Origin: Klebsormidium nitens
Lineage: Eukaryota > Plantae > Klebsormidiophyceae
Reading direction: 5' to 3'
Length of the DNA: 64,000 bases
Assembly (NCBI GenBank): GCA_000708835.1
Contig: DF237148.1
Span: 1 to 64,000, forward strand
Shown: in pieces, positions 1 through 64,000 of the stretch
How the letters are laid out: each line of letters starts with the position of its first letter
How positions within the stretch are numbered: position 1 is the stretch's first letter
Position numbers and translations under genes: made by a program
Notes under the pieces: generated by a model
The model's input: the letters and a program-made list of their open reading frames with translations, nothing else
Database searches by the model: none
Told to the model about the DNA's origin: nothing

Positions 1-1658
1 CACACCAGAGCTATCCATCATAGAGCCGCGCGAGCAGTTCAGAGCACATTAGGTGCCAGGCCATTGGCGTTGTCAGGTTTCGTAGGCCGTGGGGATCTCT
101 TCACGGTCGCTGCTTCCGGTCGTATCATTGACATTTGAGGTGCTGTGGCACTCACTTTCTGACATTGAGTTGGCTTGGCCAACGCACTGCTTTGTATATA
201 CATATTCATATTGCTAGGGCAAGAGTTGGTTGCCGGTTACCTCTGTACCGGTAGTCTGACTTGCGGTACCCCGGACTGTTAACGGCAGGACAGCCCAAAC
301 CCACTTTGAAACCAATCGCAGACTATGCGCGCGTGCCGTCCACCTGAAGTTTGTTGAGAAAATCTTCTTGCGCGATTTTGATTGGTCCGCTAAACCTGGA
401 GTCATCCGGGACATGTGCTTTATGCCACCATTCTAATAGTAACCGTCCTGGCGTCCGTCCACACGGCGCTGCTCTTGCCCAGCTGTATCCTGCTGTACGG
501 CGAGTAACTGTAGCCTGCTGCCTGCTGCAATCTGCACCTGATATGACATCACTGTCACAGTACAGAAGGTCCTGCACCCTGCCTAAAACTCAAGAAAGGG
601 ACTCGAGTGCAGACTGGTCGATGTTTCTTCCCTGCATCGCACCATATTGTAGAGATTGCTGAAGAGGCACTGCTGGAGGAGGCACAGCCGCACAGTAGGT
701 AGACCGTACGTAGCTGAGCCTGATGTCATCAGTCCTGAGTTTGTAGGTGGGTGAACCAGTTACTCTTTTGCCACCAGAGCGCTTCCTCTTCCTTTGCTGC
801 TTGTTGAGCTGCAGTAGCCTGAGTAGGTGTCTGCTATATCGCACGAGCTACCACCACTGCACCACTGCTCTTGAATTGGAGTAAGAGTAGATTAGTGGTG
901 GGAATCTAAATTGTGCTTTAGTGCCAGGAGCAAGCGTTTTGCGGAATGCTTTGAGTAGGCTGTAGTACTGTAAGCTGCAAGGAGCTCATTGCGTTTGCAT
1001 GATTTTGCATGGTTGACAGATTTTAATCGTGCGACTTGGCATCATTGTGCATAATCTGGTTTTCGAATATAAGACTTCAATGCAGCAAGAAATAAGTCGG
1101 GAGGTGACATCGGTTAGCCTGGTTGTTTAGTTCTAGCAAGATTGCAGACATACACCATTCTGCATCGTTTGAGCCAGTGCCTGGCGCAAACCGCATCTGC
1201 ATTCACTCAAGCTGCAGATGGTCCCTGCTCCTGCGGGCTATGAACGTTCTGGTACTTCAGTAGATTTCGACTTACAGACGTTGGCCCGCAATGGTGAGTT
1301 GGCTGGTACGCCATTCCCTACAGTCTCAAGCTTTATTGCATGTCGGCCGTGCAAAACCCTTTGAAAGCTGGCACACCATTCACATGAACTGCCTGGAAGC
1401 GGTAACCAGCATTGTTGAGATCCTCATAGCTGAACAGCCTACGAGGGCCATGCTAAATGGCAATTGCAGTAGGGATTCCAAGAGCTTTTGCCGTCAATCT
1501 GGGCATCTACCAGCACGGCTGCACCGTGACAGCATCAGCAGGTATAGGTGGTGGCGTCTAAAGTGGCATTGCCAGTAACCGTGGGATGCAAGCTAATTCT
1601 CAAAAACAAGCGCGCCACTATTCAACACTGAATGTGACAGTCCTTTCTTTGTCTGCAG

Positions 1659-1749
1659 GAGAGCACGTTGAAAAGGCCGCGCACGGCAAACACGCTCATT
1701 GCCACATTGAGCGCCGCAATCTTGCTCAGTGTGACGGTGCAGGCAGAAG
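1659..1749 (+). CDS. Candidate signal-peptide exon of the giant gene
   Basis: ttctttgtctgcag|...|gtaggt. Reads ESTLKRPRTANTLIATLSAAILLSVTVQAE (basic, hydrophobic, VQA). Its phase-1 end matches the phase-1 start of exon 2116-2160. A possible upstream ATG mini-exon is 1240-1251 (MNVL|gtact), speculative. Confidence 0.4.
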
Positions 1750-2115
1750 GTAGGTTGACGAGATGACAAGTTTGGACGTGCATATAGGACCTTCTTCATG
1801 TCTTTTAAAATGCGGGGAACACTTTTGGAAGTGACTCTGGCTCTGGATGCAGATGGGAATCTTTGTCCGGCCTATGTCGATTTGCACCAAGTGGCATTCG
1901 AGCTTTTTTTACTCCGGTGCCGGTGCCAGTGCTGCAAATGAGTCCTTCGCCACAAATCACAAACACGCAACAGAGGCCAGGCGTGAAGAGAGATTGCGCA
2001 ACAGTATCCACAGACTTGCTAGCAAGGGGTCACAGGCACCTTAAACCGAGGCACTGACTACATTTGTAAACACTTCAATCTTTGATGGATTCGCCCGACC
2101 CTCGTGCCTTTGCAG

Positions 2116-5100
2116 CTGCTATGGAACATAGTTACTGGCCAGCAATGGGGACCTATAAAGGTGAGTCTCAACGGATACTGCTTTATTAGAGCGGTACTAG
2201 AGCACTTAATCAGTCTTGAATTTGCGCATCTTTCACAATGATAGCCTGTCACAACATTTAGATGAGAAGTTTGGATCTTCAGTTTGGCGGCAAATAAATT
2301 TGCAACCGGCTTTATACAGATGTGTTGCTTATGTACCCTGCAACTTGGCACCGCTTGGTTGTCCAGGTAGCTTAAAGAGATCAATGAAAAGTGTTCTAAG
2401 CTTCATCGGCATTCAACCGTCAGATTGGCAAGATTCTTGCGTGCAGAATCCACTCACGGTATGTTACGTTTTACTTCAGCGTTTGCTTGTTGAAGATACG
2501 ATTGTTTCCACCTACCTTCTGCCTCCCTGCAGGCGGAACAAACCTGACTGTCCTGCTCGAAAGCACCCTTACTGGACAGACCAGTGCCTGGTTGTACTGC
2601 CGCTTCGACTCGATCATTGTCTTCAACGTCGACTATAACGCACGCGCACCGGAGGGGCCGACTGTCACCTTCGTCGTGCCTCCATTCGTTGAAGGAAAGA
2701 AGGAAGTTGGCCTGGCCTTCAGTGTGGACGGGCTCCATTATGAGCCGTTCGGCAAGTTTGTCTATCATGGTGAGCGCAGGCGCTGACTGAATCTACTGCC
2801 TGGTTCGCTCCCTTACGCTTTCGTCTCAAATGTTTGGACGTTTCTTGCTTGAGGAGATAGCAACACTGCAAGTAGTGGTGAGGCGATCTTGTGTGTCCTC
2901 AAACCGGGTACAGCGCAGCAAGGACACCATCTGGCGGCTCTCTCAGATATCAAGCACCTCTTTCGGGACGGCCTTTCGAGCTCGGCTTTTCTTCTTCTGC
3001 GTAGAGCCCCTGATGATCTTCTTGGTGGAACCGCCTGCGGGGCCTCCGGAGGGCGGTCACAAAGTCTCCGTCCGCCTGCTCAACCCAAACCCTTTCCTCG
3101 AGCGCGTCACTGCCGCTGACGTCAGACTCTTGGCAGAACCGAAGTGCCTGTTTCAGGACGCAACAGTGCCCGGTACATATGAACCGGCCTCGGACGGCTA
3201 CCCCTGGCTGTCGGTGTCGTGCAGCGCTCCGCCAGGAGGCCTCGGGACCGTGGACCTCAGTGTATCGCTCAACGGCCAGGAATATACGAGTCTCCCTGGT
3301 ACATATGCGTATACAGCGGACACCATGCAGACGCAAGAGCAGGAAGCAGGTAAGCGAGGGTCTGAAGACTCTGAGCATTGACGTCCTGCCGGCTCACAAC
3401 ATGGCCTCGTTTGGACGGTAAAGGACCCTCCGTAGGGTTGCTTCGATCAGGATCCTACCGTGCTGATAATCCGTGTTTCTCGTCAAAAGGATTTGGCTCG
3501 AAAGTGCAGGCTTCGTAATCGGCACTCGGTGCTTGGCGGATTCGGCGTTATAATGAGCTTTCCTGATGGGCAAACGCACAAAGCTCCCTTCTCTTCGCAA
3601 TTTGTAAAGCCTTCGATATTGTTGCAGTTGCAACGAACGAGTTGACTGCCAGTCCCTCCATTGACGAAGCAGCTTGCGTGCGTACGTTCCGCGTGGGTCT
3701 CCTCATCTTCTGTTGACCCTCCAATGTGCACGTTTTGAACGAATACTGGAGGGGCCTGGGCACAACACAGGTGACAGTAGCTGCTTCACCTTCACATCCC
3801 TCGTTTTGCCTTCTTTGCAGATGTCGAACCTGGTTACATCACCACCGAGACGACAGAAGCGGCTTCATCCTTCTATTACTACACTGAAAAAAAAAGTAAA
3901 CTTGCTCCCCACGCCTGCTTTTTATTCTTGTATTATCCTTTGAGATATGAGATGCCGAGCAACGCCGGGCGATTATAAAACATAAGCTGCTTTTTTTCCG
4001 CTCGCTATTATGGAGACGAGGACGTCAGGTTTGAACCTTCTAAACCAATCTTCCAAACTCAGCATTCCTAGCTCCTCAAAGCAGCGCGTTGAATATTCAG
4101 AGAGCGAGCCTACAACTTAAAGTTGATGCCGAATGCTATGTGGAAGTAACTACAATCTCTTGAGGCGCTGTGAACAGAATTATACATAGCCGCTTTGCTG
4201 TGAAGAGACTTGATCAATTTTATGCTGCCTCTGCTTAAGTCACTGCGTTAATGCGCGTTTCTGTTCAGGGCATGTAGAAAATGAAGCCCTCTGCTTGTCC
4301 GAAAATTGAAGCTGGAGATCTGCAATCTCGACCTAATCCAAAACTCAATGCTTGCTTTCGCCCGGCAATCTTCACTCGTAGGGGCGCTTGGGGTCTTGCT
4401 TAAGCGTTGGCTTAGCTGTTTGATATGGCTTACACTGGTCATACGGCTGGGTCACCGTTGAAACGTCTCTGTCTTCGTTGGAGGGTATGGAGAAAGAGCA
4501 AGCGGCATCGTTTTTCGTCCGGATGCCAGATGACGCCGTCGCGCAACTTTTGAGACTATCATTCCTGCTGTGACGTCACTGGCTTCACGGACCTGCTGAC
4601 GACATTCTGGCCCTCTCATACTCTGTGACCTCCAAGCTCATTCTCAATGCTTCCTTTGTCTTGCAGCGGCTCAGGACCCCGTACTTTTGTCGGCGTGCAT
4701 GATGTCGATCTATCCGAGAATAGGGCCTGGCGCCACGTCCTCCGCTGTCTCCGTCTCCCTTGGAGTAACGTTACCAGTCACGGGCGCCAAACGGCCGCTG
4801 TGCCGGTTCGGAACAAACGTCACGACCGGGTATTACAACGTGGGAACGAAAATTGGCCTCGGCAATGGCACGTTTGTTTACTGCCCGGCGCCCACCATGC
4901 CTCTGGGAGGCACGGTGCCTCTTTCCATCAGCATGGACGGAACGACTTTCACGGGCGCGGCGAGCTTTACGTACTACAGTGAGTCTAACACCTCTCTATC
5001 TTCCGGTGATTGTTGAAAGCGTTGATAGTCTATGCGATGCTTGTGGTGATGCGGAAAATTGTCATGTGCAGCCAAATCTACGCCAGCTTTGCGTTGCTGC

Positions 5101-6690
5101 CCGTGACTTGATTTAAACTTTGGCGGAACCACCCGGTCGTGCCACGTCAGCTTAATTCTGCCTACAGCATCTAAGCACTTCGCGAGGGCTTCGTTGGGCT
5201 TGCTTCCTTGTTGAGCGAAAGCGGTGACCCCGGATCCGTCTTGGATCTGGATAAGTTTGCCATTTTTGTCATGTCAAATGAAATTAGACAGTCCGACCTG
5301 AATATTGCTTTTTCTTTTCCTTATTTACAGCACCCTTAACCGGCTTCAACGTCTCCAATCTCCCCCCGGTCATGAACCAGCTGGGCCCCTTCGAAGCCGT
5401 CATCCAACTCTCTGCCTCCCCCTTCCCCGCCGCCTTCACCAGCTTCGACCAGGTCGCCTTTACCGCCTGGTGCTGGTTAGACGGCATTCAGACCCCGGCC
5501 GCGTACTTCCCACCGGACNNNNNNNNNNNNNNNNNNNNNNNNNNNNNNNNNNNNNNNNNNNNNNNNNNNNNNNNNNNNNNNNNNNNNNNNNNNNNNNNNN
5601 NNNNNNNNNNNNNNNNNNNNNNNNNNNNNNNNNNNNNNNNNNNNNNNNNNNNNNNNNNNNNNNNNNNNNNNNNNNNNNNNNNNNNNNNNNNNNNNNNNNN
5701 NNNNNNNNNNNNNNNNNNNNNNNNNNNNNNNNNNNNNNNNNNNNNNNNNNNNNNNNNNNNNNNNNNNNNNNNNNNNNNNNNNNNNNNNNNNNNNNNNNNN
5801 NNNNNNNNNNNNNNNNNNNNNNNNNNNNNNNNNNNNNNNNNNNNNNNNNNNNNNNNNNNNNNNNNNNNNNNNNNNNNNNNNNNNNNNNNNNNNNNNNNNN
5901 NNNNNNNNNNNNNNNNNNNNNNNNNNNNNNNNNNNNNNNNNNNNNNNNNNNNNNNNNNNNNNNNNNNNNNNNNNNNNNNNNNNNNNNNNNNNNNNNNNNN
6001 NNNNNNNNNNNNNNNNNNNNNNNNNNNNNNNNNNNNNNNNNNNNNNNNNNNNNNNNNNNNNNNNNNNNNNNNNNNNNNNNNNNNNNNNNNNNNNNNNNNN
6101 NNNNNNNNNNNNNNNNNNNNNNNNNNNNNNNNNNNNNNNNNNNNNNNNNNNNNNNNNNNNNNNNNNNNNNNNNNNNNNNNNNNNNNNNNNNNNNNNNNNN
6201 NNNNNNNNNNNNNNNNNNNNNNNNNNNNNNNNNNNNNNNNNNNNNNNNNNNNNNNNNNNNNNNNNNNNNNNNNNNNNNNNNNNNNNNNNNNNNNNNNNNN
6301 NNNNNNNNNNNNNNNNNNNNNNNNNNNNNNNNNNNNNNNNNNNNNNNNNNNNNNNGAAGGAGGATGAGGATGAGAGAAAAGTTGAAACTTCACATTCTTC
6401 CATACCTCCGCTGAGAATAATGAACAGAATGATGAAAATCCGGATGAAAATGAGGCGCTTCATCCCGATCTAGAGTGAATTCAGCCAAGAGAAGGATGAA
6501 GTGAGGAGGATGAGGATGAGGCGCTAAAGCTGTAATACTTACAACTCCATTACGACTTCGTGCACCGGACGCCACCTACCCGTTCCCCAGCGTCCGCTGC
6601 TTCATGAACGCGACCACATGGGGCTAGAAACAGCTCCTCTTCAGCTTGGACGGGTCGTACTCTTTCAGAGTACCGGCGCCGCTCTCGTTC
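2116..6690 (+). CDS. Four IPT/TIG domains (exons 2116-2160, 2533-2769, 3005-3349, 4667-4978, 5331-5518+6571 onward)
   Basis: YWPAMGTYKGGTNLTV...YCRF...AFSVDG; VEPPAGPPEGGHKVSV...PKCLF...SVSLNGQEY; SIYPRIGP...PLCRFG...SISMDG; fourth domain ...VRCF...LLFSLDG. These match the IPT pattern P..G...GGT.v.v / C.F / S.dG..y. Confidence 0.75.
3628..3895 (+). CDS. Two possible small phase-1/phase-1 exons (3628-3681, 3821-3895) in the intron between IPT2 and IPT3
   Basis: gttgcag|..|gtacgt and ttctttgcag|..|gtaaac. Both are open and frame-preserving (VATNELTASPSIDEAACV; VEPGYITTETTEAASSFYYYTEKK). They are not needed for the model. Confidence 0.25.
5511..6570. mobile_element. ~1 kb insertion (mostly hidden in the N gap) splitting an exon, flanked by the 8-bp direct repeat CACCGGAC
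   Basis: CACCGGAC occurs at 5511-5518 and 6563-6570. Removing 5519-6570 gives continuous TPAAYFPPD-ATYPFPSVRCF. There is no AG at the 3' edge, so it is not an intron. The visible part 6356-6562 is D/E-rich decayed coding-like sequence. Confidence 0.55.
5519..6355. other. Assembly gap (N run)
   Basis: Run of N. Confidence 1.
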
Positions 6691-9600
6691 GTCAAACCGA
6701 CCGACAATACGTCCGCCCCGGTCCCGGTCCCCAGCCCCGACGTGGGGGTCCCCCTCTTCGGCCTCGGGAACGTGCTCTCGCTCGGTCCCCCGCTCAAACG
6801 GCCGACGCCCGTGCCAGCTGACACCCTGTGCCTGAAGTATAACGCGGATCCCTCCGCTACCAACGCCAACCTAACGAGTGTCGGTATAGACCAAGGGGTC
6901 TCGTTATCGCCCGCGTTTTCCGCCAGCACAACCATTTACAACGTAATTGGCAACGACCCAAAGGCCGTCACTTTCGCTTTCTCACTGACCCCAGCAGGCC
7001 CCGGGGCAAACGTGTCGGTAGACCTCCTCAGCCCCGTCTCGGTGTCAGGGTCCCCGATCGTGACTGGACTTTTCCGCGGGCCTCTAGTTCCGGGAACGAA
7101 CATCTTCACCGTTCGGGTGACCGGCCCCAACGGCTTCACGCAAATGACGTACTACATCTACGTCACGTGCCAGGCCACGGCCCTAGTCACGAGCCTCACC
7201 GCCGACGCGGCCGCGCTCGCGCCCGCCTTCGCGGAGGGCGTCTACAGCTACGCGCTCTCCGTGAACTCGTCAGTGCAGCAGATTGTTTTGACGGCGGCGA
7301 GCAACGGAACCCGGTATACGCTCGTATACAACGCCGCCGTATACGACCCTGCCCAGCCGTTGGTCGTATATCCTTCCAACACGGCTCTCACAGTCGGCGT
7401 AACAGCTGTTCTTGGCGTGCCGTCCAACCTGCTGTGCCGGAACTACACGACGGCGGCAAACACAAGCAAGCCGCTCTTCCCGGGGGGGGGTATGAACATC
7501 TCGATGGCCAAGCTTCCCGGGGGTTACGGGTTCTTAACCAGTCCGTCAGGGGCGCTAACCGCGACACTCGCTCTCGACTGCTTCGGGACCAAAGTGTTTT
7601 ATGTGTGGGTCACGCAAACGGACAAAACCGCGGTTGTGTACACCCTTACCGTGAAGCGGGCCATGCCCGCTGATCTGACCCCCGCCCTTTCCATCCTGGA
7701 CGTCATTTCGGGGGGCACTGATCCCACGCCGCCGTACAACATTAGCAACCCCGCTGATACGGTGTACTCCATTACCGCGACGTCAATCTATCAGCAACTA
7801 ATGCTGGGAGCCCAGCCGGCAGCTCCTGTTGCTGCCGTTCGGACCGTACCGGACCAGGTGAGGAAACGTGCTCTTTCTAGCCTTTTCTTGTTCTTACCCT
7901 TCTACCTTGGTCCATCAATCAGCACAACTCAGAAACTCAAGCTGTTCAGATTGCTTTCGAAAGATTCGACATGTTGGCAAGCAGCTCAATTGTGCGTTTC
8001 TACGAGTTACCACCTTCCCTTGGTAAAGGATCCCAATCTATGGAGGTAAAGCGGATCGGGTGGGAGTGTCAGACGTCGTTGCTTCACACGCTGAAACATC
8101 CATTCGATCATTGAACTGAGAACTTAGCAAGTGGAACATTGCACATGTTGCTCACCATCACCGGGTATCAACTGGAAAGAGGATCAGGATGTGGACTTTA
8201 CCTGCATCGGACATTTCTTGTATATTATTCTGTTCGTCAAAAGGCCGAACCTTTGGGTCGAAGACTTCTTCAACGGGCATGTAGGCAACCTGGAGAGCCT
8301 TGGAAGAGCCCGCAACTCGAAGCGCTGAGCAAAGTCTCAGCTAGCCTTTCCTTGTGACACGTTTTGCAGGTGAAGCTCGACTACGGCCACAACACCTTCA
8401 GCCTCGCCCTCACCGGCCTGGATTACGTCAGCAAGGCCAGCTACTCCGTCGACGCGTTCGTCCCGTCCGGCGTGCTCGCGCAGATGTTCGTCCAGTACCT
8501 CATCTTCAGCGTCTTCATGGGACCCATACTCCCTGGGCAAACCGCGCCAAGCTCCAACTTCTTCGTCGTAAACACGGGGATGTCTCCCCAGTTCCAGAGC
8601 ACCGGCCCCTTCAATTACTCTGTCGGCGACGGGCAGATAGACTCCAGCCAGATTTACGTCCTGCTAACCACTTGGGAGTGGGACGCGACAGCGACTACCA
8701 CCGTTTCCTGCTGGAGCGGCTGCAGCGGCCCTCTGTACGTAACCGACCAGACTTGGCTAACCCGCGTCTCTAGTTCCATCAGCATCCCCGCGACCAGCAC
8801 GCTAAACTCAACCCAGTGGGCCCAACGGATGAGCGTGTGGGTTCTGGGCCTCGCGTACGGGGTTAACCAGGTCCAGGTTAACGTGACCGGCAGCCTTGGT
8901 GACTCCAGCACGTACTACGTCAGCATAAACCGCGACAGCCTCGTGGCGGATGACGCCACGCTCACGCTGGTCAACGTCTCCGCTCCAAACGGGACCCAGG
9001 CGTTCGGTGGGGCGCAGTTCAGCCCGCTGACGCAAGCATACAACGTCAGCTTGCCGAAACCGGTTCCCAGCCTTCTCTTCAGCGTTCTGACCAAGAACCC
9101 GGCAGCCACAGTCTCTATGACTGTTGACTCGATTCCCGTAGCTCCCAGCCAAATCAGTGCGTCTTACAGCCCCCCCGCTCCGACCACTCAGACCCTTACG
9201 AACAATTTGCAGCCGCTTCCCTCTCAAACGGTCCCCCCCGCTACATATTGGCAGTGGGGGATCCCTTTCGGGAACGTCACCGCGGGGGTTGTGAGACGCG
9301 TCGACTTTACAGTCACTTGCGGAAGCGCGCAGGCTGTGTATTCTTACTGGCTGTCGGTTGCCATTGCACATGATGCTTCGTTGAGCAGTGTGGGCATTTA
9401 CTACGTGGAAGGGACGCAGGTTCCGATCCCGTTGTCGTCTTTCCAGCTGAACGGCAACCAGCAGGTACGTGTTCCAAGCGCAAAAGTCGATCCTCGGCGG
9501 AAACAGTTGACTTGTCCAGAGCGGGAGCGTATGAAGCAGGTCTGATTGTACCCGCTTTTCAAATCTCGAGTTGCTCGTTTCGAGGACCTTCAGACCTTTG

Positions 9601-11482
9601 TCATCTTTGTCGATGTACTGTTCAACGGTTATTCCGAGCATTTTGAACTGAGATGGACAGACACTGACATATGAAGAAGTTGTATCTCAGTATGTTTGCA
9701 TCTCAGACCTTCTCCAAGCTTTTGTTTCTTGCTTGACTCCATTATGCGTTTCTTATGAAGAAAATGAAGCCCTCTTGCAGAGCGCTGAAACAAGTTGGTC
9801 TCTATTAAGGGTGCTGTCGCTTTGTAATATTGAATACAATCACAGCTAATCGTACTGATCGAGACAGCTCTCAAGCAGAGAACTCAACTCAACCAGTCCC
9901 GCGACACTACTTCCTCAGCTTTTCTCTTCGAAACCTAAAAATCATGTATTTCCTCGTTCCGTCAGACACGAGCAGGTTCGCGCACAGCAAGCAGTACAAT
10001 TGCCATGCAGTATTCGCCGTGTCTTCGCGCAGACACCTGTTTGATTGCAAGACCGCGCCTCCGACTTGGTTCAAAGTACCGCCTCCTGATCGGCTCCCTC
10101 TCTTTCCTGGAGCTTTTCTTTCGTGACGACGGATCTTACTATGCTATCACCACAATGAGATTAATCGTTCTGACTTGGACTCATACCATCTGCAGATGTA
10201 CACCGCATCTGTGCCCAAAGCGGTTCAAGCCCTCGGCCTGTACGCAATCCCAACCAACCCGGCCTCTTCGATCTCCCTCAACACATCCGCCCCTTCCGCA
10301 ACCGTCATCCAGCGCCCGGTTCTCAATGCGCCCGGCTCCTGGGTTAGCCCTACCGGTTTCTCTCTCGGGCCCGTCAAAACGGACAGCCTGTTCAGCCTGG
10401 GAGTCACCGCGCCAGACGGCGTCTCTAAGCAAGTCTACCTGCTTGACGTCGTGCGCTTGGCCGGAACCGACGCAACCCTGCGGTCATTAAACGCCACGGT
10501 TAACGGGACGGTTATCCAACTCGACCTCCGGGCGGACCCGGTGCAAGTCCCCGGGCTGACCGCCGGCACAAGCTCCGCCCGCTTTGCCTGGGCGGCGACA
10601 GACTCGGCCGCGGCTTCCGCGTACTCCCTCGACGGAACGACGGTCCTCAGCGGAACGTCGGTAACCCTGTCCCTGTCCCCCGGGACTAACAGCTTCAAGG
10701 TGCGTGTGGTTTCAGAAGATGGGGCGGCCACGGGCTGGTACAGCGTAAACGCTATGGTGCCCATAACCGCCGGGGCAACTCTGGCGACCATGGCAGCCAA
10801 TCCGGGGGTGCTTGTCCCAAACTTTTCTCCGAGTGTCGCCCAATACTCCCTGCGCCTCCCGAGCAACGTCGCCATCTTCGTGCTCAACGCTTCCGCGGCT
10901 GATCGAGCGGTCCAAATATCCTCGACCGGTACCAACCCGCCCGGCCAGTCGTCCCTCAACTTCCCCGGGGAGATGCGGTACAAAGCTGACGTGGGCGGCG
11001 TTATTTTGGGCGTCAACCCCTCCATGAGTGGACCAGCGAGGAAGTATACGGTGACCGTCACTGCCCTGAAAGACTACGAAATGCTGACGTACCTGGACTT
11101 TATGGGCTCCCAAATGGGGATAAAATACCAAGCCCCCCCAAGTAACCCGTCGTTCCCCAATCCGGGGGGCTTGGCGGCGACCGCAGGGCAGCAGGTGCAG
11201 TTCCAGGTCGCCGCAAACTGCTCCCGCTACCAGCGCAACTTCGGGGGCGATTCGGCGCTCTGCGAAGGGATGGGCACACTTGTGGTGCAGCTCATATTGG
11301 GCCCCGCATTTGGAGTTTTTGCTTCCATTGTCACAAACGCGACGTGCACAGTTGCCAAGGGGACGCTTTCTTATACGCCGGTGGCTGCGGGGTTGTATGT
11401 GGTGCAAGCGGCTTTGGCGACCTGTCAGCAGCTCGCGGGGTATTGCGACTCGAAGACGTACAAGCTTCTGTATCTGCCGCAG
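6691..11482 (+). CDS. About 7 cadherin-like beta-sandwich repeats (exons ..7857, 8370-9464, 10196-11482)
   Basis: Repeated motif nA.L.sl......l.P.F......Y.v.v: ATNANLTSVGIDQGVSLSPAFSASTTIYNV; ALAPAFAEGVYSYALSVNSSVQQIVLTA; DDATLTLVNV...FSPLTQAYNVSLP; GATLATMAANPGVLVPNFSPSVAQYSLRLP. Confidence 0.7.
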
Positions 11483-11953
11483 GTGAGTTGATGAGATTCA
11501 CCTGTTGTGATTGTCCAGTTTGCATTCAGTTGCCAATTTCAGGCCTTTTTTCGGATCCAACGTACTTAGCCCGAGTGTTCACATCATCGGAGAGATTAAC
11601 AAAGAAATTGTTAGGATGCTCCATTGTGGGGGCCCATCCCGTTGCCACCTAGCCTGGATCGACTCGTCCTTCCAGAAGCAAGACCGTTCTTCGTTCTGAG
11701 GCTTTGATTTCATTCGCTCCTTCACTTACAAACAGAATTTGAGGGCTCGATGATACTTGGCCCGCCTTCGCGAAATTGATGACAGGATCACCTGCAGACC
11801 ATGATGCTTCCTCACTCTGCAAAGATCTTTGATCTGGCCTTTGACAACCTTAGCACTTTGCCTTACTGCTGGCACTTCCTTCTGCGCAAAGATTGAAATT
11901 CTCACCTAAAAGTAACAGCGCTCTTCCAAATCCTTACATTCTTCGATGTGCAG

Positions 11954-14900
11954 ACACTGATGGTTTTGCCGGCAAGTGACATAAGCCCGCAGAATAGCGC
12001 CCTGACGCTGCCGGACGCAGTGATTGACGACAGCGGCTCGGTACACGCCACGTTCACCCCACGAGACACATGTGAGCTTCTTTTTGGCAACTCGCTTCTT
12101 ATGTCATACATACAATAGGTGATTCAAATTTTCCTCTTCAGACCTTGAAGTAATCAAAGTATCTTCATCTAGCTTAAGTGGCGTCTTTCAATTAGCTGGA
12201 AAACAAGACAACAGATTCTGGCTGCGTGTCGGTTCATATTGCTGGCCTGTGGTTTTTCGAGCAACTGGGAATGCACACATCAGGGCAGACGGTCGCCACT
12301 TTGGATTGGGCTCGACATGACACAAGCTCTTTAAGGGGCCATGCCAACCGGTACTCGTATTGTGCCAGTCAAGTGTGCCAAGAACGCTATCCCGCATCCT
12401 TTTCGTTTGGGTTCGAATGTGGAGATTTGGTTCTGCCGCTTTGATCGGTGGGCTCAGTACCCGCGAAAAACACAGCGGACATAGTGGCCAAAAAACAAGT
12501 TCCTCAGCATTTCGTCGATGGATTCATAGCTGTGCTCTTTCCTCTCATTCACTACCATCTGCTGTTCCTTCCAGATGGAAATATGCAGACGTCCACGCCC
12601 ATCAGATGCATCGTCTGCCCGCCAACTGCTGACGCAGCCCCCCAGAACGCCTCCTTCTGCCCGGCCGTCAACTTGACTGCCACGACTCAGCTTTACGCCA
12701 CCGGTGCCTACGACCTCGCTTACGTCACCAGCCTCGCCGGTATGTACCAAGTGGTCGTGTACGACAATCAGGGGAACCGGATCTTGGACGGCTTACAGCG
12801 CGTTGCCCTGCCACGGAGCGCGCCGATCGACGGCGGACAGTCGTCGCTGCTCGTGCCGCCCGGTGGGCTGTCCGTGGGGCAGCCAGATGACGTCATAAGG
12901 TGAGAGCACCGGATTCTGCCTCATAGATTCAGGTCTCTTTGTGGCAGCATAATGCTTCTCCTCATTCTTCTGGAGCTCTGAAATCAGCTGTCCGGTGCCT
13001 CGAGGCTTTCCCGGCTTATCAAAGACAGCTTTCGAGCACCGGAAAACCTGGTACAACCAATAACCCCATACGATTCCCGGAAAAAGTGTACTCTTAGCGT
13101 CCACTGATGCAGGATTGGGTTCGACTAGAATCTGGTTTTGCAAACGGTACAAACGTCGCAAACGGACCTTAATCTTGAGAGTTTAAAGCACTGCCTTGAA
13201 GCTGCTTTGGTCTTCTTGAGTACAGCATCAAGTTGATACTGCCGTCAGAAACTGGAATTTGCCTTTTCCTCCAGTCTCAATTGCTCTTTCGGTAGCAGCT
13301 AATGAAAGTATCCAAGGCGAGTGGATCTTCCTTTGTGATTTGTGCGAAGGAAAGACGGACCTAGTTCGGACCTTTTTAGAATCTCGCGTCCCATATCTCA
13401 AGCTGCTGTGAACACCAATCAGCGCTCCTGACCTGATGAATTTCGAACAATTAACATTGACATTCACTAAGCGAACTATCTCCTTCCTGCAGCGTCACCT
13501 TGGTTCCAAGAGACAAAGCCGGGAATCTCATTCAGTTCATGGACGATTCGGCCAGCATCTCCGGGACCCTCACGCCCGTCAACGGAACCGGAACCGGCGG
13601 CCAGTCCGCTTTCCGAGTCACCAGCGGCAACTCAACCGCCGCCGCAAACTTCACCATGTACGTCTCCGTTTCCGGCCTCCGGCCCGGCGGAACGTACCAG
13701 CTCCGGATCTACGCCCGCGACGTCCAGATTCAGCCCACGGTATCCGTCACCCTGCCGCCCGCCATAAGCGATCGCTCCGTGACCTCATCCGGGCCCCCGC
13801 AAAGCGTGCAGGCAAACGCGGTCATTTCTTACCACCTGCTTCCGCTCTCGGCGTCCTCGCAGAAGATTGGCTTTGGCGGGGAAGCGAGCTTTATCCAGGT
13901 CGGCATCTGCGCGGCGGGCGCGGAGAGCGCGGCGAGCGCTTCCAGCGCGGGCGCGGGGAGCGGGGCCGTGGAGAGCGCGGCCGCGGCCGCGCCTGCGTGC
14001 CCCACGCTCGCGATCGTTTCCGCCCAAGTCAAGGATAGCCTTTTCGGAGACTACACCATAGCCCTAACCGCACCGCCGCAGGCTGGGACGTATCAGATCA
14101 CAACCATCGTCTCTGGGAATCCTCTTAAGGAGGGCCCTAAGATGATCACCGTCGTTCCGGCGGGAGGCAACTCCGGCGGATCTCCATCCCCTGCGCCAGC
14201 CCCCGCTTCGGTTCCGGTTCCCGCTCCAGCGCCGGACGCCAGCGGAAACGTCCCGCTCATCGTTCCCGGGTTGAAGAGCATCCAGCTGCTAACCCAAGAG
14301 CAAACCCCTAACGGAGCTTCTCTTTCGTTCCGGGTCCGCGACTGAAGCGGAAAACCCATTTCGATGCTCGCCTTCCTGGCGGTCGTCTCCCTCGCCCCGG
14401 AAGTGGTCACCGCAGATCTGGCGCCGGCGACGTTCCGTTCCGTTCCCTTGCCTTCCGCCGGAGACTACTCCACGAGCGTCGCCCTGACGACCAGCGGACG
14501 GTACAGCCTGCTCCTCTACAAGTGCGGAATCGCCTCCTGTGCTGATGCCATGCCCGCCACAACGCGCGTCAGCGGTATGGCACCGGTCATGACGCTCGCG
14601 CTCGCGGTCCCTACCGGTCCCTTGAGCCCGCAAACCACGACCGTCAATGCCTCCACCAGCTTTGCGCTTAACACCGTCGGATCGTTTATCGTTACCGCCC
14701 GGGATACGAAGGGTTTAGTCAGGAGTCAGGAGCTGGATGCGCCCCGCTTCAGCGTAACGGCGGACCACGGGATAACCGGGGCGTCGTTTGCGGACCGGTG
14801 GGACGGAACGTACGGATGCCAGTTCGTGCCGACCGAGACGGCGCGCTACGTGTTCACAGTCTACATTGTAAGTACCAGTGATTTGACCTGATATTCGCAT

Positions 14901-17900
14901 CTTTCAAGTTCTGCAGTGGTTTGCTTTAGTTTCGCTTCGAAGCAGGATGTCTTGTCTTGAGTGCCGCGTTCCGGTTTCTGACTAGAAGGTGCTCACGATT
15001 CAGTGTCTTGTCTGACATTATCAAAAGAGCAGATCAAGAATTTCAAGTCCGTTTGTTTAAAAGCAGTCTGGAAGGCCTGACGGAAGCTTCTGTTGAGCCC
15101 GTTCTAGGCCGGTAGCCTTAATCCAGTTACAATTTACCCTTCTTCACACATTCTCTGGATTCCCTGGACAAATTCTTCTTTCCGAAGGAAGTTCAAGTTC
15201 CAAGAAGTGGCGGGCTACAGTTCGATCTGACATAAAGACACCGAACCAATTTGCTCTTCTTTGTTAGCATTTTCAGAAGTACCTGGGTTGCATCTTGATC
15301 TCCCCTCACCAAGTCTGCCTGCGGGATTGTCAAGCAGATTCTTTCCCTGACGTACGGCGTGAAAAAAACAGCGTTCAACTCGCGCTCCTTTTCGCGGCCT
15401 TCCTTTTACAGTGATTTGATTTTCAATCTGTTTGAACGGTCATGAGTTATCAGGCTCGCACGAGCAAATTCAAGGCAAGTCAATGCAGCCATCATCACAT
15501 TATCGAGGAAACTCCGCAATGCGAGATCGATCAATCTGAAAGCCTGGGCTGCTTGTCTTCCTGGCTAGTCTTTGCCCATCACTAGCATCTCTGAGCAGAC
15601 TGCATCTTCTCACAAGGGCAGAGCCTTCCTGATTCCAGAATTGCACAGCGCAAATCCCACATACTGTTTCGTCCTGTCTACAGGACCAGGCTCCGTTCGC
15701 CTCCTTCCAAGCTGACGTTATCGCCAACTCGGGCGACGCCGCCAAGTTCTTTGTACAGGGCGGCGTCACGGGGACCGTCGGCCAACCGGTCCCCTTCGCC
15801 GTCGGACCGACTACTTCCGACTACAAGGCCGTTAACTCGTTTGCCCTGGCCTCTAACCCGGTGGTTACAGCCTTAACCGTTCCACCGGGCGCCCCAGCCC
15901 CTTTCGTTTCGAGCAACTGCGCCAATACGACGCGCACAAACCCGGGGTGCAGTTTTGGGTTTGCACCGACAATAGCCGGACAGTATGACGTGTCCGTCAC
16001 CCTGGGCCCGAACCAGGTTAGCAAAAGCCCGCTTAGGGTAAGCGTCGCCCCGGGGCCCCCTTCGGCAAACCTGTCGGTAATAACCGCGCCCCCTGGTCCA
16101 GTCCCTGTGGGACAAAATTGCACTTTCGCAGTGTCGCTCGTCGATGCGTTCGGTAACCCGACCCAGGGTCTCATTATGAGCACCGTTCTGGTTCCCACCG
16201 CCGGGGCGTCGACCGGCGGAGGAAAGTTCGAGGTTACAGCGAACGAGCCCAACCCTTCCCCATTGTCTTTCCTGCAATCTAGCAGTTACGCGTCCCAGTA
16301 CACAGTAACCGCTATAGGAGTTACTGCGCGCGGGGACTATTTCCTCAGGGTGCTTCTCCGGTCCGCATCTTCCGCTGGCCCCGGATCCTTGCTGACGCAA
16401 GCCAGCGTGGACAGCCCGGTTTTCACGGTCCAGGGAGGGATCCCCGACGCGCGCCGAATCGCGGCCGGGTTGCAAGGGAACGCGCTTCTCGACAGCACGG
16501 CGGGCGATAACCTGACGCTCGCCGCATCCGTCTTCGATTCCTACAACAACTTTCTGACGCAGAGTGACGTCTCCGGCGCTTCCGTCACTCTGACGCTGTC
16601 CCAGGGCGGCAAACCGGTCGTCTCGCAGGCGCTGACGTGGACCGGGCCCCGGCTCGTGGCGAACCCTTTCGTGCTTACGGGGGCGGGCACGTATGGGGTG
16701 CTAGTAGGCTTGGGGACTACCCGGAATGAATGTTACGAACATCTACTCGACGTCCGTCGTTGTGAGAGCAGCCGGATACGCTGTCAGCATGACGCAAGTC
16801 TTTGCGCTAACGAACGTAACCGCCGGGGATTTTGGGAGCTTCCAAGTTCAGCTGAGGTGAGGGCTCTGTGAGCTACTCTGCTCGTGGCTAGTAGGCCTCC
16901 TTCGCTCATTCGTATGCTTCTCGGAATTCCATTCCGCACGAAGCTTCCGAAAACGCGTCCTACTGAGACTTGGCCTTTGCTTGGAGCTGATCGGACAGCC
17001 TTGTCGATGTCGATCTCGTTGGCTTACTGACTTCATGCGTTCCGGCCGCTCCGAGTTTCATTAGCCAGCTACATCTGATTCATATTCCGTTCGCCCCCAG
17101 AAAAGCTTCAGTAGAGCACAAACGAAAGTTCCATTAGAATAAATGGTACCAGCTTCATCTGATTCATCTTCGTTTCGCCCCCAGAAAGGCTTCAGTAGAG
17201 CACAATCGAAGTCTGGCTGCGGGTGCTCCGCAGCTTGTTCATCTCAGGGAATCTGGTTTTTGGGAAGTTTCTGTCTATTAGCATGTTTAGATCGGGAAAT
17301 TGACCAGCAACTTCAAGTGAAAGCCGCTCCGGAACCCACTGAGTACCGACTCACTTTGTATGTTTGATCGGGACCGGGGCTGTGCCTTGAACCACCGACA
17401 TTTCAAGCTTTGTAACCCCTAAGAGGGCTGCCGTATGTCCGCTCGCAGGGACGCCTACGGCAACCCGACCAGCTCAGCCGTCAGCCCGGAAAAGCTCTTC
17501 GTCAACAGCTGCCTCCAGCGGAAAGTTACCGGCGGAACCTTGTGCACCGGAATCTATTCCGTCCAGAGTTCCGCATCCCCAGGACTGTACACTATTTCTT
17601 ACCTGCTCAATGATGCGGCGAGATATAGCGTCATTCTTTACGTCAACTCTGTGGCGGCTCCTAACATCCCTGGATACTTCATCGTATCGCCGGGCGATGC
17701 CGCCGCTGTGACGCTGTCCGGCGCCGGAACGTCCGGCGGAACCGTGGGCGCGAGCAGGGACATTTACATTGTCGTCAAGGACAAGTGAGCACATCACTCG
17801 TTTTCTGTTTGCTGTGTAGAAAACGCTTGGGCGGTGAACTTCTAAACCGCAAACAGGTACAATGTCCAATAGGTTTTTCTGATCCGGTTGATTGTGAGAC

Positions 17901-20900
17901 TTCTCCTGATCGGTGATTCCTCAAGAGCGGTTATTCAGACACCATATCTTAACTGGTTACCTTTGCTTCAGTTCCTTCTTCTTCTTTCTTTGTTCCTCTC
18001 GTTTCACCTCATTTACTACAGTACCGGGGCTCTTATGCGAGGGATTGACATCTGTTCCGTCTCCATTTCTGATCTTTGTTTGCATCCACCAGCAGATTGA
18101 ATTGCGTTTAGTAGATTGGTTCGGGACCGATGCTTCGTCGGGACGCTCTGCCCGCCAATCGTTGATGCACTCCCTCTGCAAAAGTCCGCTCCCACGAAGA
18201 AGGGAAGCCGTCCCAGCACCCATTCTGATTAACCACGTTACGGCGTGTTTCGAAAACACCTGATCGGGTCCATTGACCTTCCAAGCATCAGTTGCGGACA
18301 TTTCTTCATGCCTTCCTCTTTCTCGCCTAGGTACAACAACATCCGGACAGGTGGCAACGCCACATTGGACCAGCTGGCCGTGAGCATCACGCTTACGACC
18401 GGCAAAGTCATCAAGCTCGTCCAAAACGTGCCGTTCCAGGGCCCCACTTTTGACCCCGTCAACGGCCGCTACGTCGTCAATTACTCGGCGACCGCAGTCG
18501 GGCTCTTGAGCATCAACGTCCTGAGTAAGTCCGGTTTCTTTAAAAACGTGACTCGTCCCTTCCTCTGACCGATCCCGTACTCTTCAGGACGCAAAGATTA
18601 TGCGGGTCCAACGATTAAACGATTAAAAGGACCAAAGTCTCGTCCCGCTCTTTGGTGTTTTTCCTTTGACGTTTAGGTCTGGTATGCGAGTTGCAAGGAC
18701 GCGTGTCGGTCGTCAGGCGAACAAGCGGCCGTATCCTCGCTCCAGGGATCGTTAGAATCTTCCGTAATCTTTTTCACAATCGCCAAGACGGCTGTGCAAC
18801 CTGATTTTAATCTAAGCAACAAGCACGCGGCTTGGCTGTCCGGCAATGAAAGCTTCCACATCCTCCCTAAGAGAGCCTCAGAATCTTTTTCCTTCTTTCC
18901 CCAGTCGCCGAGACGGCTGTGCAACTTGTGACGGTCTGGTTCTTAGCCAAGTAACAGGCACGCGGCTTGGCTGTCGGGCAATGAAAGCTTCCCCATCCTC
19001 CCTCCAGAGACCCTCATAATCTTTTCTTTTCCTTTTCACAGTTGGCGGGACGGGTGGGCGAACCCTGATATTGCCAATTGCCGGCGGTCCGACCAGCGCC
19101 GCTCTGTCGCGTTTGGGCGGTACAGGGCTCGCTGGCAGCGTGGCGAACGTCACCAGTGACGTCATCATCACAGCTGTGTGAGTGCTTCCGTTGGGGCTCT
19201 TTTGATGCTGAAGGAATTGCGGGCTGTCCAGGCCGGGTAGACGACCTCCTGTCTAAGTAAGGATTGTCCAATTGACTGCGGTAAGTTGGACAATCGGTTC
19301 GCAGTCAATTGGACAATCGGTTCAGCCGTTTGCTTCGTTCGGCACGAGTTTGTGAATACATTTGAAGATCACAAATGCTCAGGAGAAACTTAAATAGCTG
19401 TGTTTAGTTCTGGTTGTTCCAGACGCTAAACATGAGCCTCCACGAGGTTGGCTCATTATGTTGTTATATACTCAATCATCAGGGGCTCAGACCGTAACAC
19501 ACGTGAGTACAAAAAAGTTCGTTTTTTCTTGGATTGGGTATCCGAGCCTGTGAGCGCTACAGCTTTTCTGGCTCCTCCACTTGATTGCACTTGATTCTCG
19601 TTCCACGTCAAGAGCTAGATTGAAAGGTCCATTGCAAGGATGGAACCACAGCCTCCCCAGTTTGCAGCGGATTCCTTGGAGTTGGAGTTATCTTTGTCGA
19701 AGCCAAATAAATAACCCTTCATGCAAGACCGACTTCTTTGGGTTTGCGGGGGCAGTCAGAACCTCCTTATATCTAATTTCGAGGAAACAGGCGTCCCTTC
19801 ACTTTATAGCAGCGTGTATATTTGCTCCTTGCAGCGACCAACTTGGCTTTGTCAAGACGACCGGCGGCGACCCGTTCTCCGTCCGCCTTCTCGACACGTC
19901 ATGCCCGCCCGACCAGTGCTCCGCCTACGTCAGCGACAACGCCGACGGCACATACGCGCTGCGGTACAAGTTCGCACAGCCCGGTACGTACCGCATGGAC
20001 GTCACGCTCAGCGGCCAGGCGGTGGGGTCCGGTACCAACGTCAGCAGCCCCGTCACACTTACCATCCTGAGCGCCTCTGCCAGCCGCCCCATCGACCTTC
20101 TGAAGACTTCCGTTTCCGGCGACGGCCTGGCCGGAACGGTGGCCGGAGCCCTGGCGAGCTTCCTCGTCACCACGTACGACTCGTCGGCCATCCGGCTCTT
20201 CCAGGGGGGGGCCGTTTTCAAGCTGCAAATGACCCCCAGCGTCAGCAACCGGGTGCAGAGCGCCCCCAAAACCGCAGTCACGGACAACAACAACGGAACG
20301 TATACGATATCCTACTCCACTGCTGGGGCCGGAACATACGCTATGAGCCTTTTTGGTGGGACCACCGGGAATACATCCATCCCCGCCCTTTCCGGCGCCA
20401 CCGTAACCGTTCTCCCCGGTCCGACGGTCGCCGCCAAAACCACAGTGGCCCCGTTCACACCGAAGTCCGTCATCGCCGGACAGTTGGCCCAAGCGCTTAT
20501 CTCCCCCGCGGACGCTCTCGGCAATCTGGTGACGTATACCGGCAACTATCCGGCGAGCAGCGACCAGTTCATCGTGCAAGCCATACCGGGCCCGAATGCG
20601 CTGGGTTACTCCAAAAACTTCACCGTAACCACCGTGGTTAACCAGACGTACCTGGCAACGGTCAACGTAACCGACATCGTCGGGAACGTCCAGTTAACCG
20701 TTCTGCTCGCCGGGAAGCCCATCGCAACCGGGGCGTTCACGGTAGCCGTTGCGGCGGGGCGGAGCGTTAACCCGTGGGTTTCCGTTTCCGGAACCGGCCC
20801 TTGGCCCGCCGGAACCGGTCAAGGGATCGACGTCTTACCGTTTGACGCTTTCGATAACTCGATCGACGCGTACAAGCCCGTGTGCACCTGTACCGGCTAC

Positions 20901-23900
20901 CTGACGTCAGCAAACGCCCCCATGGTCGTCAGCCAGTGCGCACTTGCGGATAGCAGCTATCACCTCTGGGACGGGAGCGAAACGCCGTTTGGATACCTGT
21001 ACATGATGCCGCCAATCAAGGTCGCCGCAACTTACTCCCTGACGGTTAACATAACCCAAACCGCTTACCCGGGGTACGTCAACACCTACACGCTCCCTGA
21101 CCCGATCGTGGTTAGCCCCGGTGACCCGAGCGCCGCGTTCACCAAGGCATTCGGTCCCGGGGTTTCGTCAACCGGGGGCCAGGCGGGGAAGAACACCAGC
21201 TTCACGATCGCGGTTAAGGACGCTTACAATAACTCGGTCCCTAACCCGACTGGGGTGACCTACAAGATCACGAATCCAACCGGGGGTTTGATCTACGGGA
21301 CCCTGGTTGACAACGAAGACAGCACGCTAACCGTAACCTACATGCCGCTCGCTACGGGCGTCCACAAGGTGGCCGTCTTTGTCAACAACGCCGCGGTCGG
21401 AAACGCGTTCCAGGTTACGATAACCCCCCCGCTGACCAGCGCCGCCAAAACCACCGCCCTGCTTTCCGGTTCCGCCGCGCCGCTGACCGGCGGAACCCAG
21501 TACGCGATCACCGCGGGAAAGGATACGAAGCTTGTGGTGACGGCGTATGATATCTACGGGAAAAAGCAGCTGGCGAAGAGCGACACGTTTACGGTGACGT
21601 TTACGCCCGCGACGGCTGTGGATGGCGCTGCGACTGGAGCGAAGTGCTCGCAAGCGGTGAACAACAACGACGGTGAAAGCGGTTATTCTCGTGCTTTTAT
21701 CCTTGTTTTTGGCACGTCTTGGGGAAGGTGCAGCTTCTAAAACAGGAACGGCAGAACAGTCCGACAGTTGGTCTGATTACTAAGTAGACATCTTAAATGC
21801 TCTTGAAGGGATATAGACTCTGCTAAGATACTGTCCTGCCATGTGACTTGCTGGCTTAGGTAGTAAAAGGCGCTCTCAGAATTTCAATGCTCAGCTAGCC
21901 AACGGGACAGTTCAAAAAGTTCCATCCTTTTGCAGGGGAAACTAGCTCGTCAGCTGTTCTCTTCTAAATGCCCGGCTGATTTGTTGGTCCGCTTTTACTA
22001 CTGTGATGGATACGAATGCGAGTTGGAACGAACGATGTTTCACCAATTTCTCACTGCTCTCTTGAATGTATTCAAAGAACCGTTCCGCTGGCCTCTCTGG
22101 GATTCAGCCTTGCCGGAAACTCGGCTATTCAGAGGTCTTTCGATCTGAGTCCCTTATATCTTCTTCAATTCATCAGATTAAGGTTCGGAGTAGTATCTGC
22201 TGTTCGGCCCAGCTTCAAGTCTGCTTAAGAGTCGAGTCCTTTCATCCTTTCCAGCCATTTCTGAGATAATGTTTCCTGTCTTCTTTCTCTCAGGAACGTA
22301 CACCATAACTTTCTCGGCGAACAAGGCCGTCTCATCCTCCACTCCCGTCGTTTACTCGCTCGCCGTAACGCTCAACTCCGGCGACGGGGGTCCGGCGCCA
22401 ATCGCTGGCAGCCCCTTCCAGTTCACCGTCACCCCAGCTTCCGTCGACGCCGCCTCCTCTTCCGTCCTTCCGGTGAACACAGCGGAAACGGCTGCCGGCC
22501 TGACGTACAACCTCCCAGCTGATGACGCAAGACGCGTTCGGCAACCGGGGCAGCTACGCGCCCGGTTCGTTCTACAACGTGACCGGAACGGCAGTGACCA
22601 ACTCCGTGAAGCCGAGCGGAAGCGGATCCAGGCGCAGGCTCTTGCAGGCGGCCACGACATCAAGCGCCGGTTCCGGCGCCCAGTTTTCCGTCGTCAACAA
22701 CTACGACGGAACCTACTTGATAACAATGATCACAACCCAGGCGGTCCCGTATAACATCACCTTTAGGGTTAACGGAGTCCCGGTCAAGAGTAACCAGCCG
22801 GGTGGGGTAACGTTCAAAAACCTGGTGGTTCCGTCCGGAAAAACGAAGAAGTCCGCTTTCACGGCCAGCGGAAACGGAATCGGGACTGCGACGCTCAAAG
22901 CCGGCGACACCGCCCAGATCGCCATCCAGGCGCGCGATCAGTACGGCAACCCGACCATGGACGATCTGACGTCACTCGCAGCCGGTCTGACGTCATCCTT
23001 CCAGGTGCGCGTGGGAAGCAACACCAGCTTCGCCACCTTTTCGGACCCGTCCTCTCTAACTGTCTCACCGCCGGTCACTTGGAACCCCGTGATGATCGTC
23101 GTTCCGTTCACCGTTCTCAAGGCCGGAACGCTGGTCACGACGCTCGGTTTCGCGGACGGAACGATTCTCCAGGGGAGCCCCTACTCGGGGACGGTTGTTC
23201 CGGGCGCTCCGTCTGCGGCGGGGTCCCTGGCATCGGGCCCCGGGTTGAAGGGCGCGCTCGCGTGTTTTTCCGGCACAAAGTGCGTCCCCGCGAGCATCTA
23301 CCTCATGCCTCAGGACGCGTACGGCAACCCGGTCATGGGCGCCGCGACGGCCGCGGCCGCGCGCGCGACGATGTGCGCGCGCTTCGGCGTGGTCTTCTCG
23401 GTTCCCGCGAGCATCACCAAGCAGGCTCCGCAGCCGGACGCGAACAACACCGCGCGCTGCGTGGTGACGTATACCGCGTCAGCCGCGGGGGACCAAACCT
23501 TGCAGGTCAGGTTTGACGGTAACTACGTGGTTAGCGGGGGGCAGTTCCCGATAGCCGTGCAGTCGGGGACGGGCGCGGCGGACGCCTCGCAGTCGACCGT
23601 AACCGGAGACGGCATCAACTCCGTCATACTCGCCGGACAGTCCTACAAGCTCACCGTAACGCTGAGCGACGCCAACGGGCTGACGTTACAGACGGGTTTC
23701 GGGGCGACCGTCTCGGCGTCCGCGAATTCCTCGGCGCTGAGCTTTGCGTTCGTGGACGCCCAAAACGGCCAGTTTGTTGCCAGCTTCAAGCCCGTGGTTA
23801 GCGGTGTGTTTGTCGTAACCGTCTCGGTTAACGGCAAGCCGATCGGGGGTTATCCCAGCGGGTTTAAGATGAAGGTCGCCTCAGCCGCAACCAGCGCCTC

Positions 23901-26900
23901 CACATCTACAGTCGCCCTCTTAAACCAGACCCTTTTCCAACGTAACCCTTCCCCCGAGACGCTTTCGGCAACCGGCAAGATTACTTGGTTTCGGGCCCTG
24001 ACGCCTTCTCGGTTTACCTAACCCTCCCTGACCTCACATCGGCGACGCTAATCCCGACGCTAACCCAGTGCAACGAAACCAACTGCCTCGCGGCCAGCGT
24101 TACCCCGTCCCAAATTGGCGAGCACCAGATTCAGGTTATCCTGAACCTGGCGTCCGGGAACATGGCGGTCGGAGGAGTCGCCAACATCTTACGCGTGTTA
24201 GTATTTGCCGGACCTCCGGTGCTTGCGAAAACGGAGCTCCGGGGGCTGGGGGCGACGACGGCCCAGGCGGGCGTTCCGACTAGCTTCCAGTTTGTCCTGA
24301 AGGACGCCGGTGCGTCATTCAAATCTCCGGAGAAGAATACATATGTGATGCATAACGAATATTTTATTGTTGGGGGCGCGGGGGGTGCCGTAAATGGACG
24401 GTTGCCTTTTCATTCTGTCATTAGTTTATACTCCTGTCACGTCTCAGCGGTGAAGCCCTGTGCCAGCACAAGCTTTGATCTCCAGACGATTCACTTCAAT
24501 CCGCTTCGAACCCTTCGGACTTAGACTGTAGACATGTAAGGCACTGAAATGATGTGCGTTTTAAACGTCAAGGGTATGGAAAAGCACAAGTTGGGTTACT
24601 TTTTAAAACCAACTTCGAACTTTGCACCCGTTGATACGGCTAAGTAAGCTCTTTGCTGTTCGGCGTTATGTACTCCTAAATGACGTTGTGAGCTTTGAGA
24701 TTTTCTACGTACAGCGAGTTCCTTCAAGGGCTGAAGGCTGCCCTGATAGGGCCCGGAGCCTGATAGGGCCCGAAGCCCTTTTGAATCTTCTGAAAAGCAA
24801 GATCCCAAGAAAAGAACCGCAATAGATAAGATCTCTCGAAGTTTTCCCTGAGCTTGCTGCGTCCCTTTCCAGGTGGAAACGCGCTCGATTCGAACACCCT
24901 CAGCGACGCAAACCTGCCGACGATCATCCTCACCTCCTCGCTCAACAGCAGCGTCACGTCAACGTCGTCTGTGCGTCCGTTTGCGCTATCCTTCCTGGCT
25001 GTTTTCACGGCGGTCCAGAGCAGCTATCTAGACATCTATGCCCAAGGCCAGCAGTTCCACTACACCGGGCTCACGGTTACGCCGGGTGAGTCAAAAAGTG
25101 CCCTTCCGACTCTTGGCCAAACAAACTTGAACCGAAAGCTCTTTTTACAGGAGAAAACTTTTTAGCCTCATCCGGTTCGTGTTTGGTTAGGGCCCCATTT
25201 TCACAAGCAAACGGAGGTGACTGGTTGATTAAGTTTAGGCCAGCTTAAGGACGGAGATGTCCTTTATGGAAGTTAACACGGCGTTCGGCCATGCACTGCT
25301 GCCGTCGTTCCGTGATCTGGTAAACTCGTGAAAATGATGATGACCAGAAGAAAACTGCCCAACAGGCCTTCCAACCCATCGCGGGCCGATTCAAGCGGCA
25401 GATAAAAGCTGTCTTCCTTTCTGCTTCTGGCTTTGAGTTGGTCAAACTTGAACCGTTCCTTGCCCCGCCCGTATAAAGCAGCTTGGGTTTTGTTTTTACA
25501 GGTCCTGTATTCACCTCCGCCTGTTACGCTGTCGGGGCCGACGTCGGCACCGCGGCCGCGCCCGCGAGCGTCGCGGCCGGCTTGCAAGCCGTCTTCTCCA
25601 TCTACCCCCGGGACTATTACCAGAACCTTTCCCCGGACGGCAATCTTATCTTCGACGCAAAACTCACGCTGGACATCAGAGTCTTTTCGGCGCCCGCTGG
25701 AAGCTTTTCCAGCTACTATGTGCCTAAGTGGACGGTAGTGACGCCGGATTCGGTGACGTTTGTGGGCGACCACTACGAAGTGGCGTACACGCCAACAGTC
25801 GCCGGCAACTACTCCGTAAGTTCCCCATGCCAGCAAAGAGTGTATATCAGATGATGGCTAGTCAAAGACTGCATTCCTCAGCAAGACACGACAGACTTTG
25901 GCACCGTTTTCAGTCCGCATCACAACAAAGATTCGGCCACTCAACAACTCGGAACAGTCAAAACTTGCACTCTAAAAAGAACAGAACGAGACTTGGTCTT
26001 GATGGTCCGAGCTTCTTACCATCTTTCGAATAGTCTGTTCCGTTTCAGATCGCATTCTCACATTCGCTAAGTCTGTTTGCAAATAGAGGATGCGTAAACG
26101 GTATTTATTTTTACGAACGTGATCTCGATAAAGTCTGCGTGCACAGGACTCTGCAAGATGGTGAGACGGGTAAGGCAGTCTGATTCCGAACAGTCTCCAA
26201 AGAAGTGGCAACCAAGATAGCTCCCCCGTCTTCTCAGGTATACGTCACGCGCGCCAACGTGGCCATCGGCGGCGGTCCCTATTCCGTTTCCGTCCTTCCG
26301 GGCCCCGCTTCCGCCTCCACCTCCCGGCTTCTCCCCGCCTCCCTCACCAACTGCACCTCCGGTGGGACACGTGTCATCACCGTATTGGCCTACGATGCCC
26401 TCGGGAACCCGGCCACTGCCACGGCCGACGTCTTTTCCGTTAGCGTCACCGGAATGGAATCCCTCACCGGACAGCCGGTCCCGATGCCGTCAGCAGGGCC
26501 CGGAATTTACAACTTCAGTTACCCCTGCAGCCGGGCGTTCTCACAGAAGAGCTTCCTTGACGTCACGCTGGCGTCATCTTACGTCGTCAGCGAGGTGCCG
26601 TTGACCACTTTCCCGGGCCCGGTTAAGATAACCAACATCATGGCCCGCCCTTGGCTGCCGGTCACCGTGGGCGTGCCGGTAGCGCTAACCTTCGTCGCTA
26701 ATGACAAGAACGCTAACCCGCTTTGGACGGGTGGTCTCAACATCACCGCGCAGTGGGTCAACGGGCTGAATAAAAGCACAGCGCTCAACGTAACCGATAA
26801 CGGGGACGGTACGTACCAGGTGACTCTGTTCGCGACCGTGGCCGGTACGTACCAGCTAACCGCCAGCCTCGCCGGGCAGCAATTTTTCCCAGCCACCGGG

Positions 26901-29900
26901 ACGCGGGCGATCTACGTTGCGCCAGCTGGCGCAGTCCCTCACCTGACACGTGTCACCTTCCCTCCGGCTCTGACCTCGGGCTCAGCGGGGTTTTCACGGT
27001 TCAGCTGCTAGACCCATTCGCTAACCCGGTGGTTAACGCGAACCTGGTCAACTCGTCGTTCCTGCAGCTAACCTCGGTCTCGAGCTCATCGGGACTGAGT
27101 TCGACGCTGGGTCCGACCATAACCCAAGATAACACCACCGATTTGTACACTGTCCGTTTGACGCCGCTACGGGCTGGGTTAGTCAGGCTAACCCTGACTG
27201 TTAACGGCGTTCCGGTTGTCAACGCCACAACGGCGCAGCCGTACTGGGTTCCGGTGCTTTCGGGCCCCCTTTCCGCTCCTAACTCTCTCGTGGTCGGTTC
27301 GGGTTTCACCGTAGGAGCGGCTTCGGCGGTTCAAGCAAGCTTTTCGGTAACGGCCCGCGACACAAACAACAACACCGTCACCGCTCTGCCAGAGGGCAAG
27401 AGCTTCTCCGTCGCCTTTTCCGACGGAAGCATTAGCGGAACGGTCTCGAGCGCCGGAGACGGAGTCTTCCTCGCTACGTACACGCCCACCCCGGCCCAGG
27501 TTACGGCAAACCCGTCCCTAACCATCACGGTCACCTACGACGGGTTTACGGTGGCCACAAGCACCGTAGCGCTGTTAACCCAAGCCAGTTCTGTGGCCCC
27601 CGCCAGGAGCAGAGCCGTGGACGAGAACGGACTTCCGCTCCGTTCCGCTGTGAAGGGCACCGTCGGAACGGACATCGTCTTCTTCATCCAACCGAGCGAC
27701 TCTACCGGGCTCGACATCAGATCTACCGGGGCGCCCAAAGCCTTCCAAGTCGCAATACCCAACTTTGGAGTCATGATCCCGGTTCCTCTCTCGGATGGAA
27801 CCGGGCGGTACCTGGTCAACTTCACCTCCCCGGTCGCCAGACAGCTGTCGGTAACGCTTGCCAGCTATGCCGACTCCAGCGAGACGCTAGCAAACTCCCC
27901 GCTTACGGTTCAAGCTGCCCCGGGGCCTTCGGCGGCCAGTGCCGCTCAGTTGTTCAAAGCCGGAGGCGTCGACCAGTTCTTGCCAACCGAGCAGAGGACG
28001 GCCGGGAAGGAGGACGTCATCGTGGTAAAGTCGTATGACGTCAGCGGGAACGCGCAGGTGTATAACGCGGTGGCTGGGGGTGACGTCTACACGGCAGTCC
28101 TGACCGGCCCGTCGACCGTCCAGGCGAGTAATCCGAAGATTGCGTCCGCTTCTTCCTGAAGAAAACTTTCCAGTTTTTGAGGAATCCTACAGTGCAGTAC
28201 TGTGTTCTTACGAAACTTTGCACCGATCCAAGAAGCGTTCTTATTGAGGATTGGGTCAGTGAAACGCTCGTCCGGAGTGATGCTCCGTTTGCTGCGCTGC
28301 TCAGTCCCTGAAACCTGCTGGGAGCAACTGAAGCGTTTGAGGCAAGGTCCAGGCGGCACGAATTCCTCTTTCTGCCACATTGCTCAGCGCTCAACTCCAG
28401 AATTGGGCCTCTATCCTTTTTTCGTCAGAGGGAAGGCCATTTCGTTTGAGCAATCGAATCTCAAGCTAAGCTGCCTATAGGGCTTCGTCTGAATAGCGTC
28501 TAGGGCCGGAAACACGGCTTAAATCTTCCTAGCAAAAGAAAGTCTTTGAACATTTCTTTTCCGCTTTGCTGACATAGTATCCCTTCCATTCCGCAGGCAA
28601 GCCTGGTGGATAAGCAGGACGGCACCTACGAGCTCCACTATACGGCGACCGTCGCGGGCGTCTACAACCTGACCGTGTCGCTGCGAGACCCGGCATCGGT
28701 CGCTTGGACGCCTGTGAATGGCCAGCCGATGCAGATCACGGTCGTGAATGGAAACTTCCTCATCTCCCAGTGCGCTCTTCGACCCACCCCGCTCTTCTCA
28801 ATGACCGTCGTCTCGGGCGCACCGTTCACTTTCACAGTGCTGGCTAGGTAAGTGCCGTCTGGTATGCGTTCGGCTTCAAGCCGATCTCGACTTGCTGAAC
28901 TTGGATCCGACTCGCAGCTTGTGTATCCTGTGAAGGGGCCCTCTCTTGACTTGAGCGGTGGTCAAGAAAGAGTTCAAATCGAGGTTCCAAGTGCTGCTTC
29001 GACTTCCATCACAGATGTTCGACTCCTTGGACCACTTATTAATGAACCAGCTCTGGATTTAGCAGTGAGGAGATCAAATCATCTCTTTCGTTCGTGCTTC
29101 AATGAATTCTGCGCGTGAAGAAGCGTCTGACACTCTCGACCTGAAGACTCGACGCCAGGAAGGGCCAAATTCGGCGACCTCACGGCTTCTTTCCCTACAG
29201 ACGACCCGATTCATCCGCAGAGCTGGTACCAGTTGCCTAGAACCGGGCATTTCAGATCATTATTTTACCGGGAACTTGCAACAAGGGTGCTGAGCTACTT
29301 TGTGATTTTGCAGGATGCTTACGGCAACGCTTACACCAACGGAGACAAGTCGTTTGCCGTGACCACGTACGGCGGCACAAACCCGCCGCAATGCTCCATA
29401 ACGGCCACGCCCGTTTCCTCCGAGTTCCTGGGAACTTGCACCGGACTAAGCGTGGGCTACTTCCGGGTCAAGGTCGCGGACAGCAGTGCCAGCTCCGCAG
29501 TCGTTCCGGGCACCCCCATGCTGGTCGGTTCACCTTTGATCGTCTCGCGTTTAACCCGTTTGTCAAACAGAATTGGACTGCCTTTCGAAAGCGCCAAGAT
29601 TTTCCGGATCGATCAATGTTAGGTTTGACTTTCCAGTTCCCTAGAGCTTTTGCGGTTGTTGAGTGGGGTGAAAATGCTAGGTTCTACCAAACGAACAGCC
29701 ACGTGGCAGCGCGGCACCTTTGCGGCAGCAACGAAGGGTATCATGTCGCCGCAGAGTATCAATCTGCCCTGCAGATTCTTGAGTAGAACACCATAAGAGG
29801 AAGAGCTGGTAAAGCATGATTCAGTAACCGTTACTGTGCTTCCAAAACCTGTATCTCTCTTAAATTGATCAGACCCTTGACCTTCGAAGGCTTGCTTGTG

Positions 29901-30205
29901 ATTGCAGGTCGTTGTTACGCCGGGACCAGTTTCCAGCAACACGACCTCGGCTTTCGGCGACGGCCTCACCGTGGGGACCGCGGGGCAGGTCGCCTCGTTC
30001 GTGGTGACGGCCCGGGATGCCGCCGGCAATATCTTCAGCAGTCTGCCGGCCGTGTCTTTCTCCCCTCCAAACATGGTAGACAGCAGCAGCGTGCGGGTCG
30101 TCTTCACGGCTTGTGCGCCGGATGCGACCAGTTGCCTCGCAGCAGTCACCTACAAGCCCGCGATGTGGGGAAGCGTCACGATTACCGTCGCGTCTGGGAC
30201 TACTG
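11954..30205 (+). CDS. About 30 tandem filamin/ABP280-type Ig-like repeats
   Basis: About 30 copies of a F.v..rD.yGN core, counted by eye (PRDTYGN, PRDKAGN, LVDAFGN, LRDAYGN, PADALGN, ARDQYGN, PQDAYGN, AYDALGN, ARDAAGN...), with DngDGTY and aG.Y.l.v partner motifs at ~100-aa spacing. Confidence 0.85.
17065..17205. repeat. Intronic direct repeat, two ~57-bp copies, period 84
   Basis: ccagct(a/t)catctgattcat...cgcccccagaaa(a/g)gcttcagtagagcacaa starting at 17065 and 17149. Confidence 0.85.
18780..19041. repeat. Tandem duplication (~125-137 bp) of an intron 3' end
   Basis: agacggctgtgcaac...gcacgcggcttggctgtc.ggcaatgaaagcttcc.catcctccct occurs twice. Each unit ends in a pyrimidine tract plus CAG (18904 and the used acceptor at 19041). 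Confidence 0.85.
19262..19318. repeat. Perfect 19-bp inverted repeat with a 19-nt spacer
   Basis: gattgtccaattgactgcg (19262-19280) and cgcagtcaattggacaatc (19300-19318). Confidence 0.95.
28124..28596 (+). other. Non-canonical GC-AG intron
   Basis: CAG|gcgagt donor and ccgcag|GCA acceptor. The phase-0 join gives PSTVQ|ASLVDKQDGTY. The nearby GT (gtaatc) would give the wrong phase. Confidence 0.65.
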
Positions 30206-30787
30206 GTGAGCCCTTGAGATGACTTTACTCCTTGAGAAAGTTCTTTTGTAAACGTAGGCGTTTTTAGGCGAACTTCTGACGCTTGTACAAGCTTTTAGAA
30301 AACAACGTTCACTGAATTCCACTGGTTTGCTGCTCTTAGAAAAGTTTGATCAATCATGCAGACTCACCGCAGATTGCAAAGTTGTGTAAAAGGTGTCTTC
30401 GATATAAGTTGCAGTGATTGTGTTCCTGTTTTCAGACCTGATTTAGGCTTCGTTTGACCTGATACCTTAGTCTTTTGACTTCATTCCTTAAAATAGCTGA
30501 ACACAGGGCCGGGGGGCGGCCTATAGCGGTGTTTCTCTGACCGATTGTTTTGCAAGCGGCCTGTGAAACGCCCTCTCGTTCTTCGGGTCAAACAACTCAC
30601 TCCCAGAGAACTCTGAACGTGTAACCACCAGCTCTTCACGGATTGCCTTGCACCAAAGTATATCCTCAAGTATATTCCCTCAGCACCGCATGATTCATTC
30701 AACGATTTCTTGCACGAGAAGAACCACCACCCCCCGCCTCCGACGCTTCTGCTTCTGCTGACGTCACGAACTTCCTGTCTTCCGCAG

Positions 30788-33700
30788 TGACCGGCCGCTA
30801 CGCCCCGGTCATCGCGCCAGCGCCCGCGCCGCAGCTCCTCTCCGCCAAACTCTCAAACCTGCTCACCACGCTGAGCGTCCAGTTCGACCAGCCCACTAAC
30901 CTGGGCGGTTTGCAGCTGGTTAAGCCCCGGAACCAGACCTGCCAGAAGCTGCTCGACCCGAGCACCGTAGCCAAGCTCGGCCAAGCCGGGCGCTTCTTCT
31001 GCGACTGGCCGGACAGTGATTCGCTGCAAATCACCCTCGGTTTCAATGCGACGATCCTACCGGTAGGAAGTCTTGCGCCGGACTCCATCGTTCTGTTACC
31101 AAACGTGGTCGGTAACGCGGCGTCCAACTCGTACAACGCGTCCGGTTCCGTTCCGCTGAGCGCGCCGGACGCGCCGCCGGTTCCGATGGTCAGTCTGACG
31201 GCGCCCAATGCGATCGGGCCCTGTGACTCGGTCGTTCTGTCGGTTGCCGGGTCGACCGGGGGAGGGGGCCGGCCCCTGCAGTACGGCTACTTTGTTCAGG
31301 TAAGATGTTCAAGCTCTAGTGCTCTAAATCTCTGCTCTTAATCCACTTGAACGATTCCATATGCCCATTTTAACAAACAGTCGAATGGAAGGAAAGCTCC
31401 AGCGCGTGACAATTTCCCCTTCGCGCTCATTACTGGGGAAGACGATCTCTCGAACTTCCAGGTTAGAGATCGTAAAAGGACCATTATTTGGGTTGAGGGT
31501 GATCACGACTGGGGTTGGACACCTCGTCAGATCGGGGCTTTAACAATCAGCATCGCATGACGGCATGTAGGTACATGCCTGGGCAAGCCACAACTTCGCA
31601 GCAACCGGGATAACATCCTACATCGTGAAAACATTCTGTATAGGTTTTGAAGCAGAAACTCATACATGTTTTTCAGAAGCAATCATTGGATTTAAAGCAG
31701 GCGTTATCGATGATAGCCTAAGTCAATACCCTACCAAGCGCGTAGAGTCTGCAGAGTCTTGCTGGTTCTGTGGTTGTGGTTATGTACGCACGGATATGCA
31801 TCTCTCGTGGCACGGGACAATCTTCAACCGTTCCTTTGCTGAGAACACCTTGCTGAACATTCAAAGAGACGCTCAGGCTGAGCGACTTGCAGCACGCAGA
31901 ATGAAGCGTGGTTTCGTTACGAAAAGCTGACGGAATTTTAAGACCCGCACAGACTCACGCTTCCTTTCTTTCCATCTCTGCTTACCAAGCTCTTTGCAAC
32001 GACATTTGCAGGGGCTCAACACCGACGCGACGGCCGCGCTCACCAAAACGCTCGCGAACTACACCGCTGCGGGTTCCTACACCTCCCTTACCCTCAGCGC
32101 AACGGATTTGGTTCCCGGTAATGTTTACACTTTCACCGCCATGGCGACCAACTTCGTGGGCGTTACTAGCACACCGGTCGCCATTACGATCGCCAAGTCC
32201 GACAAACAGATGCCTTACGTCATCGTACCGGGATCCGGCCCCGAGAAACGCATCACGGGTAACGCGAATTACATCATCACAGCGTTCGCGGTCGGGGGAG
32301 TGCCCGGGAAATTTGCTTACGTCAACGGGCAGTGCGTGCCGGCGTTGAACTACACCAACCTGCCGATGAACTACACGTGGCAGCAGATGACGGGGCCCAT
32401 CATCAACGTCAGCAGCTTACCTGCAGCTTACCAGAGCTCGCTCCGGTCGTCGTATCTGAAGATCCCCGGGAATGTGCTGAAAGTGGGCGTCGATTACGAA
32501 TGCATGGTGAGGAAAGCGGGTCCAAATGAAAGCTTCACTTCTGTTTCTTTGGGTTCTTCCCCCTTTCGTTCTCATTTCATTCTTTTGAAATGCGCAAGAT
32601 TTGGTGTCGTTCAAGAATCAGTGAGACCTTTTCAAGGGAAGATATGAACGTCAGCACAAAGTAGCGTCGTAAGCAATTCGCCACAGTAAAGACTCTGTCC
32701 CATAAAAGCTTCATTACTCCCCGATCCAACATACCCATTTGGCGACCTAATTTCTCAATTGGTTCAAGCAGGGTCCATGTAAGTTCTACGCCTCTTGCTT
32801 CACATTTCCCAATCGCAAAGCCAGAGGTCCTCCCAAAGGAACAGTCGTTAACTATTATAAAGTCACACCTTGGCGCCCTTGAAGTTCCGTGCATGAATGA
32901 AGTTCACATCATTCCTTATCATTTTTTTCTAAACGTGTAACCGAAGATAAGTCGGCTACCGCAGAATATAAATACGAGATGGAAGACTGAACGCCGAAAA
33001 GAATGCGAAACTAAGGACGAACCATGTTTAAGAACACGCCGGGGCAGGATCCATCGACCTCTTCCGCTCCCGCAGAATCAGCTTCGAAAAAAACTTATGA
33101 TTAGCGCAAGTTCTAATGAGGAAATCTTCCCTGGGACAGGTGCGGTAGTAACATGTTGGTTAGAATGAACATGTATGCGGAGCCGGTAAACCTCGGGGTC
33201 ACAAGCCTTTCTTTGTTGCAACGTATTGAGCTCAGTTTGAGTAAACTAGAGTGTAACGATTCACGCAGGTGTCCGCCGCTCTAAACCTCGGCAAAACCTT
33301 GGGCCCCGCGGCGACCGGCCGCGTCACCCTCTCCCTCGAGCCGCAGCCGCTCGTGGTTTACATCCTCAGCGGAGATCGTACCGGAAACTACAACGCTAAC
33401 CTAACCATAACGGCGTCGGCAGCCGATCCGGACAGCATAGTGGACGGAAACGGAATTCCGTACCCGTTCCAGTACGCGTGGGCGTGCGACAAGCGGCTGA
33501 GCGGCGCGGCCGCGGCCGCGCTCTACCAGTCCGACGCGACGAACAACTACGGGCAGTTCCTGATCTTTCCGGCGAAGTCGCTGCCTTCGTCGAACGACAG
33601 CTACACCTTTACTGTCACCGTGAGTGATCACCCTTTTGAGGGTAGTGGCAGATACTTGGATTTACAATCATGCGAAATGCTTGAGGAAAAGACGGGCTTT

Positions 33701-35355
33701 GGACCTCGCTCTTTCCATTTGCTCTTTTCTTTCACGAGTCTGAGAATTGATGTGAAACCGCTTTCGAGAAAGTGGCCAACTCACGGCAACAGCTATCAAG
33801 GGTCTTCTTGTCTGGCAGTCCCTCATGTCGCTTTTCCAATAATAAGTTGCATCTTCATCTCTCGGTTTGTCTCCTCCTATGTCGACTCAGAATTTTCTAA
33901 GGAATTCTGCAGGTTGCGAGAGCAAGAGAAAAGAACCGTGCTTGATAGAAAGTGGCAACACACAGCCAAAGAAAATCAAGCGGCCACTAACCTGTAGTCC
34001 GTGTGTCTTGGCACTTAACCGAGTCAAAAAGTGCAATATCCTTACAGGTCTCGGAAGAGCCACTCTCCCCGGCCGGCTTCGAGTCGCCACCTCCAGCAGA
34101 ATACAATCTAGCTGCCCAGTAGTCTGCAAACCCCTTCTCCTTGGAACTTAAGCATACCCCTCTCCTTGACACTTAATCAAGCCAAAACTTTCAATAACCC
34201 TACAGGTGTCGAAAGAACCCCTCTCCACCGGGCGGCTCCGCGTCCCCGCCTCCGCCAAAATCACCATGGCCACTTCCCGCACGATCGCCATGGCGATCAA
34301 CGTTACCGGGTCAAGCATAACCGGGGGCGTCGCGTCTTCTCGCAAACTCGATTTCACAGCCTGGTCAGACGTTCCGGGCACTATTTACTCCTGGGCGCTC
34401 AAGAATAACGGCACCGGTCAAACGTACCCGTTCACGGTTAGCGGTGACACGAGATCGATGACCATTTTCCCGGGCACTCTGCCCGGGGGACGCGTGTACC
34501 GGGTTACGCTAACCGCGGTGGACCCGACCGGGTTTCTTTCCGGGCAGACGTCCAGGGACTTTACGGTGTACAACGTGCCCAGCGGCGGGACCATGGCCGT
34601 GGATCAGATCAACGTGACTCCGAACGTGAGTGGTCGTCACAGACTGGACGCTGACTAGTTTGTCTTTCGACTTCCTTCCTGCCCAGATTCCGTATTCTGC
34701 GACGTGGGGAGGCTTCTCGGCTGACGCGTTTGCGATGCACGCTCTTTTCAGACTGTTGATGCAGTCAAAAGTACGACATGAAACAACGGGTTGACCGCCG
34801 GGTTTCTTTTACAAAAATGTAGCCAGGATGGTAATTGGGTCGGACCGCGGTTCGACGCGTCTTGCAGGTTTATTCTGAACAAGTCCTCAGCACGGAGGTC
34901 TTCAGCTTGACGACTCGTACTGTAACCGCCTCTCCTTTCCTTTCCGTTTGGGGATCAAAATGGCCGGCTCTGTGAAACTGGTGCTTCAGTTTGGCTTTGG
35001 ATGTGTCAATTTCGAGGAGTCTAAAGCGCGCTTGCAACGGTTTTTAATAGTGGGTTCCGAAAAGCAACACTCACCCGTTCTATATTTTTGCCGGTCAGAA
35101 ATTCAACCCCGGCTTCAAGTACTACTGGAGGTTGACCGCGAGCGACTGGTCAAAGAGCCCCGAAGCCCCCAACGGGATGCTCCAGTACCAATTCCGGTAC
35201 TCAATAGAAGGGGGATATGAGTATATTGTTAGCACGGGGGCGAGTACTGTCGCCACGGTTAATCCGTTTGGACCGGGCACGTACCGGTTCATTTTGTACG
35301 TCAGCAACCCGGGAGCGCCGGCGTCGGCCCCGGGCGACCAGCCCAACGGTGCCAG
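30788..35355 (+). CDS. PKD/REJ-like module with its upstream Cys-containing segment
   Basis: PQLLSAKLSN...SVQFDQPTNLGG...C...LG...CDW; LTLSATDLVPGNVYTFT..ATNFVG; PLVVYILSGDR...LTITASAADPD...YAWAC; IFPGTLPGGRVYRVTLT; PSGGTMAV...LTASDW...LQYQF. Confidence 0.7.
34012..34252 (+). repeat. Decayed duplicate of an intron-exon boundary (period 158)
   Basis: 34012-34092 resembles 34170-34252: cacttaa...tacag|GT.TCG.AAGA.CC.CTCTCC..GG.CGGCT.CG.GTC. Confidence 0.75.
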
Positions 35356-38068
35356 GTTAGTGAGCATAACCAAGTTGACCGGGTGTGCTTACCGTGGTTG
35401 TTTTCTGATGGTAGGATTCAAATGCTTGCAGTAGCGCGTCAAGGGATTGCGGCTAGAGGATAAGCAAGGGAGCGACGGATGGTGATGGAAGAGAGTAAAA
35501 GACGTCTTATAGTGAAAAGATCGTGCCATGTTGTGACCTTTGTAAGTAGCTTAGACACTTCTACTCGAGGGATAGGATCAGGTGCGGGTGATTGAGTTGC
35601 CACAAAAGCTTACTGCGAGGGAAAGTAAGATGGCGTGGAATTTTGGTGCACCAGTTCTGACGCCCTTGAAAGCAGTTTCGGTGCCAAAGCACTCCAGATA
35701 CGACATTGCCGTCAGGCGAGTCTCAACATGAGCGTTCCAACTCTTGTCTGCAACCCTGCGCATCGAAAGCCTGGAAGTATTTGCATTTTGTAATACGGTC
35801 AAGAGCAGTCGTTCAGATCGCAGCTGACGGAGACCAATGCTATTCGACCAAACGACTCTTCTTGAGCATGCAGATTCGACGGTGCGACCAAGTACGTTTC
35901 GTCCAAGCGGCGCGCCCTTTTGTCTTTCGACGAGGACGAGTCCCCCGGGCCAATTTTTGAGGGGCGGTCCCTGCTTCAGTCTTCCCCGGTGAACGTTACC
36001 GTCGCAATCGCGGATTATGAGGACACTTTCCTGCCGGCTGCATACCAGACGGCAGACTATTTCGCCGTGCTGACGTGGGCGATCAGGTGGGGTGCCACGT
36101 ATGCACCGCCCGATCCGCTCCAACTCGGCTGCGGCGTCGGGAACGATTTGATGCGCGGCGCGAAGGCGGACGTCCTCAAAATGATCGACGTCCTGGACCA
36201 GTCCGCACCACCGGCCTTCTCCCCCGGTACGTACCGGAGGGCTGTCCTCAAAAGAATGCTTCGAGTACTTTACAATTCGATGTGTCTTGAAGTTCAATTG
36301 ACCGCTTAGCTGCCGCAGAGGGTCCTCAAACTCGATGCTTTTCAGAACAATCTCTTGAATGAAAATCAAGGAACGAAAAGTTGAGTGAAAGTGCCGCTTT
36401 TATGTCTGCGAAGACTTATTCCGGCAACATTCAGAGGCAAGTGCGAAACACAGGAGAACATTTAATTAAGCCAAGCGTTGAATTGCCGACTCTGCCTCCG
36501 GCTCTGTTTCTCGTCTCTACGGTTCCGCGACCTTCTGGCCGACCTTTCTGTCATTGATAACTTGGAAGACGTGAGACTTTAAAGTGGACACAAGAAGCGG
36601 GGACGTGCTGGAGAACAAAAGTTAATGTTGAGGATCGGATTAACGTTTCTCTACAAGTGCTCACGACGTTTCCCGTATCTCTCCCTCAGGTCTGGACAGC
36701 GGCGGCGGCGCGATCATCGCCAACCAGCACGCGTGCGCGCTCGCGTCGATCCTCGCGCCCGCGGACGAAGTCGCGCTTTCCCTCCTTCCGGCGACCAGCG
36801 ACAACTCCACCCTCTCTTCCACGGTCGCCGAAACGCAGCCCGCCATCCAGAGCGCCATCGTTACCTTCCTGCCCAAGCTCCAGCTCATCGCCCAATACGG
36901 GCTTGCCACGTCACCCTGCGCCGGGGACAGCGGCTCGTGCGACAATTACGAGTGCTTCGCCCGCGCGGCCGACGCGCTCCTGAACGCGGCCGCGCGGCAT
37001 TGCGCGGCCGCGTCGCTGCCGCAGCTGTGGTGGTTTGACGCGGCCGCTTTCGCGCCCGTGCTGCTCGCCAGGGTTTACGGGAACGACCCCTCGGTTTCGA
37101 CACCTGGAGTGCCCACCAATTTTGCGGGGCAGACGTTCGAAGGAACGGCAATCCAGGCCGGCGGAGATGGCGGTGCCGTTGCGGCGACGGCCGGCAGCTT
37201 CGGGTTCAGCGTGCCCGTTTCCGAAACGGGGGTGACGGCGTATGCCATAGCGTATGCCGACGGCGTCTCCTTTGCAAATGCGCCGGTCGTCATTGAGGGA
37301 GCCGTGAGCACCGCGGCGCTATTTCTTGTCGACAGCAATGGTGAGCTGTGCTTGATTCCTCTGAGTTTGATTCGTTCTTGTCTTGTTTGAGAGCTTAGCA
37401 AGAGCGTTGTCAAGTGGGCTTCATTTTCGAGACGGGGCTTCGAGGCTGAGCCGGTGTTCTTCGTAGCTGTTTTTGCTGCCGCTTTATGAGCATGGTACTT
37501 GATTAAACAGGCAACGTTTGCCGCCTGATACAGACACATGCTGTGTACTTAGCTTGCCGCTGTCGTTCCCTGTTCGGAAACCTGGCCGGCAATCTGGTGT
37601 TCCGCGGAAACGCGAAAAAACTTGCGAGACAACCCAAAAGTAAATTTTCAAAAGTTTGATTGCTTCAGTAGATCGATCTACTGCCTTTGTGATATAGAGA
37701 CACACATGATAACTAAACAAAATAACCACGACAAGCCTCCAAGTTTCCGCCGATCAATCACAGCAAAAGTGCTCTTGTTAGGTCAGCCGTCCTTTTCAGA
37801 GGATGCCTATACAATTCAAAAGTAGAGGGACCAACTTCTGGGCTAAATCAAATGCTCGTTTTGTTTCGACTTGTGATGAGTTACTAACAAAGCCGCCAAG
37901 GCCTGACTTCGTCTCGCTTCCTCAAAGAAACGTAAACGGCTGCAGTTAGCCCATGTGGTAATTTTTCTGTTCCAGTCCTCCGTTCTCTGTTCGACCGTGA
38001 ACTCGTCTGTCACTGAGTAACTTTCCTTCCAACAGAAACTGACATCTTAGTGGACTTCTGTCTCCCAG

Positions 38069-39771
38069 GAACCTACACCGCTGGCGCCCCGGCCACGATC
38101 ACATACGCCAAGCTGCCCGCCCTTCCGACCGGTCTGGGATACGCTATCGACGTGTACCAGGCGACCGGTTGCGACCTCTGGGCTTTCCCGGCGGACCCCA
38201 CCAGCAACGAGTACACCACCTGCGTCTGGTCTGCCGCCGCAACCAACGTTTCCATTTCCGTTGACGCTACCGGAACCGGAACCGCAACGGTTGCCGCCTG
38301 GAATGGAATCTTCGTCCTGCACACAGTCCCAGTCCCCAGCTTGGTCAGCTTTGCAACGGCGACCGTTGCGCGGCCCGATCCCAAAACCGCGCCAATCCTC
38401 ATTGTAAAGATCCCCGGGGCAACAGCAGTCACTATTTCCGCTTCCGTTGTGGGCGTTACTCCGGCCGGAGCCTCGGCGACCGATTCCCTCACCGGGGTCG
38501 CCGTCTTCTACCGGGGCGCCTCCCAGCCGGTACCGGTGACTGTTCCCCCGGTCGCAGTGGTCGCCGTCTTCTTCACCCAGGGCGCCTCCACAGGAGCGTT
38601 CTTTCCGTTCGCGGGGAACATCACATTCAAGGGGATCCCCCCGCCGCCCGCCGGCGAGGCCTACATCTATGACGTGTACCACGTCAGCGGGTGCGCGACC
38701 GCCATGCCGCCGTCAGCGTTTGAGAACGCGTACGCCGGGTGCGTGTGGACGTCCGCTGCGGAGCGGGCCCGGGTCCCGTATGACGCCCAAGCTGCGTCAG
38801 CAACCATCGCCCCGACGCAGCGGCATTGGAACGGCGTCTTTGTGCTGTACTCCATTCCGGCCGCCGCGTTGCCCCCGGCGCCTTCCCCACCTCCCCCGGT
38901 CATCACCGACGCCATGACTGTTGACCCGGCCGCTAACCCGGTCGTAACCCGGGCGGTCGGCGAGAGTCTAACCTTCAGCTTTGCGGCGGCTGGTGCGGCG
39001 CCTATTGAGGCGACCGCGGCGAGCTTCCCAAGCATCGACCAGGTGCCCATCTCTTACAACCTCCGCCCGGCAGCGCCGGTCGTCGGCGCGGTCGCGCTTT
39101 TCCTCACGCAGGGCGGCAGCGCCTTCGAGCCCCCGTCCGGCCAAATTGCGTTCGGAAACGTCCCCGCTCTAGTTCCGGCCACGCGGCGCGCGCTCCTAAG
39201 CGCAAGCGTCCAGTACGTGGTAGACGTGTACACGCCAACCCGGTGCAATCCGACCGGTCCTCCGACCGACTTTGCTGCCTTCTTCGGCTGTACCTGGGCG
39301 GTGGATCGAGACCTCCCGGTCACTTACAACGCCTCCGTGGGCGCCGCAACTTATGCCCCCAACCCCGACCACTGGAACGGACTCTATCTCCTTCACACCG
39401 CTGCCGTCGAAAGCCCCGCGAGTCCGCCGACTACGCCAGTTCCAACGACCGCACCCCCCCCACAAATCGCGAGCCCGCCACCCCCGAAAGAGGGGCAGGT
39501 TGCGACGGGGGGCACGAACAGAGTCGCTATCGGGCTCGGGCTTGGGGTTGGCGCGGCGGGGGCTTTGGTCCTCGCGGCGTCGGGTGCGTTTGTGACTCTT
39601 CAGCGCCGGAAGGTGGCCGCGCACCGGAGAAAGGCGCGCGCGGCGGCGGCGGCCCGGAGCGTGCAGATGGCGGAAGCGAGCCAGAGTGGAGATGGAGGAG
39701 CGCCGGACGAGCAGGGCGCGGCGGCCGGGACGAGCGTGGAAGGTTCTCAGGCTGAGATTGAAGGCACGTGA
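38069..39771 (+). CDS. Terminal exon: three Cys/Trp repeats, Pro-rich stalk, TM helix, basic stop-transfer and short tail
   Basis: Three copies of Y..DVY....C....Y..C.W....WNG.F.L, then SPASPPTTPVPTTAPPP, then VAIGLGLGVGAAGALVLAASGAFVTL-QRRKVAAHRRKAR. Confidence 0.85.
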
Positions 39772-40473
39772 TTCGGTGATGTGCGGCCAATGAGCAATTC
39801 CGTGGATCAACACTTGCGCTAGCAGTGTATATAAAGGATCCGCCAGCACGCATTTTGGTTGAAGAAAGGTTACTAGAATGACTTGGCATAGAGACTGACG
39901 TTGGCACGGCAATGAAATCATAAGGATTTCATGTGTGGCAGCCAAGTTAGCTTGCAAGGCTTAGATAGGCTGTTTCTTACTGGACAGATGCGCACTCCTG
40001 AATCGGCCCTGGTAGTTTACCAACTTGTAGTAGTAGGTTATAGTGAAGCAGATCTAGTTATTTTCCAGCAGTTGATGGGTGAACTTTGCGCTTATTATCC
40101 CGAATTTTCTGCGGATCGTGTCAGATTTGCCACGAAACACTCGAACACCTCCGGTCGGAATGATGGAGTGTGTTTGCGTCCGCATGGCACTTTGGCAGCT
40201 TACAGCTGCCATTCCGGTAGGCATGCTCAAATTGAAAGAATGCAAGAAATGTTATGTCATGACATGAGCCAGTGGGTCGATCCTATTCTAAAAATTTGGC
40301 ATCGCACTTCGTACAGCTCGCTGCATACGTTCCAAAGGAGTTGTGATCACTGAAATCGGTCAGCAGCTTGCAACTGGAAGCTAAATCGATTCATGCGCAG
40401 AGCCTCTAGCTACATGTTAATGTACCTGCGATTGCTCACTCAACTAATTAAGGTTAGAAGTATTTGCGCACTG

Positions 40474-40532
40474 NNNNNNNNNNNNNNNNNNNNNNNNNNN
40501 NNNNNNNNNNNNNNNNNNNNNNNNNNNNNNNN
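40474..40532. other. Assembly gap (N run)
   Basis: Run of N. Confidence 1.
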
Positions 40533-42095
40533 CTCCAACAATTAATTAGTTGGACGGCCCGTTGCACACGACTTGCGTGCTTCCATATTTAGAGTGACTC
40601 CATTCTCGAGTCAAGAAAGAATGGCGCACATGACTATCTCTTGACGGGGCCTGAAGGGCGCCGGCATTGGCATTGTGAGAACGGGCCGGCCCCGCGGGCC
40701 TGAAGGGAGCCGACGCGGGCGCGCTCAAGCAATCGCGGCCGCCTGAGCACTCCCCCTGCCAGCAAGCTGAGCACTGCTGGTGTACGCGCCGGTTGCGCAA
40801 CCCGGCCCCTGGCATCGGGCCAGGTCCGTCGATTCGAAAATATCGACGGTCTCAACTCACAAACCCGACATGATGTAGGTACCGAGAATGACTGCAGCCA
40901 TGTCAAATTGTGGATCCCCCATTTCCAATGTGCACAGAGCAAAATGCACATGCAAGGGCCAATGGCGAGGATGCGTCACCGTTGTGAACTGCATTCCCGT
41001 AGGACTGCGTGCTGCTGAAATGCTGCTAGCACAACAAAGCACAGCCCTTAAAGAGCTGCAAGCGTTCCCAACTCAAGCTGGCTGAGTGCACCTTAAAACC
41101 TGCTCGGATTTGGAGCTGTTGTTTCAAAAACATCATACAGCAGAATTTGATTCAAGCTTTATCAAAGCCGTTTTTCCGCCGCCTCAGCAAATTGCAGCGT
41201 GAGCTCCAAGCGACAGCTCCGAAGGCGCCTGTCAAGATTCCAGGGGGAATGGAGGCCTCTGCAAGGAACAGCCAAGTTCATTTCTCCCAGGAGGTGAGTT
41301 GCTCTGGGCAACCTTCCTATCTTTCAGTAGGTCACCGTGTCAGCACTTTTAGGCTTGCATTGTCTCAGTGACGTTGCTGAAAACAGCGCTTTATGGCCTT
41401 GAGCTTGTTCAAAGATGGGAGAGTTGCTTGTTTTGTTTCCTCCATACTCTTTGCAACCATTTTCCATCTCCTGTCCTCTTCCGGCGGTCCTCCTTTTTGC
41501 AAAGTCTCTACTATCTCATCTCCCCTCCTGCCTTACCGCTTCTCCTCCCCTTACTGCCTTCCTCTCTCTCTCTCTGTCTCTTCCACCCCTCTTCTCCCTC
41601 CAACTGTCTGCGTCCCCGTGCGCCAAGGTCCAAGCGTCCTAATAGGGTCAGTAGGCTGGAGGTATCCAGAGGACTGGCTTTATTATGAAGGAGTGACAGT
41701 ACTGTCAGTTTGGGACAGAGGAATGCGTCGGGGGGTGGTGCCTGAGGGTGTGAAAGGCCCCCCGCCAGATGCAATACGTATGTGAGTAATTCACCAGAAA
41801 CATTCTACTGCCCTGCTTCCTTAGCTGATTCGTCTTTTGGCACAGCATTCTGCCTGTGCCTTGAAAATGTCAAATGAACATCTGCATTGTCTTGATTAAG
41901 AGCTGAGGGTCTCCTAAAGCTGCTGCAGATGCTCTGAAGGTTTCCTAGCTTGTCATTCTCTATATCTCTGAACCTGCTTTTAAATGCTTGCTCAGAACTG
42001 GCTTCTCTCAGAAAGACTCTGTCAAACTTGCCTTCACACTGGCAAGCCACGTGGCAGCTTCTGACTGGCTCTCTCATCAATCCCCTATGCTTCAG

Positions 42096-45000
42096 GCGAC
42101 GCGGCGTCTGCTGCGGGACTGGAAGGAGGTGCAGAAGGAGCCTATTGACACCGTCGTGGCAAAGCCTTTGGAGAACGATCTGAGGTGCGTTGAGCGAGGA
42201 TTGTTGCTCAAACAAACTTTGCTTCTTTCTACGCTGTTAAAGCTCGTCTTAACTCATCAGCTGTTTTCTGGAGTTCACGCGCTTTCTACCGGACGGTGGC
42301 TCCCTTCCAGGGGGTGTGATTTGTTTTCTCCAGAATTTTCTCTCCAGAGTGTTGTCATGCTGCTCTTAGCTGCATCTCCAGGGGCGGGAAGCCATGTAAA
42401 GTCCAAGCAAGTTTCTTAACCCAAAAATGCAACCGGGATTGCTCACCCGCTCGCGAAAGGGGGGAAACGAGGAAAGAGAGAACCTTTCTGACACTCAAAA
42501 AGCTCGTTCCTGCAGCGAATGGCACTGCAATCTGATCCCGGACGAGGGCCCCTACCAGGGTACCGCCTTTCACCTCATCCTCAAGTTCCCAGTGGACTAC
42601 CCCAACACCCCCCCAAACGTCCGCCCCTGCACCTTCCTGAGTCACCCCGTGAGTGTAACGCTGGGCCTGCTTCCATTCTCTACGTTTCACAAACCGGTTC
42701 CACCTGCTGATGGAGGGCTTTCACCAACTCAGGTTTACAGCTTGAGAGATAGAGCTCGCGCAGGAGCAGCACTTTCAACGACAATAAAGAGCTGGTGAGG
42801 TCTAGGAAAATCTACGTTTCTATCCTAACGCTGTAAACCGCGGGAGTGTTTTTGGTACGTTAAGGCTCCTCGGATCTGCCTTTATTACGTTGCTTAGAAC
42901 CTGCTGCGCCCCACGAAGGTAGATCGGATATGTGATGATGCATCGAGGGTCAGTTTTTCCCTAAGCTCTGCTGATGCCTTTCCTTCCGCTCATTGCAGAA
43001 TGTTTTTGGCGACTGGATCTGCCTGGACATGATCAAGGAGCCCGAGTATTGCTCGAGACCATACCAAGGTCAGCCTATATTTAACGATAAAAGCTCGCCA
43101 CGGGGTTCGTATCCATGACAGCTTGGTCCACACTCATAGCCCCAATAAGAATGCCCCGTTATTAGCATAGCTGCGTTCCGCAGACCGCCGCTGTCTGAAA
43201 AACCTAGGGCAAATCGAAGGGCTGCGTTTCTAGGCGTTACAGGGGAGACTTTAATGGCGAGAATGGTGGACGTGTCAAATAAAGGGACCTCTTCAGCACT
43301 TTATGCATCTGTTGGGCCCAGAATGGAATCCCGTGATCGTGTGCAGCCGCGCGCCTAGTTCAAACACTGGCTGGGCGTCTCCACATTTTTGGGTGTTCCA
43401 GAACAATCCTTAAGGTCACTTTGATCGTCCAGGGACATACTCAGAATTGGACACGTGTCGTTTGCAGGTTGGTCCACGGCGTACAGCGTCCAAAGCGTCC
43501 TGCTACAGCTCCAGAGCTTCCTGTTTGCCGAAAACGTGCCCCAGGTCAGCTCAACCACCTTCTAACCGCTTTGTTAACACCCCATGGACCAGGTCTACTC
43601 AGCCTTCTCCAGATCTTCCGCATCGTGTCAAGAAGGACAGCATACACGCAAACATGATCAGAAAATTTTTAGGATTCCTGAAGAGACGTTCTTATTGAAG
43701 AGTTGCAACGGCCGCAAATTTGTTGCCGTTTCCATCCTAGAGATTCCTGCAACTTACTCTTGGTTGTTCAAGAGCTTAAAAGCGTTCAGGGAGACCTTTG
43801 TGGGATGAGATTTGTTTGAATCTGCCATAAGCAGCGGTTTGACAGTACTGGCAGGAATGCTGTTGCATAGCAGCAAACTATATCCTAACTAATCGCACCA
43901 AGTCGCTGAAGGCTCTACTGCACAGTTTCTTATTGTGATTCTTTCCGTCTGTTTCAGACGCGTTATGTCCGGTTCTTAATCTGTTCCGTCCGTTGAGCCT
44001 TGTGCAGGACTGGGGTGGCAACAGCGTCAACCGGGCGGCTGGGTCCGAGATCGCCCGCGCCAAGCGCGAGGCTGCAGCTTTTCACTGCGCTGAATGCGGG
44101 TTTAGGGGCTTTAGCAACGCCGCGGCCACGGCCCCAAACCTCCCCCGGGATGGGAATACCGTGGTCTTGAACGGTCGGGTGAGACAAACCTGGGACATCA
44201 CACCAATCCCTCGACTCGTCTGTCGTTTCTCGGTGCCTTCTGCAATTCCCGAGGTGCTCTTGTTTTGGCCCGCTCCCTCTACTTAAATGAACCTGATGGC
44301 GACCTTGTGATCTGCTTCATCATTGCGTTGTCTCGTCTTACGTCTCTTCCTGTTTGTAATTCTTCGAAATCCCAATTCTCCAGCTCGCCCGCTGGGCCAA
44401 CAACCTCGACGACACCGTGGAGGAACGATTCACCGTCCGCACCCGTGGCGAGGTCCGCACGCCGCGGACGCCCGATCACCGCGGCCGCGCGCCGCGCGCG
44501 CGCCCCGTACCCAACACCGTCAACGAGCTCATAGCCCGCGCTCTCGACAGAAGCGCGCGCGCCGCCAGCCCGTCGGCGTCCGAGGCAAGCTCGGAGGGCG
44601 GCCGCGTCGCGCCCACGGAAGCGCTCCAGAGCCCGCCACGTGTCCCCACCTCCCCGCCCACCCAATCCCCACAAACCTCTGCCAAGTCCTCCAACACCCC
44701 CGCCAAAGTCGTCGTCGTCCCTGCGCCGCGAGGACCTCCGACCCTACCAAACCCTGGGCCGGCAGCGGCGCCCCAAACCGTGGCAGACCCTGAGCCGGCC
44801 GCGGCGCAAAACCCCGAAACCCCGGCGGACCGCCTGAGCGAGCTCTCCACGGACGTCCTGGTGCAGATCCTGGACCGCCTGGACGCGCCGTCGCTGTCCG
44901 CGCTCGTGCGCGCGAGCCGACACTACGCGCGCGCGGCCACGGAGCGCGGCGCTTGGGTGCGCCGCGAGCTGCAGTGCTTCCACACGAAGCGCAGCTTCGG

Positions 45001-48000
45001 CGAGGAGGTTTTGGGGTTTGGGGTTGCGACCAAGGGCGAGGAGGTTGAAAATGACGGGGACTATGGGTGTCCGTGTCCGATGTGCAGACCGGACCGGCGG
45101 GCGGAACGGAAGCCGAAGGTTAGGGGCCGCTGGGAGCCGGTTCTCTCGATGGACTATCTCTCGGCGGGGGCGTTTTTTGAGGGGGGGGTACGGCGGGGCG
45201 TTTGGAACGAGAGGTAAGCGTAGGTCTGAAACAGTTGGTTTCTGACTACAGCAACTAAGTTAGATCAGCAGTGGCTGCTGGACATTGAAACATCCGGTTC
45301 GCCAAGGTGGTTCGTCAGGAACTGAATTTATGCTCACTCGTTTGCCAAGCTCAAGTAGATGTCTTTGGGAAGGTTTGCCTCAGAGGAGACGAAACATGAT
45401 CGTTACCTGCCTGCTCTCGTCAGTATACCTTCTCTGTTTCCTGTTGGAACTTTGTATTCTGAACCTGAAGCTTCCGGATTGACAGACTCGAAAACTCCAC
45501 TTACCTTACCCGAATGAATTAAGAACTAGTCGTGAAACAGAACTTACCCGATTGAACCTGAAGATTATTTGTGAAACAGAATCTCACCTTTTGTCCCTCA
45601 GGTTGGAGTGGTGGCTTCCTCTAATCTTGGACGACCAGCACTGCGCGCGCGCACTCCCCCTCCTCAAGGGCACCATCGCGGCCCTCGCCGCGAACCCCCG
45701 CCGCCCCTCCCTGCCGCGTGCTGATATTTTGCGCCACAGCTTCTCTTCTCTCGACACCCTGAAGGTGGGCACACTTACATTCTTCATCTGTGAAGTAAAC
45801 TTCTGGCAAGACATTTCCACCAAGAATACGAACTTAAAATGATAAGCTTCCCAATCCTGGTTCTCGTTCCGGATGTTGTGGAGTCCTGCCAACTGTGCTC
45901 GACCGAGTAGCTTGGAAAGTATGCTTCAGATCTCATCCTTCAGCATCCGATGAGTCAAGCTAAAGGTCCGGTCAACGCTGCAGGGAGTCGATTGCACATC
46001 TCGCAAAAGCTTGATATAAAACTCCTTCTTATTTCCTCGATTGGTTTCAAACTCCTGCTGGACAAGACTAGACTCCTGTGTCTAAATCTTCGATTCTCGG
46101 GTTCCTTTTCCGCAGGTCCTTCCTCGGCTCATGAATGGCATGGTGGTGTCGTTCATGAAGCAGGGGAGCGCAGGAAACAAGGCCGACCTGCACGCCTCCG
46201 AGAAAGCGCTCCTAGGGTAAGCCGCGTTTAGCGTCTCCGCTTCCACCCTTTTTTGCTTCTACATTTCCTTCTGGTCACCTGAGAAGCAGGGAGTTCAGTT
46301 TCGATTCACAAGCAATTAATGTGGCAAGAGTCGGTGCCAGGCAAGTGACAACGCAGCATGCAAGCGTCAATGTTGCACGATCCTGCCCTGCCTCTAAGTG
46401 AAAAGCAGAGCGATCGACTACTCTGATCATTCTGGCACCAGCACCCACAGATTGGCATCCTCGTGGCTCAGGATTCCGGTGCCTGCGCTCACGCCTTTCC
46501 CAATAAATTCGTTCGTTCGACTCTTCATATTTCTCATATTCCAGTTTCCTCTTTCCAGGGCTCATTCTAAGCTTCCACTTCCAAAGTTAGATTGAACGTC
46601 AGAACCCGTTCACGTCTGACACCGTTTTAGCGCTGCAGGGGGGGCGCTCAGAACTGCTAAAACAGATATTTTTGAAACTCTAGGTGATCTTCTAAAATTC
46701 AGTTCCCTCAACAATAAGAGCATTCCCCGGATGCAGCTACTGCCAGCTGCACCACATGCTGCTGCGCCTGGCCCAGGACTACCCGGCGCTCCAAACAGCG
46801 ATCGACCGGGCACTCTCCCGCTTCCAATCCACCCCCACCGCTCGGCACAAGAACGAGACCCCCGACCTGGGGGAACTGCTGGTGCTGCTCAGCGTCGCCA
46901 AGACCGGGGGGGTCACCTGGGACAGCCTGGCGCCCGCCTTCGTTGCGGAGACGTTCGACAGGTGCGCGCGCATTCTTCCACTTCGTGCGATCACGACCGC
47001 CCGTGACGCAGACCTTACACAAGCATAGGCTATCGAGCGGAACATGGCGTTCGTTTCACCCTCATTGAAGATTTAAGTCAGAAGCGGCCGACAGAGTCCT
47101 AGCATCTCAGTCCTCTCTTTTTCCAAATCCTTTTAATGGAAAGCCCTTGTCTTATGCTCCAACCTATCCTCGTTCCGCAAAAGCACGGATGCTAGGCTGA
47201 CGTCGTGCAGGATATTGTGACGTCATCTGACGTCATGCTCACGTTTGCAGGAACGTGCTGTGGCTGCTGCGCGAGCACCCGGAGCTGGCGGTCCTGGAAG
47301 CGGCCGATTGCGTATCGGAGCACCGCCTCGCCACCACCTTCAACGCGACCGCGACCTCGCGGCGGCTCATCATGTTCCAGGTAAGGGTTGTATCTTTTTG
47401 AGGAGGGTTTAGGACCACTGCATCTTAGATTATTGATTTCATGTATTGACGCTGTTTCTATTGCTAGGAATTGAACCTTGATTGTTAGGTGAGGATTATC
47501 ATCACAAACGTACACTTTTTCTTTGCCCTCTGGGCTGTACCGAAAGAAACCATCTTGTTGCTTCATCAGCAGTACTAAAGCGTTGAGATGGATTTACAGG
47601 AGGCGTACGCTCTGGCACATCGCACTGCACTTCTGAAAAGCTGTGGACTGTGGCACGCCCTATTCGCGCTTCTGAGAGCACACTGAAATGCTGTGTTCAA
47701 GCAACCCGCTGAACATTCATTGAGAAATTGGAAGTCACCGTGCACTTTTTCCTTTAGATGTTGGCGACAGATTGGGATACGCTGACCTGATTCTGTCAGA
47801 AGAACTTGTGTTCTGAATCTTCGGGTGTACAGTCAAGTGCGCTCTCTCCTCGACTATTCTCTTGCATATCTCCAGAATTCAGAATGGACGACTTTGGAGT
47901 ACGCACCTTCTTCAAATGGATTCGTGCAGCTTGCAAGACAAGTGCAAAGGCTAGACGGGTCAGTTCCCAGAAATTTATTCTGAAGAAAGCTAGCAGTTCT

Positions 48001-48778
48001 GACTCCGATTGCTGACGTGCAGGTGGCGTTCCTGCTGCTCGTCCGTCCGTCCGGCAGTTCCGTCCGCGACATCCTGGCGGAATATGGGCAGCGGTACGGG
48101 TACCCGCGGCCGGGCCTCACGCGCAAGCTGCAGGAGACCTGGTACCGCGTCCGAAAGGTTAGTCCACCCCACGTGCGGTAGCCTAAAAATCTGCTGAATG
48201 TTAACGCTTTCAGATCTTCAAGGATTCACTTCAGAAGGCATGATCGCTTCAGCATGCTAGACACCATTCCTCGTAATCAGATTTCTCGATCTGCATTGCG
48301 AGCTCCACATAGTTGCTTCATACTTTCTTCCCATTAACAAGTCAGCCCCTCATTTTTATCGTCCCGCTTCTCATCTAAGGCCAGGACCTCACGTGTTTGC
48401 TTTAGCTCCCAGGTTAAATCTCATCCCATGCTGTTTATTTCATCGTTCTTCTGCGCAACTCTCACGTCTTCCTATGCCTCCCAGGTTGCCACGTGGCCCG
48501 CCTACTTCGCCGAACTGGGCCTGCCGTGCCCCTCCAACCCTGCGCTGTCCAGCATGCTACGTCAGGCTGTCGTCAGCAGCAGCAGGAAGGGCTACCATTC
48601 AGTCGAGCGGCTGCGCTCAGGCCTGAATTTGAGGGGCCTTGTTTCACTGCGGCAGCAAAAAGAGCGGGCTCGGGGCGTGAGTCCTAGCGTGACGGGCCGG
48701 AGGGAAACGGGGCCTTGGCGGCGGGAGGGGAGGGACAATGCGGAAGGGAATGGTGAGAGCTTATGGCTGCTTCCTTGA
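42096..48778 (+). CDS. Ubiquitin-conjugating enzyme (E2) domain protein with CxxC, F-box-like motif and conserved unnamed C-terminal domain; copy 1, intact (~810 aa plus first exon)
   Basis: Exons 42096-42184, 42516-42648, 42999-43068, 43468-43544, 44008-44178, 44384-45213, 45602-45764, 46116-46216, 46737-46961, 47251-47380, 48023-48157, 48485-48778; all phases consistent. UBC: RRLLRDWKE..EWHCNL..GPYQG..FHLILKFPVDYPNTPP..HPNVFGDWICLD..GWSTAYSVQSVLLQLQSFL. F-box-like: LSELSTDVLVQILDRLDAPSLSAL. Candidate ATG exon 41249-41293 (MEASARNSQVHFSQE|gtgagt, phase 0). Confidence 0.85.
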
Positions 48779-49145
48779 AGATATATTATTAAGGACGATG
48801 GAAGTAAGCCCGAAAGACGCTTTTGCGAAGTTAGTTCAAGTTTTTCTACACGTGTCCTTTTCACCAGGTCGGGGGTCTAGTGGGACCGTGAAATTGTGAG
48901 CCCTGAAGCGGCCTTCATCTCAAAGTCCTGAAGTCATGTGCTTTCACTTGACGTTTAGTTGACAGCCTACCGAAACAATCCACTACTTTTGTACCAAAGA
49001 CATCCGTCTTACCAGCGAAGCTGAACGCTGGCTTGTAACTCTCCGTGCTTACTTGCCATCCTTTTGACGCGGACGGCAAACTTGACTCTGCCGCATACGC
49101 TGCCAGGTTTTTTTGAAAGTGACCAAAACAGACTCTTGCTCGCAG

Positions 49146-49315
49146 GCCCTGTTTCGAGCGCGAGCAGCGGTCAGCCACAGCCTTCTTCGTGGTGGGACAG
49201 ACCTAACAGGGCCTCCTCTACTGCGAGAGATCAGAGGGCTGCACCTCGTCAGCCGAGTCAACCGACTGTAGTTAGCTTGAACCCCTTCGCTGTTCTTGAA
49301 ATAGATAGTGAATAG
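49146..49315 (+). CDS. Possible alternative or true last exon of E2 copy 1
   Basis: A donor AAT G|gtgaga at 48753 (phase 1) joins tcgcag|GC CCT in frame to give GPVSSASSGQPQPSSWWDRP...SLNPFAVLEIDSE*. Confidence 0.3.
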
Positions 49316-50692
49316 AATCAGTAGCTAATTGCAGGTCGATTGCATCATGTTTCGAGAACGGGGCAACAAGTCTGAATTATTGCCAAGATGCAAAATTCAA
49401 ACGGTCAAGTTGAGGACCAGTAGGATTCGAGTAGTAAGCCCGGTAAGAAACTCTTTGCTTCGACTCCTGTCTGCCAGCATAAGATTAAACAGTGCAAGTC
49501 GAAGCATTCTAAGGAAGAGAATGCGAAAGACACTACTTCGCCACTGGATTTTCGCCACACAGATGCTGCCACTTTTACACTTTGGCTTTCCAGAGCGCAC
49601 ATGTTGCTCATTCCATCCACTAAAGACGTGCCGATACCTCAAGCTTTGACGAGTTTTGCTGGACACAATGTCATGGACTCTAGTCGAGCTTCACTGGCAT
49701 GCTAGTCATTATCAGCTGGCGGTGGCCGCGCCATGCTGAGCTGAGCCGACGTAAAATGACAAATTATAATGGAAATTAACATTGGCATATAACATTGCAA
49801 GCGTTGGCCGCACCTTTCATGGCAGCCCACGGGCGGGCTTCCTCGGTCACCCTTTAGCGCAGCGCTGCGCAAGGCTAGGCGCACGTACCGTGCAGGCCGT
49901 GAATCTAAAATTTCGTGTCTGAGCCAATTGTACTGGTAATCAAGTCCTAAATGCAGCTGCTTATGCATGATCGACAGCTTTCTGGCGTAACAAAGCCAGC
50001 AACTCAACTTAAACTTATGAGATTTTGACACTGTTAATGTTTGCCTGCATATAACAAAATCTACTGTTTTACATTCAGCTAGTTGCCAAAGCCTTTTCAA
50101 CATGGAGAACTCGACAAAGAAAAGTATACAGCAAAGTCAAAATGCCGCCATTTCGTCAACAGATGTGTCTCTTGATTTGTGATCACGTATCAGCGATCGA
50201 CAAGGGATTTGTTGGTCAGCGTGTGACTTCTCAGGCCCATCACAAGTTGGATGCGAATATCGTCATCATCGATATCAAGAATTATTTCGATCCATTGCAG
50301 AGTCCGCCCATCAAGCATCTTCATGCCATTGCTTGTAAGGTTAAGCAGCTTCTCAGACAATAATTCATCAGATTTGGTTGTTCAAGTACTCAGATATATG
50401 TCTCTTTGATCCTAAGACCATTAGACTTGTTGCACTCTCATGCTGCTCGTCCCAGATCCCATTGACTCTCCTGATTACTTGCCTGAATGGAGCTTCCATG
50501 CAACTGTCCGCAGGTTTGTGTTCAAATGAAGAAGGAGTTGGGCCTGGGTTGGTTGAGGCATGTATGCAATGCACCTAGTAAGTTAACCTTCAGAGGCTGA
50601 ACTAGTAAAGCTTATACAAGAGTCTGCCAACACTTGCCAAATCTTTTAGAGCCGAAAAGTCAAGCAGCTGGAGTGCCTCACAATCTGCTTGA

Positions 50693-50950
50693 TTACGCGG
50701 TGTTGGGACGGTTTGCTCTAGCACATTCTCGACGGTACGACCACTTTCCCAGGTAATAGCCTCCAATGCTAGCACTGCATACGATTCCAGACAAAAGCAG
50801 CAACGCAGTCCTGTTCCTCTCACAAAAGTTAGCTAATTGATCAAGGGCTACAAAGGGTTCAAGACCTTCACGGACTTCATTAAGGGCGGCCTCTAATCGC
50901 GCAACACAGCGGGGACAGGGCTTCGAGCAACAACAAGGCTTAGGCGCCAT
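50693..50950 (-). CDS. Hypothetical small protein (85 aa) with a C-terminal hydrophobic segment
   Basis: ATG ORF MAPKPCCCSKPCPRC...TALLLLSGIVCSASIGGYYLGKWSYRR, starting ~130 bp from the GC island. No homology evidence. Confidence 0.3.
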   Translation of the reverse strand: MAPKPCCCSKPCPRCVARLEAALNEVREGLEPFVALDQLANFCERNRTALLLLSGIVCSASIGGYYLGKWSYRRECARANRPNTA

Positions 50951-51074
50951 ACCGAAGCTATTGGAACGCCACGTGCTCACGTGCAAACAGCTGCTTCGAC
51001 TGCTCCTTTTGATGCAACAAAAGCCGACCTTTTGTTCCTTGTTTCCAAGTCACGATACTCCAGGTGACCAATAT

Positions 51075-51490
51075 ATCGCGGCCGCTTTAGTGGAATAAAG
51101 CGAGGTTCAAGGGTTTAGTAATCAGCGGGCCGCCGCGCGCCGTTCAGCCGGGCCGCCGGTCACTGCGGCCGCGCTCACCTAGTAGCCGACTAACCGGGCC
51201 GCGCGGGCGGCACAAATCTTGGGCTGGCACTGGCTAGTATAGCGCAAAGGCGGCACAGGCGGGCCGCGCGGCCGCGTCAAGCGGGGCCGCGGCCTGCCCC
51301 GGGCGGCCGCGCATCAGGTTTACACGGCCCAATCATGGGGCCGGCCGCTTGCGCGGCTGATTGGCGGACGCTCGCCGCGGTCCGGCGCGGCCGCGCACAA
51401 TGTGACCGCGATCGGGGCCGCAGGGCGGCCGCGCCTGTCGGCCGGGGCTTTATTCAGTGAGTAGGAGAGCGCATGCGGCCGGCCGCGGGA
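51075..51490. promoter_or_regulatory. GC/CpG island, candidate bidirectional promoter
   Basis: Six GCGGCCGC sites, CCAAT motifs on both strands (ggcccaatca, gattggc), no credible ORF, and divergent ATG ORFs on either side. Confidence 0.45.
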
Positions 51491-51910
51491 AGTACCTTGC
51501 GCCAGTCACATTTTAACGGCCAACCAGAACGTGTCGTTGGCAGGTAGCTCGGCACATGGTGCAACAGGTTCTGAGCTGCCAAGTGGCGCCTCTAATCGAC
51601 AGGTGGACATGTGTAGGCACCACAAAATCTTAAGATGTTGCTTTTGAAACCCTGGGAAACCAACTTCTGCCACTTGGCACCTTTTTCTTAGACCTCTGCA
51701 AAACCCCGCCGGCCGCCCCCAACTCTGTCCGGGCGACGGGTCGCTTTGGTTGGAACTCCACGTTTATGTTTGTCTGAAAGCGTCGATCGGGCGCCATTCC
51801 TTTGACAACATGTTCCAAAGCTGACGCAATCCTTCATCTCACCACCCGCAAGGGACTCTTCTTGCTCAATCCATCTGTCTTCATCTACGCTAAGTCGTCA
51901 CAATCTGAGC

Positions 51911-53344
51911 ATGGCTCGCATTCTGCGTGGAGGAAGCTCAAGCGGCCACGGTGGTGGCAGCAGCAGCAGCAGTGGCAGTCATGGTTCGACTGCCGGGGCT
52001 GCGGCTGTTGGTGCGATTGTTGGCTCTCACTCTAGTGGATCAGGCCACTCTTCAGGTACCAAGGTCATTCTGCTCTTGTTTCCTTGAGTTTGCCCTTGAA
52101 GGTTGTCATCTACTCTTGAAAAGCACAGTGAATCCTCACGTCAAGCCACTTTTGTTACTTTGTTCAAGCATCATTGATCAAGCACATAGTGTCATATTCG
52201 ACAACTTGGCAAAGTCTTGCGACTTCAGAGCTAAGCGAGGCCTCTTTCGGCTACGGCACAGACGTGCAATGTCTTGATCAATCATGGCTTCATAATCATC
52301 CGCTTCATGTTGAAGTGTACGTTTTTGTTCAAGAGTGGAAGTGATTGTCCAGGTCTTTCGTCTAAAGTCAAGCTGGCTTTCTGGCTTTCGAGAGTCGAAT
52401 AAGGACTTTGCAAATCGTGAAGACAGTATACCAGGCGTGCCGTGTAGCCTTCAGATCATGCATGTTTGGTGACAAAGGTTGTGCTCAAAACAGATGCTTC
52501 GTGTGTAATCTCCTCAATGTAAGCCTACCTGATGCGTCTGCTTCCGTCTCACCGCTCTCACTATTGTACAACCTTCCAACCTGCCGTCAATAGTGTCGAG
52601 GTTTGTCTTACTAATTCAACTGATCAAAGACGCCAGATGGAATAGGCAGATGCTCTTGCCGTTGAGCAGAGCGATCAGCGATTCTACCCATTCAAAAGAT
52701 GTGTGCTTGTTGCTACTGATCACCAGACCTCACACTTCCACTTCTGCGTGTTCCTTCGTTATTCGTACAGCTACTACTCGCATGCAAGATACAAGGTAAT
52801 ATTCTCCAGTTTGACTGAACCTTCTCTTGTTGTATTTGAGTTCTTACTTCTTGGTTGGTGTGATTGGTCAGATCGATCGGGGTCGTCAAGCTGATTGCAG
52901 TGCATCTAGACGTCTCCCGACTACTTACGGCTCCACAGACTACCTCCTTATATCCCCAACCGTCTCATCAATCTGGTCTTATTTGGATCGATCATCCAAG
53001 TCTGAGACCAATCTTTCTTCCTTGCAGGGCACGGCGGTTGCAACCACGCCTGCAAGATCTCGCTCATCGTGGTGGGGTCCATCGCTGGCGCCATCATTCT
53101 GCTCACACTCATTTTCGCCTGCATCGGCTCCTGGTACGACTGGAAGAGTACGCGCCCTATTCATCGGCACTTCCGCCGGAACAAGCGGCCGGCGGATCAG
53201 CTCGCGCCCGCGGGCGCTGACGCCACGGCTGACCCCATGGCGAAGAACGACGCGCCCGCGGGTGCGGATCCGCTCGCAAAGATGGCCACCCCAGGCCACG
53301 AGTTGAGCGCACTGAAGGCGGCCACCCCTAAGCCGATCGGTTGA
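51911..53344 (+). CDS. Small Gly/Ser/His-rich single-pass membrane protein (~153 aa; N-terminus may extend upstream)
   Basis: Exons 51911-52055 (TCA G|gtacca) and 53028-53344 (cttgcag|GG), phase 1 match: MARILRGGSSSGHGGGSSSSSGSHG...HSSG|HGGCNHACK-ISLIVVGSIAGAIILLTLIFACIGSWY-DWKSTRPIHRHFRRNKR... Confidence 0.6.
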
Positions 53345-54286
53345 ACAAAAGATGTAACGCTAGCTCGCGTAGTGTAGATGCCACGCGCGCGCAACCGCTT
53401 GGCTAAGCAGGGTTAGTAAGTAATCCACGTTGGTCGTGTCTGTCATGTGTGTGATAGGTTGCTTCCTTGTAAGAAGGAGCTTCTAGGACTCCTAGGATGG
53501 TAAACGTAAATGCGAATGCTGCGGCATAGGACTATCTTTCGATAGTGCGTTGAGACGTACTGAGGGCCCTGGCATGCGCTGTTGCGGAGAAGCAAACGGT
53601 TCGTGAAAAGTTCTTGACCTGAAAGACCGTGTATAAATCATTCCTTTGGGTGCCATAATCGAGTATGCACATCGTGCGTCGCAAATGTTCAAGTCATGCT
53701 GCGGATTACTTCTTCCTTGTGTATCGTGTCAATTTACCGCTGGCCTAATGCCGCGCGATTGTGTATTTTGTCATAAACTGAGTCAGCCGCAAAGATGATG
53801 CAGATACTCGCATTGTCTCCGAAGCTTCCCCAAGTCTATTTATTCAGAGTGCCGTATGTTGCGTTCCTAGACTCCAAGCTTCGTGGAATTCCCGTGCACA
53901 AGCCTGTAACTTTCTAGATTGCTTCGTTGCACGCTAATCAACCCAGCACAGTCGCATGACAAGCATCGTAGTGCCCATTGCCCAGCAAGGTCCTTTCCGG
54001 TGGCTCAAAGAAATGCTGGATCCGGCACGTCCTCTTCAGCTTGTTGTTACGTATATCGGGCTCTACAAAGTTCTTTTCCAGGGTTTTGTACATAATTCGG
54101 TGCAACATATCTTTTCGTAAACACTTGAAAAATTAAGGGTGACGCTCTACGCTTCGTGTAATTCCTTCTTCACAATTGCAGAACCGATTACCTAGTCGAA
54201 AGTAATCAGAAGCAAACCACGCTATAACACTTCCACATCTGCACCCGATCTCTCCGGCTCTTGAGCAAATCGTACTCCCCTCGCTC

Positions 54287-57200
54287 TCAAACCAGGCAGT
54301 TTGGATAGTGCGCGCGCAGAGTGGGTTCGTACCGCCTCCTGAGGTCCAGCAGGTCTCGCGGGTGGCCTTGCCAGAGCCGTTTCATTGAGTGGTAGCCCTT
54401 CTGGCTGCTGCTGACAACAGACTGACGCAGCGTGGAGCAGAGCGCGAGCGATGTGGGGGGGCACGCCAGGCCCAATTGGGAGTAGAAGTCGGGCCACGTG
54501 GCAACCTGAAGTGATGATAAGAATAGTTCATGATGTTTCCGCGTGCGTTCACTCTTTCTGCTTGTTGGTATTCCTCAGAGCTGGTCTCGTCGGAAAGACA
54601 ACGTTTCCGGCAAAAGGCTTGACTTTCTTTGTGGACTGTAACCAAGCGGAACGGCTTTTTCGTTTGGGAATGTTGGAAACTGAAAGCTCTCCACTCCTCC
54701 TCCTGAATTGAGGCTGGTTCAGATAAAGAGAGCTGGATCACTTCAGTTTAAAGACGTTTTTCGGATAATTATACCGCATTTGTTCAGATTGCCCCACCTT
54801 AAGCACGTCGTACCATGTCTTCTGCAGCTTGCGCGTGAGGCCCGGCCACGGGTAGCCGTACCGCTGCGCGTATTCCGCCAGGATGTCGCGGACGGAACTG
54901 CCGGACGGACGGACGAGCAGCAAGAACGCCACCTGCACGATCGCCAGGCAAGTTCTCAATTGCTTTTTCCTGAATGTGTTCTGTACTGCTTTCCTCCTCG
55001 CTTTTGAGTATTCACCTTGATCAGTTTATACGTCCTGCAAATTGCTATAAAACTCCAACAGCTCAAAACTGGTTGATTCTTGTTCCGAATGGGACTCCAC
55101 CATTCCTACATCGCCACCCAGCTTGAAGGCTTTTAGGAGCCTAAAAGATCTTGTCGGTCAAATCTTCTAATGTCTCCTCTTAATGTAGTACTAACTCTTC
55201 ATGGAGCCCCTAACAAGTTAAAAAGGTTCACGGAACTCACGCAACGCCTACCTGGAACATGATGAGCCGTCTTGTTACGGCGGTCTCCCTGAAGGTGGTG
55301 GCCAGGCGGTGTTCCGACACGGTGTCGGAGGCCTCCAGAATTGCCAGCTCGGGGTGCGCCTTCAGGAGCCACAGCACGTTCCTGCACACGTCATCGTGAC
55401 GTCCGGAAATGATTAAATCTCAGGTTACTCACACATTTCAGCACCATCCGGCCGTAAGTAGCTTGGTGTGGACTGAAAAAGCTACACTTCTGGTTCCTGA
55501 TTCCTAGCAGTACGAGTTGCAAACCTGCACTAAGCTTGGACAATGAAGAAAGACCTACGAGATCTAGACATTGATTATGCTCTATTGGGAGGCCGAAGAA
55601 GAACTAGCGTAGAGAAAGCGTTACCATATACTCTGCTCAAAGCCCTTATGTCAAGCGAGCCCCGATTGTGCACAAGATAAAAGCAGACACTCTCTAATGG
55701 CCGCGCGCGCACCTGTCAAAACTCTCCGCAACGAACGCGGGCGCCAGGCTGGCCCAGGTGACTCCCCCGGTCTTGGCGACGCTCAGCAGCACCAAAAGCT
55801 CGCCCAGGTCGGGGGTCTCGTTTTTCTCCCGAGCGCTCAGGTTGGAATGGAACCGAGAGAGTGCTCGGTCGACCGCCGCTTGGATCACTGGGTAGTCCTG
55901 TGCCAGGCGCAGCAGCATGTGGTGCAGCTGACAATAGCTGCAACCGGGGAAGATTGGGACTGTCTGAAAGTAGCTGCGGGGTTACAGATAGTCCGCGAGG
56001 GTTTTGCAAGCTGGCCTATGCTGGCGGACTGTTAGAAGGCGCACGTGCCACATCATGCTTGTAGAACTTACGTGTATATGTGCCAGCTTCGAAAAGTAGG
56101 GAAAACTCCTTGAAACGAAGTGAATATGCTTTTCTAGCAGATCCGTTTTCCTCCATCTAACTGAGGCATCTTACAGTCCTATTCAAGCGCGTATTGAAAT
56201 AAACGCGTCGCAGCCAAAACCTGCACATTCACCCCGCTTGACTTGTGATGAAAGCGCCGTCTCTTGGCTCAAATAAAAACGAGGCTCACCCCAGAAGAGC
56301 TTTCTCAGAGGCGTGCAGGTTCACGTGCTTTTCTGAGCCATCCTGCTTCATGAAGGAGACCACCATGCCGTTCATCAGGCGGGGGAGAACCTGCGGGAGT
56401 ACAGCTAGAGAAGCTTCGCCTGTGATGTATTTTTCTGGGTTCAAGCATTGAAAGTCCTGAAAGTTAGACCAAGTCGAGTCACAAAGAGATTGCGGCTTTC
56501 GTAAGTGAGGCATTCAGGAAAGTGAACGGTCGAATGGACAATGCAGTGGCCCTTCGCGCCAACTGAGAAAAATATCTTTGAAATGTTTAGCGAGTCTGCA
56601 TCTCATTCAAAGAATTAAGACGTCGTAAGGGTCATTTTTTCCGGAGGAAAGTAAGTGAAGGGATGCTCAAATCAGAGGTTCAGAGATAAGAGGCCAGAAG
56701 GCGCGCTCAAAACGCAAAACGCAGGTTCTGATGATTTTCCTCTTGTAAACGCCCACCTTCAGTGTGTCCAGCGGCGAGAAGTGCCGCGCCATGTCCAGGA
56801 TGGCGACATGTGTCACCTTCGAGCGCCGGGGGTCCGTGGCGAGCGCCGCGATGGTGCCCTTAAGAAGCGGGAGCGCGCGCGCGCAGTGCTGTTCGTCCAG
56901 GAGCAGGGGGAGCCACCAATTCAACCTGGAGACGACGCATCGGTGATGTGAGCCTGAGTCTTTCGAAGGTATTGTCAAACAGAAACAGAGGATCAGCATG
57001 AGTTTCTGACTTTCTAACTTCAGCTGCTGCGTTAAGCACAGGGTGTAAAAGTTTGTCTCTGACTTTCTTTTCTTCCCTATTTTTTTTGAGGGCTGATCTC
57101 GTCTTGTAACCAGATTTTAGGATTAATTAAACGACAGCTTGCAGCCAAGCGGGTCGAAGACCAAGTGCAGCTTGATTGGCAGGCCTTCGGTCACGCTTCG

Positions 57201-60083
57201 CATGTGACTTTAGGTCCATCCGCCAGCCTGTCCCCAACAGAAACTACATTGCTTCCTAAATTTGTCAAGTGAAGGCTAATACAAATCAAAAACGCATCTC
57301 TTAATGTTCGAAATCAGAGCTTACCTCTCGTTCCAGACGCCTTTGCGCACTCCGTTCTCGAAGAACGCCCCCGCCGAGAGGTAGTCCATCAGCAGCACGC
57401 CCTCCTACCGCTTCGCGCCCGGCGTCTCCAAACCCTTCACACTCATCCCAAACCCCAAAACCTCTTCGCCGAAGCCGCGCTTCGTGTGGAAGCACTGGAG
57501 CTCGCGGCGCACCCACGCGCCGCGCTCCGTGGCCGCGCGCGCGTAGTGCCGGTTCGCGCGCACGAGCGCGGAGAGCGCGGCCGCGTCCAGCCGGTCCATG
57601 ACTTCGACCAGGACGTCCGCGGGGAGCTCGCTCAGGCGGTCCGCGGCCGGGTTGCGCGCCGGGGGTTTGGACGCGGCCGGCGCGCTCGGGCGCGGGGTTT
57701 GGGCGGCTGAGGGCCGGGCGGCTGGTGTGAGGGCGAGACGCGCGCGCTTCGACGAACGGGCGGATGCGCTCTCCGAGTCGTAAGAGGAGTCCTCAGGGTC
57801 GCCAGAAGCGGTGCAGGGATCGTCGAGCGAGCCAACGCGCTGGCACAAGAAGGGATGGGACTCAGATACAAGCTTCGCCATTAACTTCTCGAATCCGAAG
57901 CCAACCACATGTTTGGATCGTAGCGGCGGATGATTTTGACGCCGGGGTGGCGGACATTCTTCGGGCAGGTTTTGCATCGTCTTCTGCGGATGGCTCTCTA
58001 GTTGTGTGCTCTTGTACAATGGTGCAAGAATCATGAATAACCCGCATAAGAATCAATTGCCAACTCTCGATCCCGTTTTTCGTACGAACACTTAACCCGC
58101 AGATGTCATTTCTACATTACCTGAGCATCACAGGCGGCCTGCGCACTCTCCCGCGCGCGCTCTCCTGCCGCGATCGCCGCACCCCTGAACCCGCAGCCGG
58201 CGCAGATGAACGCGGCCGCGTCGCGCCGGGCATCTTCGACCTCGTTCTGGTCGGCTCTGTTGACCACTGTATACACTTTGCTTGCCGCAGCGTGCCTGTA
58301 CTCGTCGGGGTCATCGTCTGAGTCGGACGCATCTGGATCTTGAACCTGCAGTGCCCCAAGTATTGTTTATCTTTCTGCCTCCTGAACGAAAGGTGCCGGA
58401 GGAATACGCGTAGCGAACCTTGAGAAGAGGTTCCTTGAGCTCATGATCTTTGCTTCAAACTTGACACGGTAAAGATACCAACTACGACCAACATCTATTG
58501 AACTTGATTGTGTCCATTTTAACTCATATCCTGCAGGGAATATCGGACCAACAGCTATTCATCTCAACAGTAGCGCACAAGGCTCAAAGTTTTAAGATAT
58601 CGTTTACCGATCATGCGGTGGAGGCTTGGGATTCGTTGATTTTTGTCCTTTGTCGAAGGAAGATGACCTTGTTGGGGAAGAATTAAGCTGACCTGGGGGA
58701 CATTCTCCGCGAACAGGAAGCTCTGCAGCTGCAGCAGGACACTCTGGACGCTGTACGCCGTGGACCAACCTGGGAGCGACACGTGGTTGGCTTGGTGAGA
58801 AGCGACTTGCGGATGCATTTGATTACCAGCATATGAGCCGGCACTTTGAATGATTCCAATTGAGAAGCTTTTAGCGAGGACGATTCATCTGTTCGACTCC
58901 GGTGACAAGCACGCGGGAAAGATCTAGGGCGTACCAAAGGTAGCAGACACGCGTCTCCGTCGATGCAGATAGAAGTAGATTGTATAGTACGGAAGATGGC
59001 TACATGTTTCATAGATCTATTGAAAGTGAAACACAGATTTCAATCCCCGTCAGGTGATTGACCGGGACTTGCGGCTACATCTAAACCCTAGCCCGGCACT
59101 GAAGCACGACATGGATCCCCCAATGACCAAACGAACTAGGCCTGGCAATCTTCTAGTAGCGTAGTCAGACTTTTGCACAGTCTTTCTCACCTCGATACGG
59201 CCCGGAGGCTTCTTCCGGTTCCTTGATCATATACAGGCAGATCCACTCTTCAAAAACGTTCTGCAAACGCAAGAGCATAAAATGTTGCATCTCAGGTTTC
59301 TCAATTAGCTCTCAGCAACCCGATCGCTCAGCTTTGAGTTGGTTTTCTTTGTCATAAGCTCCTTTCTTTCAAAAGCATCCAGCGCAGCCAGTCTCTAAGG
59401 ACAATTGCAACCTTTACCGGATCTCCGCAGTTCTATTTGCATAGTCCAGTTCAGGACTCAGCAGATCCAAAAACGAATCCACTGAAGGCCGGTGGTTTTT
59501 GGCAGAATGGCAACAAACTAGAAGTCGTCCGAATAAAGGAGAAGGACGCAAATAAAACACAGAATTGACAGTATGTCACTTACCGGGTGGCTCAGGAAGG
59601 TGCAGACGCGGACAAAGGGAGGCCGGTTCGGATAGTCACTCGGAAATTTTAGCACGAGGTGGAAAGGGATCCCCTGGTAGGGGCCTTCGTTTGGTTGAAG
59701 CGTGCAGAGCCATTCACTGCAAAAAGTGACGCAGATGCTGAGCAGCAGTTGGCTTGAGACGTGACGTCAGCGTGCAACCGGAAAAGGTTTGAGGAGCGTT
59801 GACTTCAGCAAACGAAGCACTTTACGCAAGCAAATCGCCTCCGATGAGGGATTATGACAGATGGCAAACGTCTCATGCCAGTTGGCAGATGAGAAGCTTT
59901 CTTTACATTCTTCTCTGCCAACGTGGACGCCTGGGACGCATAGTCTCAGAAGGACGAAAAATTGCCGTGGCCCGGCTGAGAGAGCCTGCATCACCTAATG
60001 TCTTTCTCAAGGGGTCTCGCCTTGACGGTGTGAATTGGCTCTTTCTGCACCTCCTTCCAGTCTCGCATCAGCCGTTGTTGTGC
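54287..60083 (-). pseudogene. E2/F-box-like paralog copy 2 with an in-frame nonsense codon
   Basis: Exons (minus) 59995-60083, 59584-59716, 59191-59260, 58693-58769, 58121-58345, ~57990-57325, 56757-56925, 56290-56390, 55713-55937, 55252-55381, 54798-54932, 54287-54505. Intron positions and phases match copy 1. TAG at 57405-57407 aligns with TGG (W) at 45131 of copy 1. First exon not located. Confidence 0.8.
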
Positions 60084-61260
60084 CTGCACAGACATTTAGG
60101 TTCCAGAATCTGATCACCCAAATTGAATTCAGGTTGTATTGTTTTAAATGGATACACATCAATCACAATGATTGTATCAGTCAAGACTGTCTTTCAGATG
60201 TGGAGCTTTGTAATCGGAGCTGCGGGCAGTGGCTTGGGTCAGCCAGCTGAGATTGAGTGGCTGCTTTATCCAAGGTCATATCTCCTGAACAGGTGGTTAA
60301 GTGAAAGCATCGTGTATGTCCAGCATAGGGATGCTTCAATGTTCAGAAAGTTCTGCACATAGGATATGAACCTGTGGTTGGACGCTTGGTGCTCTCAATC
60401 AGAACGTCTTGAGAGGAAACATGTCTCTAGCAAAGCAGAGACCTGTGAACCCTGCGAAGAGCAGAGTCCAACTTTCTGCAGGTTCCTGGGACTTTTTAAC
60501 TCTGGCCAGCACTTCGGAATTTGAATGCCCTCCTTTCCTCGCTTGTTGCTTATTCTAAATCTTGAAGTATTGCGTTGACATGCCCTCTGATCTCTTCGCA
60601 AATGGAGTGTCCTCTGTCAGAACCTGGGATTTTTTGAGCGAATAATTGGAAGGGGAGACGAGAGAGAACAGGGGAGTCATCTGCGCTCTTTCAGTACTTG
60701 GCGGGGCAGACACGTCTCTCTTTCATGCATAGCATATCCGCTGCATCAACTACTCTCAATCTACTCCATGCAAATACAATATCAGATCTCTTCTCCGATG
60801 TCCAGATCAGGCCGCCTTTTGCGTGAGAGTGATCCTTCTGGACATCCTCTTGAATATAACAATGCTCTTCCATGTGAAGATATCTGTCAAGAATTTTAGA
60901 ACAGATTCTGCGAGAGTATCTCGCAGAACGTAAGAGACTTCGCGTGTCTCTGCACAAAGGCAACAATAGCTTATTACGATCACAATCAGGCTTGATCAGG
61001 AATCCTCAGCAGCTTTCCTGCACTTACCTCTTTTGAGAGGGGATCCCTCCTGTCAGTACTTCTGTAACCCATTGCTCCGGCTTGTCACTTCAATCAGAAC
61101 GGCCCCTGCCGTCCTCCAACTATGCAAAGCACGTCTTGCAATGCTGTAGAGGGGCAAGGTTGCTTGCGAGATGGCGACTTTGACCAAAAGCGCTCTGATT
61201 GTTTGTTGTAATTTCTGATAACAAAAGACGCATGCTCTTTTAGAGACTACTATAGTGACC

Positions 61261-61350
61261 GTTGGCTGCGCGGCGGTGTCGCGGCCGCGCTTGTGCGTGC
61301 AAGTCCAATCATTGGCGGTCCGGCGGCGCGGCCGCGCCATAAACCTCGAC
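61261..61350. promoter_or_regulatory. Short GC-rich element with CCAAT, candidate promoter of E2 copy 2
   Basis: Two GCGGCCGC sites and gtccaatcattggc, ~1.2 kb upstream of copy 2's UBC exon. Same character as the 51.1-51.5 kb island. Confidence 0.3.
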
Positions 61351-62068
61351 GCGCCCTATTAATGCGGCAGCAAACTGGCTCAGCTAGATTTGTCCTTCTT
61401 TCCGGCTGCAGCTTGTGGGACCAAAGCTTCAACTTCAAGAAGAACACCATGACCTCTTTAGCCCAAGGTATTGCCCTCACGAGAGTCAGAAGATACCTTT
61501 GTTCGCAGGTAGGATAGACCAGTCATCCCTTCATCCAGTACTAACGCTGCTAGTCTTACAAATTAAAAGTTTTCAAGTATGTGGAATCGTTGCTGATTCA
61601 GAACTTTTTCATATCGCTCGACATCGGCGATCGCCCTGGAATACCGTAACTTCGCTTCCATAGCGCACTCTCAGCTGAAGAGGATCCTTTGGTTTGCCAA
61701 TCTTGGACACGGTTGAAGCCCCTCCATAGGTAACAAGAGACTCATGTGTACGGTCACTCATGATGCTTGCGCGCGCGCGCGCTTGAAATTCATCTTTTCC
61801 GTGCGAACGAGCTGCTTGTTTGAATTACCAAGACCGTATTCATCTCATCGTCCAAATTTTTGACTCGTTCCATCCTCAATCTCAATTAAAGCGATGGGAA
61901 TTTATCCTTTATCTTGACGGTTCCTTGGTCAACAGACTATCCGCTTTTCCTCTTACCAAATCTCAAGCCCTACTGAGCCCGCGATGCACGAACTCTCTCC
62001 TCTTTACAGCCGATCTTTCTGCGCTCTCGTCTTTTGTTGCTCGCTCGTCTCAATAGATTTCTTGACAA

Positions 62069-64000
62069 TCAGATCAGGCAGGTATGGTACTGAGTACGCA
62101 TGGCCGGTTCGTACCGCCACCTCAGTTGCATCAGGTCCTCCCGGCGCCCATGCCAGAGCCGCTTGATCGAGTGGTAACCCTTCTGGCTGCTGCTGACGAC
62201 AGACTGACGCAGAGTCGAGCAGAGCGCGAGCGGCGTGGGAGGGCACGCGAGGCCCAGCTGGGCGTAATAATCGGTCCACGTGGCAACCTGCACGTGATGC
62301 AGTGCATTATTTGCACGACCTGCTTTTCTTAGTGTGGACATAATCTCTCCCGCCGGGACGAGGAAATATCCGGCTACCAGAAAGCATTCGCAAGGAAATG
62401 CGTCTCCCAAGCCATCGAGTAATCTTGTGTTTATCAAAGGCCAGATCTAAGTACGGCGTCAGGAATCAGAGGTACTCATTCGTGATGTACCTCAGTTTTC
62501 AGATCACGATGCCACGAATCACGCTAGCTTCTCAAGCGTCTTTGACGTCGAGCCTCGTCGCAGGATTGTAAACGTAGGGTATCGTTGCGGATCCCTCACC
62601 TTCAGAACGTCGTACCACGTCTTCTGCAGCTTGCGCGTGAGGCCCGGCCGCGGATAGCCGTACCGCTGCGCGATTCCGCCAAGACGTCGCCGACGGAACT
62701 GCCGGACGGACGGACGAGCAGCAAGAAAGCCACCTGCACCCAAAAGGCGGAATACCATTCTAAGCCCCGGCTGATTACTGTTCGCAGATGTTTCGTAGAC
62801 GCTACTTGACCAAAGACTTAAAGCACAAATGAATAAGAATACAGGCCGCCTGTCATCATCTGGAACCAATAATGACAGACTCACGAAATGTGGAGGAAGA
62901 TCCAAATCTCTTAGCATAGAACTGCCAGAACCAAGATCTTGCCAACGGAAAGGCTGAAGGCCTGTTCCTCGAAACGTGGAACTTTAACCCCGCTCAAGGA
63001 TACTGCTACCCTGCTCAAAGGTGGTGAGAGACTCAGAGCTTTTGGTATAGCTAGAAGCCAAAGCTAACAAAATTGCTCAACGCCCCACCTGGAACATGAT
63101 GAGCCGCCTGGAGACGGTGGTCTCTTTGAAAGTGGTCACCATGCGGTAGTCCGACACGTGGTCCGTGTTCTCCAGGACTGCCAGCTCGGGGTGCGACTTC
63201 AGGAGCCACAGCACGTTCCTGCACACGTCAGCATCACTTCAGCACCTGCTCAACAGTTTGAAACTTGGCAGAATGTTGGGAGGTCGTCAGAGCCGGACCG
63301 CCGATGGGAGACTTTGGTATTCACCGTCGTTTCAGGAAGCCTCCTTTTCGTAGACCGTTCCCACTGCGGTTTTGCTGCTCACGTGATTTCGTGTTCACCT
63401 TGGTGACGTCCTCGCCAAGTTACGGCAACTTCGCACAACGGTGAGTTTATTCAACGATGTGCATTGCTGGCGAGACATCAGACCGCCCAAGAGTAGGTTA
63501 GCGGGTCAATGAATAAATCTCTTCTTGCGAACCATGAATTTAGGGTGCGCGTCGACCGAAAAGCTGCAAAAAGCTTTCCAGATTTCTTAGCCAATCGGGT
63601 GGCTTCTTAGGTCCACGTGTAAACCCAAGGTAAATCCAAGAGGAGTGACAAGGCTTAAAAAGTACGTAACTCCTGCCCGTCGTTACTGCAAAGGCAACAC
63701 TGGAGGCCATGTAGGATTACGGTCGACGCGCAACCTCAGACTTATCCCTCCCCCTCCACGCGAGTGCACCAGTGAAATGACGTCAGCCGCCGCGCACGCA
63801 CCTGTCGAAGGACTCCCCCATGAACGCGGGCGCCAGGCTGGCCCAGGTGACTCCCCCGGTCTTTGCGACGCTGAGCAGCACCAGCAGTTCTCCCAGGTCA
63901 GGAGTCTCGTTCTTCTGCCGTGCGCTCGTGTTGTCTTGGAAGCGGGAGAGTGCCCGGTCGATGGCGTCTCGGATCTCCGGGTAGTCTTGGGCCAGGCGCA
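62069..64000 (-). pseudogene. E2/F-box-like paralog copy 3, 3' part only, with a 1-bp deletion
   Basis: Exons 63802-(beyond 64000), 63089-63218, 62600-62733 and 62069-62287. The 62600-62733 exon is 134 nt versus 135 in copies 1 and 2: GAA T-C GCG versus GAA TAC GCG, near 62672. Motifs TPDLGELL, RNVLWLL, SRRLIMFQ and SSQKGYH are present. Confidence 0.8.

Follow-up and report, generated by a model that had tools for sequence, protein, structure and literature searches.

The 64,000-nucleotide stretch of Klebsormidium nitens DNA analysed here (hereafter, the window) raises the question of whether a long series of exons encodes one giant surface protein or several smaller ones, and whether the assembled copy is intact. 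On balance, we favour the reading that a single gene occupies the locus, that it belongs to a small Klebsormidium-type family of giant surface proteins with one membrane pass, and that this copy is disabled, most likely a recently inactivated paralogue.

Gene structure and continuity

A dynamic-programming exon model, combined with conservation against a contig from a sister species (hereafter, the relative; 83% identical), placed 32 phase-compatible exons on the forward strand at 1665–39771, with a coding total of ~20,469 nt (~6,820 aa). The single long gene with phase-compatible exons proposed in an earlier sequence-only reading is borne out by this model, with its counts (~31 exons, ~6,700 aa) revised upward. 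The relative runs collinear with the window, and conservation between the two is confined to exons. The features are listed below.

1665–1749 (+): exon 1, signal peptide; donor AAG/GTAGGT; initiator ACG at 1665–1667, ATG in the relative
2116–2160 (+): exon 2, 45 nt; matches 2871–2915 of the relative (L005); borders cag and gtgag
2533–2769 (+): exon 3, IPT-like module 1; 77.5% aa identity to the relative; module alignment
3005–3349 (+): exon 4, IPT-like module 2; weak Pfam TIG match (E 0.026; relative 0.0023)
3821–3895 (+): exon 5, 75 nt; length and splice sites identical in the relative
4667–4978 (+): exon 6, IPT-like module 3; AF2 model m603eb12d860a, top Foldseek matches IPT/TIG structures
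5331–5518 (+): exon 7, left part, start of IPT-like module 4; stops at the gap with CACCGGAC (5511–5518)
5519–6562 (no strand): insertion within exon 7; gap 5519–6355 plus 207 foreign bases, 8-bp direct duplication on either side
6571–7857 (+): exon 7, right part, end of IPT-like module 4, then cadherin-like domains; in-frame TAG 6625–6627
8370–9464 (+): exon 8, cadherin-like region; PF12733, E 1.7e-5
10196–11482 (+): exon 9, cadherin-like domains, then first filamin-type repeat; PF12733, E 2e-16
11954–12071 (+): exon 10
12575–12899 (+): exon 11
13493–14867 (+): exon 12, Ig repeats; in-frame TGA 14343–14345; single 444-aa ORF in the relative
15684–16856 (+): exon 13, filamin repeats; frame shifted by one extra base near 16716
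17449–17784 (+): exon 14
18331–18524 (+): exon 15
19042–19177 (+): exon 16
19835–21672 (+): exon 17, filamin repeats; PF00630, E 5.8e-35; 85% aa identity to the relative
22294–24309 (+): exon 18, filamin repeats; lesions near 22512 and 23943; single 660-aa ORF in the relative
24873–25085 (+): exon 19
25502–25815 (+): exon 20
26238–28123 (+): exon 21, filamin repeats; base missing near 26989; followed by a conserved GC-AG intron (CAG/GCGAGT)
28597–28847 (+): exon 22
29286–29523 (+): exon 23; acceptor uncertain by ~27 nt
29908–30205 (+): exon 24, last filamin-type repeat; PF00630, E 4.8e-5
30722–31299 (+): exon 25, no domain assigned; acceptor uncertain
32012–32506 (+): exon 26, no domain assigned
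33269–33619 (+): exon 27, REJ-like, profile positions 70–182; PF02010, E 2.6e-5 (relative 1.4e-5; L001 7.8e-5)
34206–34625 (+): exon 28, REJ-like, profile positions 241–321; PF02010, E 4.1e-4 (relative 2.8e-5; L001 2.9e-3)
35099–35355 (+): exon 29
35874–36226 (+): exon 30
36690–37340 (+): exon 31; first part of GAIN-like unit 1 from 37085
38069–39771 (+): exon 32; rest of unit 1 (to 38325), unit 2 (38326–38853), unit 3 (38854–39399)
C-terminal end of exon 32 (+): SPPPP/Pro-rich stalk, membrane helix 39523–39600, 56-aa tail, stop 39769–39771

In the window assembly the reading frame is cut into pieces by lesions and the exons are joined by no transcript evidence, as might be expected if several independent genes (e.g., one for the N-terminal IPT/cadherin part, at least one for the filamin repeats, and one for the REJ/TM part) stood here rather than one giant. 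We regard this as highly improbable, given that the relative carries a single open frame of 5,889 aa over 29 exons, with no stop, which reaches its contig end. At least 11 predicted junctions are straddled by domains (ten filamin repeats and GAIN-like unit 1), and one junction is proven by the absence of intron 28124–28596 from two more distant homologues (L001 and L003; 60% identical), both of which read through the exact junction. Furthermore, the locus has a lone signal peptide and a lone membrane helix at its opposite ends, and extracellular Ig rods require both. The single gene carries the full plan: a rod of filamin-type Ig repeats, then a REJ-like region, three units with a GAIN/ZU5 fold, and one membrane helix. 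Three homologues (P0001, P0004, and P0006) show the same plan as far as their contigs reach.

Domain composition from the rod to the membrane

Behind the signal peptide (exon 1), the protein begins with four IPT/TIG-like modules and a set of cadherin-like beta-sandwiches. These lead into a filamin-type array of no fewer than 28 Ig repeats and then the REJ-like region, after which come three units of 176 residues, a stalk rich in proline, a single membrane helix, and a tail of 56 residues. The four IPT modules of the sequence-only reading were recovered by mutual alignment and by the fold of an AF2 model (pLDDT 70.6) that matched almost exclusively IPT/TIG structures in Foldseek, with weak Pfam TIG matches. 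The cadherin-like type also held, with PF12733 matching three exons in Pfam (E 2e-13, 2e-5, and 2e-16), and the number of such domains, previously put at ~7, is only approximate (~5 stretches). Filamin matches (PF00630) were strong, with E down to 6e-35, and a local profile located 28 repeats within 11153–30192 with space for a few extra, in agreement with the ~30 filamin/Ig domains proposed earlier. Ig_GEX2_N (PF23616) matched several exons at up to 38.4 bits, but these matches may be non-specific because stronger Filamin matches always cover the same residues. Invasin_D3/Big_1 profiles also matched parts of the rod, and neither G8 nor PbH1 was found by Pfam in any exon scanned.

The REJ-like region noticed earlier is supported by two consecutive exons that match collinear parts of PF02010 (positions 70–182, 23.4 bits; positions 241–321, 19.5 bits), each just below the 25-bit cut-off when searched singly. 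The pattern is repeated in the relative (24.4 and 23.4 bits) and in L001 (21.9 and 16.7 bits). Downstream, the three C-terminal repeats, the membrane helix, and the tail of ~55 aa described in the sequence-only reading were all confirmed (tail of 56 aa). A model of one 176-residue unit (pLDDT 84.7) folds like GAIN subdomain B and ZU5 domains: its best structural matches were the GAIN domains of BAI3 (Z 8.8; 141 residues aligned, rmsd 3.6) and BAI2 (Z 8.3), with the ankyrin-B ZU5 domain also at Z 8.3, and they further included the GAIN domains of CD97, CELSR1, and GPR56 and the ZU5 domains of UNC5 and FIIND. ESM-Atlas ADGRL4 clusters bearing PF01825 GPS matched the unit at TM 0.6, and the structural alignments with GAIN extend to the end of that domain, the site of the GPS strand. 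Sequence identity in these matches is 10% or less, and Z scores of ~8–9 only moderately exceed that of an unrelated beta-sandwich (GH98 C-terminal domain, Z 7.2).

No match to GPS/GAIN was found in the units by Pfam and no helical GAIN subdomain A was detected; at the position of the GPS H-L-T/S site the units have H-W-N-G, of which H and N are not conserved in P0002. Among 1.84 billion representatives, the C-terminal unit had just 3 matches, so relatives that can be detected are nearly absent. Thus, the earlier statement that no GPS was seen stands by sequence and for the cleavage motif only, and by fold the modelled units can be described as GAIN-B/ZU5-like modules lacking the cleavage triad. 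With the three units folding like GAIN-B, the usual REJ-then-GAIN order is kept, in triplicated form. The absence of PLAT and of a multi-pass region was likewise upheld: Pfam found no PLAT match in the last exon, and a single hydrophobic helix with a 56-aa tail leaves no space for either. No 7TM domain (PF00002) follows the GAIN-like units.

Lesions in the assembled copy

The assembled window copy contains at least eight disabling defects (a lost start, an exon insertion, two in-frame stops, and four frameshifts), and the relative lacks all of them. The lesions seen in the sequence-only reading are thus present in the assembly and are not minor, as they include an exon interrupted by an insertion and the loss of the start codon. 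At the start, ATG in the relative is ACG in the window (1665–1667), a codon able to initiate translation at a low level. The two stops are TAG at 6625–6627 (CAG in the relative) and TGA at 14343–14345 (GCG in the relative, a three-base change). Frameshifts result from one extra base near 16716 and another near 22512, a complex 22-nt loss/replacement near 23943, and one base lost near 26989. Lesions aside, all remaining exon-length differences between the window and the relative are multiples of 3.

A check of the gap site showed that its two flanks are directly contiguous inside one exon of the relative. In the window, the gap (5519–6355) and the foreign bases (6356–6562) lie between two copies of CACCGGAC (5511–5518 and 6563–6570), i.e., an insertion of ~1 kb with an 8-bp duplication at its two ends. 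When the insert and one CACCGGAC copy are removed, the frame is intact and exon 7 is 1475 nt long (1472 nt in the relative). The insertion is probably a transposon; no second copy of the 207 foreign bases was found in the sequence data searched. Because the gap conceals an insertion inside an exon, automatic gene models at this locus are expected to be fragments.

Given these defects, from which the intact sister-species orthologue is free, the window copy is probably either a duplicate that died recently or in part an assembly error; the gene in the window is probably non-functional, or else the assembly is wrong. The gene is under purifying selection (dN/dS = 0.27, window vs relative), and its window branch is not accelerated (83 lineage-specific amino acid changes in the window vs 79 in the relative), so the damage is either recent or partly due to assembly error. 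Assembly of 454 reads with Newbler is prone to indel errors. The published Klebsormidium assembly was built with Newbler from 454 and Illumina reads (PMC4052687).

It is conceivable, although we lean against it, that the gene is intact and functional and that the draft assembly produced most or all of the lesions (as indels, contig-end errors, and, at the gap, a repeat placed wrongly in scaffolding). This would accord with the assembly method, if it is that of the published assembly, with the low dN/dS and the lack of surplus amino acid change on the window branch, with the three lesions that are single-base indels, and with the location of the insertion, the TAG, and the gap at one contig junction; lesions adjoining the gap sit at contig ends, where quality is lowest. 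However, the changes from ATG to ACG, CAG to TAG, and GCG to TGA (three bases), as well as the complex 22-nt replacement, are atypical of assembly error, and for all of these and the 8-bp duplication a homopolymer-type error is ruled out. The duplication suits a real insertion whose repeat halted the left contig, the indels are not simple homopolymer-length changes (except perhaps near 22512), and eight artefacts are many for one gene. Nor was an RNA contig found: the gene was absent from the RNA runs listed, and nothing was recovered from four transcriptome-like runs. We infer that lesions are real in the organism and not only in the assembly, whereas the single-base frameshifts may in part be assembly errors. 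For annotation, the locus is a warning, being either a young pseudogene or badly assembled.

Relation to known families and proposed role

In animals, polycystins and adhesion GPCRs are typified by an ectodomain with REJ and GAIN modules. The window protein resembles polycystin-1, PKDREJ, and the sea-urchin REJ proteins in the order of an Ig-type repeat array, a REJ-like region, and GAIN-fold modules near the membrane, but it differs in lacking PLAT and an 11-helix or channel-like region, in having three tandem GAIN-B-like units rather than one GAIN domain, in carrying H-W-N-G instead of the H-L-T/S cleavage site with no Pfam GPS match, and in a rod of filamin-type Ig rather than PKD repeats. 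Sea-urchin REJ1 is also described as single-pass. The adhesion GPCRs (BAI3, BAI2, CD97, CELSR1, and GPR56) and ZU5 proteins (ankyrin, UNC5, and FIIND) provide the best structural matches to the unit; unlike the adhesion GPCRs, the window protein has no 7TM, no detected helical subdomain A, and no conserved cleavage residues.

Tentatively, the REJ-then-GAIN module may also exist in the plant lineage, in a single-pass, triplicated, and non-cleaving form on a rod of ~45 Ig-type domains, as an ancestral or independently assembled force-bearing tether between membrane and wall; this locus would then be a paralogue caught while dying, one of its exons interrupted by a transposon. Such giant single-pass proteins of a streptophyte alga, in which a rod of filamin-type Ig repeats is combined with a REJ-like region and three GAIN-fold units that cannot be cleaved, would offer a natural test of the role of REJ and GAIN modules apart from cleavage and of how they act without a channel or 7TM partner, for example, in cell-wall sensing or tethering during land life.

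The very long single-pass rod of the sequence-only reading holds as a type I surface protein built of beta-sandwich domains, and its architecture suggests an adhesion or mechanosensing role. In the intact form, the signal peptide would direct the protein outside the cell, where ~45–50 beta-sandwich domains (4 IPT-like, cadherin-like, and ~30 filamin-type Ig) could form a rod with an inferred length of ~150–200 nm. Near the membrane, the REJ-like region, three putatively non-cleaving GAIN-B/ZU5-fold modules, and a Ser-Pro4/Pro-rich stalk would lead to the anchor, made up of a single helix plus a short tail that is basic where it adjoins the membrane. In this way the protein would link the plasma membrane to wall, matrix, or substrate, carrying load or signalling it, and would act neither as a channel nor as a tethered-agonist receptor.

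GEX2 of Arabidopsis and FUS1 of Chlamydomonas are likewise single-pass type I proteins with a filamin-type Ig ectodomain, and they serve gamete attachment. Together with the weak Ig_GEX2_N matches and the failure to find the gene in RNA, this could point to an intact family of gamete-recognition or adhesion proteins, with the copy decaying as sex became rare or was lost in the lineage. We consider this very unlikely: the Ig_GEX2_N matches share residues with stronger Filamin matches, GEX2 and FUS1 (~800–1,100 aa) are 6–8x shorter and have no IPT, cadherin-like, REJ, or GAIN-like parts, and the dN/dS is without the rapid evolution typical of recognition proteins.

The window protein shares features with three further groups. 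Cytoskeletal filamins are cytoplasmic, with an N-terminal calponin-homology actin-binding domain; they have only the repeat type in common with the window protein, which instead begins with a signal peptide and IPT-like modules. Fibrocystin (PKHD1) is similar in its very long IPT/Ig-type rod, single anchor, and short tail, but the window protein lacks G8 and PbH1 modules. Giant bacterial Ig-repeat adhesins (invasin/Big and PF12733 proteins) also have a long Ig-type rod, and PF12733 and Invasin_D3/Big_1 profiles matched parts of the window rod, whereas the window gene is spliced and eukaryotic and encodes a signal peptide and a membrane helix in place of a bacterial anchor.

Gene model and relatives

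The window is eukaryotic, with a coding GC3 of ~74% and introns of roughly 400–800 nt. A dynamic programme based on codon usage and splice sites predicted 31 exons on the downstream side of the assembly gap, and a later version added a heavier penalty and splice matrices. A version weighted for splice sites with a weak intron penalty was set aside for its spurious micro-exons. Also rejected were 46–131-nt "introns" with poor splice sites, used by the first exon model to bridge the lesions described below, where the sister-species contig with 83% identity (hereafter, the relative) has single long exons. Two small exons were added to the model based on conservation and conserved splice sites.

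Small exons added to the gene model
2116-2160, plus strand, small coding exon
3821-3895, plus strand, small coding exon

The final gene model, built from the dynamic programme and conservation with the relative, contains 32 coding exons at 1665-39771 (~20,469 nt; ~6,820 residues), against ~31 exons and ~6,700 amino acids in the sequence-only reading. The intron that follows exon 21 is of the GC-AG type (CAG/GCGAGT) and is conserved between the window and the relative.

The gene was searched exon by exon, and the joined model, with its breaks left in, was used for the repeat count and hydropathy scan alone. With the last exon as query, HMMER matched only three proteins among 1.84 billion representatives. 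P0002 sits on a 2-kb contig and is hence uninformative on architecture, and P0003 was rejected as spurious because it matches only the membrane helix and low-complexity sequence.

Homologous matches found with exons of the gene
P0001, 60% identical, on the 62-kb JGI metagenome contig L001 (HMMER with the last exon)
P0004, on a 68.7-kb Logan contig, 83% identity (word search with exon 21)
P0005, on the JGI contig (word search with exon 21)
P0006, 60% identity, SRA sample shared with P0004 (word search with exon 21)

A word-based search with exon 7 retrieved no orthologue, even though the relative's contig carries one. The Logan sample SRR23617307 holds both the 83% (L002/L004/L005) and the 60% (L003) homologues on separate long contigs, so that they are paralogues from a single Klebsormidium-like organism or come from two different organisms.

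The 83% contig was followed upstream via L002, L004, and L005 (36 kb merged), and its blastn comparison with the window was strictly collinear, with matches confined to predicted exons. The 29 exons of the relative, up to its contig end, form a single open frame of 5,889 residues with no stop. Predicted junctions fall inside 10 out of 28 filamin repeats and inside the first of three C-terminal repeat units, and the gene encodes a single N-terminal signal peptide and a single, strongly hydrophobic C-terminal helix. Both 60% homologues (L003, ~11880-11905; L001, ~200-225) lack the GC-AG intron 28124-28596, and their frame TVQA-ALVNKQDG is continuous over the predicted junction. Collinearity with the relative, its long open frame, the domains that span junctions, and the intron-less homologues all support the single gene proposed in the sequence-only reading. 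Given that the window and the relative have this intron and the 60% homologues do not, the family has undergone an intron gain or loss.

Domain architecture of the rod and C-terminal units

The IPT, cadherin-like, filamin, and REJ-like modules named from sequence alone each found profile and/or fold matches. The four N-terminal IPT-like modules align mutually with a common pattern (C...C...G.V.LS.S.DG..F...F.Y), and their Pfam TIG match is weak (E 0.026 in the window; 0.0023 in the relative). Structural matches of their AF2 model (pLDDT 70.6) are almost all IPT/TIG domains (E 0.01–0.07, probability ~1), including NF-kB p52, EBF1/3, CAMTA1, CSL, plexin A2, and Met. Exons 7–9 match the cadherin-like family PF12733 (E 2e-13, 2e-5, and 2e-16). 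Filamin matches (PF00630) extend from exon 12 through exon 24 with E down to 6e-35, and the residues concerned also match Ig_GEX2_N, Invasin_D3, and Big_1 more weakly. An iterated local profile counted 28 filamin repeats over residues 1503–5174, the gaps among which could hold a few more. Exons 27 and 28 match consecutive parts of REJ (PF02010), each slightly below the cut-off, and likewise in the relative and L001, a pattern that points to a real but divergent REJ region.

The last exon encodes repeats at a spacing of 176–182 residues, each closing with H-W-N-G and then a hydrophobic strand, followed by SPPPP/Pro-rich linkers, a 26-residue helix, and a 56-residue tail starting QRRKVAAHRRKAR. 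A model of the unit, built on a six-sequence alignment of single C-terminal units, was confident (pLDDT 84.7, pTM 0.83). Foldseek against PDB returned nothing significant (best E 0.045), and an exhaustive structural aligner ranked ZU5 and GAIN domains highest.

Highest-ranking structures for the C-terminal unit model (exhaustive aligner)
Ankyrin/spectrin ZU5, Z 8.2
BAI3 GAIN, Z 8.1 (8.8 on second look)
BAI2, Z 8.3
CD97, CELSR1, Gpr126, GPR56, GPR110, GPR97, latrophilin-3, UNC5b, and FIIND, further high-ranking matches

These Z-scores only moderately exceed those of unrelated sandwiches (GH98, Z 7.2). A shape search of ESM-Atlas recovered ADGRL4 clusters bearing the PF01825 GPS (TM 0.59–0.60). 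Because the alignments reach the end of the GAIN domains, the H-W-N-G strand, judged by the alignment ranges, would lie within 1–2 residues of the GPS H-L-T/S strand. Neither a Pfam match nor a GPS was found in the units at E up to 10, and an ESM-Atlas feature search and a PDB profile search gave no match. Since there is no Pfam GPS and the H and N of H-W-N-G are not kept in P0002, the units are predicted, based on the model, to be non-cleaving GAIN-B/ZU5-fold modules. Thus, the absence of a sequence-level GPS reported in the sequence-only reading stands, whereas its unassigned repeats have a predicted fold that ranks with GAIN/ZU5.

The long extracellular rod, single anchor, and extensin-like Ser-Pro4 motifs near the membrane make the architecture fit a tether or load-bearing link from the plasma membrane to wall, matrix, or substrate. 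A gamete role like that of GEX2/FUS1 is possible, but has no specific support. Full-text literature searches returned no paper joining REJ, filamin, or GAIN with algae or Klebsormidium.

Lesions and state of the window copy

Both flanks of the assembly gap are contiguous within exon 7 of the relative. The left flank ends ...CCCACCGGAC at 5518 and is followed by 837 N and then 207 bases without a counterpart in the relative, and homology restarts at 6563 with a second CACCGGAC (an 8-bp duplication). The frame is kept once the insert and one duplication copy are deleted. A duplication exactly at the insertion point fits the expected trace of a transposon insertion, in which case the left contig would have ended at a repeat boundary of the insertion; the 207 bases have no second copy in the window or the relatives' sequences examined. 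Exact splicing-out of the insertion was rejected, as there is no GT or AG at any matching offset of the duplication. An acceptor-like AAACAG lies at 6633/6634, just after a TAG and 63 nt (21 codons) beyond the insertion point, and a candidate inexact splice from 5519 to this acceptor would be in frame and drop 21 codons including the TAG.

Other lesions in the window copy (plus strand)
1665, start-codon loss at the signal peptide start (ATG to ACG), absent from the relative
6625, stop (CAG to TAG), absent from the relative
14343, stop (TGA, GCG in the relative)
Near 16716, frameshift, one base extra, absent from the relative
Near 22512, frameshift, one base extra, absent from the relative
Near 23943, frameshift, 5 bases in place of 27 (net -22), absent from the relative
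Near 26989, frameshift, one base lost, absent from the relative

Apart from these lesions, exon lengths differ from those of the relative only by multiples of three. Over eight exons, dN/dS between the window and the relative is 0.27, and private amino-acid changes are balanced (83 on the window branch, 79 on that of the relative; outgroup L003), showing purifying selection for nearly the entire history, which makes the damage either recent or an artefact. As a rough estimate, damage on this scale over 20 kb (two nonsense codons, the lost start, and a few indels) would accompany tens of neutral substitutions, a number below what the rate test can show, and is compatible with a young pseudogene. 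That the gene is intact and its lesions stem from poor assembly is a reading that we regard as less likely, and the use of Newbler with 454 and Illumina reads for the published Klebsormidium assembly (PMC4052687) counts in its favour and against a pseudogene. The window copy is probably real and recently disabled. A search of RNA runs found no run with the gene, and four transcriptome-like runs did not match 1600-7500, neither of which proves silence; the exact products of three lesion-bounded ORFs in the window have no database record.

Surroundings of the gene

An Rfam scan of the whole window returned no family. Two blocks upstream of exon 1, 326-436 and 1197-1332, show conservation (79% and 73% nucleotide identity to the relative) with no favoured frame, and may belong to the promoter or to 5'UTR exons. 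Intronic tandem duplications (87–90% identical) occur at 17065-17210 (62-nt units, 84 nt apart) and 18801-19003 (68-nt units, 135 nt apart). About 700 nt beyond the stop codon, in intergenic or 3' sequence, the assembly has another, short gap (40474-40532; 59 N). The neighbouring E2-fusion gene (42096-48778, plus strand) has an inverted paralogous copy (54287-60074, minus strand), with many 70–250-nt arms that are 72–93% complementary, and a further partial direct copy at the window end (62069-64000).

Follow-up and report, generated by a model that had tools for sequence, protein, structure and literature searches.

Klebsormidium nitens expresses a single-chain fusion of an E2 ubiquitin-conjugating (UBC) domain, an F-box and a conserved C-terminal module. 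On balance, we read this protein as a single-chain E2-E3 enzyme that combines a RAD6-like UBC, an F-box serving as a dock for SKP1, and a UBR4-type E3 module. The gene, which we call copy 1, lies with two paralogues (copies 2 and 3) in a window of 64,000 nucleotides, the whole stretch of DNA that was analysed (Table 1). The first-pass annotation of this DNA had proposed a self-contained ubiquitination module; the fusion of E2 and F-box on one chain holds, whereas the logic of the module would be changed by the E3-type fold predicted for the C-terminal region.

Table 1. Positions of copy 1, its domains and its paralogues in the window
Feature	Position	Strand	Remarks
Copy 1 coding region	41249..49315	+	14 exons, 868 aa; = P0028
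Copy 1 exons 1-5	41249-41293, 42096-42184, 42516-42648, 42999-43068, 43468-43544	+
Copy 1 exons 6-10	44008-44178, 44384-45213, 45602-45764, 46116-46216, 46737-46961	+
Copy 1 exons 11-14	47251-47380, 48023-48157, 48485-48752, 49146-49315	+
Alternative upstream exon, 3' end	41753..41781	+	Spliced to 42096; loose end, all four runs
UBC (E2) core	42096..43544	+	Residues ~16-138, four exons; UQ_con match
HPN motif	His88-Pro89, 42643-42648; Asn90, 42999-43001	+	Intron splits motif
Catalytic Cys97	43020-43022	+	Codon TGC
Exon after UBC core	44008..44178	+	Helix, then FHCAECGF motif
FHCAECG	44080-44100	+	Semi-conserved C-x2-C-G-[HF] motif
Pro/Ala/Ser/Arg-rich linker	44384..44830	+	Residues ~196-344
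F-box	44831..44968	+	Residues 345-390, RLSELSTDVLVQILDRLDAPSLSALVRASRHYARAATERGAWVRRE
UBR4-type hemiRING-like and UZI-like module (predicted)	44963..48583	+	Residues ~389-756, exons 7-13
C-terminal tail, Arg/Ser/Gly-rich	48584..49315	+	Residues ~757-868; intron 48753-49145
Copy 2	54287..61072	-	P0003, GAQ84651.1; exon structure as copy 1
Copy 3	62069..64000	-	P0027; 3' part only, continues past the window

Gene structure, transcripts and family

The copy 1 protein is already annotated in GenBank, as "protein with Ubiquitin-conjugating enzyme domain" from Klebsormidium nitens, and our gene model agrees with it, P0028 being identical in sequence. Ten introns, all GT..AG, are supported by spliced RNA contigs from four runs in four studies. 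A single contig of 1423 nt, corresponding to exons 2-8, links the F-box exon with those of the UBC; further contigs from the four studies overlap and carry the transcript on to exon 12. The first junction (41293 to 42096) is based on loose contig ends, and the last two introns on paralogue conservation, P0028 and a K. subtile transcript (P0001) in which a single ORF takes in the F-box and C-terminal region together with the rear half of the UBC. All of the elements listed in the first-pass annotation are present and fall into one reading frame after splicing, as judged from the spliced contigs and the open frame; a separation of the UBC and downstream exons onto different transcripts, which had been raised there as an objection, is not what we find, one contig joining the UBC and F-box exons.

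Both ends of the gene as first drawn lie elsewhere. Position 42096, taken as the start, is where the second coding exon has its acceptor, and translation begins one exon earlier, with the start codon at 41249; the ATG at 42087 is rejected as a start codon and must be intronic, because in the contigs 42096 is joined directly to exons further upstream. A coding role for the alternative exon ending at 41781 was likewise considered and rejected, and we regard this exon as a non-coding leader, since the frame upstream is closed, with no ATG in phase. The supposed end at 48778 is a stop read within an intron of the annotated model (48753-49145); it was replaced as the gene end by 49315, on the strength of P0028 and the K. 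subtile ORF, both of which terminate there.

The transcript evidence consists of assembled RNA contigs rather than raw reads, none of them singly spanning the whole coding region, and this leaves some room for a chimera of two separate genes, a UBC gene and an F-box gene downstream of it, fused by read-through or mis-assembly. Against such a chimera, which we consider highly improbable, stand the contig shared by the UBC and F-box exons, the overlap of further contigs as far as exon 12 in four studies, a spliced frame free of stops over every junction, and a layout that recurs not only in the three paralogues and K. subtile but also in more than 25 proteins whose source assemblies and transcriptomes are unrelated.

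Copy 2 shares 70% identity with copy 1, with a dN/dS between the two of about 0.1-0.2. Its counterpart of exon 7 contains an in-frame TAG (57407-57405), which the annotated copy 2 model sidesteps by using another donor, so that about 25 conserved residues are lost; a short intron excising the TAG was ruled out, there being no plausible acceptor. In copy 3, the counterpart of exon 12 has a 1-base deletion (62673/62672). To judge from the genomic sequence, then, both neighbouring paralogues appear to bear one disabling lesion each.

Beyond the window, the phyletic survey suggested earlier reveals a layout conserved across many eukaryotes, and sporadically so: members occur in green and streptophyte algae, Picozoa, one foraminifer and one diatom, with ascomycete and rotifer members assigned by fold match. 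The UBC is present in 26 of the 32 aligned members, and the F-box and C-terminal domain in all full-length aligned members. Accessory domains (SPRY, RRM, VWA, TerD) vary among members, while the three core modules are constant. It had been stated that no characterised plant protein has this layout; we too found no paper on one, but the protein is annotated in GenBank and the family is not specific to plants. Full-text searches on E2/F-box fusions and on the hemiRING turned up no account of the layout; a mention in the survey of E2 architectures by Burroughs et al. 2008 is possible.

The E2 domain and the F-box

The complete UBC recognised at first sight, with its HPN motif (His88-Pro89-Asn90) and catalytic Cys97, is borne out by the Pfam match that had been suggested as a check: P0028 scores 77.2 bits against UQ_con (PF00179) over residues 19-134, well above the cut-off of 27, and exon 2 of copy 1 by itself matches at 3.4e-10. 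Among 23 aligned family members, the HPN motif and the catalytic Cys are invariant or nearly so. The best 14 PDB sequence matches of the copy 1 UBC are all UBE2A, UBE2B, RAD6 or UBC2 (75.8-65.5 bits), compared with about 57-61 bits for UBE2D; at the level of the family profile the margin is small, with 103.9 bits for the RAD6 type versus about 96 for UBE2D. By its best-scoring solved relatives, the copy 1 UBC therefore appears to be RAD6/UBE2A-like.

A study of UBR4 (PMC10873205) names Arg7, Arg8, Arg11, Arg95 and Ser97 of UBE2A/UBE2B as determinants of UBR4 binding. Arg18, Arg19, Arg22 and Ser115 of copy 1 align with UBE2B Arg7, Arg8, Arg11 and Ser97, and the equivalent of UBE2A Arg95 is Gly. 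Beside this Gly, before a Trp-Ser pair in the E3-contact loop, copy 1 has a 9-residue insertion. Across the family, the helix-1 Arg trio is near-invariant at its second position only.

The UBC is followed, as first described, by FHCAECG and a Pro/Ala/Ser-rich linker. The C-x2-C-G-[HF] motif to which FHCAECG belongs occurs in roughly half of the family members, and some others have His-rich variants in its place. The linker is poorly conserved among the paralogues, and in other members a SPRY domain occupies the same interval. A composite zinc site made of the C-x2-C motif together with Cys393 and His395 of the C-terminal module was considered and set aside, as the motif did not co-vary with His395 in alignments inspected by eye.

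The F-box string of copy 1 is LSELSTDVLVQILDRLDAPSLSAL; the string quoted in the first-pass annotation, LSELPADVLVEVMDRLDAAALSAL, is that of copy 2 (at 57635, minus strand). The motif reported for the second copy is indeed found there, with Leu-Pro. In copy 1, helix 1 begins with Leu-Ser, replacing a near-invariant Leu-Pro that copies 2 and 3 and K. subtile keep, as do at least 90% of family members. The proposed F-box is thus well founded in the family and less so in copy 1 itself, where Ser stands for Pro and both Pfam scores fall below the gathering scores (F-box-like, PF12937, 17.9 versus 24.3 bits; F-box, PF00646, 15.5 versus 20.5 bits). The K. subtile orthologue P0001 passes the F-box-like threshold (25.4 versus 24.3 bits), and Pfam detects F-box-like in 16 of 32 members (best 2.9e-10) and F-box in 8 of 32. 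When the family profile of this region is compared with the PDB, 46 of 50 matches are F-box proteins; SKP2 is at the top (6.8e-8), and FBXW7, KDM2B, FBXO31 and FBXL5 are among the others. The region also groups with F-box clusters at 0.95 on atlas features, and the predicted structure places the F-box helices at model residues 6-51.

The Leu-Ser of copy 1 and its sub-threshold scores could alternatively mean that the protein is an E2-E3 hybrid that acts alone, like UBE2O or BIRC6, and does without SKP1, its F-box being a structural cap or a vestige. The structural model, in which F-box and hemiRING-like element form one rigid body with no linker between them (pTM 0.86), would accommodate such a role, and F-box proteins acting independently of SCF are known (PMC3814724). 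We nevertheless judge this decidedly unlikely: across very distant lineages, at least 90% of members preserve the F-box consensus with its Pro and hydrophobic pattern, and the match of the family profile to SKP2 extends over the entire SKP1-binding part. The simplest explanation of this conservation would be that the F-box binds SKP1.

A C-terminal module of predicted UBR4-type fold

The large conserved region noted downstream of the F-box is present and is about 370 residues long, rather than the ~330 first given. Klebsormidium has a specific loop insertion within it (residues ~412-445) that contains CPCPMC, and the tail that follows is poorly conserved beyond Klebsormidium. Pfam searches with this region from 10 members gave nothing meaningful at E up to 10, and a PDB sequence search with the C-terminal family profile gave no match over the same range; a sequence-level tie to the UBR4 C-terminus, which we take to be the Pfam family PF13764, was not found in either the Pfam or the PDB profile searches.

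AlphaFold2 models of the module reached pLDDT 90.7 with pTM 0.89 and pLDDT 88.1 with pTM 0.86, and VIA-align matched a model to UBR4 (8btl_A) with Z 21.7 (rmsd 4.2 A, 301 residues aligned; runner-up Z 4.2), superposing model residues 50-417 on UBR4 4833-5183, which is the whole resolved module. When 48,161 chains were searched exhaustively, UBR4 scored Z 18.3, yeast Ubr1 8.6 and every other chain at most 6.1. The C-terminal region is therefore predicted to have the fold of the UBR4 hemiRING-UZI E3 module, and what had been called a large unnamed domain would not be an anonymous targeting domain. Homology to UBR4 would have this fold as its one basis, the fold being itself predicted. With a fold of this type, the likely logic of the protein would be that of an E2 and an F-box with their own E3 module, and not that of an E2 with a substrate receptor.

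The UBR4 module consists of a hemiRING subdomain, with Cys4838, Cys4841, His4887 and Cys4890 (C2HC) as zinc ligands, and an 11-helix UZI bundle. It recruits and modestly activates UBE2A/UBE2B, and UBR4 activity reportedly relies on its zinc finger (PMC10873205). The corresponding C-x2-C ... H-x2-C pattern is absent from the C-terminal module in the family alignment, where the only conserved candidates in the hemiRING-like region are Cys393 and His485 (each 27/27) and His395 (20/27).

The missing ligands mean that the C-terminal module may have lost E3 function. The protein could instead, as first proposed, be a conventional SCF receptor with a built-in E2, in which the F-box would engage SKP1-CUL1-RBX1, the C-terminal domain would do nothing but bind substrate, and the tethered UBC would give ubiquitin to the SCF-bound substrate. 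At family level the F-box is genuine, and the receptor role in F-box proteins normally falls to the domain behind the F-box. Yet a mere receptor would hardly be expected to have a fold that uniquely matches two RAD6-binding E3 modules while the fused E2 is itself RAD6-like, and other members add separate candidate substrate-binding modules in the form of SPRY, RRM, VWA and TerD. We regard a receptor of this kind as unlikely.

Proposed mechanism and related systems

In the single-chain E2-E3 enzyme that we favour, the modules would follow one another in a fixed order, from the RAD6/UBE2A-like UBC through a disordered linker to an F-box that is directly continuous with the domain of hemiRING-UZI fold. 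The binding and catalytic steps, as we infer them, would begin with the loading of ubiquitin onto Cys97 by E1. The hemiRING-like element may then contact the fused E2, in cis or from one molecule to another, by way of the surface that UBR4 recognises on its E2, namely helix 1 with Arg18, Arg19 and Arg22, and the F-box would bind SKP1, possibly inside a CUL1 complex. Substrates might be chosen by the variable SPRY, RRM, VWA and TerD modules in other lineages, and by the linker, the tail or SKP1-bound partners in Klebsormidium.

E2s and E3s are normally separate proteins. Surveys of ubiquitin-system architectures also describe the accessory domains of E2s as few and exclusive (PMC4327156). The fusion of a RAD6-like E2 to a predicted fold that has otherwise been seen only where UBR4 and Ubr1 recruit RAD6-type E2s offers a natural test of E2-E3 pairing and, at less than 900 aa compared with 574 kDa, a compact system for the study of E2 activation by such a module. 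The hemiRING-like domain may function without the zinc site that UBR4 needs. With an F-box rigidly joined to a module of E2-binding type, one may ask whether an SCF scaffold could also accommodate a built-in, second E2-E3 unit. The wide but sporadic distribution of the family suggests an overlooked and unstudied branch of the ubiquitin system. More tentatively, these proteins may represent an ancient, patchily kept eukaryotic class in which a RAD6-type E2 and a UBR4-type module are fused and wired to SKP1, with a zinc-free hemiRING and swappable targeting modules; we hold this as a possibility that, if true, would link the UBR ligase module family with the SCF machinery.

Several known systems resemble parts of this arrangement. 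UBE2O and BIRC6 have a UBC inside a large protein and are thought to be independent of a separate E3. Their UBC domains belong to other subfamilies and lie near the C-terminus, and neither protein is known to have an F-box or a hemiRING-UZI fold. With SCF proteins of the SKP2 and FBXW7 type, the family shares an F-box whose profile covers the complete F-box of SKP2 (positions 8-54, E 6.8e-8). In copy 1, however, the F-box is followed by a predicted E3-module fold and not by an LRR, WD40 or Kelch receptor, the E2 is on the same chain, and Ser replaces the F-box Pro.

The E2 itself is most like RAD6, UBC2, UBE2A and UBE2B, whose HPN motif, catalytic Cys, helix-1 Arg trio and Ser97 equivalent are kept in copy 1. 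It differs from the RAD6 type in its loop insertion and in the change of the Arg95 equivalent to Gly, and in being followed by the C-x2-C-G-[HF] motif and about 700 further residues. The RING and cap-helical domain of yeast Ubr1, solved with Ubc2 (PDB 7mey; 247 residues, chain 1289-1654, Z 8.6), likewise recruits a RAD6-type E2, but the structural match is far weaker than that of UBR4, and the Ubr1 RING is a full, two-zinc RING.

UBR4 (p600/BIG; PDB 8b5w, 8btl) is a 574-kDa N-degron ligase, whereas here the module ends an 868-aa protein, after the E2 and the F-box. The sequences are 12-13% identical and give no match at HMM level, and the zinc ligands are missing in copy 1 save for one Cys near the position of Cys4838. 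Both nonetheless would have a long-looped beta-hairpin ahead of a bundle of helices, and the partner E2s of UBR4, UBE2A and UBE2B, appear to be the closest relatives of the E2 that is fused to the module in copy 1.

Gene structure and expression

The window is eukaryotic DNA with a G+C content of about 52% and two assembly gaps, assigned by exact protein matches to the streptophyte alga Klebsormidium nitens (K. nitens), and it holds three paralogous copies of the E2/F-box gene, copy 1 lying on the + strand (see table). Exons of the copies share 74-92% DNA identity while introns are not alignable, so the exons are well delimited; for the pair of copies 1 and 2, the UBC exons have a dN/dS of about 0.1 and the C-terminal exons one of 0.2.

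The sequencing runs matching the copy 1 stretch are RNA, since their contigs are spliced. Compared over 42050-48049, contigs from four runs of four studies contain ten joints, all GT..AG and all at sites predicted from paralogue conservation. One 1423-nt contig (X6, record 21) leads from the first UBC exon to the F-box exon and into the next exon, and overlapping contigs extend the transcript to the exon starting at 48023. The acceptor at 42096 is joined in contigs from two alternative upstream exons; an ATG at 42087, considered as the start, is therefore intronic. The last intron, 48753-49145, lies outside the RNA contig comparison and rests on P0001, the Klebsormidium subtile (K. subtile) orthologue, whose transcript ORF reads through the same junction; with it, the copy 1 model encodes 868 aa and is identical to the GenBank protein P0028. 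The objection that the UBC and downstream exons might belong to separate transcripts thus fails, because spliced contigs, one joining the UBC exons to the F-box exon, agree with a model identical to P0028. A chimeric annotation, in which a UBC gene and a separate F-box gene had been merged, is close to excluded.

The canonical frame is intact only in copy 1 among the three copies. In copy 2, a TAG interrupts the counterpart of copy 1 exon 7 in frame, immediately preceding the conserved MDYLSAGAFF segment; recent pseudogenization, variation between strains or an error in the sequence could account for it. The GenBank model of copy 2, P0003, uses a different donor that bypasses the TAG, at the cost of about 25 conserved hemiRING-like residues. 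Relative to copies 1 and 2, copy 3 has a 1-base deletion in its counterpart of exon 12, reading GAAT-CGCG versus GAATACGCG, where the database model P0027 omits about 17 residues. Upstream of copy 1, a long run of open frames with Cadherin-like beta-sandwich, filamin/ABP280 and GEX2-type Ig-like repeats (Pfam E down to 5e-35) is probably a single very large multi-repeat gene.

Features of the window and of the three paralogous copies
Feature	Coordinates	Strand	Remark
Assembly gap (run of N)	5519-6355		
Run of open frames	~6600-28200	+	repeat domains
Assembly gap (run of N)	40474-40532		~700 bases upstream of copy 1 start exon
Start exon, copy 1	41249-41293	+	in-frame ATG at 41249, spliced to 42096
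Alternative upstream exon, copy 1	41753-41781	+	closed frame, non-coding leader, spliced to 42096
F-x-C-x2-C-G-[HF] motif, copy 1	44080-44100	+	after UBC core
Klebsormidium-specific insertion, copy 1	45020-45150	+	residues ~412-445
Copy 2	61072-54287	-	
In-frame TAG, copy 2	57407-57405	-	
Copy 3	beyond window to 62069	-	
1-base deletion, copy 3	62673/62672	-	

The E2 and F-box domains

The proposal of a complete UBC domain with HPN and a catalytic Cys is borne out. UQ_con scores 77.2 bits on P0028 against a cut-off of 27, and both His88-Pro89-Asn90, which is interrupted by an intron, and Cys97 are conserved across the family. Among all PDB sequences, the 14 best matches of the copy 1 UBC are UBE2B, UBE2A, RAD6 and UBC2 (75.8-65.5 bits), with UBE2D-type E2s next (~57-61 bits); a family-profile search places UBE2A first by a narrow margin (103.9 versus ~96 bits). 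Copy 1 resembles UBE2B in that Arg18, Arg19, Arg22 and Ser115 align to Arg7, Arg8, Arg11 and Ser97, but differs in having Gly at the Arg95 position of UBE2B/UBE2A and, relative to UBE2B, nine additional residues ahead of Trp-Ser. The F-x-C-x2-C-G-[HF] motif is retained in about half of the family (alignment A4), and some members carry His-rich strings (F-H-x2-H-G-H) there; it may be a metal site, for which partner ligands were not found.

The F-box-like motif of the first-pass annotation holds for the family; copy 1 alone misses the Pfam thresholds (17.9 versus 24.3 and 15.5 versus 20.5), with Ser at a site that is Pro in at least 90% of relatives. The K. subtile orthologue exceeds the threshold (25.4 bits), and Pfam F-box-like is matched by 16 of 32 members (best 2.9e-10), F-box by 8. 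A profile of the region matches SKP2 (6.8e-8), FBXW7, KDM2B, FBXO31, FBXL5 and others, F-box proteins making up 46 of the 50 matches listed; the alignment spans the entire SKP2 F-box, and language-model features are consistent with the assignment, which is clear at the family level on sequence grounds. We also considered an E2-E3 hybrid acting independently of SKP1, a reading compatible with the subthreshold score of copy 1 and disfavored by the family-level matches.

A C-terminal module with a UBR4-like predicted fold

The "large unnamed domain" indeed lacks a sequence match in Pfam or PDB, but its predicted fold can be named. AlphaFold2 models built with the family alignment reached pLDDT 90.7 and pTM 0.89 for residues 445-790, and 88.1 and 0.86 for residues 340-790. 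At TM > 0.25, Foldseek returned only 8b5w and 8btl_A, the human UBR4 E3 module alone and with UBE2A. VIA-align gave Z 18.6 against the UBR4 module for the shorter model (next 5.7) and Z 21.7 for the longer (rmsd 4.2 A, 301 residues; next 4.2), superposing model positions 50-417 on UBR4 4833-5183, the whole resolved hemiRING + UZI module (PMC10873205). Exhaustive scoring against 48,161 chains ranked UBR4 top (Z 18.3), followed by yeast Ubr1 in its structure with Ubc2 (Z 8.6, residues 1289-1654), all others scoring at most 6.1, consistent with the remark that the UZI fold is elsewhere seen only in UBR1-3 (PMC10873205).

As in the UBR4 hemiRING, the model predicts a beta-hairpin with a long loop, here partly disordered, followed by short elements and, after these, a helical bundle. 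The last F-box helix is modelled as passing straight into the UBR4-aligned segment, about 5 residues into which invariant Cys393 would lie near the position of UBR4 Cys4838, an approximate equivalence. Unlike UBR4, the family has not kept the C2HC zinc signature; in the region, conservation is marked only at Cys393, His395 (20/27) and His485. The module is thus UBR4-like in fold without one defining feature, and may be a zinc-free hemiRING-UZI variant. The Klebsormidium-specific insertion in the predicted hairpin loop, modelled as disordered, carries C-x-C-x2-C (GCPCPMC). The insertion is shared with K. subtile (P0001) and the family member P0002, and copies 2 and 3 lack it.

Family distribution and a single-chain E2-E3 reading

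With the F-box and following segment as query, only 23 proteins among 1.84 billion representatives were found at E <=0.001. In BLAST with the whole copy 1 model, most full-length relatives align both in the UBC domain and in the F-box with the C-terminal domain, among them P0021 (residues 16-761, 34% identity); word-based searches added further members. Members assigned to an organism come from K. nitens, K. subtile, Mesotaenium, Cymbomonas, two Picozoa, the foraminifer Nonionella and the diatom Seminavis; one further member is an MMETSP transcript. In an ESM Atlas structure search, the C-terminal fold recurs in two clusters, one ascomycete (929 aa; UQ_con, TerD, F-box-like; TM 0.81) and one commonest in rotifers (594 aa; UQ_con; TM 0.80). 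Accessory domains vary, with SPRY between UBC and F-box, RRM at the C-terminus, and VWA or TerD in long forms; E2, F-box and hemiRING-UZI-like module are constant, in that order.

The fusion as such is already in databases, since GenBank annotates the copy 1 protein and precomputed Pfam annotations show UQ_con together with F-box. A literature search, its scope leaving Burroughs et al. 2008 aside, found no paper describing the E2/F-box/C-terminal-module layout, and none was found connecting an F-box or E2 fusion with the hemiRING-UZI fold. In a survey of ubiquitin-system architectures, E2 accessory domains are exclusive, with few connections to other nodes (PMC4327156). On the predicted structure, the protein would belong with the E2-E3 hybrids, its new element being the UBR4-like assignment.

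The first-pass annotation had raised the possibility of an SCF receptor to which an E2 is tethered. The family-level F-box is compatible with that version, while the UBR4-like fold suggests an E3 module on the same chain. Most simply read, the protein is a single-chain E2-E3 enzyme uniting partners that are cognate in trans. Its C-terminal module would hold and activate its own fused E2, and the F-box would dock the enzyme on SKP1, substrates being brought in by variable modules or by partners. In UBR4 and Ubr1, a RAD6-type E2 and a UBR-type E3 module partner in trans, whereas in copy 1 they lie on a single chain.
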